The notes under the pieces were generated by a model that was given only the letters and a program-made list of their open reading frames with translations, was not told the origin of the DNA and did no database searches. This document shows positions 1 through 64,000 of a stretch of 64,000 nt of DNA, piece by piece (within the stretch, counting starts at the first letter, position 1; the number at the start of each line of letters is the position of its first letter). The stretch lies in the IMG/VR virus record IMGVR_UViG_3300046519_000252. One strand, given 5' to 3'. The translations under genes and the position numbers were made by a program. This DNA comes from an uncultured virus (IMG/VR IMGVR_UViG_3300046519_000252). Taxonomy: Duplodnaviria > Heunggongvirae > Uroviricota > Caudoviricetes.

Positions 1-376
1 CGACGAGGCGCTGAAGTTCCTCAGCGCCGCCACCACGAGCAAGCCCGGCGACGGCCGCAGGCTGCGCCCCTCGCGCGTCGTCGATATGGGCTGGCACGCC
101 CTCATCCTGCACACCGAGCTGTACATGACGCTCTGCCACAAGATCGGGCGCTACATCCACCACCGCCCCGAGGGCCCCGAGACGCTGCGTCGTGAGGCCA
201 CCACCCTCGACATCACCCAGGCCGCGATCCGCGAGGCCGGATACGAGCCCGTCGAATACTTCTGGGGCACCAAGGGCGACACCGAGATCAAGGGTGGCGA
301 CTGCCAACACACCGAGTGCCACCAGGACCCCGGCTGCACCGCGCCTCCCGTGGCCCAGATCGCCGTCGGCGGCTAG
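1..376 (+). CDS. Glycine-rich-domain (GRDP-like) protein, 5'-truncated by window edge
   Basis: Frame is open from the window start: EALKFL...PSRVVDMGWHALILHTELY...YIHH matches the PS..VD.GWH..ILHT..Y..HH pattern; Cys-rich tail. Confidence 0.55.
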   Translation, partial: DEALKFLSAATTSKPGDGRRLRPSRVVDMGWHALILHTELYMTLCHKIGRYIHHRPEGPETLRREATTLDITQAAIREAGYEPVEYFWGTKGDTEIKGGDCQHTECHQDPGCTAPPVAQIAVGG

Positions 377-429
377 TCACGCCGCGTGGGAACAACGGTA
401 CAGTGAGTCACGGTTCCTAGGAGGGGTAC

Positions 430-630
430 ATGAGTGAGACCAGGTGGGTTGATCCCCGGTACGCCGAACTGGTGGACATGTTCGACAAGCTGGTTGCCCG
501 TCGCCGCCGTCAGGGACCGGTGATGCGATGCCGCGCCTGCACTCACGGCCTCGGGGCCATAGTGATGGTCGACCTCGCAACCAAGAAGCCGATCACCCCG
601 ATTCGCTGTGCCCGCTGTTCATCCCTGTAG
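430..630 (+). CDS. Small hypothetical protein with two CxxC pairs (possible Zn ribbon)
   Basis: GGAGG RBS; CRAC...CARC; followed by a terminator hairpin. Confidence 0.55.
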   Translation: MSETRWVDPRYAELVDMFDKLVARRRRQGPVMRCRACTHGLGAIVMVDLATKKPITPIRCARCSSL

Positions 631-652
631 GTGGCCTTACGCCCTCTACATC

Positions 653-693
653 AAAAAGACCCCTCCCGCCGGATGGTCGGGAGGGGTCTTTTT
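653..693. terminator. Bidirectional intrinsic terminator
   Basis: AAAAAGACCCCTCCCG-loop-CGGGAGGGGTCTTTTT between convergent genes. Confidence 0.8.
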
Positions 694-883
694 GTCACAC
701 GCCCGCAGGCGTCGGGGAGAACAGACGGCAGTTCAGGCAGAGCCGTCCTTCCACCCAACACTCAGGTATACAGGGCCCGTTGTGCTTGCTTGGCGGCTTG
801 GTGGTGTAGGCCTTGGTGTTGGTCGAGCGGCAGTTACGACACTGGTGTGGGGTGGCGGGAGTACTCATGACAGGTAGTTTCCC

Positions 884-1618
884 CTATGACGTGGGTGGCA
901 GGAACTGGATAATGTCGATGTCCTGGGGGAGGAACTCGGCGTTGTCGGGGAACCGTTCGCGCCACTTTGGCGGGATAGTCCCCTGGCACCACAGGTTGTT
1001 CGTGGTGACCGTGCGGCCGTCGAAAAACGTGATGCACCAGCGCCGCCCGCCAAAGCCCTTGAAGCCGTGAGACGACGTGTCGAGGCTGATGATGTAGTGC
1101 GTGTGGTCCACGACAACCCGCTGCGTCGGATCATCACCGTCGCGCACCCCGCCGGGTCCCCAGAACCAGTCGGCATGGTCCTCAGAGTCTTCGATCTGTA
1201 CGAGGGTTTGTCCATTCGGCGGCAAAGTGGCGGTGATCAGGTGGTTTGTGTTGGTTCCGTCTGCGTTTCCCTGGCTGTACATGCACCGGGCGACCGCTGT
1301 GCCGTCATCGTGATGGGTGAACAGGGGAGCCCCGCGTGAGCTGCCGTGACGCCCTTGGGGCATACGGTCTATGGTTTTCTGGACGGCTTTCCAGAGGGTG
1401 TCTTCCTCCTGCTTCTTGCTGGCGACGAACTCCAGGGTCTGGGTGCCGAGTTCTGTCATGGCGCCTTGGTTGGGGCCGGTGAGTTCCACAAGGCCTTGTG
1501 CTGCGAGGGTAGTCAGGGCTTTCTGCTCGGATGCGTTGTAGGCCGTGATCTTCCCGTGGCTGCGCTGGGCTACTTCTAGCTTCCAGCGTTCATCATGGGT
1601 GAGGTTGATGATGGTCAT
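884..1618 (-). CDS. Hypothetical phage protein
   Basis: ATG at 1618 after a GGGGGA RBS and the promoter motif at 1645-1655; C-terminal FFDGRTVTTNNLWCQGTIP...PDNAEF segment. Confidence 0.7.
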   Translation of the reverse strand: MTIINLTHDERWKLEVAQRSHGKITAYNASEQKALTTLAAQGLVELTGPNQGAMTELGTQTLEFVASKKQEEDTLWKAVQKTIDRMPQGRHGSSRGAPLFTHHDDGTAVARCMYSQGNADGTNTNHLITATLPPNGQTLVQIEDSEDHADWFWGPGGVRDGDDPTQRVVVDHTHYIISLDTSSHGFKGFGGRRWCITFFDGRTVTTNNLWCQGTIPPKWRERFPDNAEFLPQDIDIIQFLPPTS

Positions 1619-1644
1619 GTAGTCCCCCAAGATTACAGATGATG

Positions 1645-1678
1645 TATCTACCCTAACACTAAGGGGGAGGGCCGTCAA
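1645..1678 (-). promoter_or_regulatory. Phage promoter/operator motif, clearest copy
   Basis: Minus strand reads TTGACG-N17-TAGGGT-AGATACA. Confidence 0.8.
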
Positions 1679-1704
1679 ACCCTCCCCCTAGCTCTGACCT
1701 GGGA

Positions 1705-1965
1705 TTAGTCCTCCAGGCCCGTCGCCCACGCGAACAGGGTGGCGAGGTTGACGGCGGCGACCGGCTCCCCGTCTTTCTTGAGGATGACGTGCTGTTCCAC
1801 GGTGACGGAACGGGTCGCGTCGGCGGGCCAGAATCCCGCGTTGTCGAACGAGGTGCCGTGGGTGAGGGCCGTGACCTCCTGCTCATCCGGCTCGTGCCAG
1901 TCGGGGCGGACGCCAAGGGTGTTGGCGAGGGCAACCAGCTGGGCCTTTGTGGTGATGCGCTGCAT
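1705..1965 (-). CDS. Hypothetical protein
   Basis: GAGGAG RBS; motif copy at 1991-2001 upstream. Confidence 0.7.
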   Translation of the reverse strand: MQRITTKAQLVALANTLGVRPDWHEPDEQEVTALTHGTSFDNAGFWPADATRSVTVEQHVILKKDGEPVAAVNLATLFAWATGLED

Positions 1966-2006
1966 GGGAATCTCCTCGGTGGTGGGTATATATCTACCCT
2001 AGCACA

Positions 2007-2201
2007 TCAGTCGGGGACACGTCGAGACGCCGCCAACAACCAGATACGCACATCCCCCAACTGCGCCGCTGTCATCCGGTCATCCTTCAACACGCCCCGC
2101 TCCTCCAGACGCTCGGCCACCTCCCGGACATTCTCCTCAGCCGTCCGCAACAGAGCGGCCAGCGGGAAACTCCCCAACGGGACAGCAGGCTCCTCGGCCA
2201 T
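2007..2201 (-). CDS. Hypothetical protein
   Basis: GGAGG RBS before ATG 2201. Confidence 0.5.
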   Translation of the reverse strand: MAEEPAVPLGSFPLAALLRTAEENVREVAERLEERGVLKDDRMTAAQLGDVRIWLLAASRRVPD

Positions 2202-2371
2202 GCGACACCTCCAGTCGATATGGCCCACACGCTAGGGGACCCCACTGACAAATGCCGTCCACTGCCGCGTCCGGGTACAAAAATCCACCCCTGACGGCCG
2301 TCAACGTCCTCGCGAGACTCGGGCTGTCAGGGGTGGATCTGGGCAATCGTCTTACACCAGGGGCGAGCCTA

Positions 2372-2644
2372 TCAGGCCCTCCCGTCGATCTGAACGAAGG
2401 CCGTCTCACCGTTGACGGTGAACTCGTAGGGGAGGTAATCGCTCTCGGTCATCTCCCGGCGCTGGATCCTTACAGCGTGAACCGTGGGCGGCTTCACTCC
2501 GTCCCAGGCCAGCAGTTCCCGGGTGAGGTCACTGTCTCCGGCGTAGTAGTCGCCTTCCCACATCTTGGCGTAGTCGCGGAGGGTTCCGGCGACGAGGAGC
2601 CCGTCTCGAATCCACGCGTAGCGCTTCGGTTCGGTGTCGCTCAC
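2372..2644 (-). CDS. Hypothetical protein
   Basis: GGAG RBS, GTG start, protein-like composition. Confidence 0.6.
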   Translation of the reverse strand: MSDTEPKRYAWIRDGLLVAGTLRDYAKMWEGDYYAGDSDLTRELLAWDGVKPPTVHAVRIQRREMTESDYLPYEFTVNGETAFVQIDGRA

Positions 2645-2777
2645 TTGCCGTCTCCGCTCTCAATGTCCCGGTCAAGGTAGGGGTCGTGGCCCATGGGCAG
2701 GTAGCCGTTCTGGTGGCGCCAACTGGCCAGAGTGTCCGGGTGTTCGGCGAACCATTGTTCCCAGATTTCGTCGAAGG

Positions 2778-3161
2778 TCATGCGTCGTCTCCTTCATCGG
2801 TGGGCCGGTAGGGCGGGAAGAGGGCTCCTCCGTCGTCTTCCCAGACGCGGACAGGCAGCTTCATGCGTTCCCTCCGCCGGTACTCTTTGGCCCGCTTTCT
2901 CTGGCGATCCTGTTCCTTGCGCAGGAGCTGCCCGGGTGGGGGTTCCCCGGTTTTGGAACGCCGTCTGCGGGCTGTGCGGGGTTCTGCGAGGTTGTCCTTG
3001 CGGCGCTTCTTGAGCCGGTCGTAGGTGTGCCACCAACCGCAGACGCACTTGTAGGATTTGAACAGGGTTCCAAGGTGTTCGCCCTGGTTGGTGGCCGTGA
3101 TGTCGGCCCATTCCTTGTTGAAGTGCTTCAGTTTGCCGGTGGGGCAGTGTCTGCGCTTCAT
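2778..3161 (-). CDS. Basic hypothetical protein with YKCVCGWWH motif
   Basis: ATGA overlap with upstream ORF; Cys/His motif. Confidence 0.55.
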   Translation of the reverse strand: MKRRHCPTGKLKHFNKEWADITATNQGEHLGTLFKSYKCVCGWWHTYDRLKKRRKDNLAEPRTARRRRSKTGEPPPGQLLRKEQDRQRKRAKEYRRRERMKLPVRVWEDDGGALFPPYRPTDEGDDA

Positions 3162-3526
3162 GGATTAGTCGTTGGGAGTCCGTTGCAGGGTCCGGAGCCG
3201 GGTGTGCCGCAGGCGTGATCAGGGCGGGTGCACTTCTGGGGGTCGTTGCGGTGGATGATGGCTTCAGCTGCGATTAGGGCCAGGTTGTAGTGACCCCCCT
3301 CGTACGCCGCGCAGAAGGCATTTTCGATCAGCGTTGCCAGTTCGGGCACGGTGTAGGTGTCGCTGCCGATCGATGGGTATCCGTCGGTGTCTTGGTAAAC
3401 GACGGCCATGCTGACGGTCGGTTCAGGGCGTGCGGATTCTGGGGCGAGGTCACAGTCTCCCCAGGTGTAGGTGTGCTGTTCGGAGCAGGTACGTTTGCAG
3501 CCGCGTTCATACCAGTCGGTGGGCAT
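3158..3526 (-). CDS. Cys-rich hypothetical protein
   Basis: GGAGG RBS; motif copy at 3556-3566. Confidence 0.65.
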   Translation of the reverse strand: MPTDWYERGCKRTCSEQHTYTWGDCDLAPESARPEPTVSMAVVYQDTDGYPSIGSDTYTVPELATLIENAFCAAYEGGHYNLALIAAEAIIHRNDPQKCTRPDHACGTPGSGPCNGLPTTNP

Positions 3527-3703
3527 AATCCCTCCAAGATCAACTCGGCAAGTTATATCTACCCTACCAGAAATTCTGTTGTAAGGGCTAGCAAAAGAGA
3601 CGCCCTAGCCCCTGCCTGAAACAGAGTGGACTAGGGCGTGCGCCGGAAATACGTCCCCGACGAAAAGGGAAGTTAAGTTACTTACAAGTAACTGAGCGGA
3701 ACC

Positions 3704-3940
3704 TTACCGGGACGGCTTCCGCAGCTCGTAGAAGTCATTGCCGAGGCGGATCATGTAGATGGTCCGGTCGTCGTTCTCGATGAGCCGGGCGCTCTTATCG
3801 CCGTCCAGGAGAGCCCAGGCATCGGCGCACTTGGCGGGCTTGGTGGTTCCGGAGGCTGAGTCGTACTTGCGGCAATCGGTGTATGCGTCCCGGATGTTGA
3901 TCACGTACTGGCGCCTGTTGCGGCCAATGGTCGTAGGCAT
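3704..3940 (-). CDS. Hypothetical protein
   Basis: GGAG RBS; variant motif TAGGGTAGAGA at 3977-3987. Confidence 0.6.
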   Translation of the reverse strand: MPTTIGRNRRQYVINIRDAYTDCRKYDSASGTTKPAKCADAWALLDGDKSARLIENDDRTIYMIRLGNDFYELRKPSR

Positions 3941-4039
3941 GGGTACATTCTCCCAGGTCAAAGCGTTCGATTGTTGTCTCTACCCTATCGCAAAGCCCCG
4001 CCGACCTGCAAGATCGACGGGGCTTCTGCTACATATGTC

Positions 4040-4231
4040 TCACACGTTCTCCATGTCGGGCGGAAACTGCTTCTCCCACTCCTCCATGGCACGGGATGCG
4101 GCCTCGTGCTTCGTGCAGAACCCGTCATCACTCTCCGGGTCCGACTCCAGCTCGCACTGTTCCGGAGGGGTATCCGGGTAGCTTCCCCCAACCTGCCAGG
4201 TACAACCCTCTTCTTCCGGTGCAGTCGTCAT
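4040..4231 (-). CDS. Small acidic hypothetical protein
   Basis: ATGA coupling with upstream gene. Confidence 0.5.
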   Translation of the reverse strand: MTTAPEEEGCTWQVGGSYPDTPPEQCELESDPESDDGFCTKHEAASRAMEEWEKQFPPDMENV

Positions 4232-4710
4232 ACGGCGCTCTGACCAGAGGGCCGGGACTGCCCGTCCTGCACGGATACAAAGCCAGCTTCCTCGGCCTCC
4301 TGAAGGTCCCTCTCGAACGCGCGGCCGAGAGTCCACGCGTCGTCGTACTTACCTTCGAACAGCAGCTTCGCGACCTGACCGGCGATGTGGACCTGCGAGA
4401 GGGTCCCGCTGATCCAGTTGAACAGCCAGACGTTACCCGCCTGGTACGTGTGCAGCGGATCCGTCTCATAGCCGCGCATGCAGAAGGTCACGAAGAACTT
4501 TTCCAGCTGGTCCCGCTCGCCCCGGAACGCTTCGATCAAGGAGAGCGACTCCGGGAAGTTCTGGTCTGCGGGCCAGGCAACCATGGAGCCCCCGGCGCTC
4601 ATGCCCATCTTCCAGGAGCCGGAGGTCTTCGCGGTCTTCGGCAGGGTGTCGTAGGGCCACGCGGTGGGGTTCGCGACGTTGGCCGGGATCTGTGGGTTCC
4701 GGTGTGCCAT
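4228..4710 (-). CDS. Hypothetical protein
   Basis: 160-aa ORF with AGGA RBS and high-GC3 codon bias. Confidence 0.65.
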   Translation of the reverse strand: MAHRNPQIPANVANPTAWPYDTLPKTAKTSGSWKMGMSAGGSMVAWPADQNFPESLSLIEAFRGERDQLEKFFVTFCMRGYETDPLHTYQAGNVWLFNWISGTLSQVHIAGQVAKLLFEGKYDDAWTLGRAFERDLQEAEEAGFVSVQDGQSRPSGQSAV

Positions 4711-4798
4711 GCCGTGTCCTGTCTCTTGGGTGGTGGGTTGAAACGCTACCGGTACGGTCTGACATCCAGACCGTACCGGCGGGTTTTACACGAGGGCC

Positions 4799-5344
4799 TC
4801 AGGCGCTCTGTACGGGTGCCGCCAGGGCCTTGCGGACCGCCTCGACGACCGGAGCCCCCGCGATGTCCCCGATGGCCTTGAGAGCGGCATCCTGGGCCTG
4901 CTTGACGGCCTTGGCGACCTCACCGTGCAGCTCCTTGCGGACGGCCTCGGCGATGACCTGATCGATCGACTTGGTGTTGCTGTGGTGAGAGTTCCGGTTG
5001 GGCGTCCAAGCCTTCTGCGCTTCGTCCATGATGACGTCCCGCAGCGTAGTAGGCTCCCCGCTCGACTCACCCCAACTGTTCGTCTTCCGGATCGGGTTCT
5101 GGAGAGCCTCCATGATGATCGGGTCCAGCTTCTCCCGGATCATCTCGGTGCGGATCTCGGTGACCCGGGCCTTGAGGCCGGTGTACTCCGGCGCCCGGAA
5201 CACCGCCTCCGCGATGCGCTTGGCAACCTTGTCACCGACGGTCTCCACCCCGTCCGGGTACGACTCCCCGTCCTCATCGACGGAGATGACGTCCGCGACC
5301 ACGGTTGCAAGGGTGATCTCCGGGACAGTTACTACGATTTCCAC
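4799..5344 (-). CDS. Hypothetical protein
   Basis: 181-aa ORF with AAGGA RBS. Confidence 0.7.
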   Translation of the reverse strand: MEIVVTVPEITLATVVADVISVDEDGESYPDGVETVGDKVAKRIAEAVFRAPEYTGLKARVTEIRTEMIREKLDPIIMEALQNPIRKTNSWGESSGEPTTLRDVIMDEAQKAWTPNRNSHHSNTKSIDQVIAEAVRKELHGEVAKAVKQAQDAALKAIGDIAGAPVVEAVRKALAAPVQSA

Positions 5345-5402
5345 AGTGCTTCCTTTTCAGGATGAGACAGGGGCGGCCGGTTGACCGCCCCTTGAGGGTG
5401 GA

Positions 5403-5816
5403 TCAGGCAGCCAACGCGTACTTCGCGGCCAGCACCGCCTTCGCGGCGGCGTACGAGGCCTTACGCGGCTTGTAGGTGTTCAGCAGGGTCTGCACCTGGA
5501 GGGCAGTGAAGTGATACACGATGTGGGACTTGGCCTCCCGTCGCGCCGGATCCCCTGCCCGCCCCGACAGACGAGCCATACGGCCGCCCTTCCCGTCCAC
5601 GGTGTTCCGGGTGCGCGTGATCTTCGCGGGCTTCATGCCGGTTCGCTTGGCGACACCTCGCAGGGCGATCACCATGCCCTTGGCGGTCTCGGGGTCGATC
5701 TCCGCCGCGATCATGTGCGTCGCGAGTGAACGGCCGCGCTTGAGGGAGGCGTTGAAGCGCGTGGCGGCGGAACGCTGGCGAAGGGTGCGGCGGTTCTGGC
5801 GGGTGTTGGCAAGCAT
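5403..5816 (-). CDS. Highly basic hypothetical protein (possible nucleic-acid binder)
   Basis: R/K-rich; GAGGGAG RBS; motif copy at 5851-5861. Confidence 0.7.
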   Translation of the reverse strand: MLANTRQNRRTLRQRSAATRFNASLKRGRSLATHMIAAEIDPETAKGMVIALRGVAKRTGMKPAKITRTRNTVDGKGGRMARLSGRAGDPARREAKSHIVYHFTALQVQTLLNTYKPRKASYAAAKAVLAAKYALAA

Positions 5817-5900
5817 TTGGGTCTCCCTCGGGTGGTGTCCCTTGCTGATGTATCTACCCTAGCGTACTGCGAGGGTAGATACAAGCGAGACCCCGAGTTT

Positions 5901-6446
5901 CTAGTCCCAAGACCTGTCGTCCCACTGCACCGTGAGATGCAGCCCCCGGTCGTCCCCGTAGCCCTTGATCTCCGTGCGTACCTTCTGACCGATCGGGCAG
6001 ACCTGCCCTCCCGGCAGATTGACGTACACCAGGCGAGCCCCGTTGTTGAGGTCAACGGTCCGGTCGAACGGTTCCCGCAGCCAGCCCGTGATGCTCCGGC
6101 ACCCGGTACGTCCAACAGGCCAGTTCGAGTGCACGTTCCAGGTCCACCCGTGGATGCGGAGTTCGCACACCGCATCGCCCTTACCGATCCGGAGCGTGGC
6201 ATCGGGGGCTGCCGGGCACTCGTACCGGTCGTGCCCGAAGTCGGGACCCTGGGACACCATCACATCCCACGACATACCGCACGCACACGTCACCTGCGGG
6301 TCTTCCTTGAGCACACCCCACAGGAAGTCTTCATGCATCGTGTCGTAGGCGTTGGCCAGGTAGAACCGGGCGTCGTCCCGGCAGCCGGGGGAGGCCCCGG
6401 TCATCGCGGCGTCGATCCAAGTCAGCGGAACATCCTTCTTGTCCAT
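5901..6446 (-). CDS. Hypothetical protein
   Basis: ORF with GGGGTGG RBS-like sequence before ATG 6446; start uncertain. Confidence 0.55.
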   Translation of the reverse strand: MDKKDVPLTWIDAAMTGASPGCRDDARFYLANAYDTMHEDFLWGVLKEDPQVTCACGMSWDVMVSQGPDFGHDRYECPAAPDATLRIGKGDAVCELRIHGWTWNVHSNWPVGRTGCRSITGWLREPFDRTVDLNNGARLVYVNLPGGQVCPIGQKVRTEIKGYGDDRGLHLTVQWDDRSWD

Positions 6447-6624
6447 GCTCACCACCCCATAGTGTTCAGTTTGTTCATGAGATCTGCTGTTTCTTCCGGG
6501 GTCAGACATGCAGGCCACCGGCAGGGATGGGTACAGGGGTGGGGCAGTGTCGTACACCCCCGATGGCAGCCGCACTCTTCCCGCTTGTCCGCTGGTTCAT
6601 CGGTCGGCTGGGTCACAACCCCTC

Positions 6625-6777
6625 CTAAACGTACTTCCAGTTACGGCGGGTGATGATGTGGCCAATGGTTGTCCGGGACACCTTGTACTTATCGGCCAAC
6701 TCCCGCTCCAACACCCCACCTTGGGCGTATTCCTTACGTATCGCCCATACATCCTGCCTGGTGAGCTTTGCGGTCAT
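6625..6777 (-). CDS. Stand-alone HTH protein resembling the C-terminal domain of HNH homing endonucleases
   Basis: AKLT..V..IR..Y..GGVL.RELA..Y.VS..TI..I..R..W; clearly similar to 48665-48818; ATGA-coupled. Confidence 0.7.
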   Translation of the reverse strand: MTAKLTRQDVWAIRKEYAQGGVLERELADKYKVSRTTIGHIITRRNWKYV

Positions 6778-7319
6778 GCCGTCACCACCGTGTAGTTCGG
6801 CCGGAGCCAGAGAACGCTTTCGCAATCCCAGCCGTACATGCTGAGACTCCGGTCTCCCGGGATCCGTGTTGCTGCCTGCCCGTGATCGGTCAGGTAGAGC
6901 GCGGCATACCCGTCGTCGGCCAGCTGTTCCCAGTTGAAGACCGCCCAGAACCCCCCGAGAAAGTCCGGCTCAGCGGCTACCCGGTAGGTCCCGAGGATCG
7001 CCTCCACGTCTGGAAGGCTGTCGATGACCAGGCCCTTGAAGTCAGGGGCTGGGGCGATCTCCAGGAAGCGCGTGTAGTCGTTCTGACCGAAGTCCTCGGA
7101 CTGGTAGTACTCAGTCCACGTGGTGGAGATGATCTCCCCGGTGTAATCCACGTCGGTGATAGTTGCCGTCCACAGCCCCCCGGCCAGGGGCTTGGGATCG
7201 TACGTCGAGTTGATGACGGGCCGAAACTTCTGAGGCTGTGTCAGGGCGAGGTCGTGTTCCATCCCGTGGGCGTAGGCCTGTCGGGGCAGGTCGGCGGCTG
7301 TGATCGTCGGCAGGGTCAC
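6774..7319 (-). CDS. Hypothetical protein
   Basis: 181 aa; GTGA-coupled; KP.GGLWT and YGWDCES segments. Confidence 0.7.
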   Translation of the reverse strand: MTLPTITAADLPRQAYAHGMEHDLALTQPQKFRPVINSTYDPKPLAGGLWTATITDVDYTGEIISTTWTEYYQSEDFGQNDYTRFLEIAPAPDFKGLVIDSLPDVEAILGTYRVAAEPDFLGGFWAVFNWEQLADDGYAALYLTDHGQAATRIPGDRSLSMYGWDCESVLWLRPNYTVVTA

Positions 7320-7540
7320 TTCGAGCCCTTCTCTGCCAGCAGCTCGATCAGCCGGTCCCGGACAATCTCCGCCTGCGCCCTGCTCAGGGACAGGTAACTC
7401 CCTTCACTGCTGTACTCCGGGTCATCCGGGTCGTGCAGGAACAGGGCGTCGTAGTGACGGTTGCCGTGGATGTTCTCGATGTGCACCTCCCCGCTGTAGA
7501 GAGTTACAACGGGAGTGACGGTGGTGGGCTCTGCTGTCAT
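7316..7540 (-). CDS. Hypothetical protein
   Basis: AGGAG RBS; motif copy at 7565-7575. Confidence 0.65.
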   Translation of the reverse strand: MTAEPTTVTPVVTLYSGEVHIENIHGNRHYDALFLHDPDDPEYSSEGSYLSLSRAQAEIVRDRLIELLAEKGSK

Positions 7541-7636
7541 GACCGGCTCCTGGGGTGTGGGATGTATCTACCCTAACAGAAACGCGGGAGGGGTGTCGAG
7601 CCTCAACAGCCCAACACCCCTCCCGCGAACAGGCGC

Positions 7637-8563
7637 TTACAGGATCTCAGGGATCGGCTCACCCAGCGGGTGGACCATCCGAGACAACGGCTTACCCCGC
7701 CGATGTGCGTTCCAGGCCCTCACGATGTACCCGATAGCCCGCACATCCTTGACCCGGATGCCCTGGTCACGGTCGCTGCGAACACGCTCCCGCAACGTCA
7801 GCACCGGACTGCTCTCATCCAGCTTCGCACCCGTCTCGATGGCACCGAAGAACCAGGGAGTGTCCTCCGCGCTGACCTGGTGCAGCAGGAAGTGCGACGT
7901 ACCCAGCACCGACGGGGACAAGGGCTTGAAGGAACGGTGCACCCGCTCCCCGATCTCCGCTGAACGTCGCAGCTCCGGGTACTTCTCCATCGTTTCCGAC
8001 AGCTCACCGAACGAAACAGCCTCGCGGAACGACCGGTCTCCGCGTTCCCACAGAGTCACACGGCGCGCAATAGCAGCGAGAGCCTTGGAGTGCGTCTCAC
8101 CCCGCAAGGTCAGGTTGTCGGTGTGGGTGCGCTTCTTACCCGCATCCATCGTCTCCTGGGTCTTCAGGGGCAGGTTGAAGATGACCAGCATCTTGACGGG
8201 GATACCGGCCCTGACGATGGCCCACAGACGGTGCTGGCCGTTCAGGAGGGTCCCGTCGACAGCGATTTGGATGGCTTCGCCGTTCAGCATCCACCTGCCT
8301 TCCGTCATGTCCCGGGCGTACAGCGCAACGGCGCTTTCGGTGAGCCTGCGGTTGCAGACGTTCTTCTTGAGCCACTCCGCAGCTTGTTCCGGTGTGACGT
8401 CGAGAATCTCCGTCAGGATCTCGGGAACGATCAGGGCCTTCTTCGTCTGGAGGCGGGGTGTGCGGGTGGATCCGGTGGTGGCTGCGGCGCGAGTCGGTGC
8501 GGGAATCTTCTTTGCGGCGCTTTTTTGCGATGCAGCAGAAGCTGTCTTGCGGGTGGATGCCAT
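7637..8563 (-). CDS. ParB/Srx-like (GQHR motif) protein with basic N-terminal tail
   Basis: VTPEQAAEWL..N..NR....V..YARDM..GRW..NGE.I....G.LLNGQHRL.AI; motif copy at 8596-8606. Confidence 0.65.
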   Translation of the reverse strand: MASTRKTASAASQKSAAKKIPAPTRAAATTGSTRTPRLQTKKALIVPEILTEILDVTPEQAAEWLKKNVCNRRLTESAVALYARDMTEGRWMLNGEAIQIAVDGTLLNGQHRLWAIVRAGIPVKMLVIFNLPLKTQETMDAGKKRTHTDNLTLRGETHSKALAAIARRVTLWERGDRSFREAVSFGELSETMEKYPELRRSAEIGERVHRSFKPLSPSVLGTSHFLLHQVSAEDTPWFFGAIETGAKLDESSPVLTLRERVRSDRDQGIRVKDVRAIGYIVRAWNAHRRGKPLSRMVHPLGEPIPEIL

Positions 8564-8676
8564 AGCTGGCGCGCCTTCCTACTGGGGTTGGGATGTATCT
8601 ACCCTAGATCATACGGAGGGACGGGAGCAAGCACCCCCGTTGATTCGGTCGTAAGCCTTCCACGGTGAGGGCGGCT

Positions 8677-8945
8677 TGGTTACCCCGCGAGGGGTAGAGG
8701 CGAAAGTAACCAGGGGGTCTATCGTTAGCCTGCCTAACGTTTTCAAGATCATCTTTTACCAAACGAATAGACGTTACTCGGACGGTACCCCAAAATTACT
8801 CGGCAAAAAGTAACCCAACTACCCTATCTGACCTGCATGTTTAAAGATCATTACCTGGTTACCCCTGATGTATGCCTGCATGCGCGCGCACGTCATGCGC
8901 GCGGAACACAACACGTCCTTATCTGGATTTGGGGTAACCGGGAAA
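8677..8945. repeat. Ori-like non-coding element, copy 1 (GTTAC/GTAAC-rich, locally AT-rich)
   Basis: 8722-8863 aligns without gaps to 47949-48090 (about 85% identity by eye); lies at the point of transcriptional divergence. Confidence 0.75.
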
Positions 8946-9046
8946 CCGGGGGGTTGGGCCAGGATGGGGCGGGCGTCGTGAACATGATCGCAATGTGCTA
9001 GGGTAGATACGTACTGAAGAGGACACCAGCACTCCGAGGAGACCTC

Positions 9047-9235
9047 ATGAACGAGCAGCGCGATCAGACCGCAGACAAGACGGTCATCGACTCGTATCCG
9101 ACCGAAGACGCGGCGTGGGCTCAGGCGCACAAGTTCGCCGCGACGCTCAAGTCCCGTGGCCTGGCAGCCAAGATGGGTGTCACCGTAAAGAAGGCATCCG
9201 GAGTCTGGTTGATCGTCCTGGTCAAGCGAGGCTAG
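9047..9235 (+). CDS. Hypothetical protein
   Basis: Motif 8999-9009; GAGGAG RBS. Confidence 0.7.
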   Translation: MNEQRDQTADKTVIDSYPTEDAAWAQAHKFAATLKSRGLAAKMGVTVKKASGVWLIVLVKRG

Positions 9236-9315
9236 GCCCCCGGGGTTGTATCTACCCCCGAGACCTGCTAGTGTAGAGACATCGCAAACGGACACCGAAA
9301 ACATAGGAGACCGTC

Positions 9316-9672
9316 ATGAGTGACCAGAAGCCTGCTGCTGTTGCCGCCGTCATCGTTCCTGCTGCCGCCATCCGCGCCGGGTACAAGGTCGCGTATCCCG
9401 TGGACGTCAACGGCAAGGAGATCATCAGCCGTGGCGAAGTCTTCTCGTTCCGTCGCGTCGGCCACAACCGCGCGGAGATCACTCTCCTGCACGCCAAGAC
9501 CGGCTCGTTCTTCACGAACGTGATCAAGGGCGGCGACCCCGTGCAGGTGCACTCCGACGCTCTCGTTGCTGAGCCCACGGACGCGCTCTCCGTCGCCCTC
9601 ATGGAGCACGTGAAGGAGCTGCTGAAGAGCCAGGCGAGCGACTTTTATTCGATCTTCCCCATCGAGGACTGA
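9316..9672 (+). CDS. Hypothetical protein
   Basis: Variant motif TAGTGTAGAGA 9269-9279; AGGAG RBS. Confidence 0.7.
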   Translation: MSDQKPAAVAAVIVPAAAIRAGYKVAYPVDVNGKEIISRGEVFSFRRVGHNRAEITLLHAKTGSFFTNVIKGGDPVQVHSDALVAEPTDALSVALMEHVKELLKSQASDFYSIFPIED

Positions 9673-9756
9673 CCCCCAGACTCCCCCGCCGTCCGTGACC
9701 GTGCCGGACGGCGGGGTGTTCCTCCTCCCTGCCGCCCTTCAAGAGATAGAGAAATC

Positions 9757-9948
9757 ATGAGACTGTTCCTGCTTCGCCTCGTGCTGCCCATGTCCCTGTT
9801 CGCGGTGGCGCTGACAGTGACCGCGTGTGAGCCGTCCGGGCACTCCCACCCCCACACCACCACGGTCCGGCAGCCCGGCGAGACTCCCAAGACTCCCAAG
9901 CCGTCCAAGCGGGTCACGGTACGCAAGGTGCCGGGCAAGCGCCGGTAA
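9757..9948 (+). CDS. Small putative lipoprotein
   Basis: Hydrophobic signal ending in VTAC (lipobox-like); basic tail. Confidence 0.5.
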   Translation: MRLFLLRLVLPMSLFAVALTVTACEPSGHSHPHTTTVRQPGETPKTPKPSKRVTVRKVPGKRR

Positions 9949-10051
9949 TTCCGGACGGATCGGGGGCAAAAGGCGGGGGAGCACAAGCTCTTCCGCCTTT
10001 TCGGCTAGGGTAGATACCCAAAAACTGAACACCACCCCAAGGAGATCAGTC

Positions 10052-10354
10052 ATGGCCCAGTACCCGTATTTGGTCGTTTTCGCGACCGCGACCGACCGCT
10101 ACCCCTACGTTGTGCGTGCCAACGATGCGGTGCAGGCCGCCCGCCGGGGTCGGAGGATGTACGAAGCAGACCAGGGCGAGAACGCCACAGGTGAACTGCT
10201 GGGGCGGGTCCTGGATCTGAATCCGAAGCAGGTGGACGGCAAGTTTCTTCCTCGCCTCAACGGCAAGGTGGTGTCGTCGGATCCTTACGAGACCCCACAA
10301 CAGGCTATCGATGCCACGCTGGCGTTCCTCAACACCCGGAGGTCCATCGCATGA
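10052..10354 (+). CDS. Hypothetical protein
   Basis: Motif 10006-10016; AAGGAG RBS. Confidence 0.7.
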   Translation: MAQYPYLVVFATATDRYPYVVRANDAVQAARRGRRMYEADQGENATGELLGRVLDLNPKQVDGKFLPRLNGKVVSSDPYETPQQAIDATLAFLNTRRSIA

Positions 10355-10587
10355 CTGAACTGGAGCGGGCCGTACTCCCGTACTTGGGGCATGTGCACGT
10401 AGAACGTACGAAGGCGTGTACGTGCCCTGAGGACAGCTGGGCCCCGTGCGGGGGTCAGTATGCGGGCCGGTACGACGTGGCTTGTCCTCATCACAGGAGG
10501 TTGGGCCCTTGGGGGTCGTCGCACGATCCGTCGGGTTGCCCTAACCAGGATGACCGGGCGCAGCCCCTCACCGTGGAGGGCAACTGA
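10351..10587 (+). CDS. Cys/His-rich hypothetical protein
   Basis: ATGA coupling; GGAGG RBS. Confidence 0.5.
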   Translation: MTELERAVLPYLGHVHVERTKACTCPEDSWAPCGGQYAGRYDVACPHHRRLGPWGSSHDPSGCPNQDDRAQPLTVEGN

Positions 10588-10696
10588 CGTGCCGTTAGGG
10601 ATATTAGGGGGGTTAGGCGGATGGAATCCGATGCTTCCCCGATCCCATTTATGGTAGGGTAGATACATCGTACGAAACACCGTCAAGGAGATCGCT

Positions 10697-11200
10697 ATGC
10701 CCAAGATCGTTGTAAGCGCCGAAGTCGAGAGCCGGATCACCCGGCACGCCGACCCCGACGACATCTGGGATGCAGGCGACACGGCAGGCGAGGTCAGCAA
10801 CGTAGAGGCTTTCATCGATCGCCACGACGGCCGTTACTACGGTGAGTCCGTCGCCCGTGAGCTGGACGTGAAGATCGGCGACACCGTGTACGCGGTCGTC
10901 GCGGACTACGAGAGCGGCAGCACCTTCGGCCGCAGCGGCGGGCATGCGACCGTCCTTGATGTCTTCACCACCCTGCTGGAAGCAGAGGGTCTCCTCGAAG
11001 CCGCTCAGGCGCCTCCGGCGAGTGACGACTACAGCGACCGGTACTCGTTCACGCACAACGGCGTGGATTACCACCGGTCTTGGGTCGGTCACTTCGAGAG
11101 TCTCAACAGCCTGGACATCTGGGACATACAGGTCAAGCAGAACCCCCACGACCCGATCAAGAAGGGTCCTGGCCGCTACAGCCTCAAGCGGGGGCATTGA
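10697..11200 (+). CDS. Hypothetical protein
   Basis: Motif 10655-10665; AAGGAG RBS. Confidence 0.75.
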   Translation: MPKIVVSAEVESRITRHADPDDIWDAGDTAGEVSNVEAFIDRHDGRYYGESVARELDVKIGDTVYAVVADYESGSTFGRSGGHATVLDVFTTLLEAEGLLEAAQAPPASDDYSDRYSFTHNGVDYHRSWVGHFESLNSLDIWDIQVKQNPHDPIKKGPGRYSLKRGH

Positions 11201-11263
11201 ATCGCCGCATAGATCCCGGGTGTTGCTCACCCGGGATCTATGCTAGGGTAGATACATCAACAA

Positions 11264-11414
11264 GGGCGGAATGGCGAGCGTAGGCCGGTTCGAGTCCGGC
11301 CGTCCCGCAGGTCGCGGGTGTGAGGTTCAATTCCTCTTAACCACGGTGGCAAAAAGTGAGGGGCGCGCCCCCGATGACCGCGCAGAGAGGTTCGAGTCCT
11401 CTCCCGCCCGCGCA
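11264..11414 (+). ncRNA. Candidate structured RNA with three T-loop-like hairpins (tRNA mimic or terD leader)
   Basis: GCCGG-TTCGAGT-CCGGC, GAGG-TTCAATT-CCTC and GAGAGG-TTCGAGT-CCTCTC; GGGCGG/CCGCCC closing helix; starts just after motif 11244-11254. Confidence 0.55.
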
Positions 11415-11448
11415 AGACTCTCCCCAACTGACCACGGAGGTCACATCC

Positions 11449-12045
11449 ATGAGCACTCCCATGATCACCCTCACCAAGGACAGCGGCCCCGCCGACCTCG
11501 ACGGCGTCACCCACATGGCCATCGGCGTCTCCTGGGACACCACCGCCGGAAGCAGCGGCGGCCCCCTGGGCGCTCTTCGTCGCAAGGTCGGCACTGACCT
11601 CGACCTGATTGCCGTCGCCATGCAGGGCCCGGACCCGGTGCGTCTCGCAGGCCTCGACTCCCTGGACCCTCTGGGCAACAGCTCCCTGGTGCACAGCGGC
11701 GACAACCAGACGGGCAAGGGCGAGGGCGACGACGAGATCGTCACGGTCGATTTCGCCAAGGTCCCCGCGAACGTCACCGCGATCGTGTTCATCGCCGCTG
11801 CCTACAAGAAGGGCAGTTCCTTCCAGAAGGCCCGCAACATCAGCTTCAAGGTGTACGACGCCACAGGGGGCAGCAGCACGCAGGTCGCCGACATCTGGCC
11901 GTCCCTTCTCAGTTCGGACAACGGGTGCGCGGTCGCCAAGGCCTTCCGCGTCGGCTCCGGCTGGAAGCTCCAGGTGGTCAACGAGACCGGGAAGATCAAG
12001 CAGGGTGACGAGTTCGCTCTGATGCGGTTCGCCATCAGCAAGTGA
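11449..12045 (+). CDS. terD: TerD-family stress protein
   Basis: GVSWD...DLDL...HSGDNQTGKGEGDDE.V.VD...VP motifs. Confidence 0.85.
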   Translation: MSTPMITLTKDSGPADLDGVTHMAIGVSWDTTAGSSGGPLGALRRKVGTDLDLIAVAMQGPDPVRLAGLDSLDPLGNSSLVHSGDNQTGKGEGDDEIVTVDFAKVPANVTAIVFIAAAYKKGSSFQKARNISFKVYDATGGSSTQVADIWPSLLSSDNGCAVAKAFRVGSGWKLQVVNETGKIKQGDEFALMRFAISK

Positions 12046-12295
12046 CCGTTTACGACTACGAGCCGGGCGCGGGCCCGGTTGTACCGGTTTGCCCTGACGA
12101 GAACTGCACGAACACGGAAGACCTCTGGGTTCAGGAGTGCGCCCCCGGCCGTACGTGGGCGTTCTCCAGCAGTGTCTGCGGTCACTGGGGCTTCATCCAC
12201 AAAAAGTCCGACGACGCGTGATTCCATAACCCCCGGGGCTTCCGAGCCTCGGGGGTTCGTGCTAGGGTAGATACATCGACTAACAAGGAGACATC

Positions 12296-12604
12296 ATGGC
12301 TCGCTGGGACATCCTCGCAACCCCCGCCAATCTCCCCCTCACCCGTGACCGCCTCGTAAATGCCGTCCAGCACACGGACGGTGTGGACGTCGGTGAGATC
12401 GTCTGGGAGTACGACGGAATGCCCGGCTTCGGCTTCACCGTCGTCGGCAACGAGACCGCCGCGTTCGGCCGGTTCCTCCTGGCGGTCACCCGGATGTTCG
12501 AGGACGACCCGCTGACTCAGATCTTCGTGGACCGCGTGGTCGTGGGGCGCTCTGGGGGCTACAAGAAGGTTGTGTTCTTCCCGGTTCAGCTCCTCAACGA
12601 CTGA
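12296..12604 (+). CDS. Hypothetical protein
   Basis: Motif 12263-12273; AAGGAG RBS. Confidence 0.7.
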   Translation: MARWDILATPANLPLTRDRLVNAVQHTDGVDVGEIVWEYDGMPGFGFTVVGNETAAFGRFLLAVTRMFEDDPLTQIFVDRVVVGRSGGYKKVVFFPVQLLND

Positions 12605-12686
12605 CCCCATCCCTACCGGCGCCGCCTCTCGAACCAGAGGGGCGGCGCCTAGTACGTTCTACCCTGCAAGAGATAGGCTTGATCCT

Positions 12687-13619
12687 GTGTCCGAAAAACT
12701 TGAGGCAGCGCTCGAATGGCTGGCAGACGGCTACGTCCTGACCAAGCTGCACGGCGTGACGCGTCGTGGAAACTGCTCCTGTGGCGGGGGCTGCGGCAAG
12801 CGTGTAGGCAAGCATCCTGTTTTTAAGGACCCGCACGGGGAGCACGCGATCCGCACCCCCGAGCAAGCTGAGGATGCCTTCGGAAGCGGGCTCTATAACC
12901 CTGGCCTCGTGACAGGCAGTCCCACCGGCGTCGTCGTGTTGGACGTGGACACCGACGACGGCAAGGTGGGCCGGGAGTCCCTGGAGAGGCTGGCGGCGGC
13001 GCACGGCTGGGACGATCTGGAGGCCACCCGGCAGCACCGGACTGGCGGGGGCGGGACGCAATACCTCTTCACGTATAAGGGCCCTGCGTTGAAGACAACG
13101 CTGTCGGTTCTCGGGCCGGATCTGGACTTCAAGGCGGGGGACGGCGGGGCGTTCATCGTGCTTCCTCCGTCGCGCAGTGCTAAGGGCTTGTACGAGGTGC
13201 TGTCGGACGACCCTATCCAGAAGGCCCCCAGCTGGCTCCTGAAGCTCTGTGAGAGACAGAGTGATCCGACGGGCCGTGAAGGTACCGTGCAGGCCTCCAG
13301 CGTGGCGTACACGGCTCCTCCAGACGCTGCGACGGCCCAACGCTGGGACTACTACGCGGAGCGGGTCATCTGGGAGGCCCGGGACAAGCTCCGGGATCTC
13401 CAGACCGCCCGGAGCGGGTGGACGATGGGGATCTTTTCCGCCTGCTGCACGATCTTCGAAATAGCTAACTCCCCCTGGAACACGGTCAGCGTCCGGGAAG
13501 CGGAGCGGCTGATCAGGCAGGTACTGCCGACCGTGACGGACGGATCTGACTTCAATCCGTGGGACGTGGTTGAGCAGGCAAAGCGCAGAACAGCGGGCAG
13601 GGGACGGCCCGCCCCCTGA
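12687..13619 (+). CDS. Bifunctional DNA primase/polymerase (Prim-Pol domain), no fused helicase
   Basis: CSCG..C...GKHP, NPGLVTG, VVVLDVD, TGGGG.QYLF and IVLPPS motifs; start uncertain. Confidence 0.85.
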   Translation: MSEKLEAALEWLADGYVLTKLHGVTRRGNCSCGGGCGKRVGKHPVFKDPHGEHAIRTPEQAEDAFGSGLYNPGLVTGSPTGVVVLDVDTDDGKVGRESLERLAAAHGWDDLEATRQHRTGGGGTQYLFTYKGPALKTTLSVLGPDLDFKAGDGGAFIVLPPSRSAKGLYEVLSDDPIQKAPSWLLKLCERQSDPTGREGTVQASSVAYTAPPDAATAQRWDYYAERVIWEARDKLRDLQTARSGWTMGIFSACCTIFEIANSPWNTVSVREAERLIRQVLPTVTDGSDFNPWDVVEQAKRRTAGRGRPAP

Positions 13620-13643
13620 CCCTGGATGGCTTGGGAGGGTGTA

Positions 13644-14012
13644 ATGGATTTTACGGCGGATCAAATTGCGCACGTAGTACACGAGGCGAACCGGGTGTTA
13701 CAGCGGATCACGGGGGATGCGGTGCTGTCGCGGTCCTGGTGGGAGGCCCCGCAGGTTCAGCGGGAGGGTCTTGTACACGGGGTGCAGAAGGCCCTTGAAG
13801 GGGCGACTCCTGAGGAGCTGCATGAGGAGTGGGTGCGGTATCGGGCGGCTCGGGGGTGGAAGTACGGTCGTTTGAAGGATGAGCATGCCCGGACTCATCC
13901 GTGCATGGTTCCTTTTGATCAGCTTCCTCCGGAACAGCAGATGAAAGACCGGTTGTTCCACGCGATTGTGCATACGTTGGCTGGTCATCTGGTTTCGGTT
14001 GAAAAAGCCTAG
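13644..14012 (+). CDS. RyR-domain phage protein
   Basis: HEEW......GWKYG..KD...THPCMVPFDQLP...Q.KDR. Confidence 0.75.
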   Translation: MDFTADQIAHVVHEANRVLQRITGDAVLSRSWWEAPQVQREGLVHGVQKALEGATPEELHEEWVRYRAARGWKYGRLKDEHARTHPCMVPFDQLPPEQQMKDRLFHAIVHTLAGHLVSVEKA

Positions 14013-14084
14013 TTGCTACCCCCTAGTACACTGTGCTAGGGTAGATATATCGCAAGGAGGAATACCTACCCCAAGGAGATCCCC

Positions 14085-14594
14085 GTGTCCTCACCTCTGC
14101 TGCTTCTCGATGTCGATGGTGTTTTGTCCCCCACCTTCGCGACGCACAAGCCCCAGGGCTACAACGCGTTCCAGGTCATGCGTGCGGAGCTGGGGGTTTT
14201 CCGGCCGCAGCTCCGACGGATATGGCTGAACAAGAACCACGGGACGTGGCTCAAGGCGCTCGACGTCGACATGGTCTGGGCCACAGCGTGGGAGGCTGCC
14301 GCGAACTGGGAGATCGGACCCCGTATCGGCCTGGGCCCCATGGATCACATCACCTTCAGCAACAGGACATTTCAGCGCAATCTGGATGGGTCGCACTGGA
14401 AGCTGGATGACTTGATGCTGAACGCGGACGGGCGCCCTTTCGTATGGGTAGACGATGGCATCTCAGGCGCCGACACGGTGCGCGTGGCCCTGGAGTACCC
14501 GGCGCCTGCGCTTCTGTACCGTGTCGACCCGCGATGGGGGCTCACCTTGGACGATATGACGAGTATCTGGCAGTGGATCGATGTCGTGTCGTGA
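14085..14594 (+). CDS. HAD-superfamily phosphatase (Swiss-Army-Knife RNA-repair type)
   Basis: LLLDVDGVL, WATAW and FVWVDD motifs; motif 14037-14047 upstream. Confidence 0.8.
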   Translation: MSSPLLLLDVDGVLSPTFATHKPQGYNAFQVMRAELGVFRPQLRRIWLNKNHGTWLKALDVDMVWATAWEAAANWEIGPRIGLGPMDHITFSNRTFQRNLDGSHWKLDDLMLNADGRPFVWVDDGISGADTVRVALEYPAPALLYRVDPRWGLTLDDMTSIWQWIDVVS

Positions 14595-14620
14595 CGGGGG
14601 ATGCACAGTCCGTAGCAGGG

Positions 14621-14652
14621 AAGCCTGTCAGCTCCAGCTGACGGGCTTTTTT
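14621..14652 (+). terminator. Intrinsic terminator
   Basis: AAGCCTGTCAGC-TCCA-GCTGACGGGCTT plus T run. Confidence 0.7.
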
Positions 14653-14709
14653 GCGCGTAAGATCTGTTTTTAACTAGGGTAGATAAACTTATTTAGCGAG
14701 GGGCGCAAC

Positions 14710-14943
14710 ATGGATCTGTCAAGGCTTGAGGCGGTTGACCCGGTGAACGCGGTGGATCCGAATGAGTTGCTGCGCAGGCTGAGGGAGGCCTGTCAGCAGA
14801 CAATGACGGACCTGGACGACCCGGTGACTGCGGAGGATGTACCAGCCAACGAGGCGGGTATGGCGACACTTTTCTTGCAGCTTGACGACTGGGTTGCCCG
14901 GGGAGGTTTTCTCCCGCAGGCGTGGCAGGACTCAGCCGAATAA
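14710..14943 (+). CDS. Hypothetical protein
   Basis: Motif 14675-14685; LDDW...GGFLP.AW segment. Confidence 0.65.
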   Translation: MDLSRLEAVDPVNAVDPNELLRRLREACQQTMTDLDDPVTAEDVPANEAGMATLFLQLDDWVARGGFLPQAWQDSAE

Positions 14944-14970
14944 ATGTGCTAGGGTAGATCTATCCGCGTG

Positions 14971-15100
14971 AGGCAGGTTGGCGGTCGAATCGAAGCACCC
15001 TATCGCACAAACGAGGGATAGCTCACAAGTTCGACCCAAATCACCCATAAACAGGCCTGACCCCGGTGTAATACCGGGGTCAAGTTGTGTTCCGAACAAG
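14971..15100 (+). promoter_or_regulatory. Structured 5' leader upstream of the NlpC/P60 gene
   Basis: GGTCGAA/TTCGACC, CTATC/GATAG and TGACCCCGGT/ACCGGGGTCA helices lie between the variant promoter (14950) and the RBS. Confidence 0.5.
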
Positions 15101-15109
15101 GAGCTACCC

Positions 15110-15586
15110 ATGCGCAAAATCGCTGGCACCGCTGTGTCCCTCTCCCTGGCGGGAGGGCTGGTCCTCTCCGCCGCAGCAGACTCTCAGGCAGCCCCCTCGC
15201 TACGGTCCAGAGCTGAGGCCATAGCCGAAAAACAGATCGGCGACCCCTATCGATGGGGCGCCACAGGCCCTAACGCCTTCGACTGCTCCGGCCTGGTGAA
15301 GTACTCGTTCAGCAAGGCCGGAAAAACGATTCCCCGCACTGCCCAGCAGCAGTACAACGCCTCGCATCACGAGTCCTGGCGGTCCCGCACGAAGGGAGAC
15401 ATCGTGGCCATCGGCACCTCGGCCCGCCGCATCACGCACATCGGGATCTACGTGGGGTACTGGAAGGGCAAGAGCTGGATGGTGAACGCCAGCTCCGGCC
15501 GGACGACCAAGCACGAGGTCATGATCGCCCCGATCAATTGGTACCTCGGCGGCGGTCGTCACACGTACTACGGGCGGATCAGCTGA
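15110..15586 (+). CDS. Secreted NlpC/P60 peptidoglycan endopeptidase
   Basis: Signal peptide; PY.WG..GP..FDCSGL...PRTA..Q...GD...HIGIY. Confidence 0.9.
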   Translation: MRKIAGTAVSLSLAGGLVLSAAADSQAAPSLRSRAEAIAEKQIGDPYRWGATGPNAFDCSGLVKYSFSKAGKTIPRTAQQQYNASHHESWRSRTKGDIVAIGTSARRITHIGIYVGYWKGKSWMVNASSGRTTKHEVMIAPINWYLGGGRHTYYGRIS

Positions 15587-15735
15587 GCAGGGTTTGATGC
15601 AGTAGACTCGCAGCGTTCCTACACCGCGCAGGACGCTACAAACCTGACGTGACCAGCGGAAAGACGGGCGGAACATCTCAGGATGTTCCGCCCGTTGCTG
15701 TTCTCCCCTACTAGGCCATGAGATAGGGTAGATAT

Positions 15736-16284
15736 ATGACTGACTCGTCCCCACTGTCTCCGCAGGAAACCAAGGTAGTCCGGCTCCTGGCTGAAGGACT
15801 GACGCCGACTGCGATAGCCGCTTATCTGGGTCTTCGGTCCAGCGGAACCGCGTCTCACTACATGGGCCGCATCCGCACGAAGCTGGGGGTACAGACGAAC
15901 GAACAGGCCGTAGCGTATCTGGCCTGGTACCACCCGAAAGTCCTCGCAGGCTGCATGATCAAGCACGGCACGCTGCAAGCCCTGGACTGGCACGATGAGC
16001 ACGAGATCCCGTTGTGCCGGATGTGCCAGGCACTCACGGACATCCGGGCGGCCCGCGTGAAGATGCCCGGGAAGCGGCCTGGTCCGAAGCGAGGCACGAC
16101 GTACCAGCGTCTGAAGCCGGTGGATTCGCTCGTGCCGTCCGGGGCTCCGATGGAGCACGGGACCATCGAGATGGCCCGCAGGCATATCCGCAGTAAAGAC
16201 CGGATCAACGATCTGACGTGCGGGTGCCGGGAGGCGTATCAGGAGTGGTGGCGGGAGTATCAGCGGGCCCGCAACGCGAGTTGA
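15736..16284 (+). CDS. LuxR-type HTH regulator with Cys/His C-terminal repeats, probably leaderless
   Basis: LSPQE..V..LLAEG.T...IA..LG...GTA..Y..RIR.KLG; HGT...C..C twice; ATG is 6 nt after TAGGGT. Confidence 0.75.
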   Translation: MTDSSPLSPQETKVVRLLAEGLTPTAIAAYLGLRSSGTASHYMGRIRTKLGVQTNEQAVAYLAWYHPKVLAGCMIKHGTLQALDWHDEHEIPLCRMCQALTDIRAARVKMPGKRPGPKRGTTYQRLKPVDSLVPSGAPMEHGTIEMARRHIRSKDRINDLTCGCREAYQEWWREYQRARNAS

Positions 16285-16394
16285 CGGACGACCCCCGGAC
16301 AGGCAGGCAGTGGCCCTTGTCCGGGGGTTTTGCGTTTCCTTCACGTCGTATGCTAGGGTAGATATATCAGTCGGGCACCAGAACCGAGGAGACC

Positions 16395-16694
16395 GTGATG
16401 ACTGTCAAGCTGCTGGCGATCGACCCCTACGACTGCGGGTGCAACGAGTGCATGACCGGCGAGTACAAGCCTCTGATGAGTGCGACGGATGACGACATCG
16501 CGGATCTGCTGGCGGGGCGTCTGCGGGACAACACCTATGGCGGGTCGCTGGACGTCTCGGTGAACTACCGGACCAGCAAGGGCAGCCACTCCCGGATGAC
16601 GCTGGAAATCGACAGCGTCACGGTGACGTACACGGACTACGACGGCTCCGAGAGGACGTGGAGCCCCGACCCGTACCGCGCGGGTCTGGCGTAG
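16395..16694 (+). CDS. Hypothetical protein
   Basis: Motif 16354-16364; GAGGAG RBS; CGCNEC motif. Confidence 0.7.
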   Translation: MMTVKLLAIDPYDCGCNECMTGEYKPLMSATDDDIADLLAGRLRDNTYGGSLDVSVNYRTSKGSHSRMTLEIDSVTVTYTDYDGSERTWSPDPYRAGLA

Positions 16695-16781
16695 TAGTTC
16701 GGTAAGGGGGCGGGTTGTGTACTCGCTTCCCTTGCTGTTAGGGTAGATATAACGCAGGACACCGAAACCGAGGAGACCGCG

Positions 16782-17021
16782 ATGGACGCCACCGAGATGT
16801 TCGCCTTCCAGTACCGCGAGGAAAACGGCTACCTGCCGGACGAGGTCTACATTCCCACCGACGAAGACGACTTCTCGGACCCCGACCAGCGCGAGATCAT
16901 CACCATGGTCATGGAGCAGTACCGCCTGACCAACGAGGCCCGCCGTGCCGATCGCGACCGGCAGCGCATCGCGTCCCTTGAGCAGCTCCTCACCGACCAC
17001 GGAATCGAGATTCCCGAATGA
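16782..17021 (+). CDS. Hypothetical protein
   Basis: Motif 16739-16749; GAGGAG RBS. Confidence 0.7.
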   Translation: MDATEMFAFQYREENGYLPDEVYIPTDEDDFSDPDQREIITMVMEQYRLTNEARRADRDRQRIASLEQLLTDHGIEIPE

Positions 17022-17266
17022 GCACCCTGGAGTTCCGAGACACCCAGCGCGCGGACGAAATCAGCCTCCGCGACTACATCCAAATCCGGGACGATCACGG
17101 CGAGTGGATCCAAGGCAAGGTCACCGAACTCGCCCTGCATGGCGAGACGTACGAAACCATTCTCATCACGCTCCTGGTGACAGATCCTCCGCGTCTCGTC
17201 CGGATCCGCCGTTTGCCCGGCGACTCCATCAGCTACTCCCTCTACGGCCCCGAGGACACCCTGTGA
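17018..17266 (+). CDS. Hypothetical protein
   Basis: ATGA coupling. Confidence 0.6.
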   Translation: MSTLEFRDTQRADEISLRDYIQIRDDHGEWIQGKVTELALHGETYETILITLLVTDPPRLVRIRRLPGDSISYSLYGPEDTL

Positions 17267-17796
17267 CTGATCAGCCGTCCCGTTTCCACGCCTCCCCCGC
17301 CCAGATCGACGCGTTCCTCCGTCAGAATTTTGCCGAGGACGTTCTCCTGAACTTCTACCGCGCCGCCGGGGATGAGGTGCTGGACGAAGTACGGACCAGC
17401 GCCCAGACGTTCAAGAGTCTCAAGGCGCAAGGGCAGGCCAAGCACGCGTACCTGGCGGCGATCGACGACACCATGGACTACGTCTGGGATGACCGGTACT
17501 TCCCGGCCAAGCTACCGAACCTGGCCACCTACGACCGGCCGTTCAACCTGCCCCGGACCGTGCAGGACTGGGGTCGCGAGTTCCTTCCTTGCACAAAGTG
17601 CGGTGGTCCTCCTGAGGACCACATCGGATGGGACCGGCGTCACCTGTACACCACGGCCTCCCCGGACCCCGCCCCGACGGCAGACGTACCCTCTCCCTGC
17701 TACCGCAAGAAGGTGCACGAGCCTCACAAGTGGCTGAAGGGCCGTCGCGCGGTCCAGTGCCCCGGACATCCGATTGAGGAGAACCCTGATGTCTGA
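17263..17796 (+). CDS. Hypothetical protein with Cys/His motifs
   Basis: GTGA coupling; CTKCG..H and C....H..H.W.....CPG. Confidence 0.6.
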   Translation: MTDQPSRFHASPAQIDAFLRQNFAEDVLLNFYRAAGDEVLDEVRTSAQTFKSLKAQGQAKHAYLAAIDDTMDYVWDDRYFPAKLPNLATYDRPFNLPRTVQDWGREFLPCTKCGGPPEDHIGWDRRHLYTTASPDPAPTADVPSPCYRKKVHEPHKWLKGRRAVQCPGHPIEENPDV

Positions 17797-18148
17797 GCCC
17801 ACCGCCGCACAGCAGCTAATCGAGTACATCGACAGCGCTCACCTGGACCCCGAGTACGTGGAAACCCTGATCGACAAGATCGCCTCAAAGGCCATTGAGG
17901 GGGCCCGGGACCGCATGGTGAAGTCCGTGTGGAAGCAGATGTGGCCGAACGCGCAGAAGGACCGCCAGGGCCTCAGCCAGGCCTATGTTGGTGGCTGGGA
18001 CGACGCGACAGCGACCGCCGTGGACAACATCAAGAACGCCTGGCTTCACACCTGCGGCGAGTGCGAGCAGCCCATCGGCTACACCGGATCCCGGTGGGCG
18101 CACGAAACCCACCCTGACGACAACCACGACGCCCGCCCCGTCCGATAG
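17789..18148 (+). CDS. Hypothetical protein
   Basis: GAGGAG RBS; CGEC...WAH...H.ARP tail. Confidence 0.65.
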   Translation: MSEPTAAQQLIEYIDSAHLDPEYVETLIDKIASKAIEGARDRMVKSVWKQMWPNAQKDRQGLSQAYVGGWDDATATAVDNIKNAWLHTCGECEQPIGYTGSRWAHETHPDDNHDARPVR

Positions 18149-18198
18149 GAATGCGGCTGTGTGCGGAAAGCAGTAAGCAAGCTAGACTGGTACCACCC

Positions 18199-18228
18199 AC
18201 CCGTCCTCTTTCCGAGGGCGGGTTTTTT
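18199..18228 (+). terminator. Intrinsic terminator
   Basis: ACCCGTCCTC-loop-GAGGGCGGGT plus T run. Confidence 0.7.
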
Positions 18229-18249
18229 CTTGCCCAGAGGAGAACCACT

Positions 18250-18465
18250 GTGACTATGGAAGAAGCAATGCGCAGGGTCACCGGTGTCATCCTCCACCCT
18301 GTCTTCGAAAAAGCCCGCCCCGATATCGTCGTAGCGCCCGGCCCTAACCGCACGGTCTCCGTGAACGGCCCGAGAGACCACCTGGACGGCATTTCACGGG
18401 CCCTAACCCGCACCGGCTTAGAGATAGTCCGTCCCGCCCCTGCGACACTCGTAGTCGTATTCTGA
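18250..18465 (+). CDS. Hypothetical protein
   Basis: GAGGAG RBS before GTG; contains a TTA codon. Confidence 0.5.
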   Translation: MTMEEAMRRVTGVILHPVFEKARPDIVVAPGPNRTVSVNGPRDHLDGISRALTRTGLEIVRPAPATLVVVF

Positions 18466-18544
18466 AGGCTTCGGAAAGATGCCTTCCACTGTCCCGCCTC
18501 CCGCCCACGAACAGAAAATTCTGCTACGCGCCCGGGAGGTCGCT

Positions 18545-19045
18545 TTGATCGTCAATACACCGCAGCCGGGGGATATCGGCTTAACGTCCATTACCGGATT
18601 CGTCGGCGGACTCATACGGGTGGGTCAGTTATGTAACGGCGACGGATGGTCCCATTACGAGCACGCATTCATCGTCCTGGAAGACGGAATGCTGATCGAA
18701 GCCATGCCCGGCGGAGCGCAGATCGTTTCCCTGAACGAATACGACGACCGCGACGTCCTTTACGTGCGCCCCGCCGGTCTCACCGACGCCGACCGGAAGC
18801 GGGTATGCGAGGTGGCCCGGAAGTTCGAAGGCGTCGAATACTCATTCGTCGACTATGCGGCTATCGCGGCTCATCGGTTGCATCTCCCGATTCCCGGACT
18901 GCGGGATTTCGTGGCCGATACGGGTCATATGATTTGCTCGCAGTTGGTCGACCGCGCTTACGCCCAGGCTGGAATCAAGCTGTTCTCAGACTCGCGTTGG
19001 GACGGCTGGGTGACCCCCGGCGCGCTGTACAAGCGCCTCGCCTGA
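18545..19045 (+). CDS. Permuted papain-like (YiiX/YebB-type NlpC/P60) enzyme
   Basis: PGDI...H.HA...LIEA...Y...ICSQLV..AY; GGAGG RBS before TTG. Confidence 0.75.
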   Translation: MIVNTPQPGDIGLTSITGFVGGLIRVGQLCNGDGWSHYEHAFIVLEDGMLIEAMPGGAQIVSLNEYDDRDVLYVRPAGLTDADRKRVCEVARKFEGVEYSFVDYAAIAAHRLHLPIPGLRDFVADTGHMICSQLVDRAYAQAGIKLFSDSRWDGWVTPGALYKRLA

Positions 19046-19061
19046 CGGCAGTACGCTGACA

Positions 19062-19104
19062 CGACGAAGCCCGCTCCTCGTTCCAGGGGGAGCGGGCTTC
19101 GTCG
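19062..19104. terminator. Hairpin between convergent genes
   Basis: CGACGAAGCCCGCTCC-loop-GGAGCGGGCTTCGTCG. Confidence 0.7.
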
Positions 19105-19720
19105 GTTCGGAACGGGTTCGGAACTGGTTCGGAACTGGGGCACCGTTCAGGTTCGGGCGTCCCGCTGTTCAGGTTCCCGTTCCGGTGCTCGGTTCCAGTT
19201 CCAGATCGAAGAGGTCTGACGCGTTCGGAACGCGGGCCTTGTTCCGGTTCCACTCGGCCTTGGCCTCCTTGAGCCGGTGGTGCGCGGTGGTCCGGGGGAT
19301 CTCCGGGTGGTGGGTCTTGATCACCTTGAGGTCCACGCCGTCGATTCCGAACTGTTCCAGAAGTTCCATCACCTGCCTGACCTGCGCTTTCTTCTTGGTC
19401 GCCCGATCCGTGATGTTCGCGGTTCCAGTTCGCGGTTCCGGTTCAGGTTGTTCCGGTTCAGGTTCCGGTTCCAGTTCAGACGGCAGTTCAGGTTCCGGTT
19501 CAGGTTCGACCCGTTCCGGTTCAGGTTCGAAGTTCCAGTTCCGATTCAACAGTTCCAGTTCCCGTTCCAGTTCCATCGGGATCCCTACGGGTTCCTCCAG
19601 GTACGGTTCCGGTTCAAGTTCAAGTTCCGGTTCGGGATCCGGCACTATGTCCGCCCCCGCCACCTGTTCCAGTTCCAACGCTTCCTGAACGGGGCCAGGC
19701 GCCGCCATCAGTTCCGGAAC
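19104..19720. repeat. Degenerate hexamer array (GGTTCC/AGTTCC/GGTTCA)
   Basis: Dense GTTC hexamers within the gene that continue past its stop codon (GGTTCGGAAC x3 at 19104-19136). Confidence 0.7.
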
Positions 19721-20386
19721 ACCTGCCGGTGCCGTCTCTCCCATCCGCAGCCGCACCCGCTGGACCATCGTTGTCTTCCGGCGCCATCCTCGCCCGTGCT
19801 TGTCCTTCAGTTCCGCCCTGGCCATGAGCCGCTGGCTTTCCAGCCGCAGCCCTGTCCGGTAGGAGGTGACCTCCCACAGGACCATCCGCCTCCACAGGCG
19901 GGCCGTGGAGAACGGGTCCAGGATCCACCGGGACTTTCTCACTCGTTCCATGCGGCGCCCGGTAACGGCTCCGATGAGTGCCCGGTATACGTGTGCGGCA
20001 ATTTCTGAACAGACCACCCACAGCAGTGGGAGGGATCCGTGTCCAATCTGCGGTGCGAGACCGTCCCGGGCGGCGGAAATGTTCAGGTATACGGTCACCG
20101 CTGTGAGGGCCCACGGAACAGCCCGGACCCATCCGAGCGGCATATCGGCTCGAATCAGCAGGAGGTGGGCGAGGGAGAATACGGGGATGGCTATGTCAAC
20201 GGCTACGGGGAGAATCCAGAAGGGATGAAATCCCCATTCCTGTGCTTGTTGTCCGACCGTATCGAAGGATGCGAGGAGGCCGAGTGTGCCGACGCCGAAA
20301 GCGCCAATGATCACCGTTACCAGTAGCTTGCGTTCGAAGGGCAACAAGTCGGGGATCTTGTTGTCGGGGGGCGGATCTGACGTCAT
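19169..20386 (-). CDS. DUF2637-family membrane protein (plasmid/AICE Spd-like) with EP-rich linker and C-terminal HTH-like end
   Basis: Four TM segments; PVAVD, N.SAA, R.E.VR.SRW.L.P..T..LWRRM.LWE motifs. Confidence 0.75.
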   Translation of the reverse strand: MTSDPPPDNKIPDLLPFERKLLVTVIIGAFGVGTLGLLASFDTVGQQAQEWGFHPFWILPVAVDIAIPVFSLAHLLLIRADMPLGWVRAVPWALTAVTVYLNISAARDGLAPQIGHGSLPLLWVVCSEIAAHVYRALIGAVTGRRMERVRKSRWILDPFSTARLWRRMVLWEVTSYRTGLRLESQRLMARAELKDKHGRGWRRKTTMVQRVRLRMGETAPAGVPELMAAPGPVQEALELEQVAGADIVPDPEPELELEPEPYLEEPVGIPMELERELELLNRNWNFEPEPERVEPEPEPELPSELEPEPEPEQPEPEPRTGTANITDRATKKKAQVRQVMELLEQFGIDGVDLKVIKTHHPEIPRTTAHHRLKEAKAEWNRNKARVPNASDLFDLELEPSTGTGT

Positions 20387-20496
20387 TTCGCATATCCTTT
20401 CGGGTAGATCAAGTGGTGGTAGTCTAGCACTTTTATGCAGGTCAGAGACGGCTATAGCCGCCCACTGCTGGACGGCTATAGACCCTGATTCACCAG

Positions 20497-21180
20497 TCAG
20501 GAACGGTGCTTTTTCCGAGGAAGATCAGGAAGCCACCAGTCCAGTACCGCATCAAGGAAATCCGACCGGGACGGGAACTCATACCCCTTCCAGAGGGTGT
20601 CAATGACAGCCAGCTCCTGCCGGGAGGGCCGGAAAGGCTGCTGTGCCGTCTGTTTGATCCTCCCGCGCGCAGACCGACGGCCCTCCACCTCCCCGAACAG
20701 ACTGCCTGAATCGTCTTCATCGGGCTGGAGCCGCGCGAGGGCCCTTTCCCGGATTTTGAAGAAGGCCCCGGCGTTGTTCGCGGCATTCACAGCCCGGCGG
20801 ACCACCACAGCGTTAGTGGGGGTCCGGCCCGTCTCCTGACTCTTGGCCGCCTGATACGCGTCAAACCGTTCCTGTACGTCCAAGGAGATGTTGACCGCGC
20901 ACTGCATGGTCAGTTTTCCCGTCGTCCCGAGGTCCGGGAACGGGAGGGTGATCGGGTCCGGCTGTCGGGCGCTCTCCGCCGGGACGGGTTGCGCGGGTAC
21001 CAGAACGGCTTCAGGCGTCTCCGGATCGGGTACGACAGCCGGTTCCTCAGGGACGACCGGCGGAGGCGCTACAGGGGTCTCTGGAGGCTGTGCAACGCGG
21101 GGTTTCTCCCGCTGGGGCCGACGGGCGAAAGCTGCCGCCAGATCCGGATCATCCGGGAGCCCGCCAATTCGGTCGGTCAT
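20497..21180 (-). CDS. Putative ParA partner (centromere-binding protein)
   Basis: ATGA-coupled to parA; Pro-rich N-terminus and RHH-like ending (SRSDFLDAVLD). Confidence 0.55.
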   Translation of the reverse strand: MTDRIGGLPDDPDLAAAFARRPQREKPRVAQPPETPVAPPPVVPEEPAVVPDPETPEAVLVPAQPVPAESARQPDPITLPFPDLGTTGKLTMQCAVNISLDVQERFDAYQAAKSQETGRTPTNAVVVRRAVNAANNAGAFFKIRERALARLQPDEDDSGSLFGEVEGRRSARGRIKQTAQQPFRPSRQELAVIDTLWKGYEFPSRSDFLDAVLDWWLPDLPRKKHRS

Positions 21181-22148
21181 GCCGCGTCCGCCTCATCGTC
21201 CAGGGCGAACCACGTCTGCACGACTTCCATCGCAAGTGACTGGTAGTCCCCGGCGAGCGCCCGGATCGACGGCAGCAGCTTGGGGTCCACATCCTTGGAG
21301 TTCCTCAGCTCCTGCGGCACCTTGCCCAGCTCACGGCACTTCACGGCCGCAGCCTCTACATGGCGGATGGCCTGATCGAACACTGGAGCGGTGCCCTGGA
21401 GATCCCGTTCCAACTGCTCCTTGATGTTCTTCTGCACCTTGGTAGCCGACGTGTTCGTGGAGAACAGGACGACACCCAGCAGCCGCAGAAGCGGGTTCAA
21501 ATCCAGTGCGGTGACGAACCGTCGGGCCACGACCCGGAGCCCCTTACGGGACGAAGGATCCGACTTGGAGGGGATGAGAACCATGTCCCCGGACGTGAGC
21601 GCCTGTAGCTGGAGAACGTCCGAGCCGGGTGCCACGTCGAGGATGATGCAGTCGAACTCCTCGCGCAGCGGGTCGATCGCAGCCGCGTACATGCCCATCC
21701 ACGCGGTGCGGTCCTCGGACTCGCCCTGGGCTCCGGCGATACGCCGCTGTACGTACAGCTCTTCAACCACGTTCTCCAGTTCGGTGCCACCCGGGACGAC
21801 GTACAGGTTCGGGCGTGCGGTGCCGGTGGGGACCAGGGGCTTGCCCTCCAGGATGGCGGCAGCTTGAGCGGCGCCGTTGTCGTCGAGGGCTGATTTGGTG
21901 ATGCCGAGGTCTTCGCAGTTGTTGCCCTGTTCGTCCATCTCGATGAGCAGGGTCTTTTTGCCGATGGCGGCGAGGGCTACAGCGAGAGCGGCGGCTGTGG
22001 ATGATTTGCCGACGCCTCCCTTGCCGTTGACGATGACGATGATCTTGCGGAGCAGGTCGCCGTTTTCGATGAGCTGGAGTCGGCGGCGGAGTGCCTTCTT
22101 CACCGTGTCGAGCTGGACCAGTGTGATGCTGGCTTGGATGGCTGGCAT
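21177..22148 (-). CDS. parA: ParA-family partition ATPase
   Basis: Deviant Walker A KGGVGKSS; LLIEMDEQGN; Walker B IILDVAPG. Confidence 0.9.
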   Translation of the reverse strand: MPAIQASITLVQLDTVKKALRRRLQLIENGDLLRKIIVIVNGKGGVGKSSTAAALAVALAAIGKKTLLIEMDEQGNNCEDLGITKSALDDNGAAQAAAILEGKPLVPTGTARPNLYVVPGGTELENVVEELYVQRRIAGAQGESEDRTAWMGMYAAAIDPLREEFDCIILDVAPGSDVLQLQALTSGDMVLIPSKSDPSSRKGLRVVARRFVTALDLNPLLRLLGVVLFSTNTSATKVQKNIKEQLERDLQGTAPVFDQAIRHVEAAAVKCRELGKVPQELRNSKDVDPKLLPSIRALAGDYQSLAMEVVQTWFALDDEADAA

Positions 22149-22316
22149 GGGGGTGCCTTCCTGTGACGGGTTGGGGTCGGGCCAGTCCCAGAGGTTACAC
22201 AGGATGAGGGGAGATACAACGGTGACGGGTCGTTATGTACTCGTATGGGAGGCCCTGGACGCACGAAAGGCCCGGCACGGGGCCGGGCCTTCGGTGTTCG
22301 GTGCGGAGTGCGCGCT

Positions 22317-22371
22317 TAGCACGCTAGAGGACATGACCATTAGCACGTCGTCTAGCACGGGTATTAGCAAA
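22317..22371. repeat. TAGCAC(G) direct repeats on a 12-bp register (candidate parS/operator)
   Basis: Copies at 22317, 22341, 22353 and 22365 (last is TAGCAAA), upstream of parA. Confidence 0.55.
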
Positions 22372-22382
22372 GCGGTGCGGGG

Positions 22383-23033
22383 CTACGGCTTGAGGGGCTC
22401 CCAGCAGCCGCACTTGAAACGACAGTGGGTGTGTTGGCGGGTAGTCGGGTCCCAGTGACTGGTGAGGACGTGCCCGCACCCCCGGCGCTCACACACCGGC
22501 GGGTCATCGACCGGGTACAGGTCCCTGTTGTACGCGACGGACCTCGGGTCCCGATTGTCGCCCCACTCCCGCATGAGCCGTTCCCGCGTAACGATGCGGG
22601 TGATCCCCATGGCGCCGATGAGAGCCTCGCATTGCGGGCAAGGTTCATCCGTGATGTAGATGGTGGCGCCCTTGAGGGCTTCCCGGCCTACCGCCGCGAC
22701 AGCTTGGAGAACGGCGTTGTGCTCGGCGTGAATGGCAGAACAGCGCCAGCCTGGGGCGTTGTAGTCCCCGCCCGGCGGGACGTCCTCCTTGGACCGCAGG
22801 CCGCGCTCACAGCCCTTTTCCTCGAAGGAGCAGTGGGGTTTCCCGGAGCCGGTGCCGTTGTAGCCGGTGCCGACTATGTTCGGCGGGGATCCGGCCGTGA
22901 TGACCGCGCCGACGTGGCGACGGGTGCATATGGCCATCTCAGCTTCGCCGTGGGCGTGTTTCAGGTTGACCTTGTCCCGGAGTTCCTTGCGCTGCTGCTC
23001 GTATTCCGGGCCGCGTTCGACGGGTCGTTCCAT
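22383..23033 (-). CDS. dCMP/cytidine deaminase-family protein with C-terminal Cys/His extension
   Basis: C.RR.VGAVI, GYNG, HAE.NA and PC..C motifs. Confidence 0.85.
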   Translation of the reverse strand: MERPVERGPEYEQQRKELRDKVNLKHAHGEAEMAICTRRHVGAVITAGSPPNIVGTGYNGTGSGKPHCSFEEKGCERGLRSKEDVPPGGDYNAPGWRCSAIHAEHNAVLQAVAAVGREALKGATIYITDEPCPQCEALIGAMGITRIVTRERLMREWGDNRDPRSVAYNRDLYPVDDPPVCERRGCGHVLTSHWDPTTRQHTHCRFKCGCWEPLKP

Positions 23034-23094
23034 GGTGTTCTCCGTTCCACGAAAAAAGGGCTGCACGGTTTCCCGTACAGCCCCCAGGGGTTTC

Positions 23095-24132
23095 TTACAG
23101 ACCCTCAGCGATCTTGTGCAGCTCCTGCACGGGGCCGGTCTCCAGCTGGCTCACCCACTCGGTCGGCCACTCGACTCCAGCCGCACCACGGATGTTGCCT
23201 GCGATCGCCGCGAGGGAGTCGCTGTCTCCGTTCGAGACGGCCGCACGCTGTAGAACCTTGACCGGCTCCTCCCAGAGACCGACGGTGCACAGCATCGCCC
23301 CGGCAAGCGCCTCGGGAGCCGTCCAGCCCTCGCCCGTGATCTGGCAGGGGTCGGAGTCTCCGGCCCAGCCGTGGTTCAGGGCGTCCCTCGCAGACAGCAG
23401 GTAGCCCTTGCACTCTTCGTATCCGGCCCGCAGGTAGGCCGTGCTGGAGCCGTACTCGGACTGCTCCCACAGGTCCCCGAGAACAGCCTTGGGGTACGGG
23501 CCAGGCGCCCGGCAGATCTCGATCAGCAGGTCCAGGATTTCCCGGCCTTCCATGCCGTCGTAGGCGCCGAGGATCGCAGCCACCGTGAGGGCGGCCGAGG
23601 CCAGTGCTGCCGGGTGAGCGTGCGTGATGGCGGAAGACAGGTAGGCCAGGTTGATGGGGGACTCGTACAAGTCTTGGGCCAGGGCGATCGGTGCGACGCG
23701 CATGTTGGCGCCGCAGCCCATCGTGTTGATGTCCGTCGCGTCCTGCCAGGTGAAGCCGTCCCTCAGCATGTCGCAGGCCCGCATGCACGCGTTGCCGGGC
23801 GCCCGGGTGTTGTCGGGGTGGTGCGACCAGTAGACGTACTTACGGATCAGCTCGTCCGTGAAGCTCTCCGTGTAGGTCCCGAGCTTGGTGGGTCGCATCT
23901 GGAGAAGGGCCCGGCCGGTGGCGATGGTCATCTGTGTGTCGTCGGAGATGACCACCTTGCCGTCCGCGTCGCGGTACCGCTTCGGGTGAGGGGCGTTGTC
24001 AAAGTCGGCGGTCTGCCAGTCCCGGCCGGGGAGGAAGTTCAGGATGTCCTTGGTGCGGTTGAACTCGCGGCTGTAGCCGAGGGCGTCTCCGAGGGCGCCT
24101 CCGATAAGCGAGGAAAGGATCTTGTCATTCAA
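23095..24132 (-). CDS. ADP-ribosylglycohydrolase (ARH/DraG family)
   Basis: GGALGDALG...EF, SDDTQMT, GCGANMR..P, ITH and GDSDS.AAIAG motifs; variant motif 24169-24179 upstream. Confidence 0.9.
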   Translation of the reverse strand: MNDKILSSLIGGALGDALGYSREFNRTKDILNFLPGRDWQTADFDNAPHPKRYRDADGKVVISDDTQMTIATGRALLQMRPTKLGTYTESFTDELIRKYVYWSHHPDNTRAPGNACMRACDMLRDGFTWQDATDINTMGCGANMRVAPIALAQDLYESPINLAYLSSAITHAHPAALASAALTVAAILGAYDGMEGREILDLLIEICRAPGPYPKAVLGDLWEQSEYGSSTAYLRAGYEECKGYLLSARDALNHGWAGDSDPCQITGEGWTAPEALAGAMLCTVGLWEEPVKVLQRAAVSNGDSDSLAAIAGNIRGAAGVEWPTEWVSQLETGPVQELHKIAEGL

Positions 24133-24209
24133 GGGTGCTCCTAGGGCGGGGTGGTTGGGCTGTTGATGTCTCTACCCTAGCACACTTGTGAAATGATGCG
24201 CAAGCGTGA

Positions 24210-24425
24210 TCAATCCGCCTGCCGGGCAATCGCGGCATTTGACCACATCATGACCTCCTCCAGATGCGTCACCGCGAGCGCCTTTTCCCGGCCCTCCGGC
24301 AACAGCACGTTGAGCAGCAGCGCGAACGTCAGACACTGATTCCGCACCTCCTCATGCTGCCCCACCCGCTCCGGCGTCTTCGGCGGGTGATACGCGAACC
24401 GGTTCTTCAGATCGTCCTCGTTCAT
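24210..24425 (-). CDS. Acb2/Tad1-like helical-hairpin protein (candidate nucleotide-signal sponge)
   Basis: RF.YH....GREKALAVTHLEEVMMWSNAAIAR. Confidence 0.6.
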   Translation of the reverse strand: MNEDDLKNRFAYHPPKTPERVGQHEEVRNQCLTFALLLNVLLPEGREKALAVTHLEEVMMWSNAAIARQAD

Positions 24426-24427
24426 GA

Positions 24428-24985
24428 TCAATTTCCTTTCTTCGCTTCCAGATACTGCAAGTACTCCCGGACACGCCTCTGATGCCGGGCATCCTCAAGG
24501 GCGTTGTGATACCCGAACGTCTGCTCAGGCACCCGAGGGTTGCCCAGACGCCGGATCTCCTGCCGCAACTCGTTCGTGAACATCGGAACGCCTGATGGCA
24601 TGTCAATCATCCGTCCCCACAACTGGGCCAAAACCACGAAGTCATAGGCCCCGTAGTAAGCCCACAGCTGCGGATCCGCGTACTGAGAGATGAACTTCTT
24701 CACCCGGTCGGCGATCTCCGTCTTCGGCATGACCCGCTCATAGTCCGGGTGCAAGAGATCCCACTCCAGCCCGCCCGCGAAGACCCCCGTCCACGTCTTC
24801 AAGGGAAGCGACGGCACCACATGCTTCATCAGCCACGGGTTCTTATAGATCCGGTCCCACGGGGCATCCCGGTTGATGCAGTACAAGGAGTACCCGCTGT
24901 CAGCCACGAACGCGATGCTGATCAGCTCGATCGTCTTCCCGTCCTCATCCAGGAACTCCGAGTCCATGTCAATGTTGACGGTCAT
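24428..24985 (-). CDS. DEDDh 3'-5' exoribonuclease (RNase AS/Rv2179c-like)
   Basis: D.EF...LISI, WAYY.AYD.V.LAQLWG.M and HNALEDAR motifs. Confidence 0.85.
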   Translation of the reverse strand: MTVNIDMDSEFLDEDGKTIELISIAFVADSGYSLYCINRDAPWDRIYKNPWLMKHVVPSLPLKTWTGVFAGGLEWDLLHPDYERVMPKTEIADRVKKFISQYADPQLWAYYGAYDFVVLAQLWGRMIDMPSGVPMFTNELRQEIRRLGNPRVPEQTFGYHNALEDARHQRRVREYLQYLEAKKGN

Positions 24986-25170
24986 GCGGTCTCCAGATAC
25001 GCGTCAAGGGCCTGCTCGCCTCCGCTGCGGAGAACGTGCAGACCCTGCTCTATGTCGGGTGGGTAGGTAGCTGCGTACGCGGCGAACCAGGTGTCATCGC
25101 GTTCCGGCCCCAGATACCACAGCAAGGCCGTGAGGATGGCGTCCCGGAGAGCCGTCCGGGTGTTGGTCAT
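24982..25170 (-). CDS. Small hypothetical protein
   Basis: GGAGG RBS; ATGA coupling. Confidence 0.55.
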   Translation of the reverse strand: MTNTRTALRDAILTALLWYLGPERDDTWFAAYAATYPPDIEQGLHVLRSGGEQALDAYLETA

Positions 25171-25186
25171 AGCCCACCCTCCCCTT

Positions 25187-25356
25187 GAGACGAATGGTGG
25201 CCACTGATCAGGTTGGGCTGGCCAGACCCTTACAGCTCCTCCTGAGATGCGGTTGGAGCGAAACTCATCCGGTCCTGTTCCCGCTACAGGCGTTGGCCGT
25301 CCCTTCGGGTAACGCAGCTACCCGAAGGGGCTGCACGGCGTTCCTGCTTGCGTCTC
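25187..25356 (-). ncRNA. Candidate structured RNA just downstream of the tRNA
   Basis: GAGACG/CGTCTC closing helix; 11-bp hairpin at 25301-25329; TGGCCA...TGGCCA hairpin. Confidence 0.35.
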
Positions 25357-25368
25357 TCATGGCGCCGG

Positions 25369-25449
25369 TACCCCCTGCGGGATTCGAACCCGCATACCTT
25401 TCGGCGACTTCTTTTGAGGAAGTTGTGTATCCCGTTCCACCAAGGGGGC
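25369..25449 (-). tRNA. tRNA-Leu (anticodon CAA), long variable arm, CCA not encoded
   Basis: GCCCCCT/AGGGGGT acceptor, ACTTC-CTCAAAA-GAAGT anticodon arm, GCC-GAAA-GGT variable arm, GCGGG-TTCGAAT-CCCGC T arm, discriminator A. Confidence 0.9.
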
Positions 25450-25560
25450 TGGTCCTGCAACAAACGTTGTGAGGGGGTGTTGATGCTGGTCAGAGTACGG
25501 CTGAGGGGGACCGCCGTCAACAGTCCCCCTCTAGCACCCGAACCCGAGAAGATCCTAGCA

Positions 25561-26382
25561 CTACTCCAGTTCAAGCCGCCCACCGGGGACCTCGGTCTGA
25601 CCTACCATCGCCTGCCGACCGGCAACGGTTCCGTGGTCCCAGCCGTCGGTACTCCACTGACCGCCTGAACGGGCACTCCGGAGTTTGAGATCTTCGAACA
25701 TCCGGGCAATCCGGGCTGCGGTGTCGACAAGAACGACCTGGTATCCCCGGCCTGCCTCCTGGACGGCATCCGCCCGCTTGAGCCGGATCCGCTCGGCTGC
25801 TTCTACGTAGAACGCCAGGCAGAACGACCTACGCCGCGCGCGGATCTCGGAGTTGAGGTGCCGCACGAAGTCCTTGGGGTCTGCCCCGTCGTTCTTCATG
25901 GCTGTGATGAGGCGTTGGATGTGGGTGATGGACGGGTCTTGCCGGGTCTCCGCGATGTACTTGATGTTCGCGTTGACTTCTTGCAGCATCAGGGACGGGA
26001 GCAGCACCTTGAGAATTTCCATGGTCGACTCGGTGGCGTAGGCGACGAGTTCCTCTTGCTCTCCCTTCTTTCCGTATGGGATGCGACGGGCGTATCCTCG
26101 GCCGCCCATGGCCTCCAGTACTTCGATGACGCCGTAGCCCCGGGTCGTGTTGAGGCCGTAGGACGTCGGGTAGGTGAAGGTGTGGATGACGATGTCTTCC
26201 CGCTGGTATTGCCCGTTGTGCGGGTTCAGCTTCGTGGCGTCGACCCGGTGTTTGTTCGCGAGCCGGTACACCCGGTCCATGGCGAGATCGCGCTCATCCT
26301 GCGACGTACCGGGGTCTTCGGCGAGACGGAGCAGGGATTCGATCTGTTCCCGGATGCGCTCGGGGCTCGTGTTCTTGGCCAT
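25561..26382 (-). CDS. DUF2786-like protein
   Basis: N-terminal I..LLRLAE.PGT...E...A......L..KH..D; RRSF..AF later. Confidence 0.65.
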   Translation of the reverse strand: MAKNTSPERIREQIESLLRLAEDPGTSQDERDLAMDRVYRLANKHRVDATKLNPHNGQYQREDIVIHTFTYPTSYGLNTTRGYGVIEVLEAMGGRGYARRIPYGKKGEQEELVAYATESTMEILKVLLPSLMLQEVNANIKYIAETRQDPSITHIQRLITAMKNDGADPKDFVRHLNSEIRARRRSFCLAFYVEAAERIRLKRADAVQEAGRGYQVVLVDTAARIARMFEDLKLRSARSGGQWSTDGWDHGTVAGRQAMVGQTEVPGGRLELE

Positions 26383-26521
26383 GGTTCCTCGGAAGTGATG
26401 GGGGTTAGTTACCCCAGAGTACCAGGATAGATAGATCTTGAAATAGGTGTTGTAGATCTTCCCGGGGGCGTGCTAGTGTAGATACATCGCAAGACGGAGA
26501 CACCAAACCGAGGAGACTTCC

Positions 26522-27016
26522 GTGGCCACCACCTTCGCCCCCAAGATGATCAGCCCCAAGCAGTCCGCCTACATCGCCTCCCTCATCGAGTCGCGCACGG
26601 CGCCCCAGGGTCTGATCGGGCGATTCACGGAGGACATGACCGCGACGTCGGCGTCGGACCTGATCGAGAAGCTCCTCAAGTGCCCGTGGAAGAACGACAA
26701 GCCCCAGGTCAAGAAGTCGCCGAAGGTCACGGAGATCGTTCCCGAGGGCTTCTACTGCCACGACGAGAAGTACTACAAGGTCCAGACCTCCAAGACCTCG
26801 GGCAAGCGCTACGCGAAGATCTGGACCGGCAAGAGCTGGAGCTACAACGCGGGCGGGATCTACCAGCTGACCTTGGCCGACAAGATGACGGCTGAGCAGG
26901 CCAAGAAGTTCGGCAAGAAGACAGGCAACTGCATTTGCTGCGGCCGACTCCTTACCGTCAAGGCTTCGGTTGAAGCGGGAATTGGGCCCGTATGCGCTGA
27001 AAAGTACGGATTCTAA
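26522..27016 (+). CDS. Protein with C-terminal DUF6011-like Zn finger
   Basis: C..CGRLLT...SV..GIGP.C; variant motif TAGTGTAGATA 26474-26484. Confidence 0.8.
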   Translation: MATTFAPKMISPKQSAYIASLIESRTAPQGLIGRFTEDMTATSASDLIEKLLKCPWKNDKPQVKKSPKVTEIVPEGFYCHDEKYYKVQTSKTSGKRYAKIWTGKSWSYNAGGIYQLTLADKMTAEQAKKFGKKTGNCICCGRLLTVKASVEAGIGPVCAEKYGF

Positions 27017-27074
27017 CCTAGATGTTCTATTCGGGAAGGGCTCTCGGGCCCTTCCCACCTTCATAGGAGACACC

Positions 27075-27350
27075 ATGCGTAAGCGCCTGTATGGGACCCG
27101 ATTCACCACCGGCTGCGGCCACTCCTGGCGCCGCCGCTACCCGAAGTGGACGGTCCGCGACCTGGGTGGGGCCTCCACCGACTGCGCGGCCTGCGGAGAG
27201 CTGCTGATGATCCCGGCCGAACAGTTCGAGGGCCAGAACCCCGCCGCGTTCCCGGTAAACGTACACATGCCCCTGTTCCACCTGTACCTCCACCAGCAGG
27301 ACGCGCGGTGGCCTGCCGACGGCGGGGGAACCGGCTTCGCGGAGTTCTGA
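27075..27350 (+). CDS. Small Cys-containing hypothetical protein
   Basis: AGGAG RBS; CGH...CAAC. Confidence 0.6.
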   Translation: MRKRLYGTRFTTGCGHSWRRRYPKWTVRDLGGASTDCAACGELLMIPAEQFEGQNPAAFPVNVHMPLFHLYLHQQDARWPADGGGTGFAEF

Positions 27351-27402
27351 TCCCAACTGGGGGCCTTCGGGCCCCCCTTTCACCCATTTGAGAGGAAACC
27401 CC

Positions 27403-27948
27403 ATGGAAGACATGATCAACTGGCCAGGCACTCTGGACTACGAGGACTCAGGGGAGGGCGGCCTGTTCGCCTGGATGATCGTGCCTGAGTTCATCAGTTC
27501 CGGCGAGGCGTACGGCGCCAACGTCTACGGCAACAACTGCCACGTGGACGTGGACGCGTACCTGTCCCGGCCCCGGGTCATGCTCAAGTCCCCCGACGTG
27601 TGCGTGAGTCCCGAGGGGCGCAAGGTATTCGAGCCGTACAACCACCGGGACAGCTGGTTCAACCAGTCCATGAGGCTGGACCGAATGGTTCGGGAGTATC
27701 TGGGGGAGGACCGGGAGCGCGGGTTGCGGCAGGGTCTGATTCAGTCGCTCGGCGCGGACGACATCAGTGTTCCGATGCTGGCGTCCGTGTTCCTCGGGTC
27801 GACGGGCCAGAGCCTCTACAGCCACCGTCAGGGCGGTTACTTCGCGGTGACGAAGAACGATCTGACCCTGAACGGGAAGACGCTGTATAACGCGTTCCAG
27901 CAGGCGTTCGGCGTCGATCCGATCATCCTGACGTTTTTGGACACATGA
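27403..27948 (+). CDS. Hypothetical protein
   Basis: GAGGA RBS; 181-aa ORF. Confidence 0.65.
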   Translation: MEDMINWPGTLDYEDSGEGGLFAWMIVPEFISSGEAYGANVYGNNCHVDVDAYLSRPRVMLKSPDVCVSPEGRKVFEPYNHRDSWFNQSMRLDRMVREYLGEDRERGLRQGLIQSLGADDISVPMLASVFLGSTGQSLYSHRQGGYFAVTKNDLTLNGKTLYNAFQQAFGVDPIILTFLDT

Positions 27949-28018
27949 CCGTACCGGGGAGGGGGCCATTTGCGGTTCCCCTCCCCGTTCGCTAGGGTAG
28001 ATATAACCCAACCCGGAG

Positions 28019-29254
28019 ATGATCATGGCCGACTTTTCTAAGCACCAAACCGAATCGGACATCAGGCAGGAGATGCGACGGCTCCAGTCGGACCGGATCC
28101 GGACGAAGAGGGCTCTCAAGGACGCGGCCCAGGGGATGCGAGCCCGTCCGGGCCTGGCTCCCCCGCAAAGCATGATGGACATGTTCCCCCACGCCACACA
28201 CCCGTGGACGGCTGCCAAGTTTGTATCCGAGCTGGAACGCCGACACTTCGGAGCGGTCGAGTGGCTCGAAAATGCCGGATGGGAGCCGGTCGCTGATGCC
28301 TTGCTCGGGGATGACGGGAAGATGCCCGAGGTTCCCATGACGGTGAGTTCCGTCCTCCAGTATCACCTTCAGATGACCGCGCAGGAGGTCGCAGTACACC
28401 GCCTGTGGGGGCGATACAAGGTCGTGTTCGATGTCCACCCCGGGCTCACCCGTCATCTGCGGTCGTCCAGCAGCGACAAGTTCCCGCCGATGGTGCTCCA
28501 GAGCCTGACCCACATCAACCCGGTGGTGTTCCTGGAAGAGCCGGTAAGCCTGCGGGACTCGGCAGGCAAACCGGTCCGGTTGATCGGCTGGTACGTCGCG
28601 GGCATGAGTGCGCGTAAGGGGTATATCGACACCACTGATCCGCGCGCGCAGTCGTTTCATCTGACCACCATCTCTGAGGTGCTGAGCCAGGACGAAAAGG
28701 AAGTGATCGACTGGGACCACTGCCGGATCACGCTGCCCGTCACGGGATCTGACGCCACGGTGGGCGAACTCATTGAGCAGGCCCTCGATGCGTTCCAGTG
28801 GGACCCCACAGTGTCCGGGCAGACCCAGGAATTGCAGCGACAGTTCATCTCGGACTTGCTGTACGTGGCCGTGCCGCACATGTTGTACCTCGTGTCCCAG
28901 GGGCTGGAGACCCAGCCGAAGCCGTTCCACACCCCGGCGGCACCGAAGAAAAACAGCTGGGAAAAGAAGCGAGGTGGCGGAAAGGTGATCCGGCAGCTGG
29001 TGGGGTTCCGTACGGGACCCGCGCTGGCGGCCATGGACCGTTGGGGGGACGACGTTTCAGAGAGCCGTGAACCCCGGGGGCTTCAGGGGCTGCGGAGGTC
29101 TCCTGTGGCGCATATGAGGCGGGCGCACTTTCACACGTTCCTGGCGGGTCCCCGGGATGCGCCGGAGCGCGAGAAGCGGGTGAAGTGGCTTCCTCCGATT
29201 CCGGTCAACGCGGAGGGTTCGCCTACGGAGACCGTGGCGGTGAAGATCAAGTAG
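28019..29254 (+). CDS. AcrVA2/FinQ-like protein (C-terminal HxRRAH motif)
   Basis: SP.AHMRRAHFH.F..G......KWLPPIPVN; motif 27993-28003 upstream. Confidence 0.5.
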   Translation: MIMADFSKHQTESDIRQEMRRLQSDRIRTKRALKDAAQGMRARPGLAPPQSMMDMFPHATHPWTAAKFVSELERRHFGAVEWLENAGWEPVADALLGDDGKMPEVPMTVSSVLQYHLQMTAQEVAVHRLWGRYKVVFDVHPGLTRHLRSSSSDKFPPMVLQSLTHINPVVFLEEPVSLRDSAGKPVRLIGWYVAGMSARKGYIDTTDPRAQSFHLTTISEVLSQDEKEVIDWDHCRITLPVTGSDATVGELIEQALDAFQWDPTVSGQTQELQRQFISDLLYVAVPHMLYLVSQGLETQPKPFHTPAAPKKNSWEKKRGGGKVIRQLVGFRTGPALAAMDRWGDDVSESREPRGLQGLRRSPVAHMRRAHFHTFLAGPRDAPEREKRVKWLPPIPVNAEGSPTETVAVKIK

Positions 29255-29334
29255 GACTGGGGGAGGGGACACTTGATGTCCCCTCCCCCTAGTGTTAGGG
29301 TAGATACAACGTAATCGACCGAGGAGACGGCCCC

Positions 29335-29580
29335 ATGACCGCACGTAAGACGGACTACTCCACCACCCGCCCGGACGGCATGGAGTTCATCTGTAACCGG
29401 TGGGTATTCGCTGGTGACAAGGGCTACCGCGTCAAGCCCAACGACGACGGTCACGGCGACGACGGCACGTTCAACGTGTACTCGTACGCGCACACGCAGG
29501 AGCGAGTGGTCGGCACCTTCGGCATGAACTTGACAGAGGACGCGGCGCACGAACTGGCCGCGTCCCTCGCAAAGCGTTAG
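29335..29580 (+). CDS. Hypothetical protein
   Basis: Motif 29296-29306; GAGGAG RBS. Confidence 0.7.
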   Translation: MTARKTDYSTTRPDGMEFICNRWVFAGDKGYRVKPNDDGHGDDGTFNVYSYAHTQERVVGTFGMNLTEDAAHELAASLAKR

Positions 29581-29643
29581 AGCCCGGATACGCCGAAGGG
29601 GCGGAGAGTCGGAAGACTCCCGCCCCTTCGGCGTGCATACGGC

Positions 29644-30177
29644 TTAGTAGTTGCCGTTGCTGAGGATCTCGCCGGTCTTGTCATACACCGTGACGAGACC
29701 GTTCTTGCTGTCCTTGCCCCGGCTGGTCTGCCAGTCGGTGAACGCACTGGCAAGCAGCTTGCCGTCACTCCCGTGCGGGCCCATCAGACCGCCGCTGTAG
29801 TCGGTGTAAATGTCGGCGGTGTCCAGGATGTCGTTCTTCTTGTCGGCACCCTGGATCTTGGTGACGTGCTTCACGGCGGCCTGCTCGGTGGCGGTCCCGT
29901 TCTTGTTCACGTACGCCTTGAACGCCTGCACCGGGGTTTGTGCGGGCGCCGCGTCCTTGCCAGCGGTCAGGGTCGGCCGGGCGTTGTGGGAGGGAGCGGA
30001 GTCGTCTGACGTGCCCTTGCTGCCGTTGGAAGAAGCGGCGACCGCGACAACCCCGACTGCGACAAAGCCGATGAAGGCGTACAGGCAGCCCTTGCCCTTG
30101 CGCTTCTTCGGCTCCGGCTGCGGCGCGTACTGCGGCGCGGGGTACTGGGGCGGCTGCTGCGGTTCCTGCTGAGACAT
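29644..30177 (-). CDS. Single-pass membrane protein (possible superinfection-exclusion-type moron)
   Basis: Pro/Gln-rich N-terminus, KKRKGKGC, TM helix, extracellular domain. Confidence 0.65.
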   Translation of the reverse strand: MSQQEPQQPPQYPAPQYAPQPEPKKRKGKGCLYAFIGFVAVGVVAVAASSNGSKGTSDDSAPSHNARPTLTAGKDAAPAQTPVQAFKAYVNKNGTATEQAAVKHVTKIQGADKKNDILDTADIYTDYSGGLMGPHGSDGKLLASAFTDWQTSRGKDSKNGLVTVYDKTGEILSNGNY

Positions 30178-30412
30178 GCGGGGTTCCCCCTGAGGTGAGT
30201 TGGGGCCTGCGGGCGCATGGCGGCACAACAGGCGGAGAGCAGCATACGGTATTGACCGAGGCCGTTCAATCTACCCTCTCACCCCGAACCATTTGCAGGC
30301 CTATTTGCAGGACTTGTTGTAGGCTCCCGTAAACGTGATCGGTAAGCTACCGTGAACATCACCGAACACAATCAGGCCTCATATGCCGGACCTGTAGCAC
30401 CTGTAGGGGATC

Positions 30413-30679
30413 ATGAGCCTCATAGACGATCTGGTGAGCATCGAATCCCGGCGCGGTACCTATCCCGGGCCGCAGTGCACCGTCGCAAAGATCATGGGAC
30501 AGATCAGCGAAGACGACCGCGCCCAGTTGTGCCGGGTCCTGGACAACCCCGACGTCCCCGGGTCTGTCATCGCCGGGGCTCTTACCCGCAACGGGTATCC
30601 CGTCGCCGACAAAACGGTTCTGCGCCATCGCAAGCGTGGTACGTCCTCCGGCTGCCACTGCCCCAAGGAAGACGCGTGA
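30413..30679 (+). CDS. Small hypothetical protein (C...RHR...C.C)
   Basis: GTGA-coupled to the phosphoesterase gene. Confidence 0.7.
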   Translation: MSLIDDLVSIESRRGTYPGPQCTVAKIMGQISEDDRAQLCRVLDNPDVPGSVIAGALTRNGYPVADKTVLRHRKRGTSSGCHCPKEDA

Positions 30680-32940
30680 GCAGCGGTCTCTCCGGCGACC
30701 TGGAGGCCTTACTGCGCCTCCCCGTCGGTCAAGCGGGACCCTCCAGCACCGGACACGTCCCCACAGCCGCTGTCGGCCGGGAATGGCAGCCCGGAGTCGC
30801 ATTCAACGCTGACGGGGCCATGACCGTCGTCACCGCCCCCACCACGACCAGCCCGCAAGACCCCCAGGCCTGGAAAGCTGCCGTCGAAGAACTCGGCCTC
30901 GCAGTCCCCGAAGGCTGGACCGTCCAGCTTGCCGAAGCCAAGTACGATCCAGCCGCCTGGCACCGGGACGCCCAGGGCGAAGAAGCCGTCACCCGGCCGG
31001 TATGGCGGCTGAAGTTCCGGGTTGCTCCGTCCTCTCTGGCCGGGTACGGCGCGGAGGATGTCGCGACGATGGTTCGGGACGCCATGCGCATCAAACGCAC
31101 CCCACGGCCCCCTGTAGCCCCGTCTCGGGGCCTTGTAGTCGCCTACTCCGACCCCCAGACCGGGAAGGCCCTGGCGGACACCACGCCGATCCTCACAGAC
31201 CGTGGGTGGATCACGCATGGCGAAGTCAAGCCTGGAGACAGCGTGTTCGGCCCGGATGGAACCCTGAAGAGGGTTTTGGCAGTCACCGGGTCCACGGTCC
31301 AGCAGGGCCACCGAGTGGTCTTTGACAAGGACACGGAGATCATCGCCACAGGTGACCATCTGTGGCAGGGATACCGGTTCTACCGGGTAGGCGGTTCGAG
31401 GAGCGGCGGATTCCAGAGGGAACGCCGGTCTCTCCTGTGGACCACAGAGCAGATCGCAGCCATACCCATGCAGCGGGGAGGGTCTGGGATTCCGACTCCG
31501 ATAAGGAGTTTCCATGTGGATCTCCCGGAATCTCTTCAGATGCCGGACGCTGACCTGCCCGTTGATCCCTACCTGTTCGGGGTATGGGTTGGGGACGGAG
31601 TCAGTGCTCGGGGTTCCTATGTGGGGGCACCGGAGGACGTGGCGGTCATCCAGACCTTCACGGGCGGCTACCAGGTAGAAGGCGGATCCCGGCCGGACGT
31701 CGCGTACATCCAGGTGCCGGGTCTGAAGCAGGGTCTGCGGGCACTGGGCGCGCTGGGCAACAAGCACATCCCGGCGGTGTACCTGGAAAGTTCTGCGGAC
31801 CAGCGACTCGCATTGCTCCAGGGTCTGATGGACACAGATGGAACGTGTTCCAAGGGACTGGCGGAGTTCACGACAACGCTCCCTGACGTAGCGGAGTCGG
31901 TGCGATGGTTGGTCTCTTCCCTGGGTATGAAGGCGAAGACGTTTCGTCGGGACCCCATAGGTTTGGGTAAGAAGGAGGTCTTCCGTATCTCCTTCCGGCC
32001 GGACCGCCCGGTCTTCCGTCTCCACCGGAAGCTGGCTCGCCAGTCTCCGGTGGATCCCGGTAACCAGGCCCGGTACCGTCAGGTACAGCGCGTAGAGCCT
32101 GTGGGTGAGGTCTCGGCACAGTGTCTGACCGTGGAAGGTGGCCTGTATCTCGCGGGTCGGGACATGGTGATCACGCATAACTGTGACCGCAGGGGCGGTA
32201 CTCCGGAACTGATCGCCCGCATCGCGGAGAAGTTCGACCGGCTCCAGGACCACGTCAGAGACCTCAAGACCCTCGGCCGTCCGGTGGACTCCGCCTACTG
32301 GATGGATGCCGGGGACTGCGTCGAAGGTCAGCAGAACGTCGCCTCGCAGCTTGCCACGAACGATCTGACCATGACGGAAATGGTCCGGCTGCACCGCAGG
32401 CTGACGTTCGATGGACTGTCTCGGCTGGCCCGGCAGTTCGACTCCGTAACGGCTGCGGTGTGCGCGTCCAACCACGCCCAGCACCGCATCAACGGCAAGG
32501 TCGTCGGACCGCCGTCCGACGACTGGGGCATCGAGACGATGCAGCAGGTTGCCGACGCCTTCAACTGCAACCCGGACTCCTTCGGTCACGTCAAGTTCAT
32601 CCTGCCTGAGAAATGGGAGGAGACCGTGAGCGTGGACGTCGCCGGAACAGTCGTAGGTCTTTCCCACGGTCACCAGGTGCGTGGTCCCGGCAAGGTTGTG
32701 GACTGGTGGCGCGGCCAGACGTTCGGAGAGCAGCCGGTAGCCGCCGCGAAAATCCTTCTGACCGGGCATTTCCACCACTTCCGGGCGGAAGAGGTCGGCT
32801 CCGGCAAGCTGTGGGTACAAGCCCCGGCCCTGGACAACGGGTCTTCCTGGTACGCCAATCGCACCGGCGACGACTCCCGGGCGGGTCTGCTGGTGTTCTC
32901 CGTAGGTGCGGACGGCTGGTCCGACCTTGTCATTCTCTGA
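30676..32940 (+). CDS. Calcineurin-like metallophosphoesterase containing an intein
   Basis: SDPQTGK / GDCVEG / SNH / HGH / GHFHH motifs reconstituted across the intein. Confidence 0.8.
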   Translation: MSSGLSGDLEALLRLPVGQAGPSSTGHVPTAAVGREWQPGVAFNADGAMTVVTAPTTTSPQDPQAWKAAVEELGLAVPEGWTVQLAEAKYDPAAWHRDAQGEEAVTRPVWRLKFRVAPSSLAGYGAEDVATMVRDAMRIKRTPRPPVAPSRGLVVAYSDPQTGKALADTTPILTDRGWITHGEVKPGDSVFGPDGTLKRVLAVTGSTVQQGHRVVFDKDTEIIATGDHLWQGYRFYRVGGSRSGGFQRERRSLLWTTEQIAAIPMQRGGSGIPTPIRSFHVDLPESLQMPDADLPVDPYLFGVWVGDGVSARGSYVGAPEDVAVIQTFTGGYQVEGGSRPDVAYIQVPGLKQGLRALGALGNKHIPAVYLESSADQRLALLQGLMDTDGTCSKGLAEFTTTLPDVAESVRWLVSSLGMKAKTFRRDPIGLGKKEVFRISFRPDRPVFRLHRKLARQSPVDPGNQARYRQVQRVEPVGEVSAQCLTVEGGLYLAGRDMVITHNCDRRGGTPELIARIAEKFDRLQDHVRDLKTLGRPVDSAYWMDAGDCVEGQQNVASQLATNDLTMTEMVRLHRRLTFDGLSRLARQFDSVTAAVCASNHAQHRINGKVVGPPSDDWGIETMQQVADAFNCNPDSFGHVKFILPEKWEETVSVDVAGTVVGLSHGHQVRGPGKVVDWWRGQTFGEQPVAAAKILLTGHFHHFRAEEVGSGKLWVQAPALDNGSSWYANRTGDDSRAGLLVFSVGADGWSDLVIL
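31168..32181 (+). mobile_element. Intein (338 aa, Ala1, class-3 signature) with LAGLIDADG endonuclease
   Basis: K|AL...; block B HLW; block F QCLTV; block G ITHN|C; LLQGLMDTDG. Confidence 0.85.
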
Positions 32941-32954
32941 GAGGGGTATCCGCT

Positions 32955-33284
32955 GTGTCTCATGACGACGCTGAATCCGAGGGCGAAGAGCTGGCGCTCC
33001 CTCCGGGGATGCTGCCCCTGATCCAGATCCAGGAACCGGAGGGCGACGCACTTCGGTGGACCCCCACCACGTTCTTGATTGACCTGTTCATGGCGTTCGC
33101 CGGGGTGCTGGAAGCCATCGCCGGTTTCTACGGAGACCAGGCACGCTCCCTCGCCGCGCGGGCCTCCCTCAAGGAAGAGCTGAAGGACCGGGACATCCGG
33201 CAGCGCATCAAGACGGAGGAACGTCTCCGGATGCAGCTGCACACCCTGGAGGACATCTCGTACTTACCCGAGGCCCAAGAGTGA
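32955..33284 (+). CDS. Hypothetical protein
   Basis: GAGGGG RBS before GTG. Confidence 0.55.
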   Translation: MSHDDAESEGEELALPPGMLPLIQIQEPEGDALRWTPTTFLIDLFMAFAGVLEAIAGFYGDQARSLAARASLKEELKDRDIRQRIKTEERLRMQLHTLEDISYLPEAQE

Positions 33285-33458
33285 TAGCCTAGTTCTCCGC
33301 AGTCAGGATCGCACCCCATGGCGGTCAGGTCTGCTTCCACGAACCCCGGTCTCTTACGAGCAGACCGGGGTTTCGTCATTTCCGGCATTCCCCCAGCTCT
33401 TGACTGTTCCGTACAATGATCAGACAAGTGAGCATTGACCGGGGAAAGAGGATAAGGC

Positions 33459-36206
33459 GTGGCGCGTAACGCATGGGCGGACAGACTCGCCACGCTCTAC
33501 GAATTACAGGCGAAAAAGGACTCCCACCGGAACCCCGCCGTATGGGTAAACGACATCCTCGGCGAAGACATGTGGTCCATGCAGACCGCCATTTGCGAGA
33601 GTGTCCGGGACCACCGATTCACAGCCGTGCAAAGCTGTCACGCTGCGGGGAAGATGCTCTATTCTGGAAGCATGCTTCCCACCCCGTACGGCTGGCTTCG
33701 CATGGGCGACGCCAGGACCGGCGACATCGTGCTGGACGAATCCGGCAAACCCACCAAAATCACCGGGATATCTCCGCTCTGGACCCGGATGTTCTACCGG
33801 GTCACCTTCGATGACGGAACCTACGTCGACGCAGGCGACACCCACGAGTGGAACGTCATCGACCTGCGCCACCGGCCCCGCAAGGTGGCGGACTGGCGCG
33901 ACCACTGGGACGCGGCAGTCACCGTGGAGACCCGGCACATGGCGGAGAACCTGCGGGAGAACGGCCAACTGCGCTGGCGCATCCCGCTCGCCGCACCCCT
34001 CCAGTTTCCGGAGCGGGACCTGCTGATCGACCCGTACGTCCTGGGTGTATGGCTCGGAGACGGCGACTCCGACCGGGCCAGCATCACCATCGGCGAGGAC
34101 AAGCTCAAGATCGTGGATGAGCTGATCGCCGCAGGGGAGACGCCCCGGGTCTACCCGTACCCGGACACCCCCGGGCGCTACCGGGTGGCCCTCCCGGACG
34201 GCCTGCTGGGCAAGCTGCGCGGCCTTGCCGTGCTGGGCAACAAGCACATCCCCATGGCGTACCTGCGGGCCTCTGAGAGCCAGCGGCGGGCGCTGCTGGC
34301 CGGTCTGCTGGACACGGACGGCTTCATGGCCAGGGGTCCCGGAGACTCCCGGGTCGGAATCGACCTGACGAACAAGGCCCTTGCCCAGGGTGTGCGGGAA
34401 CTGCTGGTCAGCCTCGGCATCAAGGTCGGCTGGTCCGAGGGCGAAGCCGGTTACACCAAGAACGGTGTACGGAAGACGACCGGTACCCGGTACCGGATGA
34501 ACTTCCGGCCCTTGTCCAACCCGTTCCGGGTGCGCGGGCAGGGCTGGGCGGACACCACCACGCAGCGGTCCCGGGTCACTCAGCGGACCGTCGTGTCGGT
34601 GGAGCCGATCGGGGAGCAGACCAGTTTCTGCATCGAGGTGGACTCGCCGCGTCACCTGTACCTGGCGGGGGAGGGCATGGTGCCCACTCACAACAGTCAC
34701 CTTGCCTCCCGCCTCTCAGCCTGGTGGATCGCCACCACACCCATGGAAGAAGTCTTCCTCGTCACCACGGCGCCCACCGCCCGTCAGGTGGCCTCCATCC
34801 TCTGGCGCTATATCCAGCGCGCCCACAACCTCGCCAAAGAGCGCGGATTCACCATCCCCGGCCAGATCCTCTCCTCGCCGATCCCGTCCTGGAAAATCAA
34901 CGGTGAACTAGTCGGCATCGGGCAGAAGCCGCCGGACAAGGAAGACTCGGCCTTCCAGGGTTTCCACGCCGAAAAGATCCTCGTTGTCATCGACGAAGCG
35001 TGCGGCGTCGACCGGTCCATCTGGGACGCCGTGGACTCCCTCGTCACCAACGAGTCGTCCCGGGTCCTCGCCATCGGGAACCCCACCGACCCCGCGTCAC
35101 ACTTCCGGCAGGTGTGCTCCCCTGAGTCCCCGCTAGGCGAGAAATGGAACAAGATCCGCATCGACGCCCTGCGGTCCCCGCTGATGACCGAAGAGGCCTG
35201 CTCCCGGTACCCCCGCCTGGTGGAGTACATGAAGGAGGAAGGGATCCCCTTCGCCACCGAAGAGGTCTCCCCGACGCTCCAGAAGACGCTGGTGGGCCCG
35301 ACCTGGGTCTATGAATCCATGGTGGGCTGGGGCAAAGACTCCAGCCTGTTCAAGTCCAAAGTGCGGGCCGAGTTCCCCGAAACGTCCTCCGAGGGCGTTA
35401 TCCCGCTGGCCTGGGCAGAAGCCGCCATGGCCCGGTGGGAGAAATGGCGGGACGGGACCTACATCATCGACCCGGACACCGAAGAACCCGTGTGCCTGAT
35501 CGAACCGCGCGCCCAGCAGATCGGCGAGATCGTCATCGGTGCGGACATCTCCGACGGCGGCGAGGATGAGACAGTCGCCGCGATCCGGCAGGGCGAGGTG
35601 ATCCGTGAACTGATCGCGTTCCCCTCCAAGGACCCGCTGACCACCGCAGACGACCTCCAGGTGATCGCGGCCAAGCACGGGGCCCCGACGAACGCCAAGT
35701 ACATCGTGGACGGTATCGGCGTCGGCTCCGGTGTCGTGGCCAAGCTGCGCCGGGACTCCCAGGACACGTACGCGTTCATCGCGGCGGCCAACAGCGGTCG
35801 CAAGGACACCACCCAGAAAATGTCGTTCATCAACGACAGGGCGGCGGCCTGGTGGAACCTGCGCGAGATTCTGAACCCGGCCCGTAAGGGCGGCGCTGTT
35901 GCCGCGTTCCCCCGGGACGACAAGCTGCTTGCGGAACTGACCTGCCCCCGGTTCGACACACAGCCCGGTACCCCGAAGTACAAAATCGAGAAGAAGGAAG
36001 ACATCAGAACCCGGCTGGGGCGGTCGACCGACCGGGCAGACGCCGTGATTCAGGCGTTCTGGCTGCCTTCTGCGGTACCGGGCCCTGAGGAATTGAAGGA
36101 CAACGCCTGGAAGGCTTCCGAGGAACGCTACATCGGCAACGATGATTCAGAGGCCGTGGTGGAAAAGTGGGATACGGCCTCGGATATGGAACTCTCAGGC
36201 TGGTAA
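33459..36206 (+). CDS. terL: Terminase large subunit containing an intein
   Basis: Walker A SCHAAGK|S, TAPT..Q, Walker B VVIDEA, GNP, nuclease IGADIS..G.D and DRADA. Confidence 0.9.
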   Translation: MARNAWADRLATLYELQAKKDSHRNPAVWVNDILGEDMWSMQTAICESVRDHRFTAVQSCHAAGKMLYSGSMLPTPYGWLRMGDARTGDIVLDESGKPTKITGISPLWTRMFYRVTFDDGTYVDAGDTHEWNVIDLRHRPRKVADWRDHWDAAVTVETRHMAENLRENGQLRWRIPLAAPLQFPERDLLIDPYVLGVWLGDGDSDRASITIGEDKLKIVDELIAAGETPRVYPYPDTPGRYRVALPDGLLGKLRGLAVLGNKHIPMAYLRASESQRRALLAGLLDTDGFMARGPGDSRVGIDLTNKALAQGVRELLVSLGIKVGWSEGEAGYTKNGVRKTTGTRYRMNFRPLSNPFRVRGQGWADTTTQRSRVTQRTVVSVEPIGEQTSFCIEVDSPRHLYLAGEGMVPTHNSHLASRLSAWWIATTPMEEVFLVTTAPTARQVASILWRYIQRAHNLAKERGFTIPGQILSSPIPSWKINGELVGIGQKPPDKEDSAFQGFHAEKILVVIDEACGVDRSIWDAVDSLVTNESSRVLAIGNPTDPASHFRQVCSPESPLGEKWNKIRIDALRSPLMTEEACSRYPRLVEYMKEEGIPFATEEVSPTLQKTLVGPTWVYESMVGWGKDSSLFKSKVRAEFPETSSEGVIPLAWAEAAMARWEKWRDGTYIIDPDTEEPVCLIEPRAQQIGEIVIGADISDGGEDETVAAIRQGEVIRELIAFPSKDPLTTADDLQVIAAKHGAPTNAKYIVDGIGVGSGVVAKLRRDSQDTYAFIAAANSGRKDTTQKMSFINDRAAAWWNLREILNPARKGGAVAAFPRDDKLLAELTCPRFDTQPGTPKYKIEKKEDIRTRLGRSTDRADAVIQAFWLPSAVPGPEELKDNAWKASEERYIGNDDSEAVVEKWDTASDMELSGW
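33654..34694 (+). mobile_element. Intein (347 aa, Met1, class-3 signature) with LAGLIDADG endonuclease in the TerL P-loop
   Basis: GK|ML...; HEW; FCIEV; VPTHN|S; LLAGLLDTDG. Confidence 0.85.
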
Positions 36207-36263
36207 GGCGAAAATCCTGAATGTTAGCATAAGCCGGACAGATGCATAGACTAGGGGAGCACC

Positions 36264-37820
36264 GTGGCGGATGAGCAGTTAAATGGCAGCGACCTGCCTG
36301 CGGGCAGCGCGCTTGCCAATTATGCCTCGGACTACCTGAACAAACCCCTGACCAAGACCGTCAACGGCGCCCCTGATGTAATCCTGGACGCCGAAGAAGG
36401 CAGCCTCTACACCTGGGCCGACTCCCTCGCCGCATCGTGGTCCGGCATACCCGGACGCATCCTCCTCGACGAGAATGAATTCGAAAGCCTCTCGTTCGAT
36501 GAAATGCTCAGCCGGGACGGCAAGGCCCGCACCATTCAGCAGGTGCTCACCCTGCCCATCCGCTCCGCCCCGTGGAAAATCCTTCCGGGTCCCGGAGACA
36601 GCGGAGAGGCCGCCTTCGTACAGGCCGCGCTGACCAAGCCCGCCAACCAGGGGGGTATGAAGACCCCGATGCGGCTGCTCATCGCCCAGGCACTGTCCGC
36701 GCGCACGAACCGGAAAGCCTGTTTCGAGAAGGTCTTCACCGAACGGGACGGCAAGATCGTCTACGAGCGCCTCGCGTTCCGGCCCTCCCCGACGACAGCC
36801 ATCGCCCGCGACCCGAAGACAGGGGCTTTCCGGGGGTTCCGGCAGCGCCCCGTAGCTGTGGGCGGTGAGATCTGGCCGGACATCTGGATCGACATCCCCG
36901 CGCAGTACTCCTGGGTGCACCTGAACAACCAGCACATCAACGCCGCGCGCGGGCACTCCGACATGGAACTGATCTACTGGCTGCACGACAAGAAGCAGAA
37001 AGTGCTGTTCCTTTGGGCGACGTTCCTGGAGGCGAACGCGCTCGGCCGCTACGTGGTGCAGGCTGAGGATGAGACTCGGGCCAAGCAGTACGCACAGGCC
37101 CTGCGGTACGTCAAAAACGGCGGTGTCCTCGGCACTTCCAATGAGATCAAGGTAGAAACCCTGGAGCTGGGCACCGGTGCGGCCGGGCTGTTCAAGGACT
37201 TCATCGACTACCTGGACAACCAGATGGCGGCCTCGGTCCTCGCGGGGTTCACCAACCTCCCGGACAGTCCCGGCGGTTCCTACGCGCTGTCCAAAGACCA
37301 GTCCGACTTCTTCCTCCAGTCCCTCACAGGTACCGCCAAGGAGCTGGCAGAGTCCATCACGAACTACGTGATCGCCGACCTGGTGATGTACAACTACGGG
37401 CCGAAGGGCGTTTGCCCGACCTTTGAGTTCGGTCCGCTGTCTGAGGGCGACTTGGAGACGGTCAAGGCGCTGCTGCTCGGATTCGGCACAACGCCGACGG
37501 AACTCCGGGTGCCGCAGGCATTCATGACCGAGCTGACCAAGATGATGGGCACCTATCTTGACATGCCCATGGATGAGGTCAACAAGGAATTCCAGCAGCT
37601 GGAAGAGCGCATCGACCAGCGAATGGACCTGGAGCTGGAGACAAAGAAGGCCGGTCTCGATGCCCAGAAGCAGATGGCCGCGCAGGGTGGTCCTCAGGCC
37701 GGAGCTGCGGTAGGCGCCGCGAATCAGCAGAAAAAAGCTGAGATGGCGAAGGCCGGGGCCAAGATCAACAAGGCTGCACAGATGGTCAAGCAAAAGGCCG
37801 CAGCCGCCAAGGGCAAATAA
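36264..37820 (+). CDS. Portal protein (Mu gp29/DUF935-like)
   Basis: Follows terL; FIDYLD.QM...VLAG...GGSYAL motif. Confidence 0.85.
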   Translation: MADEQLNGSDLPAGSALANYASDYLNKPLTKTVNGAPDVILDAEEGSLYTWADSLAASWSGIPGRILLDENEFESLSFDEMLSRDGKARTIQQVLTLPIRSAPWKILPGPGDSGEAAFVQAALTKPANQGGMKTPMRLLIAQALSARTNRKACFEKVFTERDGKIVYERLAFRPSPTTAIARDPKTGAFRGFRQRPVAVGGEIWPDIWIDIPAQYSWVHLNNQHINAARGHSDMELIYWLHDKKQKVLFLWATFLEANALGRYVVQAEDETRAKQYAQALRYVKNGGVLGTSNEIKVETLELGTGAAGLFKDFIDYLDNQMAASVLAGFTNLPDSPGGSYALSKDQSDFFLQSLTGTAKELAESITNYVIADLVMYNYGPKGVCPTFEFGPLSEGDLETVKALLLGFGTTPTELRVPQAFMTELTKMMGTYLDMPMDEVNKEFQQLEERIDQRMDLELETKKAGLDAQKQMAAQGGPQAGAAVGAANQQKKAEMAKAGAKINKAAQMVKQKAAAAKGK

Positions 37821-37825
37821 AAAAC

Positions 37826-37864
37826 CGAACCCCGCCAGGAGCCAAGCTCAACCGGCGGGGTTCG
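37826..37864. terminator. Hairpin after the portal gene
   Basis: CGAACCCCGCC...GGCGGGGTTCG. Confidence 0.55.
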
Positions 37865-37904
37865 ATCACCCAACCACCCAAAATGGATATTACTGGGAGG
37901 GTGC

Positions 37905-38534
37905 ATGTCGGAGCAAGCTCAGCAAAAGGCCCAAAGCGAATCTTCACAACAGGATGCCGAGATTGCTGCTGTCGTCGCCATTCTGGTAGCGGGTCCGCCC
38001 CTCATTACCGCAATGAAGGCCATTTCAGTTGCAGCGAAACTCCCCAAAAAGCTAGTACTAGCCCTACTAGCCATCATCAAGTACAAACCAGGCAAAAAGG
38101 CACAGGCCAAGGGATCCGGCCCCGTCACAGCCGCCCTGAAAAAGAACATGCGCTACCGGGCCGCCTACCTCATCAACGCCGCACAGAGACTGGCCGCAGC
38201 CCCCGACCTGGAAGCAGCCATCGCCCGGGAAAAAACGCTGTTTGCCGCCCACAAGGAGGCCTCAGCACGCCGCACCGCAGCAGCGAAAGCCTCCGTAGCC
38301 ATGGCCACCACCAGCCACAGCCCCGTCCTGGGATGGGGCGGCATCCTCGACAACCGCACCACCCCGGACTGCCGCTGGCTCATCGGGAAAAACTATTCCG
38401 TCGACAACCCGCCCGAAGGACTCCACCCCGGCGCCCGGCACCCGCGCTGCCGGTGCTACCCAACTCCGTCCTACCCCGGAAAACCGGTCGTCACAGAACT
38501 CCCGGCACACCTCAGCGGGAATTCTCCCCTATAG
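37905..38534 (+). CDS. MuF/SPP1 gp7-like minor head protein (short form)
   Basis: W...LD.RT...C..L.G......P...HP.CRC. Confidence 0.8.
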   Translation: MSEQAQQKAQSESSQQDAEIAAVVAILVAGPPLITAMKAISVAAKLPKKLVLALLAIIKYKPGKKAQAKGSGPVTAALKKNMRYRAAYLINAAQRLAAAPDLEAAIAREKTLFAAHKEASARRTAAAKASVAMATTSHSPVLGWGGILDNRTTPDCRWLIGKNYSVDNPPEGLHPGARHPRCRCYPTPSYPGKPVVTELPAHLSGNSPL

Positions 38535-38619
38535 GTACTAGCCTCCCAGATTGACGAATAAACAGGTAGTTTGGTATCCGGCATGCCTGCTGAAAACACG
38601 CGCGCAAGGAGACCTCACT

Positions 38620-38943
38620 ATGGCTACCGCCTTAACTGTCCTTTCTGCCTCCAATGGTGGCCTGTCCACCTTTACCACCGTCGCAGCGGACACCACCGGG
38701 AACACGTTCTCGAATGACGGCCGCACCTGGCTGTTCATCGACGGGGGCGCCGCCGGTGGCACGCTCATCGTGAAGTCCAACGCCATTCTCCCCACGGGCC
38801 TGGTCGTTCCGGACAAGACGTACACCATCGCCGCGACCACCACGTACCTCCTCGACCCGTCGGACTTTCCGTACGTCGTCACCGGCGACACCGTGAAGGT
38901 CACCGCGTCCGTCACCACGATCAAGCTCGCCGCGTTCCACTAA
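38620..38943 (+). CDS. Small putative virion protein
   Basis: AAGGAG RBS; beta-rich; G..F.NDGR segment. Confidence 0.65.
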   Translation: MATALTVLSASNGGLSTFTTVAADTTGNTFSNDGRTWLFIDGGAAGGTLIVKSNAILPTGLVVPDKTYTIAATTTYLLDPSDFPYVVTGDTVKVTASVTTIKLAAFH

Positions 38944-38972
38944 ACACGCCGTAACTCCTTGGAGCGCAGGAC

Positions 38973-40139
38973 ATGAGTGCAGAGACTGGGGCGTTAGCGA
39001 CCACCCCGCATCCGTTAGGAAAGCCGAACGGACCGGGTCTTTTCGGAAACAAGTCGTTGAGCCTCCCGCCGTATGTGCAAAACGTGGCCCAGAGCCTTAT
39101 GGAGAAGCGCGGGATGGATCGCTCCCGGGCAATCGCCACGGCCATCGGAGTCATGAAGAACTGGGCATCCGGGCAGGGGAAGGTGCACCCCGAGGTCCGT
39201 GCTGCGGCAGGCGCGGCCCTGGCGGAGTGGGAAGCCGCAAAAATGAAGGCCCACGCCACCCCCAACAAGGGCGCTGTGAGCCTGTCCCAGCCGATGACTC
39301 TCCTGCGCTCCATCCTGGACGGCTCCACTGCGGTGGAACTGGCGCAGACCGCCACAGAGCCCTCAGGAGGCCCGAAGCCCGCCAAGGCCCCGGCCAAGCA
39401 GGACAAGAAGGCCCAGCAAGACCAGCAGCAGACCAAGCACCAGCTGCCTCCGGGCGCTACAGGCTGGAAGCATGGGTGGATTCCTGTCGATTCGTCCGGA
39501 AAAGCTGTCGGTCCATCGCAGATGAACAAGTCTGCGCAGGAGATCAAGGACATGACGGGCCACGACCAGGCCACCAAGGACGCGATCGCCTCCGCGTACC
39601 ACAACAAGTCAGTTGCTGACGGCAAGAAAGCCGCCACAAAGGCCAAGTCCGCCAAGAAGAAGGCGGACGCCGCCGCCAAGCATGCCGCAAAGGCCAAGAC
39701 CGCAGCCGCCAAGAAGGCGCTCCGGGCCAAGGTAGTCGCCGCGAAGAAGGCTGCGGTGGCTGCCAAGAGGAATGCCGCAGCTATCGCGAAAAACAAGGCT
39801 GCGAAGACGAAGGCCCGTCAGAAGCTGGTCACTCAGGCCACCCGGCAGGCGCTCGCGGACAAGAAGGCGGGCCGGTCGCTGACGCCGTCACAGGTCCGGC
39901 TGCTGGACGCGTACAACTCTCAGCAGGCCTCGCAGCTGGACAACCTGCGTAACAACGTGTCGCTGTCTCAGCCGGTTGGCGGGGAATCCCAGGTCACTGT
40001 CCCTACGGGTTCTTCGCAGGACGGCCCTCGTAGCACGGTAAACAGCCTGCTCTCCTCGGTTCCGAAGCGGAAGCTCGCGGATGCCGCGCTGAAGGCTCAG
40101 AAGACGCGGCGTGATCGCCGCAGGAAGGGCGGGAAGTGA
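38973..40139 (+). CDS. K/A-rich putative internal head protein
   Basis: LP.Y...VA..L...G...SRAIA.A N-domain; KHGWIP motif; histone-like AAKK tract. Confidence 0.7.
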   Translation: MSAETGALATTPHPLGKPNGPGLFGNKSLSLPPYVQNVAQSLMEKRGMDRSRAIATAIGVMKNWASGQGKVHPEVRAAAGAALAEWEAAKMKAHATPNKGAVSLSQPMTLLRSILDGSTAVELAQTATEPSGGPKPAKAPAKQDKKAQQDQQQTKHQLPPGATGWKHGWIPVDSSGKAVGPSQMNKSAQEIKDMTGHDQATKDAIASAYHNKSVADGKKAATKAKSAKKKADAAAKHAAKAKTAAAKKALRAKVVAAKKAAVAAKRNAAAIAKNKAAKTKARQKLVTQATRQALADKKAGRSLTPSQVRLLDAYNSQQASQLDNLRNNVSLSQPVGGESQVTVPTGSSQDGPRSTVNSLLSSVPKRKLADAALKAQKTRRDRRRKGGK

Positions 40140-43100
40140 ACACGCAGGAGTACGAGTTAGCATTCGTAACGGTTTTACCGTCGGGTGCTCACGAAGTTCA
40201 GCCCCATACGCTGGACTTTTCCAAGAACCCCGCCGGAGCGTTAGCATTCCGATACAAGCACGGCTGGATCTTGATCAACCCCCTGATCCCTTCCCGGGGA
40301 CTCAGCGGCGGCGGTCTCGCCCGGCAGCACGGCCACCTCTCCGGCGGCTACACCACCGGCCACTTCCACAAGGGCGCCGACGGCAAGGTCCACTTCAAGG
40401 CCGCCAACCGGTACGCCGACAAGGCGGACTGGGAGAAGGAAGTCAGGGCCGGGGCGGCGGGCGTCGTCGCCAAGCAGGAAGCAGCGAAGGCGGCTGTCCA
40501 GAAGGCCGAGGACGCCACCAACCTCACGGAGAAGCTGGCCGGGGAGAAGGCCCCCAAGGCGGCTCAGGCTGCGGCTCACGCGGCTGCTGCGGCGGCTCAC
40601 CAGGACGCTGTGAAGCACTTCCAGGCAATGGGTCAGGACGGCCTCAAGTCCGGGGTGTTGACGCACTCGGCACACAGCGCGATCCACTCCTCCAAGGCGG
40701 GCCAGCTGGAGGCCGCCGCCAAGGCGGAGAAGCTCCAGAAGCAGGTACAGCGCAAGGAGCTGGCTACCGGCCTGTCGAAGAAGGCCAACGATCTCAGCGC
40801 CTCGACGAAGGAGTCCACGGCACTCCCGAAGGAGAAGGCAGCGCTTCACCAGAAGGCTGCGGCATCCCACCTGGCGGCCCAGAAGGCGAACGAGGCAGCC
40901 GGGAACCACTACGTCGCCGACGCCCACGGGAAGGCCGCCGCCAAGCACGAGGCGATTGCTGCACACCAGCTGGAGAAGCACAAGCAGCTGGAGCACGGAG
41001 CGGGTGTCAAGTCGAACAAGGCTGCAACCGCCTCCAAGAGCGCGAAGATAGCGGGCGAAGAGGGTGACTCGTTCCCCTCTCAGCTTGCCGCGCACCAGAA
41101 CGCCTCAACCGCGCACGAAGAGGCCGCCACCGCGCACAAGATCCTCGGGAACACCAAGGTTGCGCAGGACCACCTGACCAGCAAGATGAGCCACAACACG
41201 GCCATTGCCCAGCTGAAGGAGAAGCAGGCCGCGCACGAGGCGACGACGGCTGAGAACGACAAGCTGAAAGGCGCCGCCAACGCGGCGTACCAGAAGGCCA
41301 TCGGCATGCCCGAGGACACGGTGTCCCAGAAGGTGGCCAAGGTCGTCGCTCTCAAGGAGGCGTCCCAGAAGACTGGCGCTGCCATGCAGCACGGCGCGAA
41401 GCACGACCTGCCCGACGATCACCTGATAACGGCGAAGCACGAACAGATGACCGATTTCGCCAAGCAGTTGAAGGGCGAGATCGAGCAGGCGCACAAGGCC
41501 AAGGTCGAAGAGCAGAAGGCCCAGGCCAAGCTGAACCAGGCGGCGTTCGACGCCTCCGACACGGCCAAGACCGCGTCTCAAAAGGCGAACAGCTCCGGCA
41601 CCCTCGCTGACCACTGGGCGGCTCACGATGCCCACCAGGCAGCTGGGGAGGCAGCAGGAACGGCGGGCCACGGGTCGGACATTCAGCAGTATCACGCGAA
41701 GCAGCAGGAAGCGCACCTGGACAAGATCGCGAAGATCCAGGAAGAGCAGGAAGCTGAGGCCGAGAAGGCGAAAGCGGCCAAGAAGGCTGCGATGGTCAAG
41801 GCGCTCGACCTGTCGGACGCTGCCAAAAAGGCCAGCATTGCCGCTGAAAACACGCCGCACGGCAAGGCCCTGATCGGCAAGCACCTGGACGCCGCAGCCG
41901 CTCACCTGGACGCCTCCGAAGCGGCGAAGAACGCTACCGCCGGGACAAAGCTCGCTGAGCACCACAAGGACTTGGCGAAGGAGCACACCGAGACCGCCAA
42001 GAAGCTCGCGACGGACATTGCGGACGCCAACCAGAAGGCCGGGGACTTCTTCAACAACGGCGACGACGCCGAAACCTTCGGCGACACGAGCGCAGCGGCC
42101 CACAACTACAAGAAGGCCGCCGAGCAAGCCGAACTGGCGGGCAACCCCGCAATGAAGGTCAATGCTCTGCACGCCCTTGCCACGCTCACCGGGACGAAGG
42201 AAGACCACAAGGAGGCCGCCAAGGCTGCCCTGAAGGCCCTGGTAGCGGAGAACAAGAAGAGCAACCCCAGCACCTTCTATCAGAACAAGTACGAGCACCT
42301 CTCCGAGGAGCACCTTGCCGCGATCGACAAGATCGGCGAGACCGACCAGCACGCCACAGCCAAGGCGGACGCCTACAAGGCAGCAGCTGACGAGGTGGAC
42401 AAGGCGACTCAGAAGGTCATCACCTCTGCCGGGCTTGGTGCGCAGCCGCAGGCAGACGCCCACTACGGGGCAGCCCAGGCCCACCAGGTGGCTGCGGAGG
42501 CCGCCAAATCGGCGGGGCTGAAGAAAGAAGCTAAGTCGCACGCGGAACAGGTGTCTGCGCACACCCTTACTGGCAACAAGAAGCAGGCAGAGGCCAACCT
42601 CAAGAAGAAGATGACCCAGGAGAAGGCCGAGAAGCAGGCGGTCCAGGAACCGGCCGCTTCGGGGGAAAAGCCGCTCAAGCCGGTAGGCGAGCTGACCAAC
42701 ACCGGCCGCACCCTCGGGACGCACGGCTCTCAGTTGATGAAGGACGAAGCCGGAAACGAATGGCTGAAGAAGACCGACGACTACAGCCGTGTTCTGGACC
42801 CTGCCATCGCGTCCCTTCAGCGCAAGATCGGCATGGACACCCCGGTGTTCGTCAAGACCAAGGAGGGGCACCTCCAGGGCATGCTTCCGGATGCCAAGGA
42901 CGCGTTCCCTAACGGCAACTTCGATCCGGAGAAGCTGTCCGAAGAAGACCTCGCCAAGATGCTCCAGCACCAGGTGCTGGACTACGTCACCGGGAACCAG
43001 GACACCCACTCCGGCCAGTGGCTGCGAACCTCGGACGGCAAACTGATCCAGATCGACCAGGGTCAAGCGTTCAAGTTCGGTGTCGGCAAGGGCAGCGGCG

Positions 43101-45655
43101 GTTCAGGCAAGGGCGACCCGACGACAACGTACCCGCCGATCGGGGCGAATTCCCCGATCTATCCGAAGCTGTGGCACGCGGCCGAAGCGGGCAAAATCCA
43201 TATCCCGGACCCGAGCGGGGACAACGACTTCGCCAAGACCATCAAGGCGATTCAGGACATGCCGGACGAACAGTTCAAGGCGCTGTTCAAGCCGTACGCC
43301 GTCCAGGCGATGAAGAACGGCCACAACCCCGGCGGGCACACCACCGTGGACGGCTTCCTCAACGACATCGCGGAGCACAAGAGCAAGATCGGCAGCGACT
43401 TCCAGAAGCTCTATGACGAGCTCCCGGCGAACGCGAAGAGCGGTGCGCCTGAGGCGCCTGCCAGCCCGGGTCCTAACCTGGTAACTGGTTCGGAGCCGGG
43501 CAAGAAGGCGAATGCCCTGGAGGCCATCAAAACCTACGCCGTCTCCGCGAAGGGCCAGCCGATGGCGCCCTGGATGCACCAGATGGCCAAGGAAGCCGGT
43601 CTCTCCGACGCGGAGATCCACAAGGCGTTCCAGGACGGCCCGAAGGAGATCGCCCTCAAGGAGGTCGCAACCCAGGCCGCCAACGGCACCGTGCTGGGAA
43701 GCGGCGCGATCACCAAGGCCAAGGAGGCAGGCGCATCCCTCGACGAGATCCACAAGGTCATGCAGGACGCCAAGGCCGCCAAGACCGCCGCACCGACCGC
43801 CGGACCGTCCGAGAAGGAGAAGGCTCTCAAGGCCCTCGCCGAGCACGAACACCACAACAACATCGGTGCGTGGACGTACACAAAGAGCGACAAACTGGAA
43901 AATGCGGCCAAGGAGGCAGGCGCCTCCCCGCAGGAAATCCAGACCGCCTTCGAAAAGCCTCAGGAGGTCTTGAATGCGCTGTCCGAGGCCCCGGCTTCAA
44001 CGCCGTCCGCTCCGGAACCGTCGGGGCTGTCTGCGAAGCACGCTGCTCTGAAGACCCTGGCCGAGTACTCGGACAACCCGCCGGACAACTGGTCTCTGAA
44101 GGAGTACCAGAAGCTCAAGGAAGCTGCCGCCGGAGCAGGCGCCAGCAATGACGAGCTGAACGCCGCACAGTACACACCGGGGACGTTCCTGAAGAACCTC
44201 CCGGCCATGGCTGCCGCCGAGCCGTCCGCTCCGGCAACCCCTGCGGCGCCCAGCGCCCCGGCGGGCCCCAAGGTGGATCCGTTCAAGCCGAAGGCCAAAT
44301 GGTCCAAGGGCGTTGCGGGCCTCGCGTATCCCGGAGGCGAAAAGAAGCAGACGGATGTCTTGGCAGGCCCGAAGGGGCTCGTGGTCCACAAGGCCACCAC
44401 GGGTACCGGCTGGTCCGTGTCGTCCTCGGACGGCCTCAACATGGGCGGCGTCAAGTTCAAGACGCAGAAGGAAGCCAAGCTCGCTGCCGAGTGGATGGCG
44501 AAGAACCACGGCGCCCCCGGGTCGATCACGACCGAGAGCCACAAGGAATGGGCTGCCGCGAACCCGGAGAAGAACACGGCGTTCAAACAGGGGATCAACG
44601 CCAGCCAGTGGAACAAGGACGCTCAGGCGGAGCTGGACAAGCACAACGGCGTAACCCCGATCACGTCTGCTGCTCCGGCATCGCCGGAAGCGACTGCGTC
44701 CGCGACGCCACATATCGCGTACACCGGTCTCAGCAACGACAAGGTGGCCAACGCGCAGCTGCTCAAGAAGCTGTACAACCAGGCGAACAGCCCGAACGCC
44801 ACGGCAGCCGACAAGGCGGCGTACGTACAGGCGAAGTACGACTGGGACCACAAGCACTCCAGCCCCTTCGATCCCAGCAAGGTGCTGCTGCCGGGCCAGC
44901 TTCCCGAGATGGGCAGCACGCCGAACCCGCAGAAGGGGAAGAAGCCGTACCCGGTCACGCCCGGCTACCAGGGATGGAAGCCGTACAACCCGGCCGAGGG
45001 AAGCACTCACGGGATCGCCACTACGGACCGCACCAAGCTGGCCGAGATCACGAAGCATCAGTGGTCAGACAGCACCTACCAGGCGGGATTCAGGTCGGCG
45101 TCGACCAACGAGAGCCTGCACGGGGACTGGAAGCCGAACTACAAGGACGCCGGGTCGGGGTCTGGTCCGTATATCTACTCCACGGGCAGCTACACCTCCA
45201 TCAATCAGCAGCTGCGCGGCGACAAGAAGAAGGGCATCGCGCCGTTCGGCCCCACGGGCGGCAAGTGGGATGACGTGATTGCCCACATGGACACGGCGTT
45301 CGACGACGTACCGCCGCTGGACCGCGACATTGTCCTGTCCCGCAAGATGTATGGCGGTGGTCCCTTCCCGACGTCGCCCCCTGCCCCGCCGATGAAGCCG
45401 GGTGAGGAGTACATCGACCACGGGTACAACTCCACGTCGAAGACCCGCGAGGTCTGGAGCGGTGACACGCACATGGAGATCCGTGTGCCGAAGGGCGCCA
45501 AGGTATTGGACCTGAACCACTCCTACGGTTCGGACAACGCCACGGAGCACGAGGTCTTGCTGAACCGGGAAAGCAAGTTCAGGGTGATCGAGGACACGAC
45601 GTCTACGTGGCAGGGGCAGAAGGTCCGTCACATCATCGTAGAGCTGGTTCCGTAG
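40136..45655 (+). CDS. 1839-aa putative virion protein with HipA/PI4K-like kinase domain and C-terminal VIP2-like ADP-ribosyltransferase
   Basis: GTHG...WLKK...D...GN.DTH..Q...IDQG (~42690-43430); Y....Y..IN..LR...R...STS...EHE.LL (~45170-45655). Confidence 0.75.
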   Translation: MNTQEYELAFVTVLPSGAHEVQPHTLDFSKNPAGALAFRYKHGWILINPLIPSRGLSGGGLARQHGHLSGGYTTGHFHKGADGKVHFKAANRYADKADWEKEVRAGAAGVVAKQEAAKAAVQKAEDATNLTEKLAGEKAPKAAQAAAHAAAAAAHQDAVKHFQAMGQDGLKSGVLTHSAHSAIHSSKAGQLEAAAKAEKLQKQVQRKELATGLSKKANDLSASTKESTALPKEKAALHQKAAASHLAAQKANEAAGNHYVADAHGKAAAKHEAIAAHQLEKHKQLEHGAGVKSNKAATASKSAKIAGEEGDSFPSQLAAHQNASTAHEEAATAHKILGNTKVAQDHLTSKMSHNTAIAQLKEKQAAHEATTAENDKLKGAANAAYQKAIGMPEDTVSQKVAKVVALKEASQKTGAAMQHGAKHDLPDDHLITAKHEQMTDFAKQLKGEIEQAHKAKVEEQKAQAKLNQAAFDASDTAKTASQKANSSGTLADHWAAHDAHQAAGEAAGTAGHGSDIQQYHAKQQEAHLDKIAKIQEEQEAEAEKAKAAKKAAMVKALDLSDAAKKASIAAENTPHGKALIGKHLDAAAAHLDASEAAKNATAGTKLAEHHKDLAKEHTETAKKLATDIADANQKAGDFFNNGDDAETFGDTSAAAHNYKKAAEQAELAGNPAMKVNALHALATLTGTKEDHKEAAKAALKALVAENKKSNPSTFYQNKYEHLSEEHLAAIDKIGETDQHATAKADAYKAAADEVDKATQKVITSAGLGAQPQADAHYGAAQAHQVAAEAAKSAGLKKEAKSHAEQVSAHTLTGNKKQAEANLKKKMTQEKAEKQAVQEPAASGEKPLKPVGELTNTGRTLGTHGSQLMKDEAGNEWLKKTDDYSRVLDPAIASLQRKIGMDTPVFVKTKEGHLQGMLPDAKDAFPNGNFDPEKLSEEDLAKMLQHQVLDYVTGNQDTHSGQWLRTSDGKLIQIDQGQAFKFGVGKGSGGSGKGDPTTTYPPIGANSPIYPKLWHAAEAGKIHIPDPSGDNDFAKTIKAIQDMPDEQFKALFKPYAVQAMKNGHNPGGHTTVDGFLNDIAEHKSKIGSDFQKLYDELPANAKSGAPEAPASPGPNLVTGSEPGKKANALEAIKTYAVSAKGQPMAPWMHQMAKEAGLSDAEIHKAFQDGPKEIALKEVATQAANGTVLGSGAITKAKEAGASLDEIHKVMQDAKAAKTAAPTAGPSEKEKALKALAEHEHHNNIGAWTYTKSDKLENAAKEAGASPQEIQTAFEKPQEVLNALSEAPASTPSAPEPSGLSAKHAALKTLAEYSDNPPDNWSLKEYQKLKEAAAGAGASNDELNAAQYTPGTFLKNLPAMAAAEPSAPATPAAPSAPAGPKVDPFKPKAKWSKGVAGLAYPGGEKKQTDVLAGPKGLVVHKATTGTGWSVSSSDGLNMGGVKFKTQKEAKLAAEWMAKNHGAPGSITTESHKEWAAANPEKNTAFKQGINASQWNKDAQAELDKHNGVTPITSAAPASPEATASATPHIAYTGLSNDKVANAQLLKKLYNQANSPNATAADKAAYVQAKYDWDHKHSSPFDPSKVLLPGQLPEMGSTPNPQKGKKPYPVTPGYQGWKPYNPAEGSTHGIATTDRTKLAEITKHQWSDSTYQAGFRSASTNESLHGDWKPNYKDAGSGSGPYIYSTGSYTSINQQLRGDKKKGIAPFGPTGGKWDDVIAHMDTAFDDVPPLDRDIVLSRKMYGGGPFPTSPPAPPMKPGEEYIDHGYNSTSKTREVWSGDTHMEIRVPKGAKVLDLNHSYGSDNATEHEVLLNRESKFRVIEDTTSTWQGQKVRHIIVELVP

Positions 45656-45676
45656 TTAGACCGCGTGTGCTAGTAT

Positions 45677-45687
45677 TAGGGTAGATA
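45677..45687 (+). promoter_or_regulatory. Only exact copy of the early promoter/operator motif seen inside the late module
   Basis: TAGGGTAGATA 22 nt after the effector stop codon. Confidence 0.7.
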
Positions 45688-45701
45688 AGGAGATGAGGAC
45701 C

Positions 45702-45911
45702 ATGGCCACCAATACGGCCGCCAACGGCGCGACCCCTGACCTCTGCGACAACGTGGAGTTCATCGTCGGGCCCGACGACGTCACCCCGGAGATCACCGCG
45801 AAGCTCGCCGCTGACCAGAAGCGTCAGATGGCCGCAGGAAAGCGGCTGATCCTGGAAGAAAAGGTGGAGGCCGAACGGGCACGGCGCGCGAAGGCTGGCC
45901 AGGGCGGCTGA
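45702..45911 (+). CDS. Small protein downstream of the ART domain (candidate immunity factor)
   Basis: AGGAG RBS, own motif copy and terminator. Confidence 0.55.
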   Translation: MATNTAANGATPDLCDNVEFIVGPDDVTPEITAKLAADQKRQMAAGKRLILEEKVEAERARRAKAGQGG

Positions 45912-45927
45912 TCTCCCGCCAGGCAAA

Positions 45928-45963
45928 CAGAGAACCCCCGGACACCCGTCCGGGGGTTCTCTG
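45928..45963. terminator. Bidirectional terminator
   Basis: CAGAGAACCCCCGGAC-ACCC-GTCCGGGGGTTCTCTG. Confidence 0.8.
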
Positions 45964-45974
45964 CGTATCTGGAC

Positions 45975-47819
45975 TCAGCTGGCCCGGTTGCGCAAGATCT
46001 CCACCTTGTCCCCGGTGAGCTGCCAGCCCTTCAGAGACTTCCCGGTGGCCTTGTTCTTGATCACTTTCTCCTCGAACCCGGCAACCTTGGCCTGCGCCAC
46101 GAACGCGGAAGCCGAGTGCACCCGGTCCTCGATCTTGTTCCCCATGAAAGCCCTCCAGGCGTCCGCCAGAGTGCGCGGATGAATGAAGATCGCATCACCC
46201 TGCATGTCCTCGGTGCGGTAGAACGCCGGAGCCGTCACGAACGACTTGCCAGAAATCTTGATCGGCTCGAACGCCGCCAGCCCATGCCCCGCCCAGTCTC
46301 CGTACTCGTGCAGGGCCCACGGCAGAACATCCGTGGTCAGAGCGTTGTCCCAGGAGTTCGCATACTTCAAGTCCTCCTGAACCCACGCCCACACACGCTC
46401 ATAGGTAGAACCCTTCTTGCCCCACGCCTTCGGATCCCCCAGAAGATGATCCACGAAGCACGCCCCCGCCAGAAGGACCGCGTACTTGTCCCCGAGGCGC
46501 CCCGGGCACGGCTTCGTCTCATCGATCAGAGCCTCCACGTCGTCCAGCCAGCGCAGGATCTCCGCCACGACCGTCCCCGCCATCGCGGCCATACCCTGGG
46601 CGCCCGGATACTTGCGCATCAAGGACGTCACGTCGGTCCACTGCGACAGATGCTCACGGCCGGGGATCTGGGACTTCCGGTTGGTGGGGTCCGTCAGCTC
46701 CAGCAGGATGATCCGGTCCGCCAACGCCTTCTGAGACTTCAGGCCCAAGTGCTCCCCGGTCAGCAGAATCGTTCCTGTCATGTGGGAGTGCTGCGACGCC
46801 TTGAACCCCGACTCGTGCGACCGCATCATCTTCGTGCCGTCCGACGTCGACAGCCGCAGCATCTCAAAAACCACCTTCGGTTCATCCAGGTCGTCTATGT
46901 GCACGAACCCGGACCGGGTGGAAGCGATCTTCTGCCGGACATCCGGCACCGTGCCCTGCGACGGACCCGAGGTATTGCCCGTGAGGATCTGCCGGAGCAT
47001 CGAGAGCGCCCCCGTCGTCTTACCTGACCCGGACGGCGCCTCCACGGCCATCACCGGGAAATGGGACGTGTGCTGAATGATCCCGGACTGGACCAGGGAC
47101 ATGACCATCCACGCCGCCACAACCGCGAGAGGCGTTTCGTCATGGAACGTCAGCACCTGGGACAGAACATCCTTGACCTCGGCCAGACCGTTCTTCGCCA
47201 TCCCGTAGGAGAACGGGGCATCCCCCGACGTCGACAGCTGAGCCGACGGACGGTACGGGGCCGCCAGGTCAAACTTCGTCTCTCCGGGCCTCAGAATGCC
47301 CTCGTGTGACACGAACACGTTCAAGTCAGGGTGGTACCCCAGCTGGTCCACGATCGTCGCCTCAGGCGGATTCTGGGCGTTGATGTACCGCAGCAGCCGG
47401 ACCCCCTGGGACACGCCACCACCCAGAGCACCGTCCGGGCACATCACCGACACACCCGCCGACGTCAGCCACAACGTCAGCTTGCGCGGATCCGCGAGCG
47501 TTTTCTCATCCAGAATCCGACGGAGTTCCTTCCCATCAGCCTGACGGACAATCACGACATCCCAGGCCCGGCGCTCCGTCGTATCATCCGCGATGATCCC
47601 AAGCGCCCTGATGTCAAAGTTTCCGTACGGCTCCTCGTCATAGATGTACTTACCCGACTCCGTAGGGTCCTTCGCACGCGTACGAACGTGGACCACGCCC
47701 TCCTGCGAGCAGAGCCAGCCCGTATCAAGATCAGCGTTAGTAACAAGGGTGGAGGCAACAGGCGTGTCGGTTGCCTGGGGGGTGCTAGGGGAGATAGTCT
47801 CAGACACAGAGAGATGCAC
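45975..47819 (-). CDS. P-loop NTPase resembling the helicase part of primase-helicases
   Basis: LGYH...FV; Walker A APSGSGKTT; Walker B VHIDD; TGE and ALADR. Confidence 0.7.
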   Translation of the reverse strand: MHLSVSETISPSTPQATDTPVASTLVTNADLDTGWLCSQEGVVHVRTRAKDPTESGKYIYDEEPYGNFDIRALGIIADDTTERRAWDVVIVRQADGKELRRILDEKTLADPRKLTLWLTSAGVSVMCPDGALGGGVSQGVRLLRYINAQNPPEATIVDQLGYHPDLNVFVSHEGILRPGETKFDLAAPYRPSAQLSTSGDAPFSYGMAKNGLAEVKDVLSQVLTFHDETPLAVVAAWMVMSLVQSGIIQHTSHFPVMAVEAPSGSGKTTGALSMLRQILTGNTSGPSQGTVPDVRQKIASTRSGFVHIDDLDEPKVVFEMLRLSTSDGTKMMRSHESGFKASQHSHMTGTILLTGEHLGLKSQKALADRIILLELTDPTNRKSQIPGREHLSQWTDVTSLMRKYPGAQGMAAMAGTVVAEILRWLDDVEALIDETKPCPGRLGDKYAVLLAGACFVDHLLGDPKAWGKKGSTYERVWAWVQEDLKYANSWDNALTTDVLPWALHEYGDWAGHGLAAFEPIKISGKSFVTAPAFYRTEDMQGDAIFIHPRTLADAWRAFMGNKIEDRVHSASAFVAQAKVAGFEEKVIKNKATGKSLKGWQLTGDKVEILRNRAS

Positions 47820-47904
47820 CTCTCGCTACACCCCCCGACCTGCGACCGGTCGGGGGGTTCTTACGTTTGTAGGGCAGACCCTAACACGTGGATCACGGCT
47901 GACG

Positions 47905-48173
47905 TGGTTACCCCCGAGGACGTAACCGACCGAGTAACTTGATCTTGGTCGTTCGCCTGTCTAACGATTTGAAGATCATCTTTTACCAAACCCATGGACG
48001 TTACGCAGCGGGTACCTTTAAGTTACTTGGCAAAAAGTAACCCAAATACGCCCTCTGACCTGCATGTTTAATGATCATTACCTGGTTACCTGTGATTTGC
48101 ATGCCCATACGTGCGCGCATGCGCCTGCGTACGCGCGATGTGTCGTGTCCATATTTTCAAAACGGGTAACCGG
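47905..48173. repeat. Ori-like non-coding element, copy 2
   Basis: Direct repeat of 8677-8945; upstream of the helicase-like gene. Confidence 0.75.
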
Positions 48174-48339
48174 GCTCCGAGGGCTCCGAGAGCCCTGCAC
48201 GTGGTCGGCTTCAAACTTGCTGCATCGAAGCCTGTGTGGTTCCTGCGGGGAAGCCTGCGACCAGAAACGTAGAATGGCCAGTACCAACGGAGTCGCAACC
48301 GTCGTACTGGCCATCTCTACGCCCTAGGAGGGCTCTCCC

Positions 48340-48818
48340 ATGCTACCGCCTGGCTACACCGTGCTCGAAGACGGCACGATCCTGGGTAAAAAGGGCATGC
48401 CCTTGAAACTCGGTACAGATCGCTACGGCTACAGCCAGTTCAGCGTTCGTGTAAACGGTAAGAGGAAGACCTTCACAGCCCATAAAGCAGTGTGCGAAGC
48501 CTTCCACGGTCCGAAGCCGTTCCCGGAAGCCCAGGTACGTCACATCAATGGTGTGAAATCGGACAATCGGGCATCAAATCTCCGATGGGGGACACCCTTG
48601 GAGAACACAGAAGACAAACGCCTGCACGGGGTGGCTCGGGGTGCTGCACACGAGGGCGCCGGAACCATAACGCCAAGTTGACAGAGCAGCAGGTCCGGGA
48701 CATCCGAGCCCGCTACTCCGCTGGCGGGGTTCTTCAACGAGAGCTAGCCAAGGAGTTCGGGGTCAGTGCGCGGACCATTTGCGTGATCCTTCAGAGGAAG
48801 ATGTGGGCACACATCTGA
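48340..48818 (+). pseudogene. HNH homing endonuclease split by a frameshift near 48640-48670
   Basis: HNH core (H..V..AFHG...VRH.NG...DNR..NL.W.T..EN) in one frame; RG.RNHNAKLT...HTH in the -1 frame. Confidence 0.7.
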
Positions 48819-48984
48819 AATAGCCCGTATTACCGGTCCCCCGGTTAGCGGCCATCCAATGGTGCTACCGGGGGCCTTCCCTTTTCTCCTCTTGCTTGAT
48901 TCGGTGGCCGATGCTAGGCAATACTAGGATCATTGGCTAGTATTAGGCGCAGTCACGATTTCAGGACAGAGCGAGGTAAAGAGG

Positions 48985-50613
48985 ATGGCGGAACGCGAAT
49001 TACTGTTATCCCCTCAGGATGACGGTGATGCCGTCGAGCTGTCTTCCCGGGTGTACCGCAAGCGGATTCTTCCGCTGGCTACCATCAACTACCGTGGTCG
49101 AAAGATCTCGTTTGACGCGCAGTACCTCACCGACCTGGCGCAGTCCTTCAACTCAGGGGCCTACGATCAGGTCGCCTTCATGCTGGCCGACACGAACAAC
49201 GCCCACACGCTGGACCCTGAGAGGTTCCGTGGCGAGGTGCAGGGTGTGGAGGTCGGGGACGACGGTCTGTACGCCACGATCCAGGTCACCCCTGAAGCCG
49301 CCAAGGTGCTGGAGCAGAACCCGAAATTAGGTGTCTCTGCGCGCATCCTCGAAAACTACGAGCGCTCGGACGGGAAGCAATTCCCCCGGGCGCTTCAACA
49401 TGTCCTTGGCACTTTGGACCCGGTTATCCCCGGGCTAGGTAGCTGGGAAGAGGTTGCCCTGTCCAACGGAATCGACCCGGGCAACGTGATTGACCTGTCC
49501 GAACATTCCTATGAGGAGTTGGAGCCCGTGGCAACCCGCCAGGAACATTTACAGCAGGTGGCTGCGGCTACCGACATGACCGTGGAAGACCTCGAAGCGC
49601 TCGGGATGACGGATGACGAGTTGGCGATTTTCGCCTCCGCGTTCGTCGAGGATGCGCCCGCAGCCGAGATCGCAGCCGATACCGGCGACGACGAGCTGAT
49701 CGAAGAGCCCGGCGAGCAGGCCGGTCTTCTTGACGTGTCTGACGACACCGACGAACTTCCTTCCGAGGCGGAGATCGAGGCGGCCGTCGAGGCGCTCTCC
49801 GACGAGGAGCTGACCGCTCTGGCCGCCGAACTCGGCATCCCTGCCGACGAGGAGCTGGAGACGGGCGAGGAGGAGGCCACGGCGGAGGCCACGGCGGAGG
49901 CCGAGGCTGAGACCGAGGCCATTGCCGAGGAGACCGTCGAGACTCCTGCCGAACCGACGGACGCCGAACTGGCGGAGCGTCTGGGTACCGGTGAGTTCGG
50001 CAGCGGGCTGGAAGACCCGATCGCCGCCGATCCGGACCTGAGCGATCTGTCTGACGAAGACCTGGCGAAGATGACCGAGATGTGGGAGACCGCCCACAAT
50101 CTCGATGAGGCTGCCGCGACCGAGGAAGCTGCCGCCGTTGCTGCGGAGGCTGCCGAATCTTCGGCGACTGCCGAGGAGACTGCCGGGACTGTGGCGGAAG
50201 CCACGGAGGTTCCGCAGCTTGTCGGTGCGGGCTCGGTCTCCCTGTCCAACGAGGCGGGTCCGGAGGTTGTGGCCCTGTCCAACCAGGTGGCGACGCTTCA
50301 GCAGCAGTTGGCGATCCAGGGGTTCGACGCCCTCAAGCGGGAGTACGTCCGCCAGGGCGTTCCTTCAGCTCTGGTCGACCTGGCCCGTCCGATTCTCGTC
50401 GCCGGGCAGGCTCTGGAGTTCTCCAACAGCACTGGTGACCGCGTCGATCCTGCGGCCATCGTGAAGCAGCTTCTAGATTCCGCCACCGGCTATATCGATC
50501 TGGCTCGTGAACGCGGCCACAGCTACTCGCCGGAGGCCGAGGACAAGGCGGCGATGCAGGCCGAGGACGACAAGCGTCTTGCCTCCCTGTGGGGCGAGCA
50601 GTACGGCAACTGA
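48985..50613 (+). CDS. Capsid maturation protease fused to an acidic scaffold
   Basis: GLYA...VSA...L.HV..T..P protease core followed by a long E/D/A-rich region. Confidence 0.8.
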   Translation: MAERELLLSPQDDGDAVELSSRVYRKRILPLATINYRGRKISFDAQYLTDLAQSFNSGAYDQVAFMLADTNNAHTLDPERFRGEVQGVEVGDDGLYATIQVTPEAAKVLEQNPKLGVSARILENYERSDGKQFPRALQHVLGTLDPVIPGLGSWEEVALSNGIDPGNVIDLSEHSYEELEPVATRQEHLQQVAAATDMTVEDLEALGMTDDELAIFASAFVEDAPAAEIAADTGDDELIEEPGEQAGLLDVSDDTDELPSEAEIEAAVEALSDEELTALAAELGIPADEELETGEEEATAEATAEAEAETEAIAEETVETPAEPTDAELAERLGTGEFGSGLEDPIAADPDLSDLSDEDLAKMTEMWETAHNLDEAAATEEAAAVAAEAAESSATAEETAGTVAEATEVPQLVGAGSVSLSNEAGPEVVALSNQVATLQQQLAIQGFDALKREYVRQGVPSALVDLARPILVAGQALEFSNSTGDRVDPAAIVKQLLDSATGYIDLARERGHSYSPEAEDKAAMQAEDDKRLASLWGEQYGN

Positions 50614-50651
50614 CCGGGGCTCCCGGCAGCAACTCTCAAAGGAGATAGATC

Positions 50652-51113
50652 ATGGGTTTGAGCCCCGTCTTCAAGCACGGTTCACCGCAGACTTTCCAGG
50701 TCATCAGCTCCGGCACCGTTCGTGCGGGCCGTCTGGTGGAGTACGTCACGGAGTCCAGCACCACCAAGGTCCAGGAAGCCGCCGTGACCAGCCTCAAGGT
50801 GGCCGGTGTCGCGATCGATGACGCCATCGGTACGTCGACTCCGGGTGCGGACATCACGTACGGCACGGGCGTCACCCGTCGCGCCTACGACACGTCCACG
50901 ATGGTCGACACCATCGGCGTTTCCACGTGCGGCGTCTGGAACCTGGTCGCGGGTGCTGCCGTCGCCGCGTTCGATGTTCTCAAGGCTGGCGCTGCGGGGA
51001 CCGTCGTGACCTGGGTGTCCGGTACCGACTCACCGGCGGCCATCATCGGGATTGCGCAGGCCGCGATCTCCAACGGAGCCACCGGCCCCGTTTCGCTTCG
51101 TCTCGGCGTCTGA
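50652..51113 (+). CDS. Capsid decoration/cement protein
   Basis: Position before the MCP; VAGVA..DA...IIGIA..A pattern. Confidence 0.7.
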   Translation: MGLSPVFKHGSPQTFQVISSGTVRAGRLVEYVTESSTTKVQEAAVTSLKVAGVAIDDAIGTSTPGADITYGTGVTRRAYDTSTMVDTIGVSTCGVWNLVAGAAVAAFDVLKAGAAGTVVTWVSGTDSPAAIIGIAQAAISNGATGPVSLRLGV

Positions 51114-51153
51114 TCCGTCCGAGCTGAACAGATCTAGAAAGGACGACTGAGAC

Positions 51154-52074
51154 ATGCCTCAGACCACTGTCGGTACCGTTTCTTCGAACGATGGCTTCCG
51201 CCTCACAGTCAACACGCTGCTCAAGCGGCCGACTGTCATCCGGGAGCGCATTCTCCGGCTGGCTGACCAGCAGTTCATCACGGACACCGTCTTACGCAAG
51301 GTGCAGGACGTGCCGTCTGGCGTTGTTCTGTACAACGAGTCGACTCCGCTGTACGCCAACGGCGGCCCGTCGGTCGTCGCGGAAGGCGGCGAGATCCCGC
51401 TGATCACGGCGAACCTCGGCATCGGCAAGGCGGCCCGCACCATCAAGCGCGCCTTCGGTATCGAGTTCACCGAGGAGATGCGCCGTCGCAACGACATGGA
51501 CCGCGTCAACACCTCGATCGCGCAGGTCGTCAACTCCATGAAGGCGGCGTGGGAGGACGCGTTCCTCTCTTCGGCCATCGCGGGTCTCGCGTCGACTGCT
51601 TCCGGTACCGCGTGGGCGACTGCCACGGACGTCCGGTCCACGCTCGCGAACGCGATGCTGGCGATCCAGCTCGCTGACGCGGAGTCCACGGACCAGACGG
51701 GCGTGCAGAAGTTCGGGTTCGAGCCCGACACTTTGATCCTGCATCACGCCCGTGCGATGGACCTGGCGCTCAACAGCGACATGAACAAGTACTTCGTCGG
51801 CTCCGGCTCCCCGAACTCCGCGTACGCGGACAAGCTGACCCTTCCGGGTCTGCTCTTCGGCCAGTTCAAGGTCGTCAAGTCGTGGCGTGTCCCCACCAAC
51901 TCCGCGATCCTCCTGGAGGCCGGGACCATCGGTGGTATCGCCGACGAGCGTGCGTTGGACGTGACGCCGCTGGAGCACAACAGCACCAACGAAACCTGGC
52001 GCTGCAATGTGGTGAGGCAGAGCGCGATCTTCCTGGACCAGCCGAAGGCCGGTCGCGTCATCACCGGCATCTGA
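51154..52074 (+). CDS. Major capsid protein
   Basis: VAEGGEIP, EEMRRRN and P.A...I.GI ending; strong RBS. Confidence 0.85.
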   Translation: MPQTTVGTVSSNDGFRLTVNTLLKRPTVIRERILRLADQQFITDTVLRKVQDVPSGVVLYNESTPLYANGGPSVVAEGGEIPLITANLGIGKAARTIKRAFGIEFTEEMRRRNDMDRVNTSIAQVVNSMKAAWEDAFLSSAIAGLASTASGTAWATATDVRSTLANAMLAIQLADAESTDQTGVQKFGFEPDTLILHHARAMDLALNSDMNKYFVGSGSPNSAYADKLTLPGLLFGQFKVVKSWRVPTNSAILLEAGTIGGIADERALDVTPLEHNSTNETWRCNVVRQSAIFLDQPKAGRVITGI

Positions 52075-52125
52075 TCAAGCAGTTACCCGGCACGGCGACT
52101 ACACATCGAAGGAGTTACACCAGTC

Positions 52126-52422
52126 ATGGCTGAAGAGAACGTTCTGTTCCGCGTCACCCGGCCGAACACGTCGATCTTCCACCCGGACCGGGCGGTCAGC
52201 CTGCTCCCGGTGCAGACCGGCGGCGAGATCGAGCTTCCTCTCACGACCGCGAAGTACCACGTCCGTAACGGTGTCGGCGTGATCGTGGAGCCCGGCACCG
52301 ACGTGGAGCCGGAGCCCGAGGCCCCCGAGGCACCGAAGGAGCCCGAGGAGCCCAAGGCCCCCGAGGAGCCCAAGGCCCCAGTCAAGCGCGCCCCGGGCCG
52401 TCCGGCCAAGTCTGCCGAGTAA
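52126..52422 (+). CDS. Small P/E/K-rich protein after the MCP
   Basis: AAGGAG RBS; typical position. Confidence 0.65.
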   Translation: MAEENVLFRVTRPNTSIFHPDRAVSLLPVQTGGEIELPLTTAKYHVRNGVGVIVEPGTDVEPEPEAPEAPKEPEEPKAPEEPKAPVKRAPGRPAKSAE

Positions 52423-52446
52423 CACCAGCACGAAAGGAGGGCCGTC

Positions 52447-52902
52447 ATGTCGTACGCCACGTTGACCAGCGTCAGGACGGCCCTCGCCGCTGGCGGCGTA
52501 ATCGACCCGACCAACGCCGGATCTCTGGCCGATGCGGATCTCCAGGACGCAATCGATGAGGCGGACGCCCTGATCGACGGCTACCTCACCGCCCGGTACG
52601 CACTGCCGATTGCCGGGGATGTCCCGCCCATCGTCAAAATGGTGTCGCGGGATCTCGCTGCGTCGTACGCGACGATCACCTACCTGGGAAGCATTCCTCT
52701 GCTGCCTACGCATCCTGTGCAGATCAAAGCGGCGTCCGCCATGGCGACGCTGGAGAAGATCCGTACCGGGGACGTCATGCTGTCCCTGCCTGGTGCCGGG
52801 TCTCAGCAGCGCACGGATAACCCGGCGGTGGAGAACCTCTACGAGGGCAACATGTTCACCCTGGAGCAGTTCGACCTCACCCGGGACTGGCGGAACTGCT
52901 GA
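52447..52902 (+). CDS. Head-tail adaptor (Mu gp36/DUF1320-like)
   Basis: MSYAT...AI.EADALIDGYL..RY.LP...L..I..G. Confidence 0.8.
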   Translation: MSYATLTSVRTALAAGGVIDPTNAGSLADADLQDAIDEADALIDGYLTARYALPIAGDVPPIVKMVSRDLAASYATITYLGSIPLLPTHPVQIKAASAMATLEKIRTGDVMLSLPGAGSQQRTDNPAVENLYEGNMFTLEQFDLTRDWRNC

Positions 52903-53348
52903 TGGCCTCGTTCTCAGAGCACGCCGACGAACTGATCCAGGCGACCGAGCATGATCTTGTGGGGTCGCTGACGGTGGACCAGGTGTACGCGCACTACCAA
53001 GAGGTGGGAGATACGTTCAACCACCCTCAGGGCGGTATTGCACGGGCCCTCGCCACGGCTCTCCTCACCAAGTACCCCGAGATCGTCCGCAACCTGGCAG
53101 ACGCCGTCCTGGACGGCCGGGAAGCCATGCAGCAAGCCATGATCGACGGTACGGAAACGTTGAACCTGGAGTACTACGAGCTGGCCCCCCGCGAGTTCCA
53201 CGACCTGCGGGCGTCCGGTTCTCCCGAGGTCATGGAGGGCGAGGAGCAGGTCTACCACCGGCCTCCGAACGTCCACCGGCTGTCCGAGGAAGAGCTACAG
53301 GCCAAGGCGGAACTCCGGGCACTGGGGATCTTCGATGCTGACTTCTGA
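52902..53348 (+). CDS. Neck/tail-completion protein
   Basis: VDQVYAHYQE...HP.GG; synteny. Confidence 0.6.
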   Translation: MASFSEHADELIQATEHDLVGSLTVDQVYAHYQEVGDTFNHPQGGIARALATALLTKYPEIVRNLADAVLDGREAMQQAMIDGTETLNLEYYELAPREFHDLRASGSPEVMEGEEQVYHRPPNVHRLSEEELQAKAELRALGIFDADF

Positions 53349-53778
53349 CTTCATCACCTGGCTGGCGGCCCAGGACATCGGTGTACCTATGCCCGTGATC
53401 TATCAGGGACCGAACGGGCCCGGTGCAGAGCCCCGGGAGCATCTCGTGGTCACCCCGGTCCCCGGCGGCGGCATGCAAGTGGACGGCCACATCGAGCAGC
53501 GGGTTTTCCAGATCAAAACTGTGGGCCCCATGGGACTGAATTCCCGTAACTGGAACGACGTCTTTTCTCAGACGGAACTCCTTGCCCGGCGCCTGGACAA
53601 AGTCATCATGAACACGTGGCGGCCGGTAATCGGCGGGGAACAGGTCGTCTACATTTCCCGTTTTGGTACACGGGTCCGGCAAGGAGGGCCGTCCGGCCAG
53701 CCTCTGGACAACGCCAACCGGCCAGCTTTCCAGACCATGTACGTGGTCGAGGCCGAGTCCGACATCTACGACGACTGA
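53335..53778 (+). CDS. Putative tail terminator
   Basis: Synteny; V.P..GGG...E...FQI. Confidence 0.6.
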   Translation: MLTSDFITWLAAQDIGVPMPVIYQGPNGPGAEPREHLVVTPVPGGGMQVDGHIEQRVFQIKTVGPMGLNSRNWNDVFSQTELLARRLDKVIMNTWRPVIGGEQVVYISRFGTRVRQGGPSGQPLDNANRPAFQTMYVVEAESDIYDD

Positions 53779-53788
53779 GGTAATCACC

Positions 53789-54040
53789 ATGGCAGAGGAC
53801 AAGACCACGGAAAAGGCGGCTCCGAAGGCGCCTGCGGCACGAGTCCAGGAAGTTGCGCCCGAACCGGCGCCGGAGCCTCTGGTGTTCCTGTACCTGGAAC
53901 ACCCTCACACCTGTTTCGAACTGTCCGGGATGGGGCTTTCTGATCTCGTTCCGGAGGGGACCGCCTATTCCCCGAAGGACGCTGACATGGTCCGGATGAT
54001 GTGCCTGAAGTACAGGATCCGTTACCACGAAGGGCAGTAA
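53789..54040 (+). CDS. Hypothetical protein
   Basis: GAGG RBS. Confidence 0.55.
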   Translation: MAEDKTTEKAAPKAPAARVQEVAPEPAPEPLVFLYLEHPHTCFELSGMGLSDLVPEGTAYSPKDADMVRMMCLKYRIRYHEGQ

Positions 54041-54184
54041 ATAGCCTGCCGTCGACAACCGTGATCCGGGTCTTTATACTTGCCACTGGCAGGCTTTTAA
54101 GGTCCGGGCGTAAGGCCGAATTGCCGTAATCACGGGCCAAGAAAACGCCCCTCCCTGACGAAACGGGGAGGGCTATCGAAGGAA

Positions 54185-54778
54185 GTGATTACTATCCCGG
54201 GCGCAATCAATCCCAAGAACGTTGTCGTCGGTGTCGCATCGGCCTGGATTCAGCCGTACGACCCGAACGTCCCTGCCCTCCTGCCTGCGGTCACCATCGC
54301 CAAGGGCGCCGACTGGGGCGGCAACTGGCAGAACCTCGGTGCCACTGACCAGGGCTGGAAGCTCACGGTGGGTACGTCCACCAAGTCGATCACCATCGAA
54401 GAGCAGTCCACTCCCGCTCTGGTCCTGGCCGACAACCACAGCTACCAGGTCTCGGGCGACATGGCCGAGGACACGCTCCAGCACGCTTTATGGGCGTACG
54501 GCGGCGGCACTCTGGTCACTACGGCGGCGGCCACCGGCATTCCCGGCTACCAGACCCTGAGCCTCCAGGACAGCCTGAACTACTGGGCGATCGGCCTGGA
54601 GACCGTCAACGTGCAGGGCTACTGGCGCCGGTACCTGCTTCCGCAGGGTGTCGTCGGCACCAACGTGGACACCTCGTTCCGCCGGTCCAACGAGAAGCGC
54701 ATGTACTCCTTCCAGTTCGAAGGCACCTGCGCCCCGACCGACGTGCGTATCCAGGAGATGATCGCCGCCGCACTCTAA
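54185..54778 (+). CDS. Major tail (tube) protein
   Basis: W..LGAT..G...I.EQ pattern; synteny. Confidence 0.8.
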   Translation: MITIPGAINPKNVVVGVASAWIQPYDPNVPALLPAVTIAKGADWGGNWQNLGATDQGWKLTVGTSTKSITIEEQSTPALVLADNHSYQVSGDMAEDTLQHALWAYGGGTLVTTAAATGIPGYQTLSLQDSLNYWAIGLETVNVQGYWRRYLLPQGVVGTNVDTSFRRSNEKRMYSFQFEGTCAPTDVRIQEMIAAAL

Positions 54779-54833
54779 GCGGCGCGTCCCCTTCCAAGTT
54801 CTACTCACCCGGCACAGCGAGAAAGGTTTCACC

Positions 54834-55220
54834 ATGGCATTCGTTGCTCACGAGGCGATCGAGCCCCTGGACTACGATTTCACCCACTTCATGGACGGTC
54901 CCGAGGCAAAGGGGACTGTCCCGGAGCCGAGCCAGCAGGCCATGGCGGGGTACCGCAAGGCCGTTCTCGGGGTCATCCGCGAGTACAAGGACGTTCAGGA
55001 CGTCGAGCCGGACAAGTTAGACAACGACGAGCTTGACCGGATCACCGAGCGCGCTGAGGAGCTGGAGAAGCGCATGGACGAGCTGACGGCCCGTCTCTGC
55101 AAGAACACTCCCTCGGTGGAGACGCTCGGGAAGCTGCCGTGGCGCCACAAGGTGATGTTCTCGAAGTGGCTCCAGGAGCAGTTCAACCCGGGAAAATTGA
55201 CGGGCGTTACGAAGGACTGA
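54834..55220 (+). CDS. Tail assembly chaperone (G)
   Basis: Lies between tube and TMP genes; slippery site near its 3' end. Confidence 0.8.
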   Translation: MAFVAHEAIEPLDYDFTHFMDGPEAKGTVPEPSQQAMAGYRKAVLGVIREYKDVQDVEPDKLDNDELDRITERAEELEKRMDELTARLCKNTPSVETLGKLPWRHKVMFSKWLQEQFNPGKLTGVTKD

Positions 55221-55429
55221 CCGGGGGAGAGGACCAGCGGCGGTTGTATTACACGCTGCTGAAAATCTTCCACATCACCCGGCAGCAATGGGATGAAATG
55301 CCCTGGCACGATCAGCGCATGTACGTTGAACAGCTGAACAAGGATCCCGAGTACAACGAGGACGGGGAATCCGGCGGGTCGGAGGCGCAAGAACTGACTA
55401 GCTGGGATGACCTTCCTCCGGGGGCCTAA
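54834..55429 (+). CDS. Tail assembly chaperone GT via -1 frameshift at G GGA AAA (55190-55196)
   Basis: X XXY YYZ heptamer in the correct frame; the -1 frame is open to 55429. Confidence 0.8.
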
Positions 55430-55584
55430 AAGACTCGCCGTGCCGGGTGGAGATCGTAGGGTCGGGGCTGTAAAAGGCTCCGACCCTACGAGCGTTTTAG
55501 ACTCTGGCTAATCGCCCCTTTTAGCAGGTAATCTTGGAATCTGCAACGCAATGCGGGTCAAGGGGATGATGAGAGGGAGCGCCA

Positions 55585-58500
55585 GTGTCCGGAACGTATT
55601 CGGCCGGAGACATCGAAGCCTCCCTCAAGTTAGACCGGTCTGACTTCAACCGGGAACTCACGCAGGCCAAGCGGGATGCCGAGGATTTCCAGAGTCAGAA
55701 GTACTCCCCGAAGGTTTCTCTGGATGACACCGAGGCCAAGGCGAAAATCCAGTCGCTCAAGCAGGAACTCCAGAGTCTTCACAACATCACGGTCAGTGCC
55801 GCGTTATCAGGGTTTGACGGGGTCACTACGCAGTTAGCAGCCCTCCAGGCGCAAGCCGACCACCTGAATGGCATGGTCATCACGATCCGTGCCGATGTGG
55901 ACACGTCCGCAGCTGCAAGAGGCCTGATCTGGTTAGACGAGTCGATCACGGCAATGAACACCCGGAGTATCAACATCCACGCGGATGTTGATACTCGCGT
56001 TGCTGCGGCATCCCTGGCGGCTCTGAGAGCGGCGGCGGCGGATCCGATCACCATTCGTACCCGTACGGACGGGGATAATCCCACCCCCGATCCGGGGGTG
56101 CCCGGCGAACCCGGCGACCGCAACCGGAACCGGAGAATCGGCGGTGGGGACGGCAACAGCGCGCTCTTTTCCAAGCTGTTCAGCCTCCCGGGGCTCATCG
56201 CCGCCGTGGCCCCTCAGATTCCCGCGCTCACCACACTGCTTGGGGGCGCTACCGCAGCTGTTACTTCCTTCGGTGTCGCGGCCGGTGGTGCTCTCGGTAT
56301 CTACGGGGCCGCCACGATGGGTGCTGTCAAGCAGGCGACAGCGCACGAGAAAGCCGTCCAGTCGACCGACAAGGCCCTCCAGGCGGCCCAGGCCCGGCTT
56401 GCTGGAACCACGGCCGGTACGACGGCGTACAAGAACGCCCTGAAGGCTGCTACGGAGGCGGAGAAGGCCCACAAGAAGGCTCTGGACGACCTCACGCCGT
56501 CGGAGAAGTTGTTCACGGACTCCCTGAACAACACTCAGACCGCCTGGAAGCAGTTCATCGGGGCTACCGAGGCCTACACCCTCCTGCCGGTCAGCACGGT
56601 GCTTCAGGGAGTCACCGCAGCTCTGCCCAAGTTCATTCCCCTGGTCAAGGACTTGGCGCCGGTTGTACAGGGTGTCGCGGTCAGCCTGAAGGAGTGGATG
56701 TCGGGTGACGGGCTGGTCCGGTTCGTCGACTTCCTGCGTACCTATGGCGTGCCGATCGTCAAGAACACGATCGAGGGGTTCAAGGGCTTTCTGACGGCGG
56801 GTGGGGCGATCATCCGGGCGTTCGGTCCGTGGGCCGAAAAGATGTCCGAGTTCTTCAAGCACATCGGAGAAGAGGCGGACAAGTGGGGCCGGAACGGGGG
56901 ACCGGAGCGCTTCAAGGACAGCGTCAAGCGGGCGTGGGTCCAGGTTGAGCCGATCCTGACCGGGCTATGGAAACTCGCCAGGCATGTGTGGGACGTTCTC
57001 AACGGAACCGGGCAAAGCAACGGCTCCGCTTTGGCGAATGTGATCAGTGGCGTCGGTACGGCCGTCGGCACCGTCAAGCCCGCAGCGGTCAAGGCCTTCA
57101 CCGAGATCTTCACGTCTATCTCTGACGTTGCTGTGCAGCTGGCACCCGTTATCGGGATCACATCCAAAGCCATCGTGGACATCATCAACGTGCTGCCTCC
57201 CGGCACGATCCGGGCCATCGCAGACGCCATGATCGCGTGGAAGCTGGCTATGCTCGGCTGGAGCGCCGCTGTCGCTATATGGACGGGTCTGACCGTCGTA
57301 TTCGGTTTGGCGATGGACGCCTGGCTCCTGTTGAGTCTTGCTTTCGCACTGTCCCCGCTCGGGGTCATCATCACAGGTGTTGTCCTGCTTATCGGCGTCA
57401 TTGTCCTGATCGCCACAAAAACCACGTGGTTCCAGACAATTTGGAAATACACCTGGAATGCGATCAAGGTTGCCTGGGACTACACCTGGAGCGCCATCAA
57501 GACCGCGTTCAGTGCCACGGTCGAATTCTTGCGTGGCAAGTTCGGACTGCTTGCCCTGCTGCTTGGCCCTATCGGCGCCATCGCCTGGATTGCTGCGAAC
57601 TGGCAGAAGGTCTGGGGCGTCATCAAGGGCGTCTGGAACGACATAGTTGCAGGCGCTCTGTGGCTGTGGGGCTACATCAAACCGGTGTTTCACGGAATCG
57701 CGGTCGCCTTCGAAACAATGGCCATGATCTTTTGGAAGGTGCATGTCACCATCATCAAGGTCGTGTTCATCCTGCTGGAAGCAGCCGTCAAGGCGCTCTG
57801 GGTGTTCGTCCTCAAGCCGGTGTTCGGGTGGATCGCCGCAGGCTGGCACGCCCTGGGTGACGGCATCATGTGGGTCTGGCATCACGTCATCAAGGCCGCC
57901 TGGGACCAAGTTGCAGCAGGGGCGGGCTGGGTGTGGACACACGGGATCAAGCCTGCGATTGGAAAGATCACGGATGCCTGGCACGCCATGGGCGACGGCG
58001 TCATGTGGGTCTGGCGTCACCTGATCAAACCGGCTTTCGATCTGGTGGCCGGGGGCTCCACCACCTTGTGGAAGAACCACATCTCGCCGTCCTTCGACGG
58101 GATCAAGGCCACCATCAGCTCAAAGTGGGATTGGCTCAAGAAGTGGGTCTTCAGCCCGATGGGGACGTTCTTCACCAAGATCATCCCTGGATGGGCCGAT
58201 CTGATGAAGGGCAAGCTGATCACGGCCTTCGACACAGCCTGGAAGGGCATTCAGAAGGTCTGGGACAACGTCAAAAAGGCGATCGGTTCGCCTATTTACC
58301 TGGTGGCCAAATACGTCTGGAATGATGCGATTTACGGCATCATGAACAAGATCAGCGGATTCGTACACCAGAAGAACCCGCTCGGGAAAATTCCGCTGGA
58401 CAACATCCCGCACTTCGCAGCCGGTGGCCCGGTGCGCGGCGGCACCCCGGGCAAGGACTCGGTTCTGTCCATGCTGATGCCTGATGAACACGTCCTCACC

Positions 58501-60297
58501 CGCGAAGACGTGGCAGCCATGGGCGGACAGCAGGCAGTTGCCCGTTTCCGCTCCGCCCTGCACGGAGGAGCCCCGGTCCAAGGCGCCAACAACACCGGCT
58601 ACTTCGGCATCGGCGGCTGGATCGGTGATGCAGGTTCCGCCCTGGCCGGGACCGTCAGCAAGGGTCTGGGCGTGCTCAAGGACGCCGTCCTGGGCGCTGT
58701 GGGTGTCGTAGCCAACCCGCTCCTGAACGCGGCCGAAAAGACCGTCAACACGCTCATCCCGGCGGACGGCGGATGGCACAACCTGGCCAACGGGGCTATG
58801 AAGCAGCCCATTGAGTGGATCAAGAGCTTCATCAACAAGGAAGACAAGAAGGCGCAGAGCGTCGGGGGAGTCATCCCGGCCGGACAGCACCTCGCGATCA
58901 TCGACGCGGCACTGAAGGCCGCCGGTGCCCCGCCGCCCGGAACCAAGGAGCAGTGGGAAGCCGGGATGAACACGCTGATCCAGCGTGAGTCCGGGTGGAA
59001 CGCCTCCGCCATCAACAACTGGGACAGCAACGCGAAGGCAGGTCACCCGTCTCAGGGTCTGACGCAGACGATCCCGTCCACGTTCGCCGCGTATGTTCCG
59101 CCCGCGCTGCGGAGCCTGGGCATCCTCAACCCGATCGCCAACGTCGCGGCCTCCGTCCGCTACATCAAGTCCGTGTACGGCGGTATCCAGAACGTCCAGC
59201 AGGCGAACGCCAACAAGGCCCCCAAGGGCTACTGGACGGGTACCGACGGGGCGGCCCCGGGCCTTGCGTGGGTCGGTGAGAAGGGCCCCGAGCTGGTCGA
59301 GTTCCATGGCGGCGAGGTCGTTCACAACCACATCGACTCCGCGCGTATGGCGGCGACCGGCAGCCTGCCCGGCTACGCCTCCGGTACCAAGAAGCAGCGG
59401 GCCGCCGTCCGTCATGCCTACAACGAGCGGGACAACGACACGGACCGCCGTAACGCGGCCCAGAAGTCTTATAACGCGGCTCACACGAAGTACCTGAATG
59501 CCACCACGGTCAAGGAGCAGCAGGCCGCGCGCAAGGAAATGGACAAGTACGAGAAGCGGATCAACAACGCGAACAAGGAGATCGCGGCCGACAACAAGTT
59601 GATCAAGCTGAACGACAAGCGGTACAAGGATGCTTCGGCGGCGGTCCGCAAGGAGCGGGCGGACGCTGCGGCCCTGGAAGCCGCCCGCAAGAAGTCGCAG
59701 AACGCGCAGATCTCGGCAATCAGGACGGCGATCCAGAACAGGATCAACGCCGTGAAGGCCGAGATCGACGCAAAGATCCAGGTAGCTACCGATGCTCGTA
59801 ACGGCTACTACGACGCGGCGAAGCAGAGCGGGCAACTGACCAACCTGACGGGCAACCGGGCGGCCGGGTTCACCCAGCAGCTCCAGGCCAAGATCACGGC
59901 TATCAAGAACTTCCAGGCCAACTTGCACAAGCTGGCCACCCTTGGTCTGTCCCAGGGTGTTATCCAGCAGATCGCGGCAATGGGTCCGGACCAGGGTGGG
60001 GCGCTTGCTCAGTCGCTTGCCCGGACAACGACGGCAGCCGACGCGAAGGATCTGAACGCGAAATACGCGGAGCTGGACAAGGTCTCTGGACAGTACGCGG
60101 ATTCCGCTGCCAATGACGGGTTCGGGTTGAGCAAGCTCAAGGCAGAATCCGCTGTCCTGTCCAAGACGAAAATTACTGTTACAGCACCTCATACGATCAT
60201 GGTTACTATTGACGGAAAGACCTTCAAGGCCCACACGGAAGCGACCGTGGATGCGAAGGTGACCGAGATCGTAGCCGCTGCCGGAAAGAAGAAGTGA
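55585..60297 (+). CDS. Tape measure protein with lytic transglycosylase domain
   Basis: 1570 aa; W-periodic repeats; RESGWN..AINNWDSNA..G.PSQGL.Q.I..TF; WVGEKGPE. Confidence 0.9.
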   Translation: MSGTYSAGDIEASLKLDRSDFNRELTQAKRDAEDFQSQKYSPKVSLDDTEAKAKIQSLKQELQSLHNITVSAALSGFDGVTTQLAALQAQADHLNGMVITIRADVDTSAAARGLIWLDESITAMNTRSINIHADVDTRVAAASLAALRAAAADPITIRTRTDGDNPTPDPGVPGEPGDRNRNRRIGGGDGNSALFSKLFSLPGLIAAVAPQIPALTTLLGGATAAVTSFGVAAGGALGIYGAATMGAVKQATAHEKAVQSTDKALQAAQARLAGTTAGTTAYKNALKAATEAEKAHKKALDDLTPSEKLFTDSLNNTQTAWKQFIGATEAYTLLPVSTVLQGVTAALPKFIPLVKDLAPVVQGVAVSLKEWMSGDGLVRFVDFLRTYGVPIVKNTIEGFKGFLTAGGAIIRAFGPWAEKMSEFFKHIGEEADKWGRNGGPERFKDSVKRAWVQVEPILTGLWKLARHVWDVLNGTGQSNGSALANVISGVGTAVGTVKPAAVKAFTEIFTSISDVAVQLAPVIGITSKAIVDIINVLPPGTIRAIADAMIAWKLAMLGWSAAVAIWTGLTVVFGLAMDAWLLLSLAFALSPLGVIITGVVLLIGVIVLIATKTTWFQTIWKYTWNAIKVAWDYTWSAIKTAFSATVEFLRGKFGLLALLLGPIGAIAWIAANWQKVWGVIKGVWNDIVAGALWLWGYIKPVFHGIAVAFETMAMIFWKVHVTIIKVVFILLEAAVKALWVFVLKPVFGWIAAGWHALGDGIMWVWHHVIKAAWDQVAAGAGWVWTHGIKPAIGKITDAWHAMGDGVMWVWRHLIKPAFDLVAGGSTTLWKNHISPSFDGIKATISSKWDWLKKWVFSPMGTFFTKIIPGWADLMKGKLITAFDTAWKGIQKVWDNVKKAIGSPIYLVAKYVWNDAIYGIMNKISGFVHQKNPLGKIPLDNIPHFAAGGPVRGGTPGKDSVLSMLMPDEHVLTREDVAAMGGQQAVARFRSALHGGAPVQGANNTGYFGIGGWIGDAGSALAGTVSKGLGVLKDAVLGAVGVVANPLLNAAEKTVNTLIPADGGWHNLANGAMKQPIEWIKSFINKEDKKAQSVGGVIPAGQHLAIIDAALKAAGAPPPGTKEQWEAGMNTLIQRESGWNASAINNWDSNAKAGHPSQGLTQTIPSTFAAYVPPALRSLGILNPIANVAASVRYIKSVYGGIQNVQQANANKAPKGYWTGTDGAAPGLAWVGEKGPELVEFHGGEVVHNHIDSARMAATGSLPGYASGTKKQRAAVRHAYNERDNDTDRRNAAQKSYNAAHTKYLNATTVKEQQAARKEMDKYEKRINNANKEIAADNKLIKLNDKRYKDASAAVRKERADAAALEAARKKSQNAQISAIRTAIQNRINAVKAEIDAKIQVATDARNGYYDAAKQSGQLTNLTGNRAAGFTQQLQAKITAIKNFQANLHKLATLGLSQGVIQQIAAMGPDQGGALAQSLARTTTAADAKDLNAKYAELDKVSGQYADSAANDGFGLSKLKAESAVLSKTKITVTAPHTIMVTIDGKTFKAHTEATVDAKVTEIVAAAGKKK

Positions 60298-60298
60298 C

Positions 60299-61627
60299 AT
60301 GCCGGTTGTAGTCCCTACCGGAGCCCCGGTCTCCTCTTCAACAACGGATTCCACCTCGTTCGACAGCCGTATCCGGGTTATCGACGACCCGGCTTTCGGC
60401 GGCGTCCGAATCAAGATCGATTACTCGCTGGACCTCAACTTATGGTCCAGCCCCTTCCAGTGCACGGTCTACCGGAAGCACGATGACGGCTCCGTGTACA
60501 CCGTGCGAGGGGGCGACCCCTACCTGAACTACACAGGCAAGGGCTGGCTGTATGACCAGGAAGCCCCTTTGGGCCAGCCCGTGTCCTACTACGTCGTCCC
60601 TGTCGACGCCGACGGCACCTCCGGTGTCCAGTCCGCCGCCGCCTCCATCATCACCGGGACGCCCGCCGGGGGCTTCAACGCGCCGGATATGTGGCTGGTC
60701 AATCTGGCCGACCCCAGCGCCTCCCTCCGGGTTCGCGGTACCAGCACGCTTTCCGGTAACTACAACGGACGCAGCGACAAACAGGTTGTCCTCGGCAGCC
60801 CCTACCCCACAGTGACCCCGGACACCCGGAACGGTCTGAGCACCCAGATAACCGTGCTCACGGTAGGAAAACAGGAGTTCCTTGCCATGCAGGAACTCCT
60901 GAAACAGAGCATCATCATGAGGAAGTCGTCATTATGGGAGCGCCCTGACGGCTATTTCACTGTAGACGATGTTTCTTACGCCTCACAGGCCGCCGCAACC
61001 GGTCGCGGCGTGTACGCGTGGCAGATGAGCCTCACCGAGGTAGGCCGCCCCAACACGTACGGGCAGACCGTGGCCAGCCCCTCCTTCACATTCAAGGCAT
61101 ACCAGGCTCAGTACCCGCTGTTCAGCGACGCCCCCGCACTGCCCTTCGATGCCATCCAGGGGGGCAACGTCATGGACCCCAACACGTCCAGCCTGGAAAC
61201 CGACGCCTCACAGTGGGTGGCAAACACCAACACGACGATCGCGTGGTCGGCAGCCCAGGCCAAGCAGGGCACGCACTCCCTGAAGATGACCGCCACAGCG
61301 GCGGGTGTTTTCGGAGCGTTCACGGGGCCGCGTTTCCCAGTGAACCCCAACAGCACGTACACCTTCACCGCGTGGCTGTACAGCCCGAACGGGCTGGTGG
61401 CAGACCTTCAGCTCGACTGGAAAGACGGCGCAGGCATCTACCTCTCCAGCGACTCCCTTGGCGAGTGGGGTCTGACCGTGGCCCTTACCCCGAACATCTG
61501 GACCAAGGTGATCCTGGCCGTCAAGCCGGTCCCCGGGTCTGCCCTGGTCACACCGCTGGTCCGCCTGACGGCGACAGCGGGAGGTCAGATCGGCTACGCG
61601 GATGCCATGACGCTGGAGAACATCTGA
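60299..61627 (+). CDS. Distal tail/minor tail protein with carbohydrate-binding-like C-domain
   Basis: D.EAPLG..V.Y; C-terminal beta-sandwich (N.S.E...W...G.HSL...YTF.AW). Confidence 0.7.
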   Translation: MPVVVPTGAPVSSSTTDSTSFDSRIRVIDDPAFGGVRIKIDYSLDLNLWSSPFQCTVYRKHDDGSVYTVRGGDPYLNYTGKGWLYDQEAPLGQPVSYYVVPVDADGTSGVQSAAASIITGTPAGGFNAPDMWLVNLADPSASLRVRGTSTLSGNYNGRSDKQVVLGSPYPTVTPDTRNGLSTQITVLTVGKQEFLAMQELLKQSIIMRKSSLWERPDGYFTVDDVSYASQAAATGRGVYAWQMSLTEVGRPNTYGQTVASPSFTFKAYQAQYPLFSDAPALPFDAIQGGNVMDPNTSSLETDASQWVANTNTTIAWSAAQAKQGTHSLKMTATAAGVFGAFTGPRFPVNPNSTYTFTAWLYSPNGLVADLQLDWKDGAGIYLSSDSLGEWGLTVALTPNIWTKVILAVKPVPGSALVTPLVRLTATAGGQIGYADAMTLENI

Positions 61628-62775
61628 TGCTCACTCACTCGGAACGCCTGGGACGGATGCTGGCCGACGGCACTCCGCTGAAGATCGAACCGGTACTGGA
61701 GTGGTCCCCGGACTGGGCCAACTGGTATCCGCTGGACATCCTTGGCGGCAGCCACACCCAGGACCGCACGAGTACCGTCCGGTGGACCATGAGCTGCACC
61801 GTGGCGAAGAACATCCCGGTGGGGTTCGACGGCATCCACCCCTATGGCTGCCGTCTCCGGCTCCAACTGGCTGTGTCCTTCCTGGGGTCGTCACCCGAAT
61901 ACATCCCCGCAGGCCTGTATTCGGTCACGTCGGTCACAGAGAACTTCAACAACCTGGGTATCGCAGGCTCCAGTTTCGAACAGGATGTCATCGACAGCAC
62001 GTTTCCCGTGGTCCGGAACCTGCCGGACAACCGCTCGATGACCTACCGCAGGCAAGCGGAAAAACTGATCTCCGAAGCTGTTCCGGACGCCCGGTACCTC
62101 TGGGATCCCCGGCTGTCCGCGAACGCCGCCATGACCTCCATGGCCGTAGACAGTGACCGCTGGTCGGTCATCCACGGGACCGCCAACGACGCATCTGTGG
62201 CCACAGCGCTCGGTGCGGACGCCCTCTGCGATGCTTCGGGAGCGTTCTCTTTCGTCCGGCGCCCTTCCCTCGCAGACGATCCTGTGTGGGCGGTTTCTGA
62301 GGACACGCAGACCAAGATCTCTTCGACGTTCGCCTACGACCGGCAGAACGTGTTCAACCTTGTCGTAGTCACCGGGACCCCTGCCGATGGCGGCAGTCCG
62401 GTCGGCCCCGTGTTCGTGTGGGACGACGATCCGTACTCCCCGACCTACGCAGGCCCGGATCCCGTGAACCATCCGGAACTCGCAGGGCACTTCGGAGTCA
62501 AGCCCTACCGGTACGACTCCCCGCTCATCACCAGCGACCGGCAGGCCTGGCAGGTCGGTCACGCAATCCTGGCCGACCTCGTAGGCGAATCCAAGACGGT
62601 GTCCTTTTCAGGCCGCTACAACCCCTGCCAGGAAGCCGGAGACGTCGTCCTGATCACCCGGGCGGACGGACAGCCGGAAGGCCACCTGGTGGACTCTCTC
62701 AGCTACACGTGGGCCTCGGGCGCCGCGTCCTACACCACGCGTAGTACCAAGCAGGAGGTCACCGTTCATGTCTGA
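61627..62775 (+). CDS. Baseplate hub/minor tail protein (DUF5047-like)
   Basis: PYG.RL...G.Y...DRW...N.VVV.G...FG.KP..Y.SPL. Confidence 0.75.
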   Translation: MLTHSERLGRMLADGTPLKIEPVLEWSPDWANWYPLDILGGSHTQDRTSTVRWTMSCTVAKNIPVGFDGIHPYGCRLRLQLAVSFLGSSPEYIPAGLYSVTSVTENFNNLGIAGSSFEQDVIDSTFPVVRNLPDNRSMTYRRQAEKLISEAVPDARYLWDPRLSANAAMTSMAVDSDRWSVIHGTANDASVATALGADALCDASGAFSFVRRPSLADDPVWAVSEDTQTKISSTFAYDRQNVFNLVVVTGTPADGGSPVGPVFVWDDDPYSPTYAGPDPVNHPELAGHFGVKPYRYDSPLITSDRQAWQVGHAILADLVGESKTVSFSGRYNPCQEAGDVVLITRADGQPEGHLVDSLSYTWASGAASYTTRSTKQEVTVHV

Positions 62776-63529
62776 GGCTGCGAACCTGCTGTCCAAACTC
62801 ACTCAAAACGACCGCGCCGTAAAAACGCTCCGAGCCACTGTCTCCTCCTACCGGGAAGACGGAACGGTCAACCTCAGCTACGGCACATCACGTATGTACG
62901 GGATCCCCTGCCTGGCCTCCTACACCGCGCGGGCTATCGGGGACGTGGTGCAGGTGCTGGACCTCGGCAACAGCGTCTGGGTGGTCCTGGGGCGTATCGG
63001 CGGGACCGACTCCGGGTTTGTCGGCCCCGCTGCCCAGAACAGCGGATACCAGCAGTACTACCTGGACACTCTGACCAGCCGGGGTACAACGGATATCGGG
63101 TACGAAGGCTATATAGGATCTTCCGGCGCCGACAAAGAGCGGCCCCTCATGCTGGCATGGTCCTACTACAACGGCTTTGCCAACACGATGAACCTCGCTT
63201 TCTCACCCAAGACCTCCGCAACGGTTTACGTCGCCCGCAGCAACCGGTTACACGGACAGCGGGAAGCGGTGGAAATGCGGCTCTGCCCGCACAACTACAA
63301 CACGCTTCCGAGCACCATCACACTGGATACAGCGTCTTTCAGTCCCGTCAATTTCCGGCTGGAAGTAGGGGAAGTACGAGCCATCCCCTTGCCCGCAGAC
63401 TGGTTTGCGGCAGCCGCCGCAGGCACCCCGACCATCAAGGGGTTCGCCGTCCAGCCCATCACGGTAAGCCCATCAACGTCGGGTTACGCGATTTTCAGTC
63501 CCACATCGGGCGGTTACCGCACGTTTTAA
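62768..63529 (+). CDS. Minor tail protein
   Basis: L.SY....GD.V.V...VLGRI; synteny. Confidence 0.65.
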   Translation: MSEAANLLSKLTQNDRAVKTLRATVSSYREDGTVNLSYGTSRMYGIPCLASYTARAIGDVVQVLDLGNSVWVVLGRIGGTDSGFVGPAAQNSGYQQYYLDTLTSRGTTDIGYEGYIGSSGADKERPLMLAWSYYNGFANTMNLAFSPKTSATVYVARSNRLHGQREAVEMRLCPHNYNTLPSTITLDTASFSPVNFRLEVGEVRAIPLPADWFAAAAAGTPTIKGFAVQPITVSPSTSGYAIFSPTSGGYRTF

Positions 63530-63564
63530 TCGGTATAGTTGTTCGACAGTAAAGGAGGGAATCC

Positions 63565-64000
63565 GTGGGAGCCACGTACAGCGCGTTTTCTGCACTTCCG
63601 GTGCCGGATACCGCAGCCAACAATGACGTCCCCTACTGGTTATCCCAGCTGGTAGCCGTCATGGATACCAAACTTCTGCTCACCGCCACCTCCACGACGG
63701 ACCGGGACAGCCGGTACTTCAACGCACCGTCAGGAGTGCTCTGCGTCGTCCGCGACGGCACTGGGGCGATTCTCGGCGTGTACGTGAAGACGTCCAACGC
63801 AGGGACGTCTGTCTGGGCTACTGTCTGGGCCGCCCCCGTTCCGCAAGTGCCGGTCAACATCCCCCTCTCGGACGGCGTGCAGGTAACGAACGGTAAACCG
63901 CCTGTTGCTGTTTACAACCCGGCGGTAAACACGTGGTCACTCTGGGGAAACGTCGCTTTCACCAACGGCACCAATATCCCGACCAACACCATTCTCGGAA
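63565..64000 (+). CDS. Minor tail/fibre protein, 3'-truncated by window edge
   Basis: AAGGAGG RBS, GTG start, open to the window end. Confidence 0.6.
   Translation, partial: MGATYSAFSALPVPDTAANNDVPYWLSQLVAVMDTKLLLTATSTTDRDSRYFNAPSGVLCVVRDGTGAILGVYVKTSNAGTSVWATVWAAPVPQVPVNIPLSDGVQVTNGKPPVAVYNPAVNTWSLWGNVAFTNGTNIPTNTILG

What the first reader, a model, noticed from the sequence alone, without database searches (positions are those of the whole stretch)
11255..11448. RNA with three tRNA T-loop hairpins between a promoter and terD
Seen: three hairpins with canonical 7-nt T loops (TTCRAnT) at 11283-11301, 11322-11336 and 11385-11403. The 5' GGGCGG (11264-11269) can pair with CCGCCC right after hairpin 3, or with CCGTCC overlapping the end of hairpin 1. 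These give alternative acceptor-plus-T-arm minihelices. I could not build a normal D arm and anticodon arm. Established: tRNA-like domains occur in Y RNAs, tmRNA and other mimics and are substrates for RNase P/Z. Inference: a tRNA-mimic decoy (e.g. against tRNA-targeting defences), a processing signal, or a conformational switch controlling terD.
Basis: partly seen in the sequence, partly recalled or inferred. Interest (0 to 1): 0.75.

Follow-up and report, generated by a model that had tools for sequence, protein, structure and literature searches.

The report
Three-T-loop tRNA-like phage RNA gene
A Streptomyces-type phage carries a small gene for an RNA that has the upper half of a transfer RNA plus two extra tRNA-style hairpins but no anticodon, and a dozen related phages keep the same fold, so it is a real, uncatalogued tRNA look-alike whose job is still untested.

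Summary
The three T-loop hairpins lie exactly where stated. They are 3 of only 4 such hairpins in the 64-kb window; the fourth is a real tRNA T arm.

They belong to one ~147-nt RNA gene (11264-11410, + strand) in a phage genome. It starts just after a phage promoter-like motif that occurs 20 times in the window.

I found 13 distinct homologues. Four are in cultured Streptomyces phages (Kradal, Satis, Quantum, EhyElimayoE) and the rest in uncultured viral or metagenome contigs. None turned up in 185,579 bacterial and archaeal genomes.

Covariation supports these parts:
- a 6-bp acceptor-type terminal stem stacked on a 6-bp T arm;
- a second T-loop hairpin (H1);
- a hairpin with an invariant GG loop (HM);
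- a third T-loop hairpin (H2) with a small GG hairpin (h3);
- a variable hairpin (H4).

No anticodon loop is conserved. ARAGORN and Rfam do not recognise the element.

The genes downstream differ between phages. In one relative the RNA sits between its own promoter motif and a strong hairpin. It is therefore a stand-alone gene, not a terD leader.

My best reading is a trans-acting, non-decoding tRNA mimic that is processed like a tRNA. Its target is unknown.

The parts
11207..11243 (.). Perfect 16-bp inverted repeat (arms 11207-11222 and 11228-11243, 5-nt loop) just after the stop codon of the upstream ORF. It overlaps the first 3 nt of the promoter motif. It is probably the upstream gene's terminator hairpin or an operator.
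   Evidence: Read from the sequence. A reverse-strand self-match of query positions 58-94 appears in the near-identical record G001. No T-run follows it, so the terminator scan does not list it.
11241..11258 (+). Phage promoter-like motif TGCTAGGGTAGATACATC, with an extended -10-like TGnTAGGGT. It ends 5 nt before the RNA's first base.
   Evidence: There are 20 matches with 3 or fewer mismatches in the window, against 0.01 expected. By my ORF map, 17 of the other 19 copies lie about 11-35 nt upstream of a same-strand ORF start; here the next start codon is 191 nt away. Relative G006 has 46 copies of the shorter motif TGCTAGGGTAGAT at up to 1 mismatch, against 0 for the control pattern, and one copy sits in front of its copy of the RNA. 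The sigma-70 consensus scan finds nothing. Promoter function is inferred.
11264..11410 (+). The whole tRNA-like RNA gene, from acceptor 5' base G11264 to discriminator G11410. No CCA is encoded.
   Evidence: Covariance model R1 gives 150.5 bits, E 2.4e-41, and this is the only strong hit in the window. Covariation is shown. The strand is fixed by many G:U pairs, for example U:G in 13 of 13 at one P2 pair and G:U in 5 of 13 at one T-stem pair.
11264..11269 (+). Acceptor-type stem, 5' strand GGGCGG. It pairs with 11404-11409. A11270 faces C11403, which instead can pair with G11385.
   Evidence: Four of 6 pairs show changes on both sides, and 98.7% of cells are paired across 13 sequences. Position 7 is A and the facing base is C in 13 of 13.
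11271..11277 (+). Single-stranded linker AUGGCGA with an invariant GG (11273-11274). It takes the place of the D arm.
   Evidence: GG is invariant in 10 of 10 and 12 of 12. Its contact with the T loop is inferred by analogy with tRNA G18/G19 and the tmRNA tRNA-like domain; it does not vary, so it cannot be tested.
11278..11281 (+). P2 5' strand GCGU. It pairs with GCGC at 11380-11383, immediately 5' of the T arm, and closes the internal domain.
   Evidence: Predicted by RNAalifold. It is invariant in 13 of 13, so covariation neither supports nor contradicts it.
11283..11301 (+).
   Evidence: Two of 6 pairs have compensatory changes. The loop fits UUCRANY in 12 of 13; L040 has UCCGAUU.
11304..11318 (+). 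HM: 5-bp hairpin CCCGC-AGGUC-GCGGG with an invariant GG (11310-11311) in its loop.
   Evidence: Two of 5 pairs have compensatory changes. The loop GG is invariant. Its pairing with the H1 T loop (C:G in 12 of 12) is inferred.
11322..11336 (+).
   Evidence: One pair is compensatory, G:C to A:U, in 3 sequences. A 7-nt T-type loop is present in 9 of 13. The four Kradal-type sequences have a short non-T loop instead.
11341..11349 (+). h3: small hairpin CCA-CGG-UGG. Its last loop base is proposed to pair with position 3 of the H2 T loop, like G19:C56 in tRNA.
   Evidence: It is present in 9 of 13 and absent from exactly the four sequences that lack the H2 T loop. There is one compensatory stem change, C:G to U:A, in L022. 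The proposed tertiary pair is C:G in 7 and U:A in 1 (L019) of the 8 sequences scored.
11358..11372 (+). H4: variable hairpin (GGGG-CGCG-CCCC here), in the position of an anticodon arm. Its length and loop are not conserved.
   Evidence: The stem covaries: one pair is GC in 5, UA in 4 and CG in 3 sequences. Loops run from 4 to about 20 nt with no common motif.
11385..11403 (+). It stacks on the acceptor stem, giving 6+6 = 12 bp.
   Evidence: Three of 6 pairs are compensatory and 100% of cells are paired. The loop is UUCGANN in 13 of 13.
11404..11410 (+). Acceptor 3' strand CCGCCC plus discriminator G11410.
   Evidence: The discriminator is A in 12 of 13 and G only here. The next base is C in 12 of 13.
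11449..12045 (+). TerD-domain CDS, the downstream neighbour. It is not part of the RNA family.
   Evidence: Pfam TerD, E 2.3e-17. This gene does not follow the RNA in the relatives examined.

Best explanation
Positions 11264-11410 (+) are a stand-alone gene for a ~147-nt non-decoding tRNA-like RNA. It belongs to a family not represented in Rfam and was found only in Streptomyces-type phages and related viral or metagenome contigs.

Shown:
- The two ends form a 6-bp acceptor-type stem that abuts a 6-bp T arm. Together they give 12 stacked pairs, the same as 7+5 in tRNA.
- The D arm is replaced by a short linker with an invariant GG.
- Where the anticodon arm would be there is a helix (P2, then H4) of variable length with no conserved loop.
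- From that arm's 5' strand branches an insert holding a second T-loop hairpin (H1), a GG-loop hairpin (HM) and, in 9 of 13 members, a third T-loop hairpin (H2) with a small GG hairpin (h3).

Inferred:
- Each T loop docks on a GG element as the T and D loops do in a tRNA elbow, so the RNA displays two or three elbows.
- It is transcribed from the repeated phage promoter-like motif.
- It is trimmed at the 5' end by RNase P and at the 3' end at the discriminator, and then CCA-tailed like the phage's CCA-less tRNAs.
- It acts in trans as a tRNA mimic on a factor that reads the acceptor, T arm or elbow rather than the anticodon. The most likely role is to occupy or divert a host tRNA-directed enzyme or defence protein.

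My odds: real structured RNA family, about 0.95. Stand-alone, trans-acting tRNA mimic, about 0.6. Specifically a decoy against a host tRNA-targeting defence, about 0.25.
For: Observation beyond chance: 3 of the window's 4 T-loop hairpins lie here; shuffles give a mean of 0.59 per window.

Homologues: there are 13 distinct sequences. Model R1 scores them at 132-180 bits. It gives one strong hit per record in 5 of 5 phage records searched whole, and one in the window.

Covariation:
- On an independent MAFFT alignment of 10 sequences, 97.8% of cells pair and 14 of 37 pairs have double changes. No shuffle of 500 reaches this. Slid controls pair 42-58% of cells and have at most 4 such pairs.
- On the model-fitted alignment of 13 sequences, 97.8% pair and 15 of 40 pairs have double changes; again 0 of 500 shuffles reach it.

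Tertiary hint: L019 alone has U at T-loop position 3 of H2, and it alone has A as the last loop base of h3 (C:G in 7, U:A in 1). H2's T loop and h3 are lost together in the four Kradal-type sequences.

Non-decoding: no hairpin has a conserved 7-nt anticodon-type loop. ARAGORN calls no gene at the element in the window, nor in any of the other element-bearing loci scanned: L001, L024, L026-L029, L002, L020-L022, L040 and L154.

Stand-alone gene:
- In L154 the same promoter motif sits 9 nt before the RNA.
- In L154 a 15-bp hairpin (-34.6 kcal/mol, z -4.87) starts 3 nt after the discriminator.
- The downstream neighbours differ: terD here, an RNA ligase in G004 and another structured RNA in Kradal-type loci.
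- No flanking protein is shared with the window.

tRNA-like handling is plausible:
- The RNA lies just downstream of same-strand tRNA genes in L024, L026, L027, L028 and L022. In L027 it starts 7 nt after tRNA-Leu(CAA).
- Its 3' trailer (A then C, no CCA) matches that of the neighbouring phage tRNA in L010.
- M. smegmatis YrlA, a tRNA-like RNA with a 7-bp acceptor stem, is cut by RNase P in vitro and gains CCA in vivo (PMC4201824, passages read).

Phage-specific: the strict pattern has 0 hits in 185,579 prokaryote genomes. The loose pattern gave 82 hits, which I read as chance. None of the 23 of the 82 hit loci scanned with ARAGORN holds a tRNA gene. Only 1 weak model hit (27.8 bits) came from the 80 loci searched.

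RNA-conflict context: an RNA ligase is directly downstream in G004. A HAD 'Swiss Army Knife RNA repair' domain protein is 2.7 kb downstream here. Kradal carries a Ro-like protein with a YrlA-like RNA beside it.
Against: There is no expression data. No RNA run holds the sequence, so the transcript, its ends and any CCA tail are all inferred.

The fold is not more stable than shuffled sequence: z -0.08, with 91 of 200 shuffles folding at least as well.

P2, the GG/CC pairs and two of the three proposed elbow contacts never vary, so they are untested.

The one tertiary covariation is a single sequence. I estimate roughly 0.04-0.1 that it arose by chance.

The joint loss of the H2 T loop and h3 is one evolutionary event.

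The 13 sequences are related, so counted cells are not independent events. The 13-sequence alignment is also fitted to the model.

I found no protein partner shared by all carriers: RNA ligase in 2 of 5, HAD_SAK_2 in 2 of 5, TROVE in 3 of 5, CCA-adding-type PolyA_pol in 0 of 5, and the homologue of window ORF 3158-3526 in 2 of 5.

Nothing identifies the target, so 'decoy' is an analogy.

In the window no terminator follows the RNA, so it is probably co-transcribed with terD. That leaves room for a cis role.
Confidence: 0.6

Rival explanations
1. Processing or punctuation signal. The tRNA-like fold exists only to recruit RNase P and the 3' tRNA-processing enzymes. These would then cut polycistronic transcripts at this point: the end of a tRNA array, or the 5' end of the terD mRNA.
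For: In the window the RNA lies between a promoter-like motif and terD, with no terminator between them. In five relatives it closes a run of tRNA genes.
Against: A bare acceptor and T-arm minihelix would be enough for that job. Here about 75 extra nucleotides (H1, HM, H2, h3) are conserved with compensatory changes and invariant loop bases. In L154 the RNA is a monocistronic unit between a promoter motif and a strong hairpin, with nothing to be cut free.
Confidence: 0.15
2. Charged, ribosome- or transferase-directed RNA. After CCA addition the RNA is aminoacylated by a synthetase that ignores the anticodon (Leu-, Ser- or Ala-type). It then acts like the tRNA-like domain of tmRNA, or as an amino-acid donor or EF-Tu sink.
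For: The topology matches the tmRNA tRNA-like domain: acceptor, GG linker, then a helix closing an internal domain right next to the T arm. The 12-bp acceptor/T stack is kept in 13 of 13, and the discriminator is conserved (A in 12 of 13). The RNA is adjacent to tRNA-Leu(CAA) in L027 and L026. That LeuRS, SerRS and AlaRS do not read the anticodon is recalled knowledge, not from a call.
Against: There is no G:U at the third acceptor pair in any of 13 sequences (UA 5, GC 4, AU 3, other 1), so there is no alanine identity. There is no conserved reading frame or stop inside; a UAA in H4 of L015, L020 and L040 is absent from L021 and others. ARAGORN calls no tmRNA. Charging cannot be tested here.
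Confidence: 0.12
3. RNA subunit or scaffold of a phage-encoded protein complex. Its partner would be a phage protein rather than a host factor.
For: Kradal, G003 and G004 encode a Ro-like (TROVE) RNA-binding protein. Such proteins work with tRNA-like Y RNAs (PMC4201824 and PMC7824862, passages read).
Against: TROVE is absent from G002 (complete) and from the roughly 90 kb known of the window's phage. Kradal already has a YrlA-like RNA directly upstream of its Ro gene (43 bits, E 3e-7, below the threshold of 69), 40 kb from this element. None of the few proteins shared between the window's phage and Kradal or G004 is present in all carriers.
Confidence: 0.08
4. Cis-acting conformational switch that controls terD, by alternative pairing of the 5' GGGCGG.
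For: In the window GGGCGG can pair 6/6 with CCGUCC after hairpin 1. terD follows 38 nt after the RNA.
Against: A 6/6 alternative exists in only 2 of 13 homologues and in different registers, while the terminal pairing covaries. terD follows the RNA only in the window and its near-identical record G001.
Confidence: 0.03
5. Decayed tRNA genes, or leftover tRNA 3' ends from integrations (att-site scars), with no function.
For: T arm plus acceptor 3' strand is what integration scars look like. The internal 'UUGACCA' after H2 resembles a tRNA 3' end.
Against: Compensatory changes in 15 of 40 pairs show selection on RNA pairing. There is a single copy per genome, at 132-180 bits, across phages that share few genes. 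The strict pattern matches no bacterial genome. The internal 'CCA' is held in a covarying hairpin: it is CUA in L022, with a compensating A.
Confidence: 0.02

Closest known systems
Phage T4 small stable RNAs RNAC and RNAD (species 1 and 2)
   Same: They are phage-encoded small non-coding RNAs transcribed from the tRNA gene region, and their biological role is unknown (PMC3014915 and PMC9697503, passages read). That they have tRNA-like termini is my recollection and comes from no call.
   Different: No sequence similarity was detected: blastn of the element against 50,697 phage records hit only four Streptomyces phages. T4 infects E. coli. A three-T-loop architecture is not something I know for RNAC or RNAD. 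Their structures were not available to compare.
tRNA-like domain of tmRNA (SsrA)
   Same: The acceptor stem is formed by the 5' and 3' ends. There is a true T arm. A single-stranded GG-bearing segment stands in for the D arm. A helix closes a large internal domain right next to the T arm.
   Different: There is no G3:U70 in any of 13 sequences. There is no conserved tag reading frame and no pseudoknot ring, and the RNA is about 147 nt rather than about 350. It is not called by ARAGORN or by Rfam at E up to 10. The internal domain is made of T-loop hairpins.
YrlA (bacterial and phage Y RNA with a tRNA-like domain, Rfam RF02553)
   Same: It is a non-decoding tRNA mimic with a T arm. Members occur in actinobacteria and phages. 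M. smegmatis YrlA is cut by RNase P in vitro and gains CCA in vivo (PMC4201824, passages).
   Different: In YrlA the RNA ends form the Ro-binding helix, and the gene lies next to the Ro60 gene. Here the ends form the acceptor stem. There is no RF02553 match at E up to 10. Kradal has a separate YrlA-like RNA beside its Ro gene. Two of 5 carriers show no TROVE protein.
Ordinary phage tRNA genes (Rfam RF00005)
   Same: It shares an acceptor-type stem, a T arm with UUCRANY loop, a discriminator, a CCA-less 3' end, and a position in or after tRNA arrays.
   Different: It has no D arm and no anticodon arm. It is twice as long, carries two extra T-loop hairpins, and has a 6+6 rather than 7+5 acceptor/T stack. 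There is no RF00005 match in the 501-nt permissive search.

Membership tests
tRNA (RF00005 / ARAGORN) | Acceptor stem formed by the 5' and 3' ends, followed by a discriminator | tested here: met
   Six covarying pairs (4 of 6 with double changes) plus an A or G discriminator. The seventh pair is an A/C mismatch in 13 of 13.
tRNA (RF00005 / ARAGORN) | T arm with a 7-nt UUCRANY loop closed by G:C | tested here: met
   Met in 13 of 13.
tRNA (RF00005 / ARAGORN) | D arm, and an anticodon arm with a conserved 7-nt loop | tested here: not met
   No such arms appear in the consensus structure. The H4 loop varies from 4 to about 20 nt. ARAGORN makes no call. There is no RF00005 hit at E up to 10.
tmRNA | G3:U70 alanine identity pair in the acceptor stem | tested here: not met
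   The third pair is UA in 5, GC in 4, AU in 3 and other in 1; never G:U.
tmRNA | Internal tag-peptide reading frame with a resume codon and a conserved stop, plus pseudoknots | tested here: not met
   No conserved frame or stop (sequences). ARAGORN's tmRNA search is negative. There is no tmRNA family among the Rfam matches.
tmRNA | tRNA-like-domain topology (acceptor, GG linker, closing helix beside the T arm) | tested here: inconclusive
   RNAalifold predicts it, but the closing helix P2 is invariant in 13 of 13, so covariation does not support it.
YrlA / Y RNA | Match to RF02553, and a terminal Ro-binding helix | tested here: not met
   RF02553 does not appear among matches at E up to 10 or at the gathering threshold in 8 homologous loci. 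The termini form a 6-bp acceptor-type stem.
YrlA / Y RNA | Encoded next to a Ro60 (TROVE) gene | tested here: not met
   TROVE is present in 3 of 5 carrier records and lies 20-40 kb from the element. Kradal's YrlA-like RNA sits beside its Ro gene instead.
T4 RNAC/RNAD-type phage stable RNAs | Small stable RNA made from the phage tRNA region, with no decoding function | tested here: inconclusive
   The position after tRNA genes is met in 5 loci. Stability and expression are not testable. No sequence similarity was found.
Cis-regulatory leader / riboswitch of terD | Conserved linkage to the regulated downstream gene | tested here: not met
   What follows differs: terD, an RNA ligase, another RNA, or a hairpin right after the RNA. 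No flanking protein is shared.
tRNA-gene integration scar (att remnant) | Identity to a host tRNA 3' end, and no selection on RNA pairing | tested here: not met
   The strict pattern has 0 hits in the prokaryote genome collection. Fifteen of 40 pairs have compensatory changes.

The most novel reading that the evidence does not exclude
The RNA is a multi-elbow tRNA decoy, a new class of phage anti-defence RNA. After RNase P trimming and CCA addition it presents one authentic acceptor/T-arm 'top half' and two further T-loop/GG-loop elbows on a single 147-nt molecule. With these it traps or mis-directs a host protein that recognises tRNA by shape: a tRNA-cleaving or tRNA-end-modifying immune effector, or a tRNA maturation enzyme. 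That would protect the phage's translation in Streptomyces.
Probability: 0.2. Interest if true: 0.9.

Novelty: new variant of a known kind. Interest (0 to 1): 0.72.

Why it matters
Phages are known to carry tRNAs and a few tRNA-like RNAs whose roles are mostly unsolved. T4 RNAC and RNAD have had no assigned function for decades.

This family gives a clean case to work on. It has a well-defined covarying fold, a clear non-decoding design, and up to three tRNA-elbow-like modules.

It also has members in four cultured phages that grow on S. lividans or S. griseofuscus, so deletion, pull-down and structural work are directly possible.

If the target turns out to be a tRNA-directed defence or a tRNA-processing enzyme, the family would show a new way for viruses to use tRNA shape rather than tRNA decoding. 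It would also add a family to the RNA catalogues, where it has no match in Rfam 15.

Tried and rejected
Expression. The look-up of sequencing runs listed 13 DNA-type rhizosphere metagenome runs and no RNA holder. This says nothing either way, and I did not lay reads.

Rfam. The whole-window gathering search gave 0 matches. That run also missed the genuine tRNA-Leu, which scores 51 bits when searched locally, so I rely on the permissive 501-nt search.

Thermodynamics. The MFE fold is no better than shuffles.

Bacterial homologues. The strict pattern gave 0 hits. The loose 3' pattern gave 82 hits that behave as chance. None of the 23 of the 82 hit loci scanned with ARAGORN holds a tRNA gene. Among the 80 hit loci searched with the model, only L089 scored (27.8 bits). 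By eye L089 looks like a long UCA-anticodon, tRNA-Sec-like gene, not this family.

Further viral scans added only L040 and L154. In one search I put one N too many in the pattern, so it missed the known members and found L154 only because L154 has a 1-nt bulge.

Protein partner. I compared all ORFs of the window plus G001 with Kradal and G004, and searched five families or proteins across carriers. None is universal.

Y RNA idea. I considered it because TROVE proteins turned up, and rejected it (see the membership test). The YrlA 'GNCGAAN0-1G' motif named in PMC4201824 resembles GGCGAAAAGG in some members, but it has two spacer bases and is not kept in the window, L020, L022 or the Kradal type.

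Minus-strand terminator-like hit at 11372-11359. This is H4 plus the A-run read backwards. The G:U pairs fix the RNA to the + strand.

Literature. Searches for tRNA-like, Streptomyces phage, tmRNA, T-loop, decoy, actinobacteriophage, Satis and Kradal found no description of this RNA. These cover only the held open-access library.

Earlier findings. By place and by sequence there was nothing.
Full report
**What the window is.** The 64-kb window is phage DNA.
- It encodes a Mu-type portal, a capsid protein, a long SLT-domain protein of the kind seen in tail tape measures, ParA, PrimPol and other phage-typical proteins.
- It is 98-99.9% identical to part of a 76-kb viral record, G001.
- An 18-nt motif, TGCTAGGGTAGATACATC, occurs 20 times with 3 or fewer mismatches, against 0.01 expected.
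- By my ORF map, 17 of the other 19 copies lie about 11-35 nt upstream of a same-strand ORF start. I therefore read the motif as the phage's promoter; it contains an extended -10-like TGnTAGGGT. This is an inference, and the sigma-70 consensus scan finds nothing.
- The copy at 11241-11258 is the exception. The next start codon, of the TerD-domain gene at 11449 (Pfam E 2.3e-17), is 191 nt away, and the finding fills that gap.

**The observation.**
- A script that looks for G:C-closed hairpins of 4 bp or more with a TTCRANY loop finds four in both strands of the window.
- Three are within 121 nt here. The fourth is the T arm of the window's tRNA-Leu. Shuffled windows give 0.59 on average.
- ARAGORN calls nothing at the site.
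- Rfam's permissive search of 11100-11600 gives only sub-threshold noise. The best hit is tRNA-Sec at 17.8 bits against a threshold of 47, and it aligns only the acceptor and T arm.
- The whole-window Rfam run is a weak negative, because it also missed the real tRNA-Leu, which scores 51 bits locally.

**Relatives.**
- blastn against 50,697 phage records hit the same stretch in four 186-kb Streptomyces phages: Kradal, Quantum, EhyElimayoE and Satis. There it is unannotated, or overlapped by a 39-codon 'hypothetical protein'.
- Pattern scans of viral and metagenome contigs added more.
- In all there are 13 distinct sequences.
- A covariance model built from ten of them scores the 13 at 132-180 bits.
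- The model finds one strong copy in the window and one per record in 5 of 5 phage records searched whole.
- The strict pattern has no match in one genome for each of 185,579 prokaryote species.
- A looser 3' pattern gave 82 hits that behave as chance.

**Structure.** RNAalifold on a plain MAFFT alignment of ten sequences gives these elements:
- a 6-bp terminal stem;
- a linker with an invariant GG;
- a 4-bp helix, P2 (GCGU/GCGC), that closes the interior right beside the T arm;
- H1, with a 6-bp stem and a T loop;
- HM, with a 5-bp stem and an invariant GG in the loop;
- H2, with a 3-4-bp stem;
- H4, a variable hairpin;
- a 6-bp T arm.

I added a small hairpin, h3 (CCA-NNN-UGG).

Pair counts:
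- On the MAFFT alignment 97.8% of cells pair and 14 of 37 pairs show changes on both sides. No shuffle of 500 reaches this. Structures slid by 1-3 columns pair 42-58% of cells and have at most 4 such pairs.
- The model-fitted alignment of 13 gives the same picture: 15 of 40 pairs, 0 of 500 shuffles. That alignment leans towards the model.
- The acceptor-type stem is the best supported part: 4 of 6 pairs covary, with up to five pair types at one position.
- P2 and the GG/CC pairs never vary and so are untested.
- G:U pairs, such as 5 of 13 at one T-stem pair, place the RNA on the + strand.

Position 7 is A, and it faces C in 13 of 13. That C can instead pair with the invariant G before the T stem. 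The stack is then 6+6 = 12 bp, the same length as 7+5 in tRNA.

**What is and is not tRNA-like.** The T arm loop is UUCGANN in 13 of 13.
- H1's loop fits the T-loop consensus in 12 of 13; L040 has UCCGAUU.
- H2 has a 7-nt T-type loop in 9 of 13.
- The four Kradal-type sequences have a short ordinary loop in H2, and they also lack h3 entirely.
- L019 is the only sequence with U instead of C at T-loop position 3 of H2. It is also the only one with A instead of G as the last h3 loop base.
- This matches the G19:C56 elbow pair of tRNA changing to A:U. I estimate a few per cent probability that it arose by chance. It is one sequence, so it is only suggestive.

Together with the invariant GG in the HM loop and in the 5' linker, this leads me to propose that each T loop docks on a GG element, giving two or three tRNA-type elbows. 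That is an inference.

No hairpin has a conserved anticodon-type loop. H4, which lies where an anticodon arm would be, varies from a tetraloop to a roughly 30-nt insert. The RNA therefore cannot decode.

**Independent gene, not a terD leader.** The neighbours differ between carriers.
- Here the downstream gene is terD.
- In G004 an RNA-ligase gene starts right after the RNA (Pfam RNA_ligase, E 3e-16).
- In Kradal-type loci and L010 a second conserved structured region follows.
- In L154 the same promoter motif as in the window sits 9 nt before the RNA. Its phage, G006, has 46 copies of the motif against 0 for the control pattern. A 15-bp G+C hairpin (-34.6 kcal/mol, z -4.87) begins 3 nt after the discriminator. 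The tool's T-run rule does not call that hairpin a terminator.
- No flanking protein is shared between the window and the other loci.

Five loci place the RNA just downstream of same-strand tRNA genes. In L027 the gap after tRNA-Leu(CAA) is 7 nt. The 3' trailer, a discriminator then C with no CCA, resembles that of the tRNA gene beside it in L010. tRNA-style maturation is therefore plausible. There is a precedent in an actinobacterium: M. smegmatis YrlA is cut by RNase P in vitro and gains CCA in vivo (PMC4201824, passages read).

**Comparison with known families.**
- It is not a tRNA, because it has no D or anticodon arm.
- It is not a tmRNA. No acceptor has G3:U70 (0 of 13), there is no tag frame, and ARAGORN makes no call. 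It does share the topology of tmRNA's tRNA-like domain.
- It is not a YrlA. There is no RF02553 match, and its ends form the acceptor stem rather than a Ro-binding helix. Kradal keeps a separate YrlA-like RNA directly upstream of its Ro-like gene gp136. TROVE was not found in 2 of 5 carriers.
- The nearest functional analogues are T4's RNAC and RNAD. These are small RNAs from the T4 tRNA region with unknown roles (PMC3014915 and PMC9697503, passages). I could not compare structures, and no sequence similarity was seen.

My literature searches of the held library found no description of this RNA.

**Function.** Nothing here measures function.
- The design is a preserved acceptor/T 'top half' with extra elbows, no anticodon, phage-only distribution, and its own promoter-like motif.
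- The carriers also hold RNA-repair and RNA-conflict genes: RNA ligase in 2 of 5, HAD_SAK_2 in 2 of 5, and Ro with YrlA in 3 of 5.
- This points to a trans-acting tRNA mimic that engages a shape-reading tRNA partner.
- No phage protein co-occurs with it in all carriers, so a host partner is the more likely one.
- Whether it is a decoy for a tRNA-directed defence, a sink for a tRNA enzyme, a charged RNA, or merely an elaborate processing site cannot be decided without experiments. The cultured Kradal-group phages make those experiments feasible.

**Verdict.** It is a new, well-supported family of phage tRNA-like RNAs and a new variant of a known kind. Interest is 0.72.

Noticed in passing
window, 20 sites, e.g. 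1987-2004(-), 10652-10669(+), 12260-12277(+), 29293-29310(+): A repeated 18-nt motif, TGCTAGGGTAGATACATC (20 copies against 0.01 expected), mostly lies about 11-35 nt upstream of same-strand ORF starts. It is probably the phage's own promoter type. Relative G006 has 46 copies of the 13-nt core.
   Followed up: partly
window 25367-25449(-) versus G001 (L140 11429-11504(-)): The window has an 83-nt long-arm tRNA-Leu(CAA). At the same place the near-identical record G001 has a different 76-nt short-arm tRNA with anticodon CAA, followed by a different downstream stretch (unannotated, not searched) that the window lacks. This is the only long stretch before window position 31164 where the two do not align. 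G002 and G004 also carry 74-76-nt CAA tRNAs next to the element.
   Followed up: partly
L001 2655-2800 (Kradal), L010 536-690, L012 433-580, L014 392-240(-): Directly after the tRNA-like RNA, these four phages share a second conserved region of about 125 nt (core GAGGCCAA...GATC). Fourteen of 32 predicted pairs have compensatory changes. Rfam's gathering search of the larger loci covering the same regions (L024, L027-L029) gave no match there. The window lacks this region.
   Followed up: partly
L022 842-709(-) and L040 300-235(-): Further non-canonical tRNA-like genes lie next to the element. One is a ~130-nt RNA with a perfect 7-bp acceptor (GUGACGU/ACGUCAC), a GGCAGAGCG linker and a T arm. 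The other is a ~66-nt RNA. Both are preceded by a shared ctagagactcctg...(g)taaa(a)c motif. ARAGORN calls neither. Model R1 scores them at only 15-19 bits.
   Followed up: no
L153 (Kradal 85279-87090): Kradal gp136 is annotated as a Ro-like RNA-binding protein. A YrlA-like RNA (RF02553, 43 bits, E 3e-7, below the threshold of 69) lies unannotated just upstream, at 86982-87090(-). TROVE proteins are also present in G003 and G004.
   Followed up: partly
window 30352-32940 and 33459-36206 versus G001: Two large ORFs carry LAGLIDADG/homing-endonuclease domains. The alignment with G001 breaks at 31164-32185 and 33653-34698, which suggests intein or homing-endonuclease insertions present in the window and absent from G001.
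   Followed up: no
window 40136-45655(+), 23095-24132(-), 14085-14594(+): An 1839-aa ORF downstream of the portal and Mu F-like head genes ends in an ADP-ribosyltransferase exoenzyme domain. The phage also encodes an ADP-ribosylglycohydrolase and a HAD 'Swiss Army Knife RNA repair' domain protein.
   Followed up: no
window, whole: The 64-kb Rfam gathering search returned 0 matches, although the tRNA-Leu scores 51 bits (threshold 29) when its 301-nt surroundings are searched. The fast filters can lose real tRNAs in this G+C-rich DNA.
   Followed up: yes

Follow-up and report, generated by a model that had tools for sequence, protein, structure and literature searches.

TTA codons conserved near the starts of late genes in an uncultured virus suggest dependence of particle production on a host leucine tRNA

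The tRNA-Leu(UAA) encoded by bldA in Streptomyces is required for the expression of adpA and of pathway regulators. The corresponding regulon is described as relying on in-frame TTA codons that are very rare, often located at the 5′ end and served by one tRNA for a defined gene set, while growth-phase genes are TTA-free (PMC2000904, PMC10732093, PMC13072593); in S. coelicolor, bldA is reported to be the sole UUA reader (PMC2000904). Enrichment of UUA in the first 10% of genes has been reported for several actinomycete genera, and 5′ rare-codon enrichment is described as common across actinomycete genes (PMC13072593). Phage-derived structures have also been tied to bldA. In the SLP/eCIS particles of S. 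coelicolor and S. lividans, a single 5′ UUA in the gene of one LuxR-type regulator is reported to gate transcription of the cluster (PMC8505568). A further source describes Streptomyces phages as generally free of UUA, counts the codon in only 3/100 terminase genes and recounts the bypass hypothesis of Smith et al. 2013 for phiHau3 and StrepC.1, according to which the phage senses the host state via a UUA in an essential late gene, the terminase; the codon is followed by a non-coding insert of 7-10 nt, and absence of the tRNA is proposed to result in bypass and lytic growth (PMC10732093). For CW39, a phage of S. avermitilis with a 49% G+C genome, nine TTA-bearing genes were counted (two HNH endonucleases and seven hypothetical genes) and bldA dependence was speculated upon, with no bias towards late genes or towards certain positions, and no conservation, reported in the authors' discussion of these genes (PMC13350457).

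The window analysed here, that is, the whole stretch of 64,000 nucleotides, derives from an uncultured virus of rhizosphere metagenomes whose relatives all come from rhizosphere or soil metagenomes, with no isolate relative above ~39% capsid identity. Its 25 late genes (9,707 codons) contain 25 TTA codons, as opposed to four in the 57 remaining genes (9,007 codons; Fisher P=1.3e-4), and within the late genes the codon is concentrated at the 5′ end, with 11/475 at codons 2-20 vs 14/9,232 elsewhere (P=8e-9). The original prediction of a late-specific and 5′-biased TTA distribution is borne out by these counts, as are its statements that TTA is missing deeper in the 1839-aa and tape measure genes and from the motif-driven early genes. 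The sites it had named, 22 late and four in the left arm, are all in frame and each within a plausible gene; the list was nonetheless incomplete, as it lacked the in-frame late codons at 33264, 60932 and 63248. The start codons are supported by Shine-Dalgarno-like sequences and by the conservation of N-termini among relatives, and the start of the 388-aa gene is fixed at ATG 38973 by the conserved N-terminus MSAETGAL, the automatic gene caller having set it too far downstream. At variance with SLP/eCIS, the codon is borne by the structural genes themselves, and at variance with phiHau3 the reading frames are unbroken in the terminase and in every other gene with a TTA, no short non-coding block following the UUA. 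With frames intact and many genes marked, a lack of the tRNA would be expected to shut off late proteins, a polarity opposite to that proposed for phiHau3.

The TTA-bearing late genes all lie on the plus strand. The first (30676..32940), earlier called a phosphoesterase, matches instead an exonuclease family and carries a LAGLIDADG intein-like insert; its TTA at 30709 (codon 12) is retained in 2/7 distinct relatives, and G003 has a TTA at codon 6 instead. It is followed by a 109-aa gene (32955..33284) with TTA at 33264 (codon 104; 5/8 distinct relatives) and by the large terminase (33459..36206), which contains a homing-endonuclease/intein insert and whose TTA at 33504 (codon 16) is shared by 8/8 distinct relatives in spite of variation at the synonymous sites around it. 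The Mu-type portal gene (36264..37820) has TTA at 36279 (codon 6); a TTA within codons 1-13 is found in 10/10 distinct relatives examined, with neighbouring residues that differ, and in 6/7 relatives by tblastn mapping. Two genes without family match follow, one of 107 aa (38620..38943; TTA at 38632, codon 5, in 9/9 distinct relatives) and one of 388 aa (38973..40139; TTA at 38994 and 39015), the latter having TTA in 8/11 and TTG in 3/11 relatives at codon 8, and TTA in 3/11 at codon 15. The gene of the 1839-aa protein (40136..45655), which ends in an ADP-ribosyltransferase domain at its C-terminus, is marked at 40157, 40175 and 40241 (codons 8, 14 and 36, retained in 7/8, 6/8 and 5/8 distinct relatives), with no TTA past codon 36. 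The 542-aa gene that precedes those for scaffold and capsid (48985..50613), formerly named a protease, matches no family; its codons 6, 8, 115 and 189 (49000, 49006, 49327 and 49549) are retained as TTA in 7/8, 6/11, 7/11 and 3/7 distinct relatives. In the major capsid gene (51154..52074), TTA at 51292 (codon 47) is present in 6/15 distinct relatives, and the lineages L091-L093 have it at codon 17 instead.

No TTA occurs within the window in the scaffold gene or in most of the small genes without family match between head and tail (52126-54040), and the codon is found again in the tail region. The 197-aa gene in the position of a major tail protein (54185..54778) has TTA at 54488 (codon 102), shared by 1/10 distinct relatives, with codon 33 used instead in G003 and L091-L093, and the 128-aa gene in the tail-chaperone position (54834..55220) has it at 55017 (codon 62; 4/7 distinct relatives). 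The tape measure gene (1570 aa with an SLT domain; 55585..60297) carries TTA at 55630, 55804, 55834 and 55933, i.e., codons 16, 74, 84 and 117, retained in 5/8, 5/7, 1/7 and 2/6, with none past codon 117; in G003 the codon 84 TTA is gone and TTA occurs at codons 62 and 87. The next tail protein (60299..61627), named Dit in the original prediction, has TTA at 60440 and 60932 (codons 48 and 212), of which G002 retains the second and has TTG at the first. Finally, a 253-aa tail-region gene (62768..63529) has TTA at 63248 (codon 161; CTC in G002) and the gene cut by the window end (63565..63999) at 63640 (codon 26), retained in G002.

Late gene starts are A+T-rich, with a third-position G+C of 0.70 in the first 20 codons vs 0.82 elsewhere and CAA, TCT, ACT and AAT enriched 3-6 times, so that TTA could in principle arise incidentally, where selection favours weakly folded and A+T-rich mRNA at the starts of highly expressed late genes. 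This reading is very improbable and is contradicted by several observations. Under a null model whose tilt matches the 5′ AT bias seen in all non-Leu codons, 2.9 TTA are expected in codons 2-20 and 11 are seen (P=6.5e-5), about four times the expectation and above the general 5′ AT enrichment, while TTG, CTA and CTT, the other Leu codons richer in A/T, fall below the model. Indeed, the 49 Leu codons at late positions 2-20 comprise 11 TTA, two TTG, no CTA and four CTT. The enrichment is also frame-specific, the first 20 late codons having 11 TTA in frame and two in each of the other frames; neither TTG, CTA, ATA nor out-of-frame TTA is enriched at late 5′ ends, and no nucleotide context common to the TTA sites was found. 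Sites distant from the start are conserved as well, and TTA is kept in position as well as the major codon. TTA alone exceeds the AT-tilt model and TTA alone is conserved, which is not the pattern of a generic 5′ rare-codon or A+T-rich ramp.

The conservation is best seen against G003, with which the window shares 65% protein identity. At conserved residues, TTA is retained at 12/17 positions, compared with 1/14 for CTA, 4/41 for TTG, 7/56 for CTT and 235/331 for CTG; the other minor Leu codons together reach 12/111 (Fisher P=4e-7). When all site-by-relative cells are considered, which are non-independent, 188/249 are retained for TTA and 2,205/2,919 for CTG, as against 12-22% where the codon is another of the minor Leu codons. 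A TTA lost at one site reappears nearby within the same gene, as in the capsid (codon 47 or 17), the tail gene (102 or 33) and the tape measure (84 or 62/87), a turnover that fits selection for having a TTA rather than for one particular site. In the near-complete relative G002 (97%, 125 kb), 29 TTA fall in 19/33 virion- or lysis-type genes, including the holin, a GH25 lysin and a tailspike-like gene, and a single one in 1/140 other genes. Comparison of these sequences thus supports the maintenance of late-gene TTA by selection at the codon level. As in the bldA regulon, TTA is present in the putative targets, nearly absent from the remaining genes and conserved in orthologues; that regulon, however, targets a few regulators, whereas ~15-20 viral structural and lysis genes are marked here.

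In the early region (1..30300) the motif (G)CTAGGGTAGATA occurs ~19 times, and the genes driven by it have no TTA; it occurs once more at 45678, ahead of gene 45693-45911, which has none either. The four left-arm codons occur, on the plus strand, in a RyR-domain gene (13626..14012; TTA at 13698, codon 25), in the gene 18151-18465 (18418, codon 90) and in a papain-like amidase (18479-19045; 18581 and 18629, codons 35 and 51), codon 35 of the last being retained as TTA in G003 and G001. The RyR-domain gene is the sole non-late gene type that retains TTA, its homologue in G002 having it at codon 19. Whether early genes truly avoid the codon depends on which expectation is chosen, as the four TTA seen compare with ~17.6 when TTG is scaled by the A:G ratio of Lys/Glu/Gln codons and with ~2 when it is scaled by CTA/CTG.

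The only tRNA of the phage is a tRNA-Leu with anticodon CAA (25367..25449, minus strand), cognate to UUG and not to UUA, and the same holds for G001, G002 and G003. A tRNA-Leu(UAA) was not found in the window or in these three genomes, including with the intron and relaxed settings of ARAGORN. The early and late genes differ in codon use and a phage tRNA is present, as in T4-type tRNA/late-codon matching, but here the tRNA does not match the enriched codon. It is quite improbable, yet conceivable, that this tRNA reads UUA, through a change of C34 or by near-cognate reading when abundant, which would make TTA a late codon private to the phage and timed by expression of this tRNA: it is the sole tRNA of a 97%-complete genome of 125 kb, it falls in the UUR leucine box, and its anticodon and A73 are kept among close relatives although its body alternates from an 83-nt form with a long arm to a 76-nt form with a short one. 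By the standard rule, however, a CAA anticodon decodes UUG only. No tRNA-modifying enzyme was found in the phage, the nearby deaminase matching dCMP deaminase families, and TTG makes up ~7% of Leu codons, compared with ~1% in JackieB, a phage of S. griseus with no TTA in 15,592 codons, which is already a sufficient reason for carrying tRNA-Leu(CAA).

Gene content points to a Streptomyces-like actinomycete as the candidate host. Matches to the DUF2637 protein come from Streptomyces plasmids in 309/329 records and those to the C-terminal half of the G002 lysin from Streptomyces phages in 124/215; among the matches listed for the latter, each of the 12 rows (9 distinct phages) is a Streptomyces phage. 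The best matches of capsid and tail proteins are likewise Streptomyces phages, and Actinomycetota make up most of the nearest TerD cluster. The dependence on a host tRNA could also be real in another high-G+C soil bacterium without developmental tRNA control, so that TTA would report tRNA supply or growth rate. This seems improbable given these affinities, although the virus is uncultured, the terminase has its best match in a Microcystis phage (41.8%), and a relative contig (83% portal identity) was binned in a MAG that bears the label Bacillota and is similar in G+C (57-71% at its sampled loci). That MAG contains only one phage-like contig, its other contigs giving no match to window positions 1-20000 or 40001-60000, and the bin is thus weak evidence on the host either way.

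The late TTA pattern, together with a phage genome in which no UUA reader was found, fits late translation that depends on a tRNA of the host. With no phage tRNA found to read UUA by the standard rule, late output would be limited by host tRNA-Leu(UAA), whose supply would cap late-protein synthesis. The reading that we favour, at a probability of about 55%, is that of a selected lock, distributed over many genes, that ties late translation to this tRNA; it would span the late programme, from packaging, head and tail to the lysis genes of relatives, and leave the rest almost free of TTA. Most of the best-kept sites are at codons 5-16, where a waiting ribosome would still cover or adjoin the start region; stalling this early would restrain new initiation at little cost in ribosomes. 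In a Streptomyces-like host, the tRNA would be that of bldA. Ribosome stalling, host identity and the developmental link are the parts of this reading that we infer.

A constant limit on protein dosage predicts an identical sequence pattern: a slow 5′ codon would fix a low rate for few-copy proteins regardless of the host state. The earliest TTAs (codons 5-16) are indeed found in the terminase, portal, exonuclease-like, 1839-aa, 542-aa and tape measure genes, several of which (terminase, portal, 1839-aa protein, tape measure) encode low-copy proteins, which suits such a throttle, while the scaffold gene has no TTA and the capsid and tail genes have it only at codons 47 and 102. One essential gene with TTA would suffice as a gate, so that ~20 marked genes fit per-gene tuning at least as well as a lock, and 5′ rare-codon enrichment is described as general in actinomycete genes (PMC13072593). 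This alternative is nonetheless judged unlikely, though the most serious of those considered. In L091-L093 the capsid gene has its TTA at codon 17, lysis genes are marked, and deep sites are retained (codon 115 of the 542-aa gene in 7/11, codon 74 of the tape measure in 5/7); moreover, a ramp would be expected to use many mildly rare codons, whereas the enrichment is limited to TTA.

All in all, the rarest Leu codon is nearly absent from early genes and is kept by selection near the starts of most particle-building genes, and the formation of progeny phage probably relies on a single, scarce tRNA of the host. A link to bldA is plausible on condition that the host is Streptomyces-like, in which case particle production and lysis would track the growth or developmental state of the host.

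The 64-kb window has a G+C content of 63%. Its left 30 kb is filled by small genes on both strands, and at 30.4 kb a co-directional gene block starts. This late block begins with an exonuclease-like gene (30676-32940, 754 aa), the large terminase (33459-36206, 915 aa), a Mu-type portal, a MuF-like gene and a 1839-aa protein (40136-45655), and continues with the scaffold, the capsid, a Mu gp36-like head-completion gene (52447-52902), small genes without family hits, the tape measure and the tail proteins. The original prediction was that TTA codons placed early in these late genes act as a bldA-tRNA gate on virion production. All of the 22 late and four left-arm TTA codons listed with it are indeed in frame, and further in-frame TTA codons are present at 33264, 60932 and 63248. 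The gene starts are backed by Shine-Dalgarno-like sequences and conserved N-termini, and the same evidence supports the ATG at 38973 that had been proposed as the start of the 388-aa gene. The 25 late genes (9,707 codons) contain 25 TTA and the 57 other genes (9,007 codons) only four (Fisher P=1.3e-4). The four codons in the other genes may or may not amount to avoidance of TTA by early genes, since 17.6 would be expected from the A:G ratio of Lys, Glu and Gln codons but about 2 from TTG x CTA/CTG. Three long relatives were compared whole, namely the nearest record, G001 (76 kb), together with G002 (125 kb, tool-estimated completeness 97%) and G003 (89 kb). In G002, with one gene start corrected, the late-type class assigned by position and family hits, and one HNH gene excluded, 19 of the 33 virion or lysis-type genes (12,720 codons) carry 29 TTA between them, and the 140 others (20,827 codons) have a single one, in an RyR-domain gene. 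Outside the main block of G002, the late-type genes with TTA encode a GH25 lysin and a tailspike resembling pectate lyase; one TTA lies in the holin gene, which stands at the block's end. G003 and G001 contain 26 and 20 TTA, respectively, at largely the same sites.

The codons are also unevenly placed within the late genes, as 11 fall among the 475 codons at positions 2-20 and 14 among the remaining 9,232 (P=8e-9). Such a pattern could be a by-product of AT-rich gene starts. A general 5' AT bias is real, since third-position G+C is 0.70 at late-gene starts versus 0.82 elsewhere, but the codon and frame counts contradict this explanation of TTA. Indeed, the 49 Leu codons in that stretch comprise 11 TTA, two TTG, no CTA, four CTT, 11 CTC and 21 CTG; there is one ATA, and TTT is outnumbered by TTC (two against 12). 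An AT-tilt model, in which synonymous choice is weighted by the A/T count at positions 1 and 3 and fitted to the non-Leu codons of the same bin, preserves the 5' AT bias and expects 2.9 TTA where 11 are seen (P=6.5e-5), while TTG, CTT and CTA all lie below its expectation. Multiplying TTG by the A:G ratio of Lys, Glu and Gln codons gives 1.25 TTA expected (Poisson P=9e-8). In the first 20 codons of late genes, TTA occurs 11 times in frame and twice in each of the other frames, while the other genes have none in frame and two and four out of frame.

Retention of TTA in relatives further contradicts an origin from AT-rich gene starts. In 5' codon alignments, TTA stays put while adjacent synonymous sites, and even adjacent residues, vary. 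Among distinct relatives, TTA is found at terminase codon 16 in 8/8, at codon 5 of the 107-aa gene 38620 (38620-38943) in 9/9, at codon 8 of the 1839-aa gene in 7/8 and at codon 6 of the 542-aa gene (48985-50613) in 7/8. For the portal, codon 6 is TTA in 6/7 by tblastn mapping, and in 10/10 a TTA lies somewhere among codons 1-13. With natural codon variants in the relatives as the comparison, the conserved residues of 48 orthologue pairs between the window and G003 (mean protein identity 65%) keep the same codon at 12 of 17 TTA sites; the corresponding values are 1/14 for CTA, 4/41 for TTG, 7/56 for CTT and 235/331 for CTG (P=4e-7). Between the window and G002 (82% identity), TTA is kept at 15/19 sites and CTA, TTG and CTT together at 50/159. 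When all relatives with matches of 60-95% identity are pooled, 188 of 249 site-by-relative cells retain TTA, on par with CTG (2,205/2,919), while TTG is kept in 22%, CTA in 12% and CTT in 21%; such cells share common ancestry and are not independent. Deeper sites are less retained, as capsid codon 47 is TTA in 6/15 and codon 102 of the 197-aa gene in the major-tail-protein position (54185-54778) in 1/10. Loss is often paired with gain in the same gene: the capsid of three relative loci (L091-L093) has TTA at codon 17, the tail gene of the same loci and of G003 at codon 33, and the G003 tape measure has lost the codon 84 TTA and carries TTA at codons 62 and 87. In the exonuclease-like gene, the TTA is at codon 12 or codon 6, depending on the relative. 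Distant capsid relatives (L096-L102, 31-43% identity) have 0-3 TTA without 5' bias, so the trait is confined to the clade of the window.

Megablast of the terminase gene against phage records found no near-identical record; the nearest named phages infect Streptomyces griseus and S. scabiei, with about 39% capsid identity. Among IMG/VR loci, 19 have a portal sharing 37-100% identity with that of the window, and 28 contain capsid relatives. DNA near-identical to the window is contained in rhizosphere metagenome runs, and all 24 of the 24 sequencing runs listed with window-like DNA are rhizosphere or soil metagenomes, with no RNA run among those listed. As for the host, a plasmid search with the DUF2637 protein (19169-20386) gave 329 records at about 50% identity, 309 from Streptomyces and nine from Kitasatospora. 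Of the 215 phage records matched by the C-terminal half of the G002 lysin, 124 are Streptomyces phages, and so are the best 12 of the 215 (nine distinct phages, including phiC31) without exception. Best hits of the capsid and tail proteins are Streptomyces phages as well, and the nearest TerD cluster is for the most part from Actinomycetota. A prophage search for the host among genome contigs gave one match, L040, a contig of 15.9 kb whose portal shares 83% identity with that of the window. It is binned in a 4.1-Mb MAG titled Bacillota, in which the sampled loci range from 57 to 71% G+C. As no other contig of this MAG matched the two stretches searched (window 1-20000 and 40001-60000), L040 is probably a binning artefact. 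On these sequence affinities the host is taken, though unproven, to be a Streptomyces-like actinomycete. The lifestyle may be integrating, plasmid-like or lytic. G002 carries a tyrosine-integrase-like gene (18289-19203, minus strand), the matching G001 region carries different DNA, and neither G001 nor G003 nor any other locus searched has the gene; a metagenome scan with it found no relative. A ParA-like ATPase is common to all lineages.

Several other features accompany this layout. The exonuclease-like gene and the terminase contain intein-like LAGLIDADG/homing-endonuclease inserts, and their G002 homologues are insert-free at 416 and 567 aa, respectively. Two genes interrupt the late block, one of the DNA polymerase/primase family running against it (45975-47819, minus) and one for an HNH endonuclease (48340-48681, plus), both TTA-free. 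The 1839-aa protein ends in an ADP-ribosyltransferase exoenzyme domain, and the early region encodes an ADP-ribosylglycohydrolase (23095-24132, minus) adjoined by an Acb2/Tad1-type hairpin protein (24210-24431, minus; an anti-CBASS/Thoeris family name). The motif (G)CTAGGGTAGATA(C/T) has about 20 copies in the window (e.g., 8996-9010, 14034-14048, 27991-28005 and 45677-45688); it lies directly upstream of early genes, always in the orientation of the downstream gene, and one copy within the late block precedes a TTA-free gene (45693-45911). Eight copies of GTTCCGGTTC (and its complement) at 19241-19633 form a short coding repeat within the DUF2637 gene. A promoter scan of 24-40 kb gave nothing usable (one site seen, 2.2 expected).

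The marking of late genes by TTA fits a lock, on balance the most likely reading, in which the host tRNA-Leu(UAA) would limit late translation. Since the best-kept TTA cluster at codons 5-16, a ribosome waiting there may hold back further initiation, a block that we infer from general ribosome footprint sizes. A serious rival is a dosage throttle independent of the state of the host, since the earliest TTAs are located in low-copy proteins. Under the lock, and with a Streptomyces host, the limiting tRNA would be that encoded by bldA, whose active form, according to passages in PMC10732093 and PMC2000904, appears late.

The window itself encodes one tRNA by ARAGORN, tRNA-Leu(CAA) (25367-25449, minus), and each long relative has one convincing tRNA at the same locus, again Leu(CAA) (G001:51429-51504, G002:45897-45972, G003:35371-35453). 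Intron-aware and relaxed-score ARAGORN runs added only implausible calls inside genes, none of them Leu(UAA), and Rfam at its gathering threshold gave no match in the window, not even to the ARAGORN-called tRNA. By the standard decoding rule the CAA anticodon reads UUG only, and the presence of the tRNA is sufficiently explained by TTG making up about 7% of Leu codons in the window versus about 1% in the S. griseus phage JackieB. The tRNA body has 83 nt and a long variable arm in the window and G003; in G001, the nearest record to the window, and in G002 it has 76 nt and a variable loop of 5 nt. By its CAA anticodon, the short-arm tRNA is a predicted Leu tRNA. Anticodon CAA and discriminator A73 are constant across all four. 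An inverted repeat upstream of the tRNA gene occurs as a single copy. Phage Shady, retrieved by blastn of the tRNA against phages, was rejected as a parallel because its tRNA-Leu has the anticodon UAG. A tRNA-Leu(UAA) could be used for UUG as well as UUA, so by keeping CAA the phage may leave UUA dependent on the host. That the conserved lone tRNA and the late-gene TTA are two halves of one device is improbable in our estimation. In a weaker version, the tRNA would relieve the host UUA/UUG reader of UUG, and UUA alone would report the state of the host. In a more radical one, an altered C34, conceivably by a lysidine-type change, or a great excess of the tRNA would let tRNA-Leu(CAA) read UUA; TTA would then be a codon private to the phage, and the tRNA would time the late programme at the level of translation. 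A deaminase (22383-23066) was rejected as a C34 editor, as it matches dCMP deaminase families.

Control of Streptomyces regulators by bldA and TTA is textbook knowledge. Phage-tail-like particles gated by a 5' UUA in one regulator are described in part of PMC8505568, and UUA in single phage genes is discussed in passages of PMC10732093, PMC13350457 and PMC2000904. Streptomyces phages are usually without UUA, as a passage of PMC10732093 states, and JackieB has no TTA in its 72 genes. The proposal for phiHau3 in the same paper, that absence of the tRNA permits bypass and lytic growth, has a polarity opposite to that of the lock considered here. In the passages covered by our literature search, which did not include Smith et al. 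2013, there are hypotheses on single phage genes and no conserved genome-wide marking of late genes is described. If the lock is true, a host rare-codon control would have been copied by a virus and spread across its whole late programme, and whether to build particles and lyse would be decided at the ribosome and not at promoters alone. The natural 5' cassettes could be used for tRNA-gated expression. The lock would also account for the mycelial ages at which such phages are productive, a practical concern where fermentations become contaminated by phages. An older suggestion, found in parts of PMC2000904 and PMC10732093, holds that in Streptomyces there was a mutual influence between phages and UUA, and the late genes described here would provide a concrete, testable case of it.
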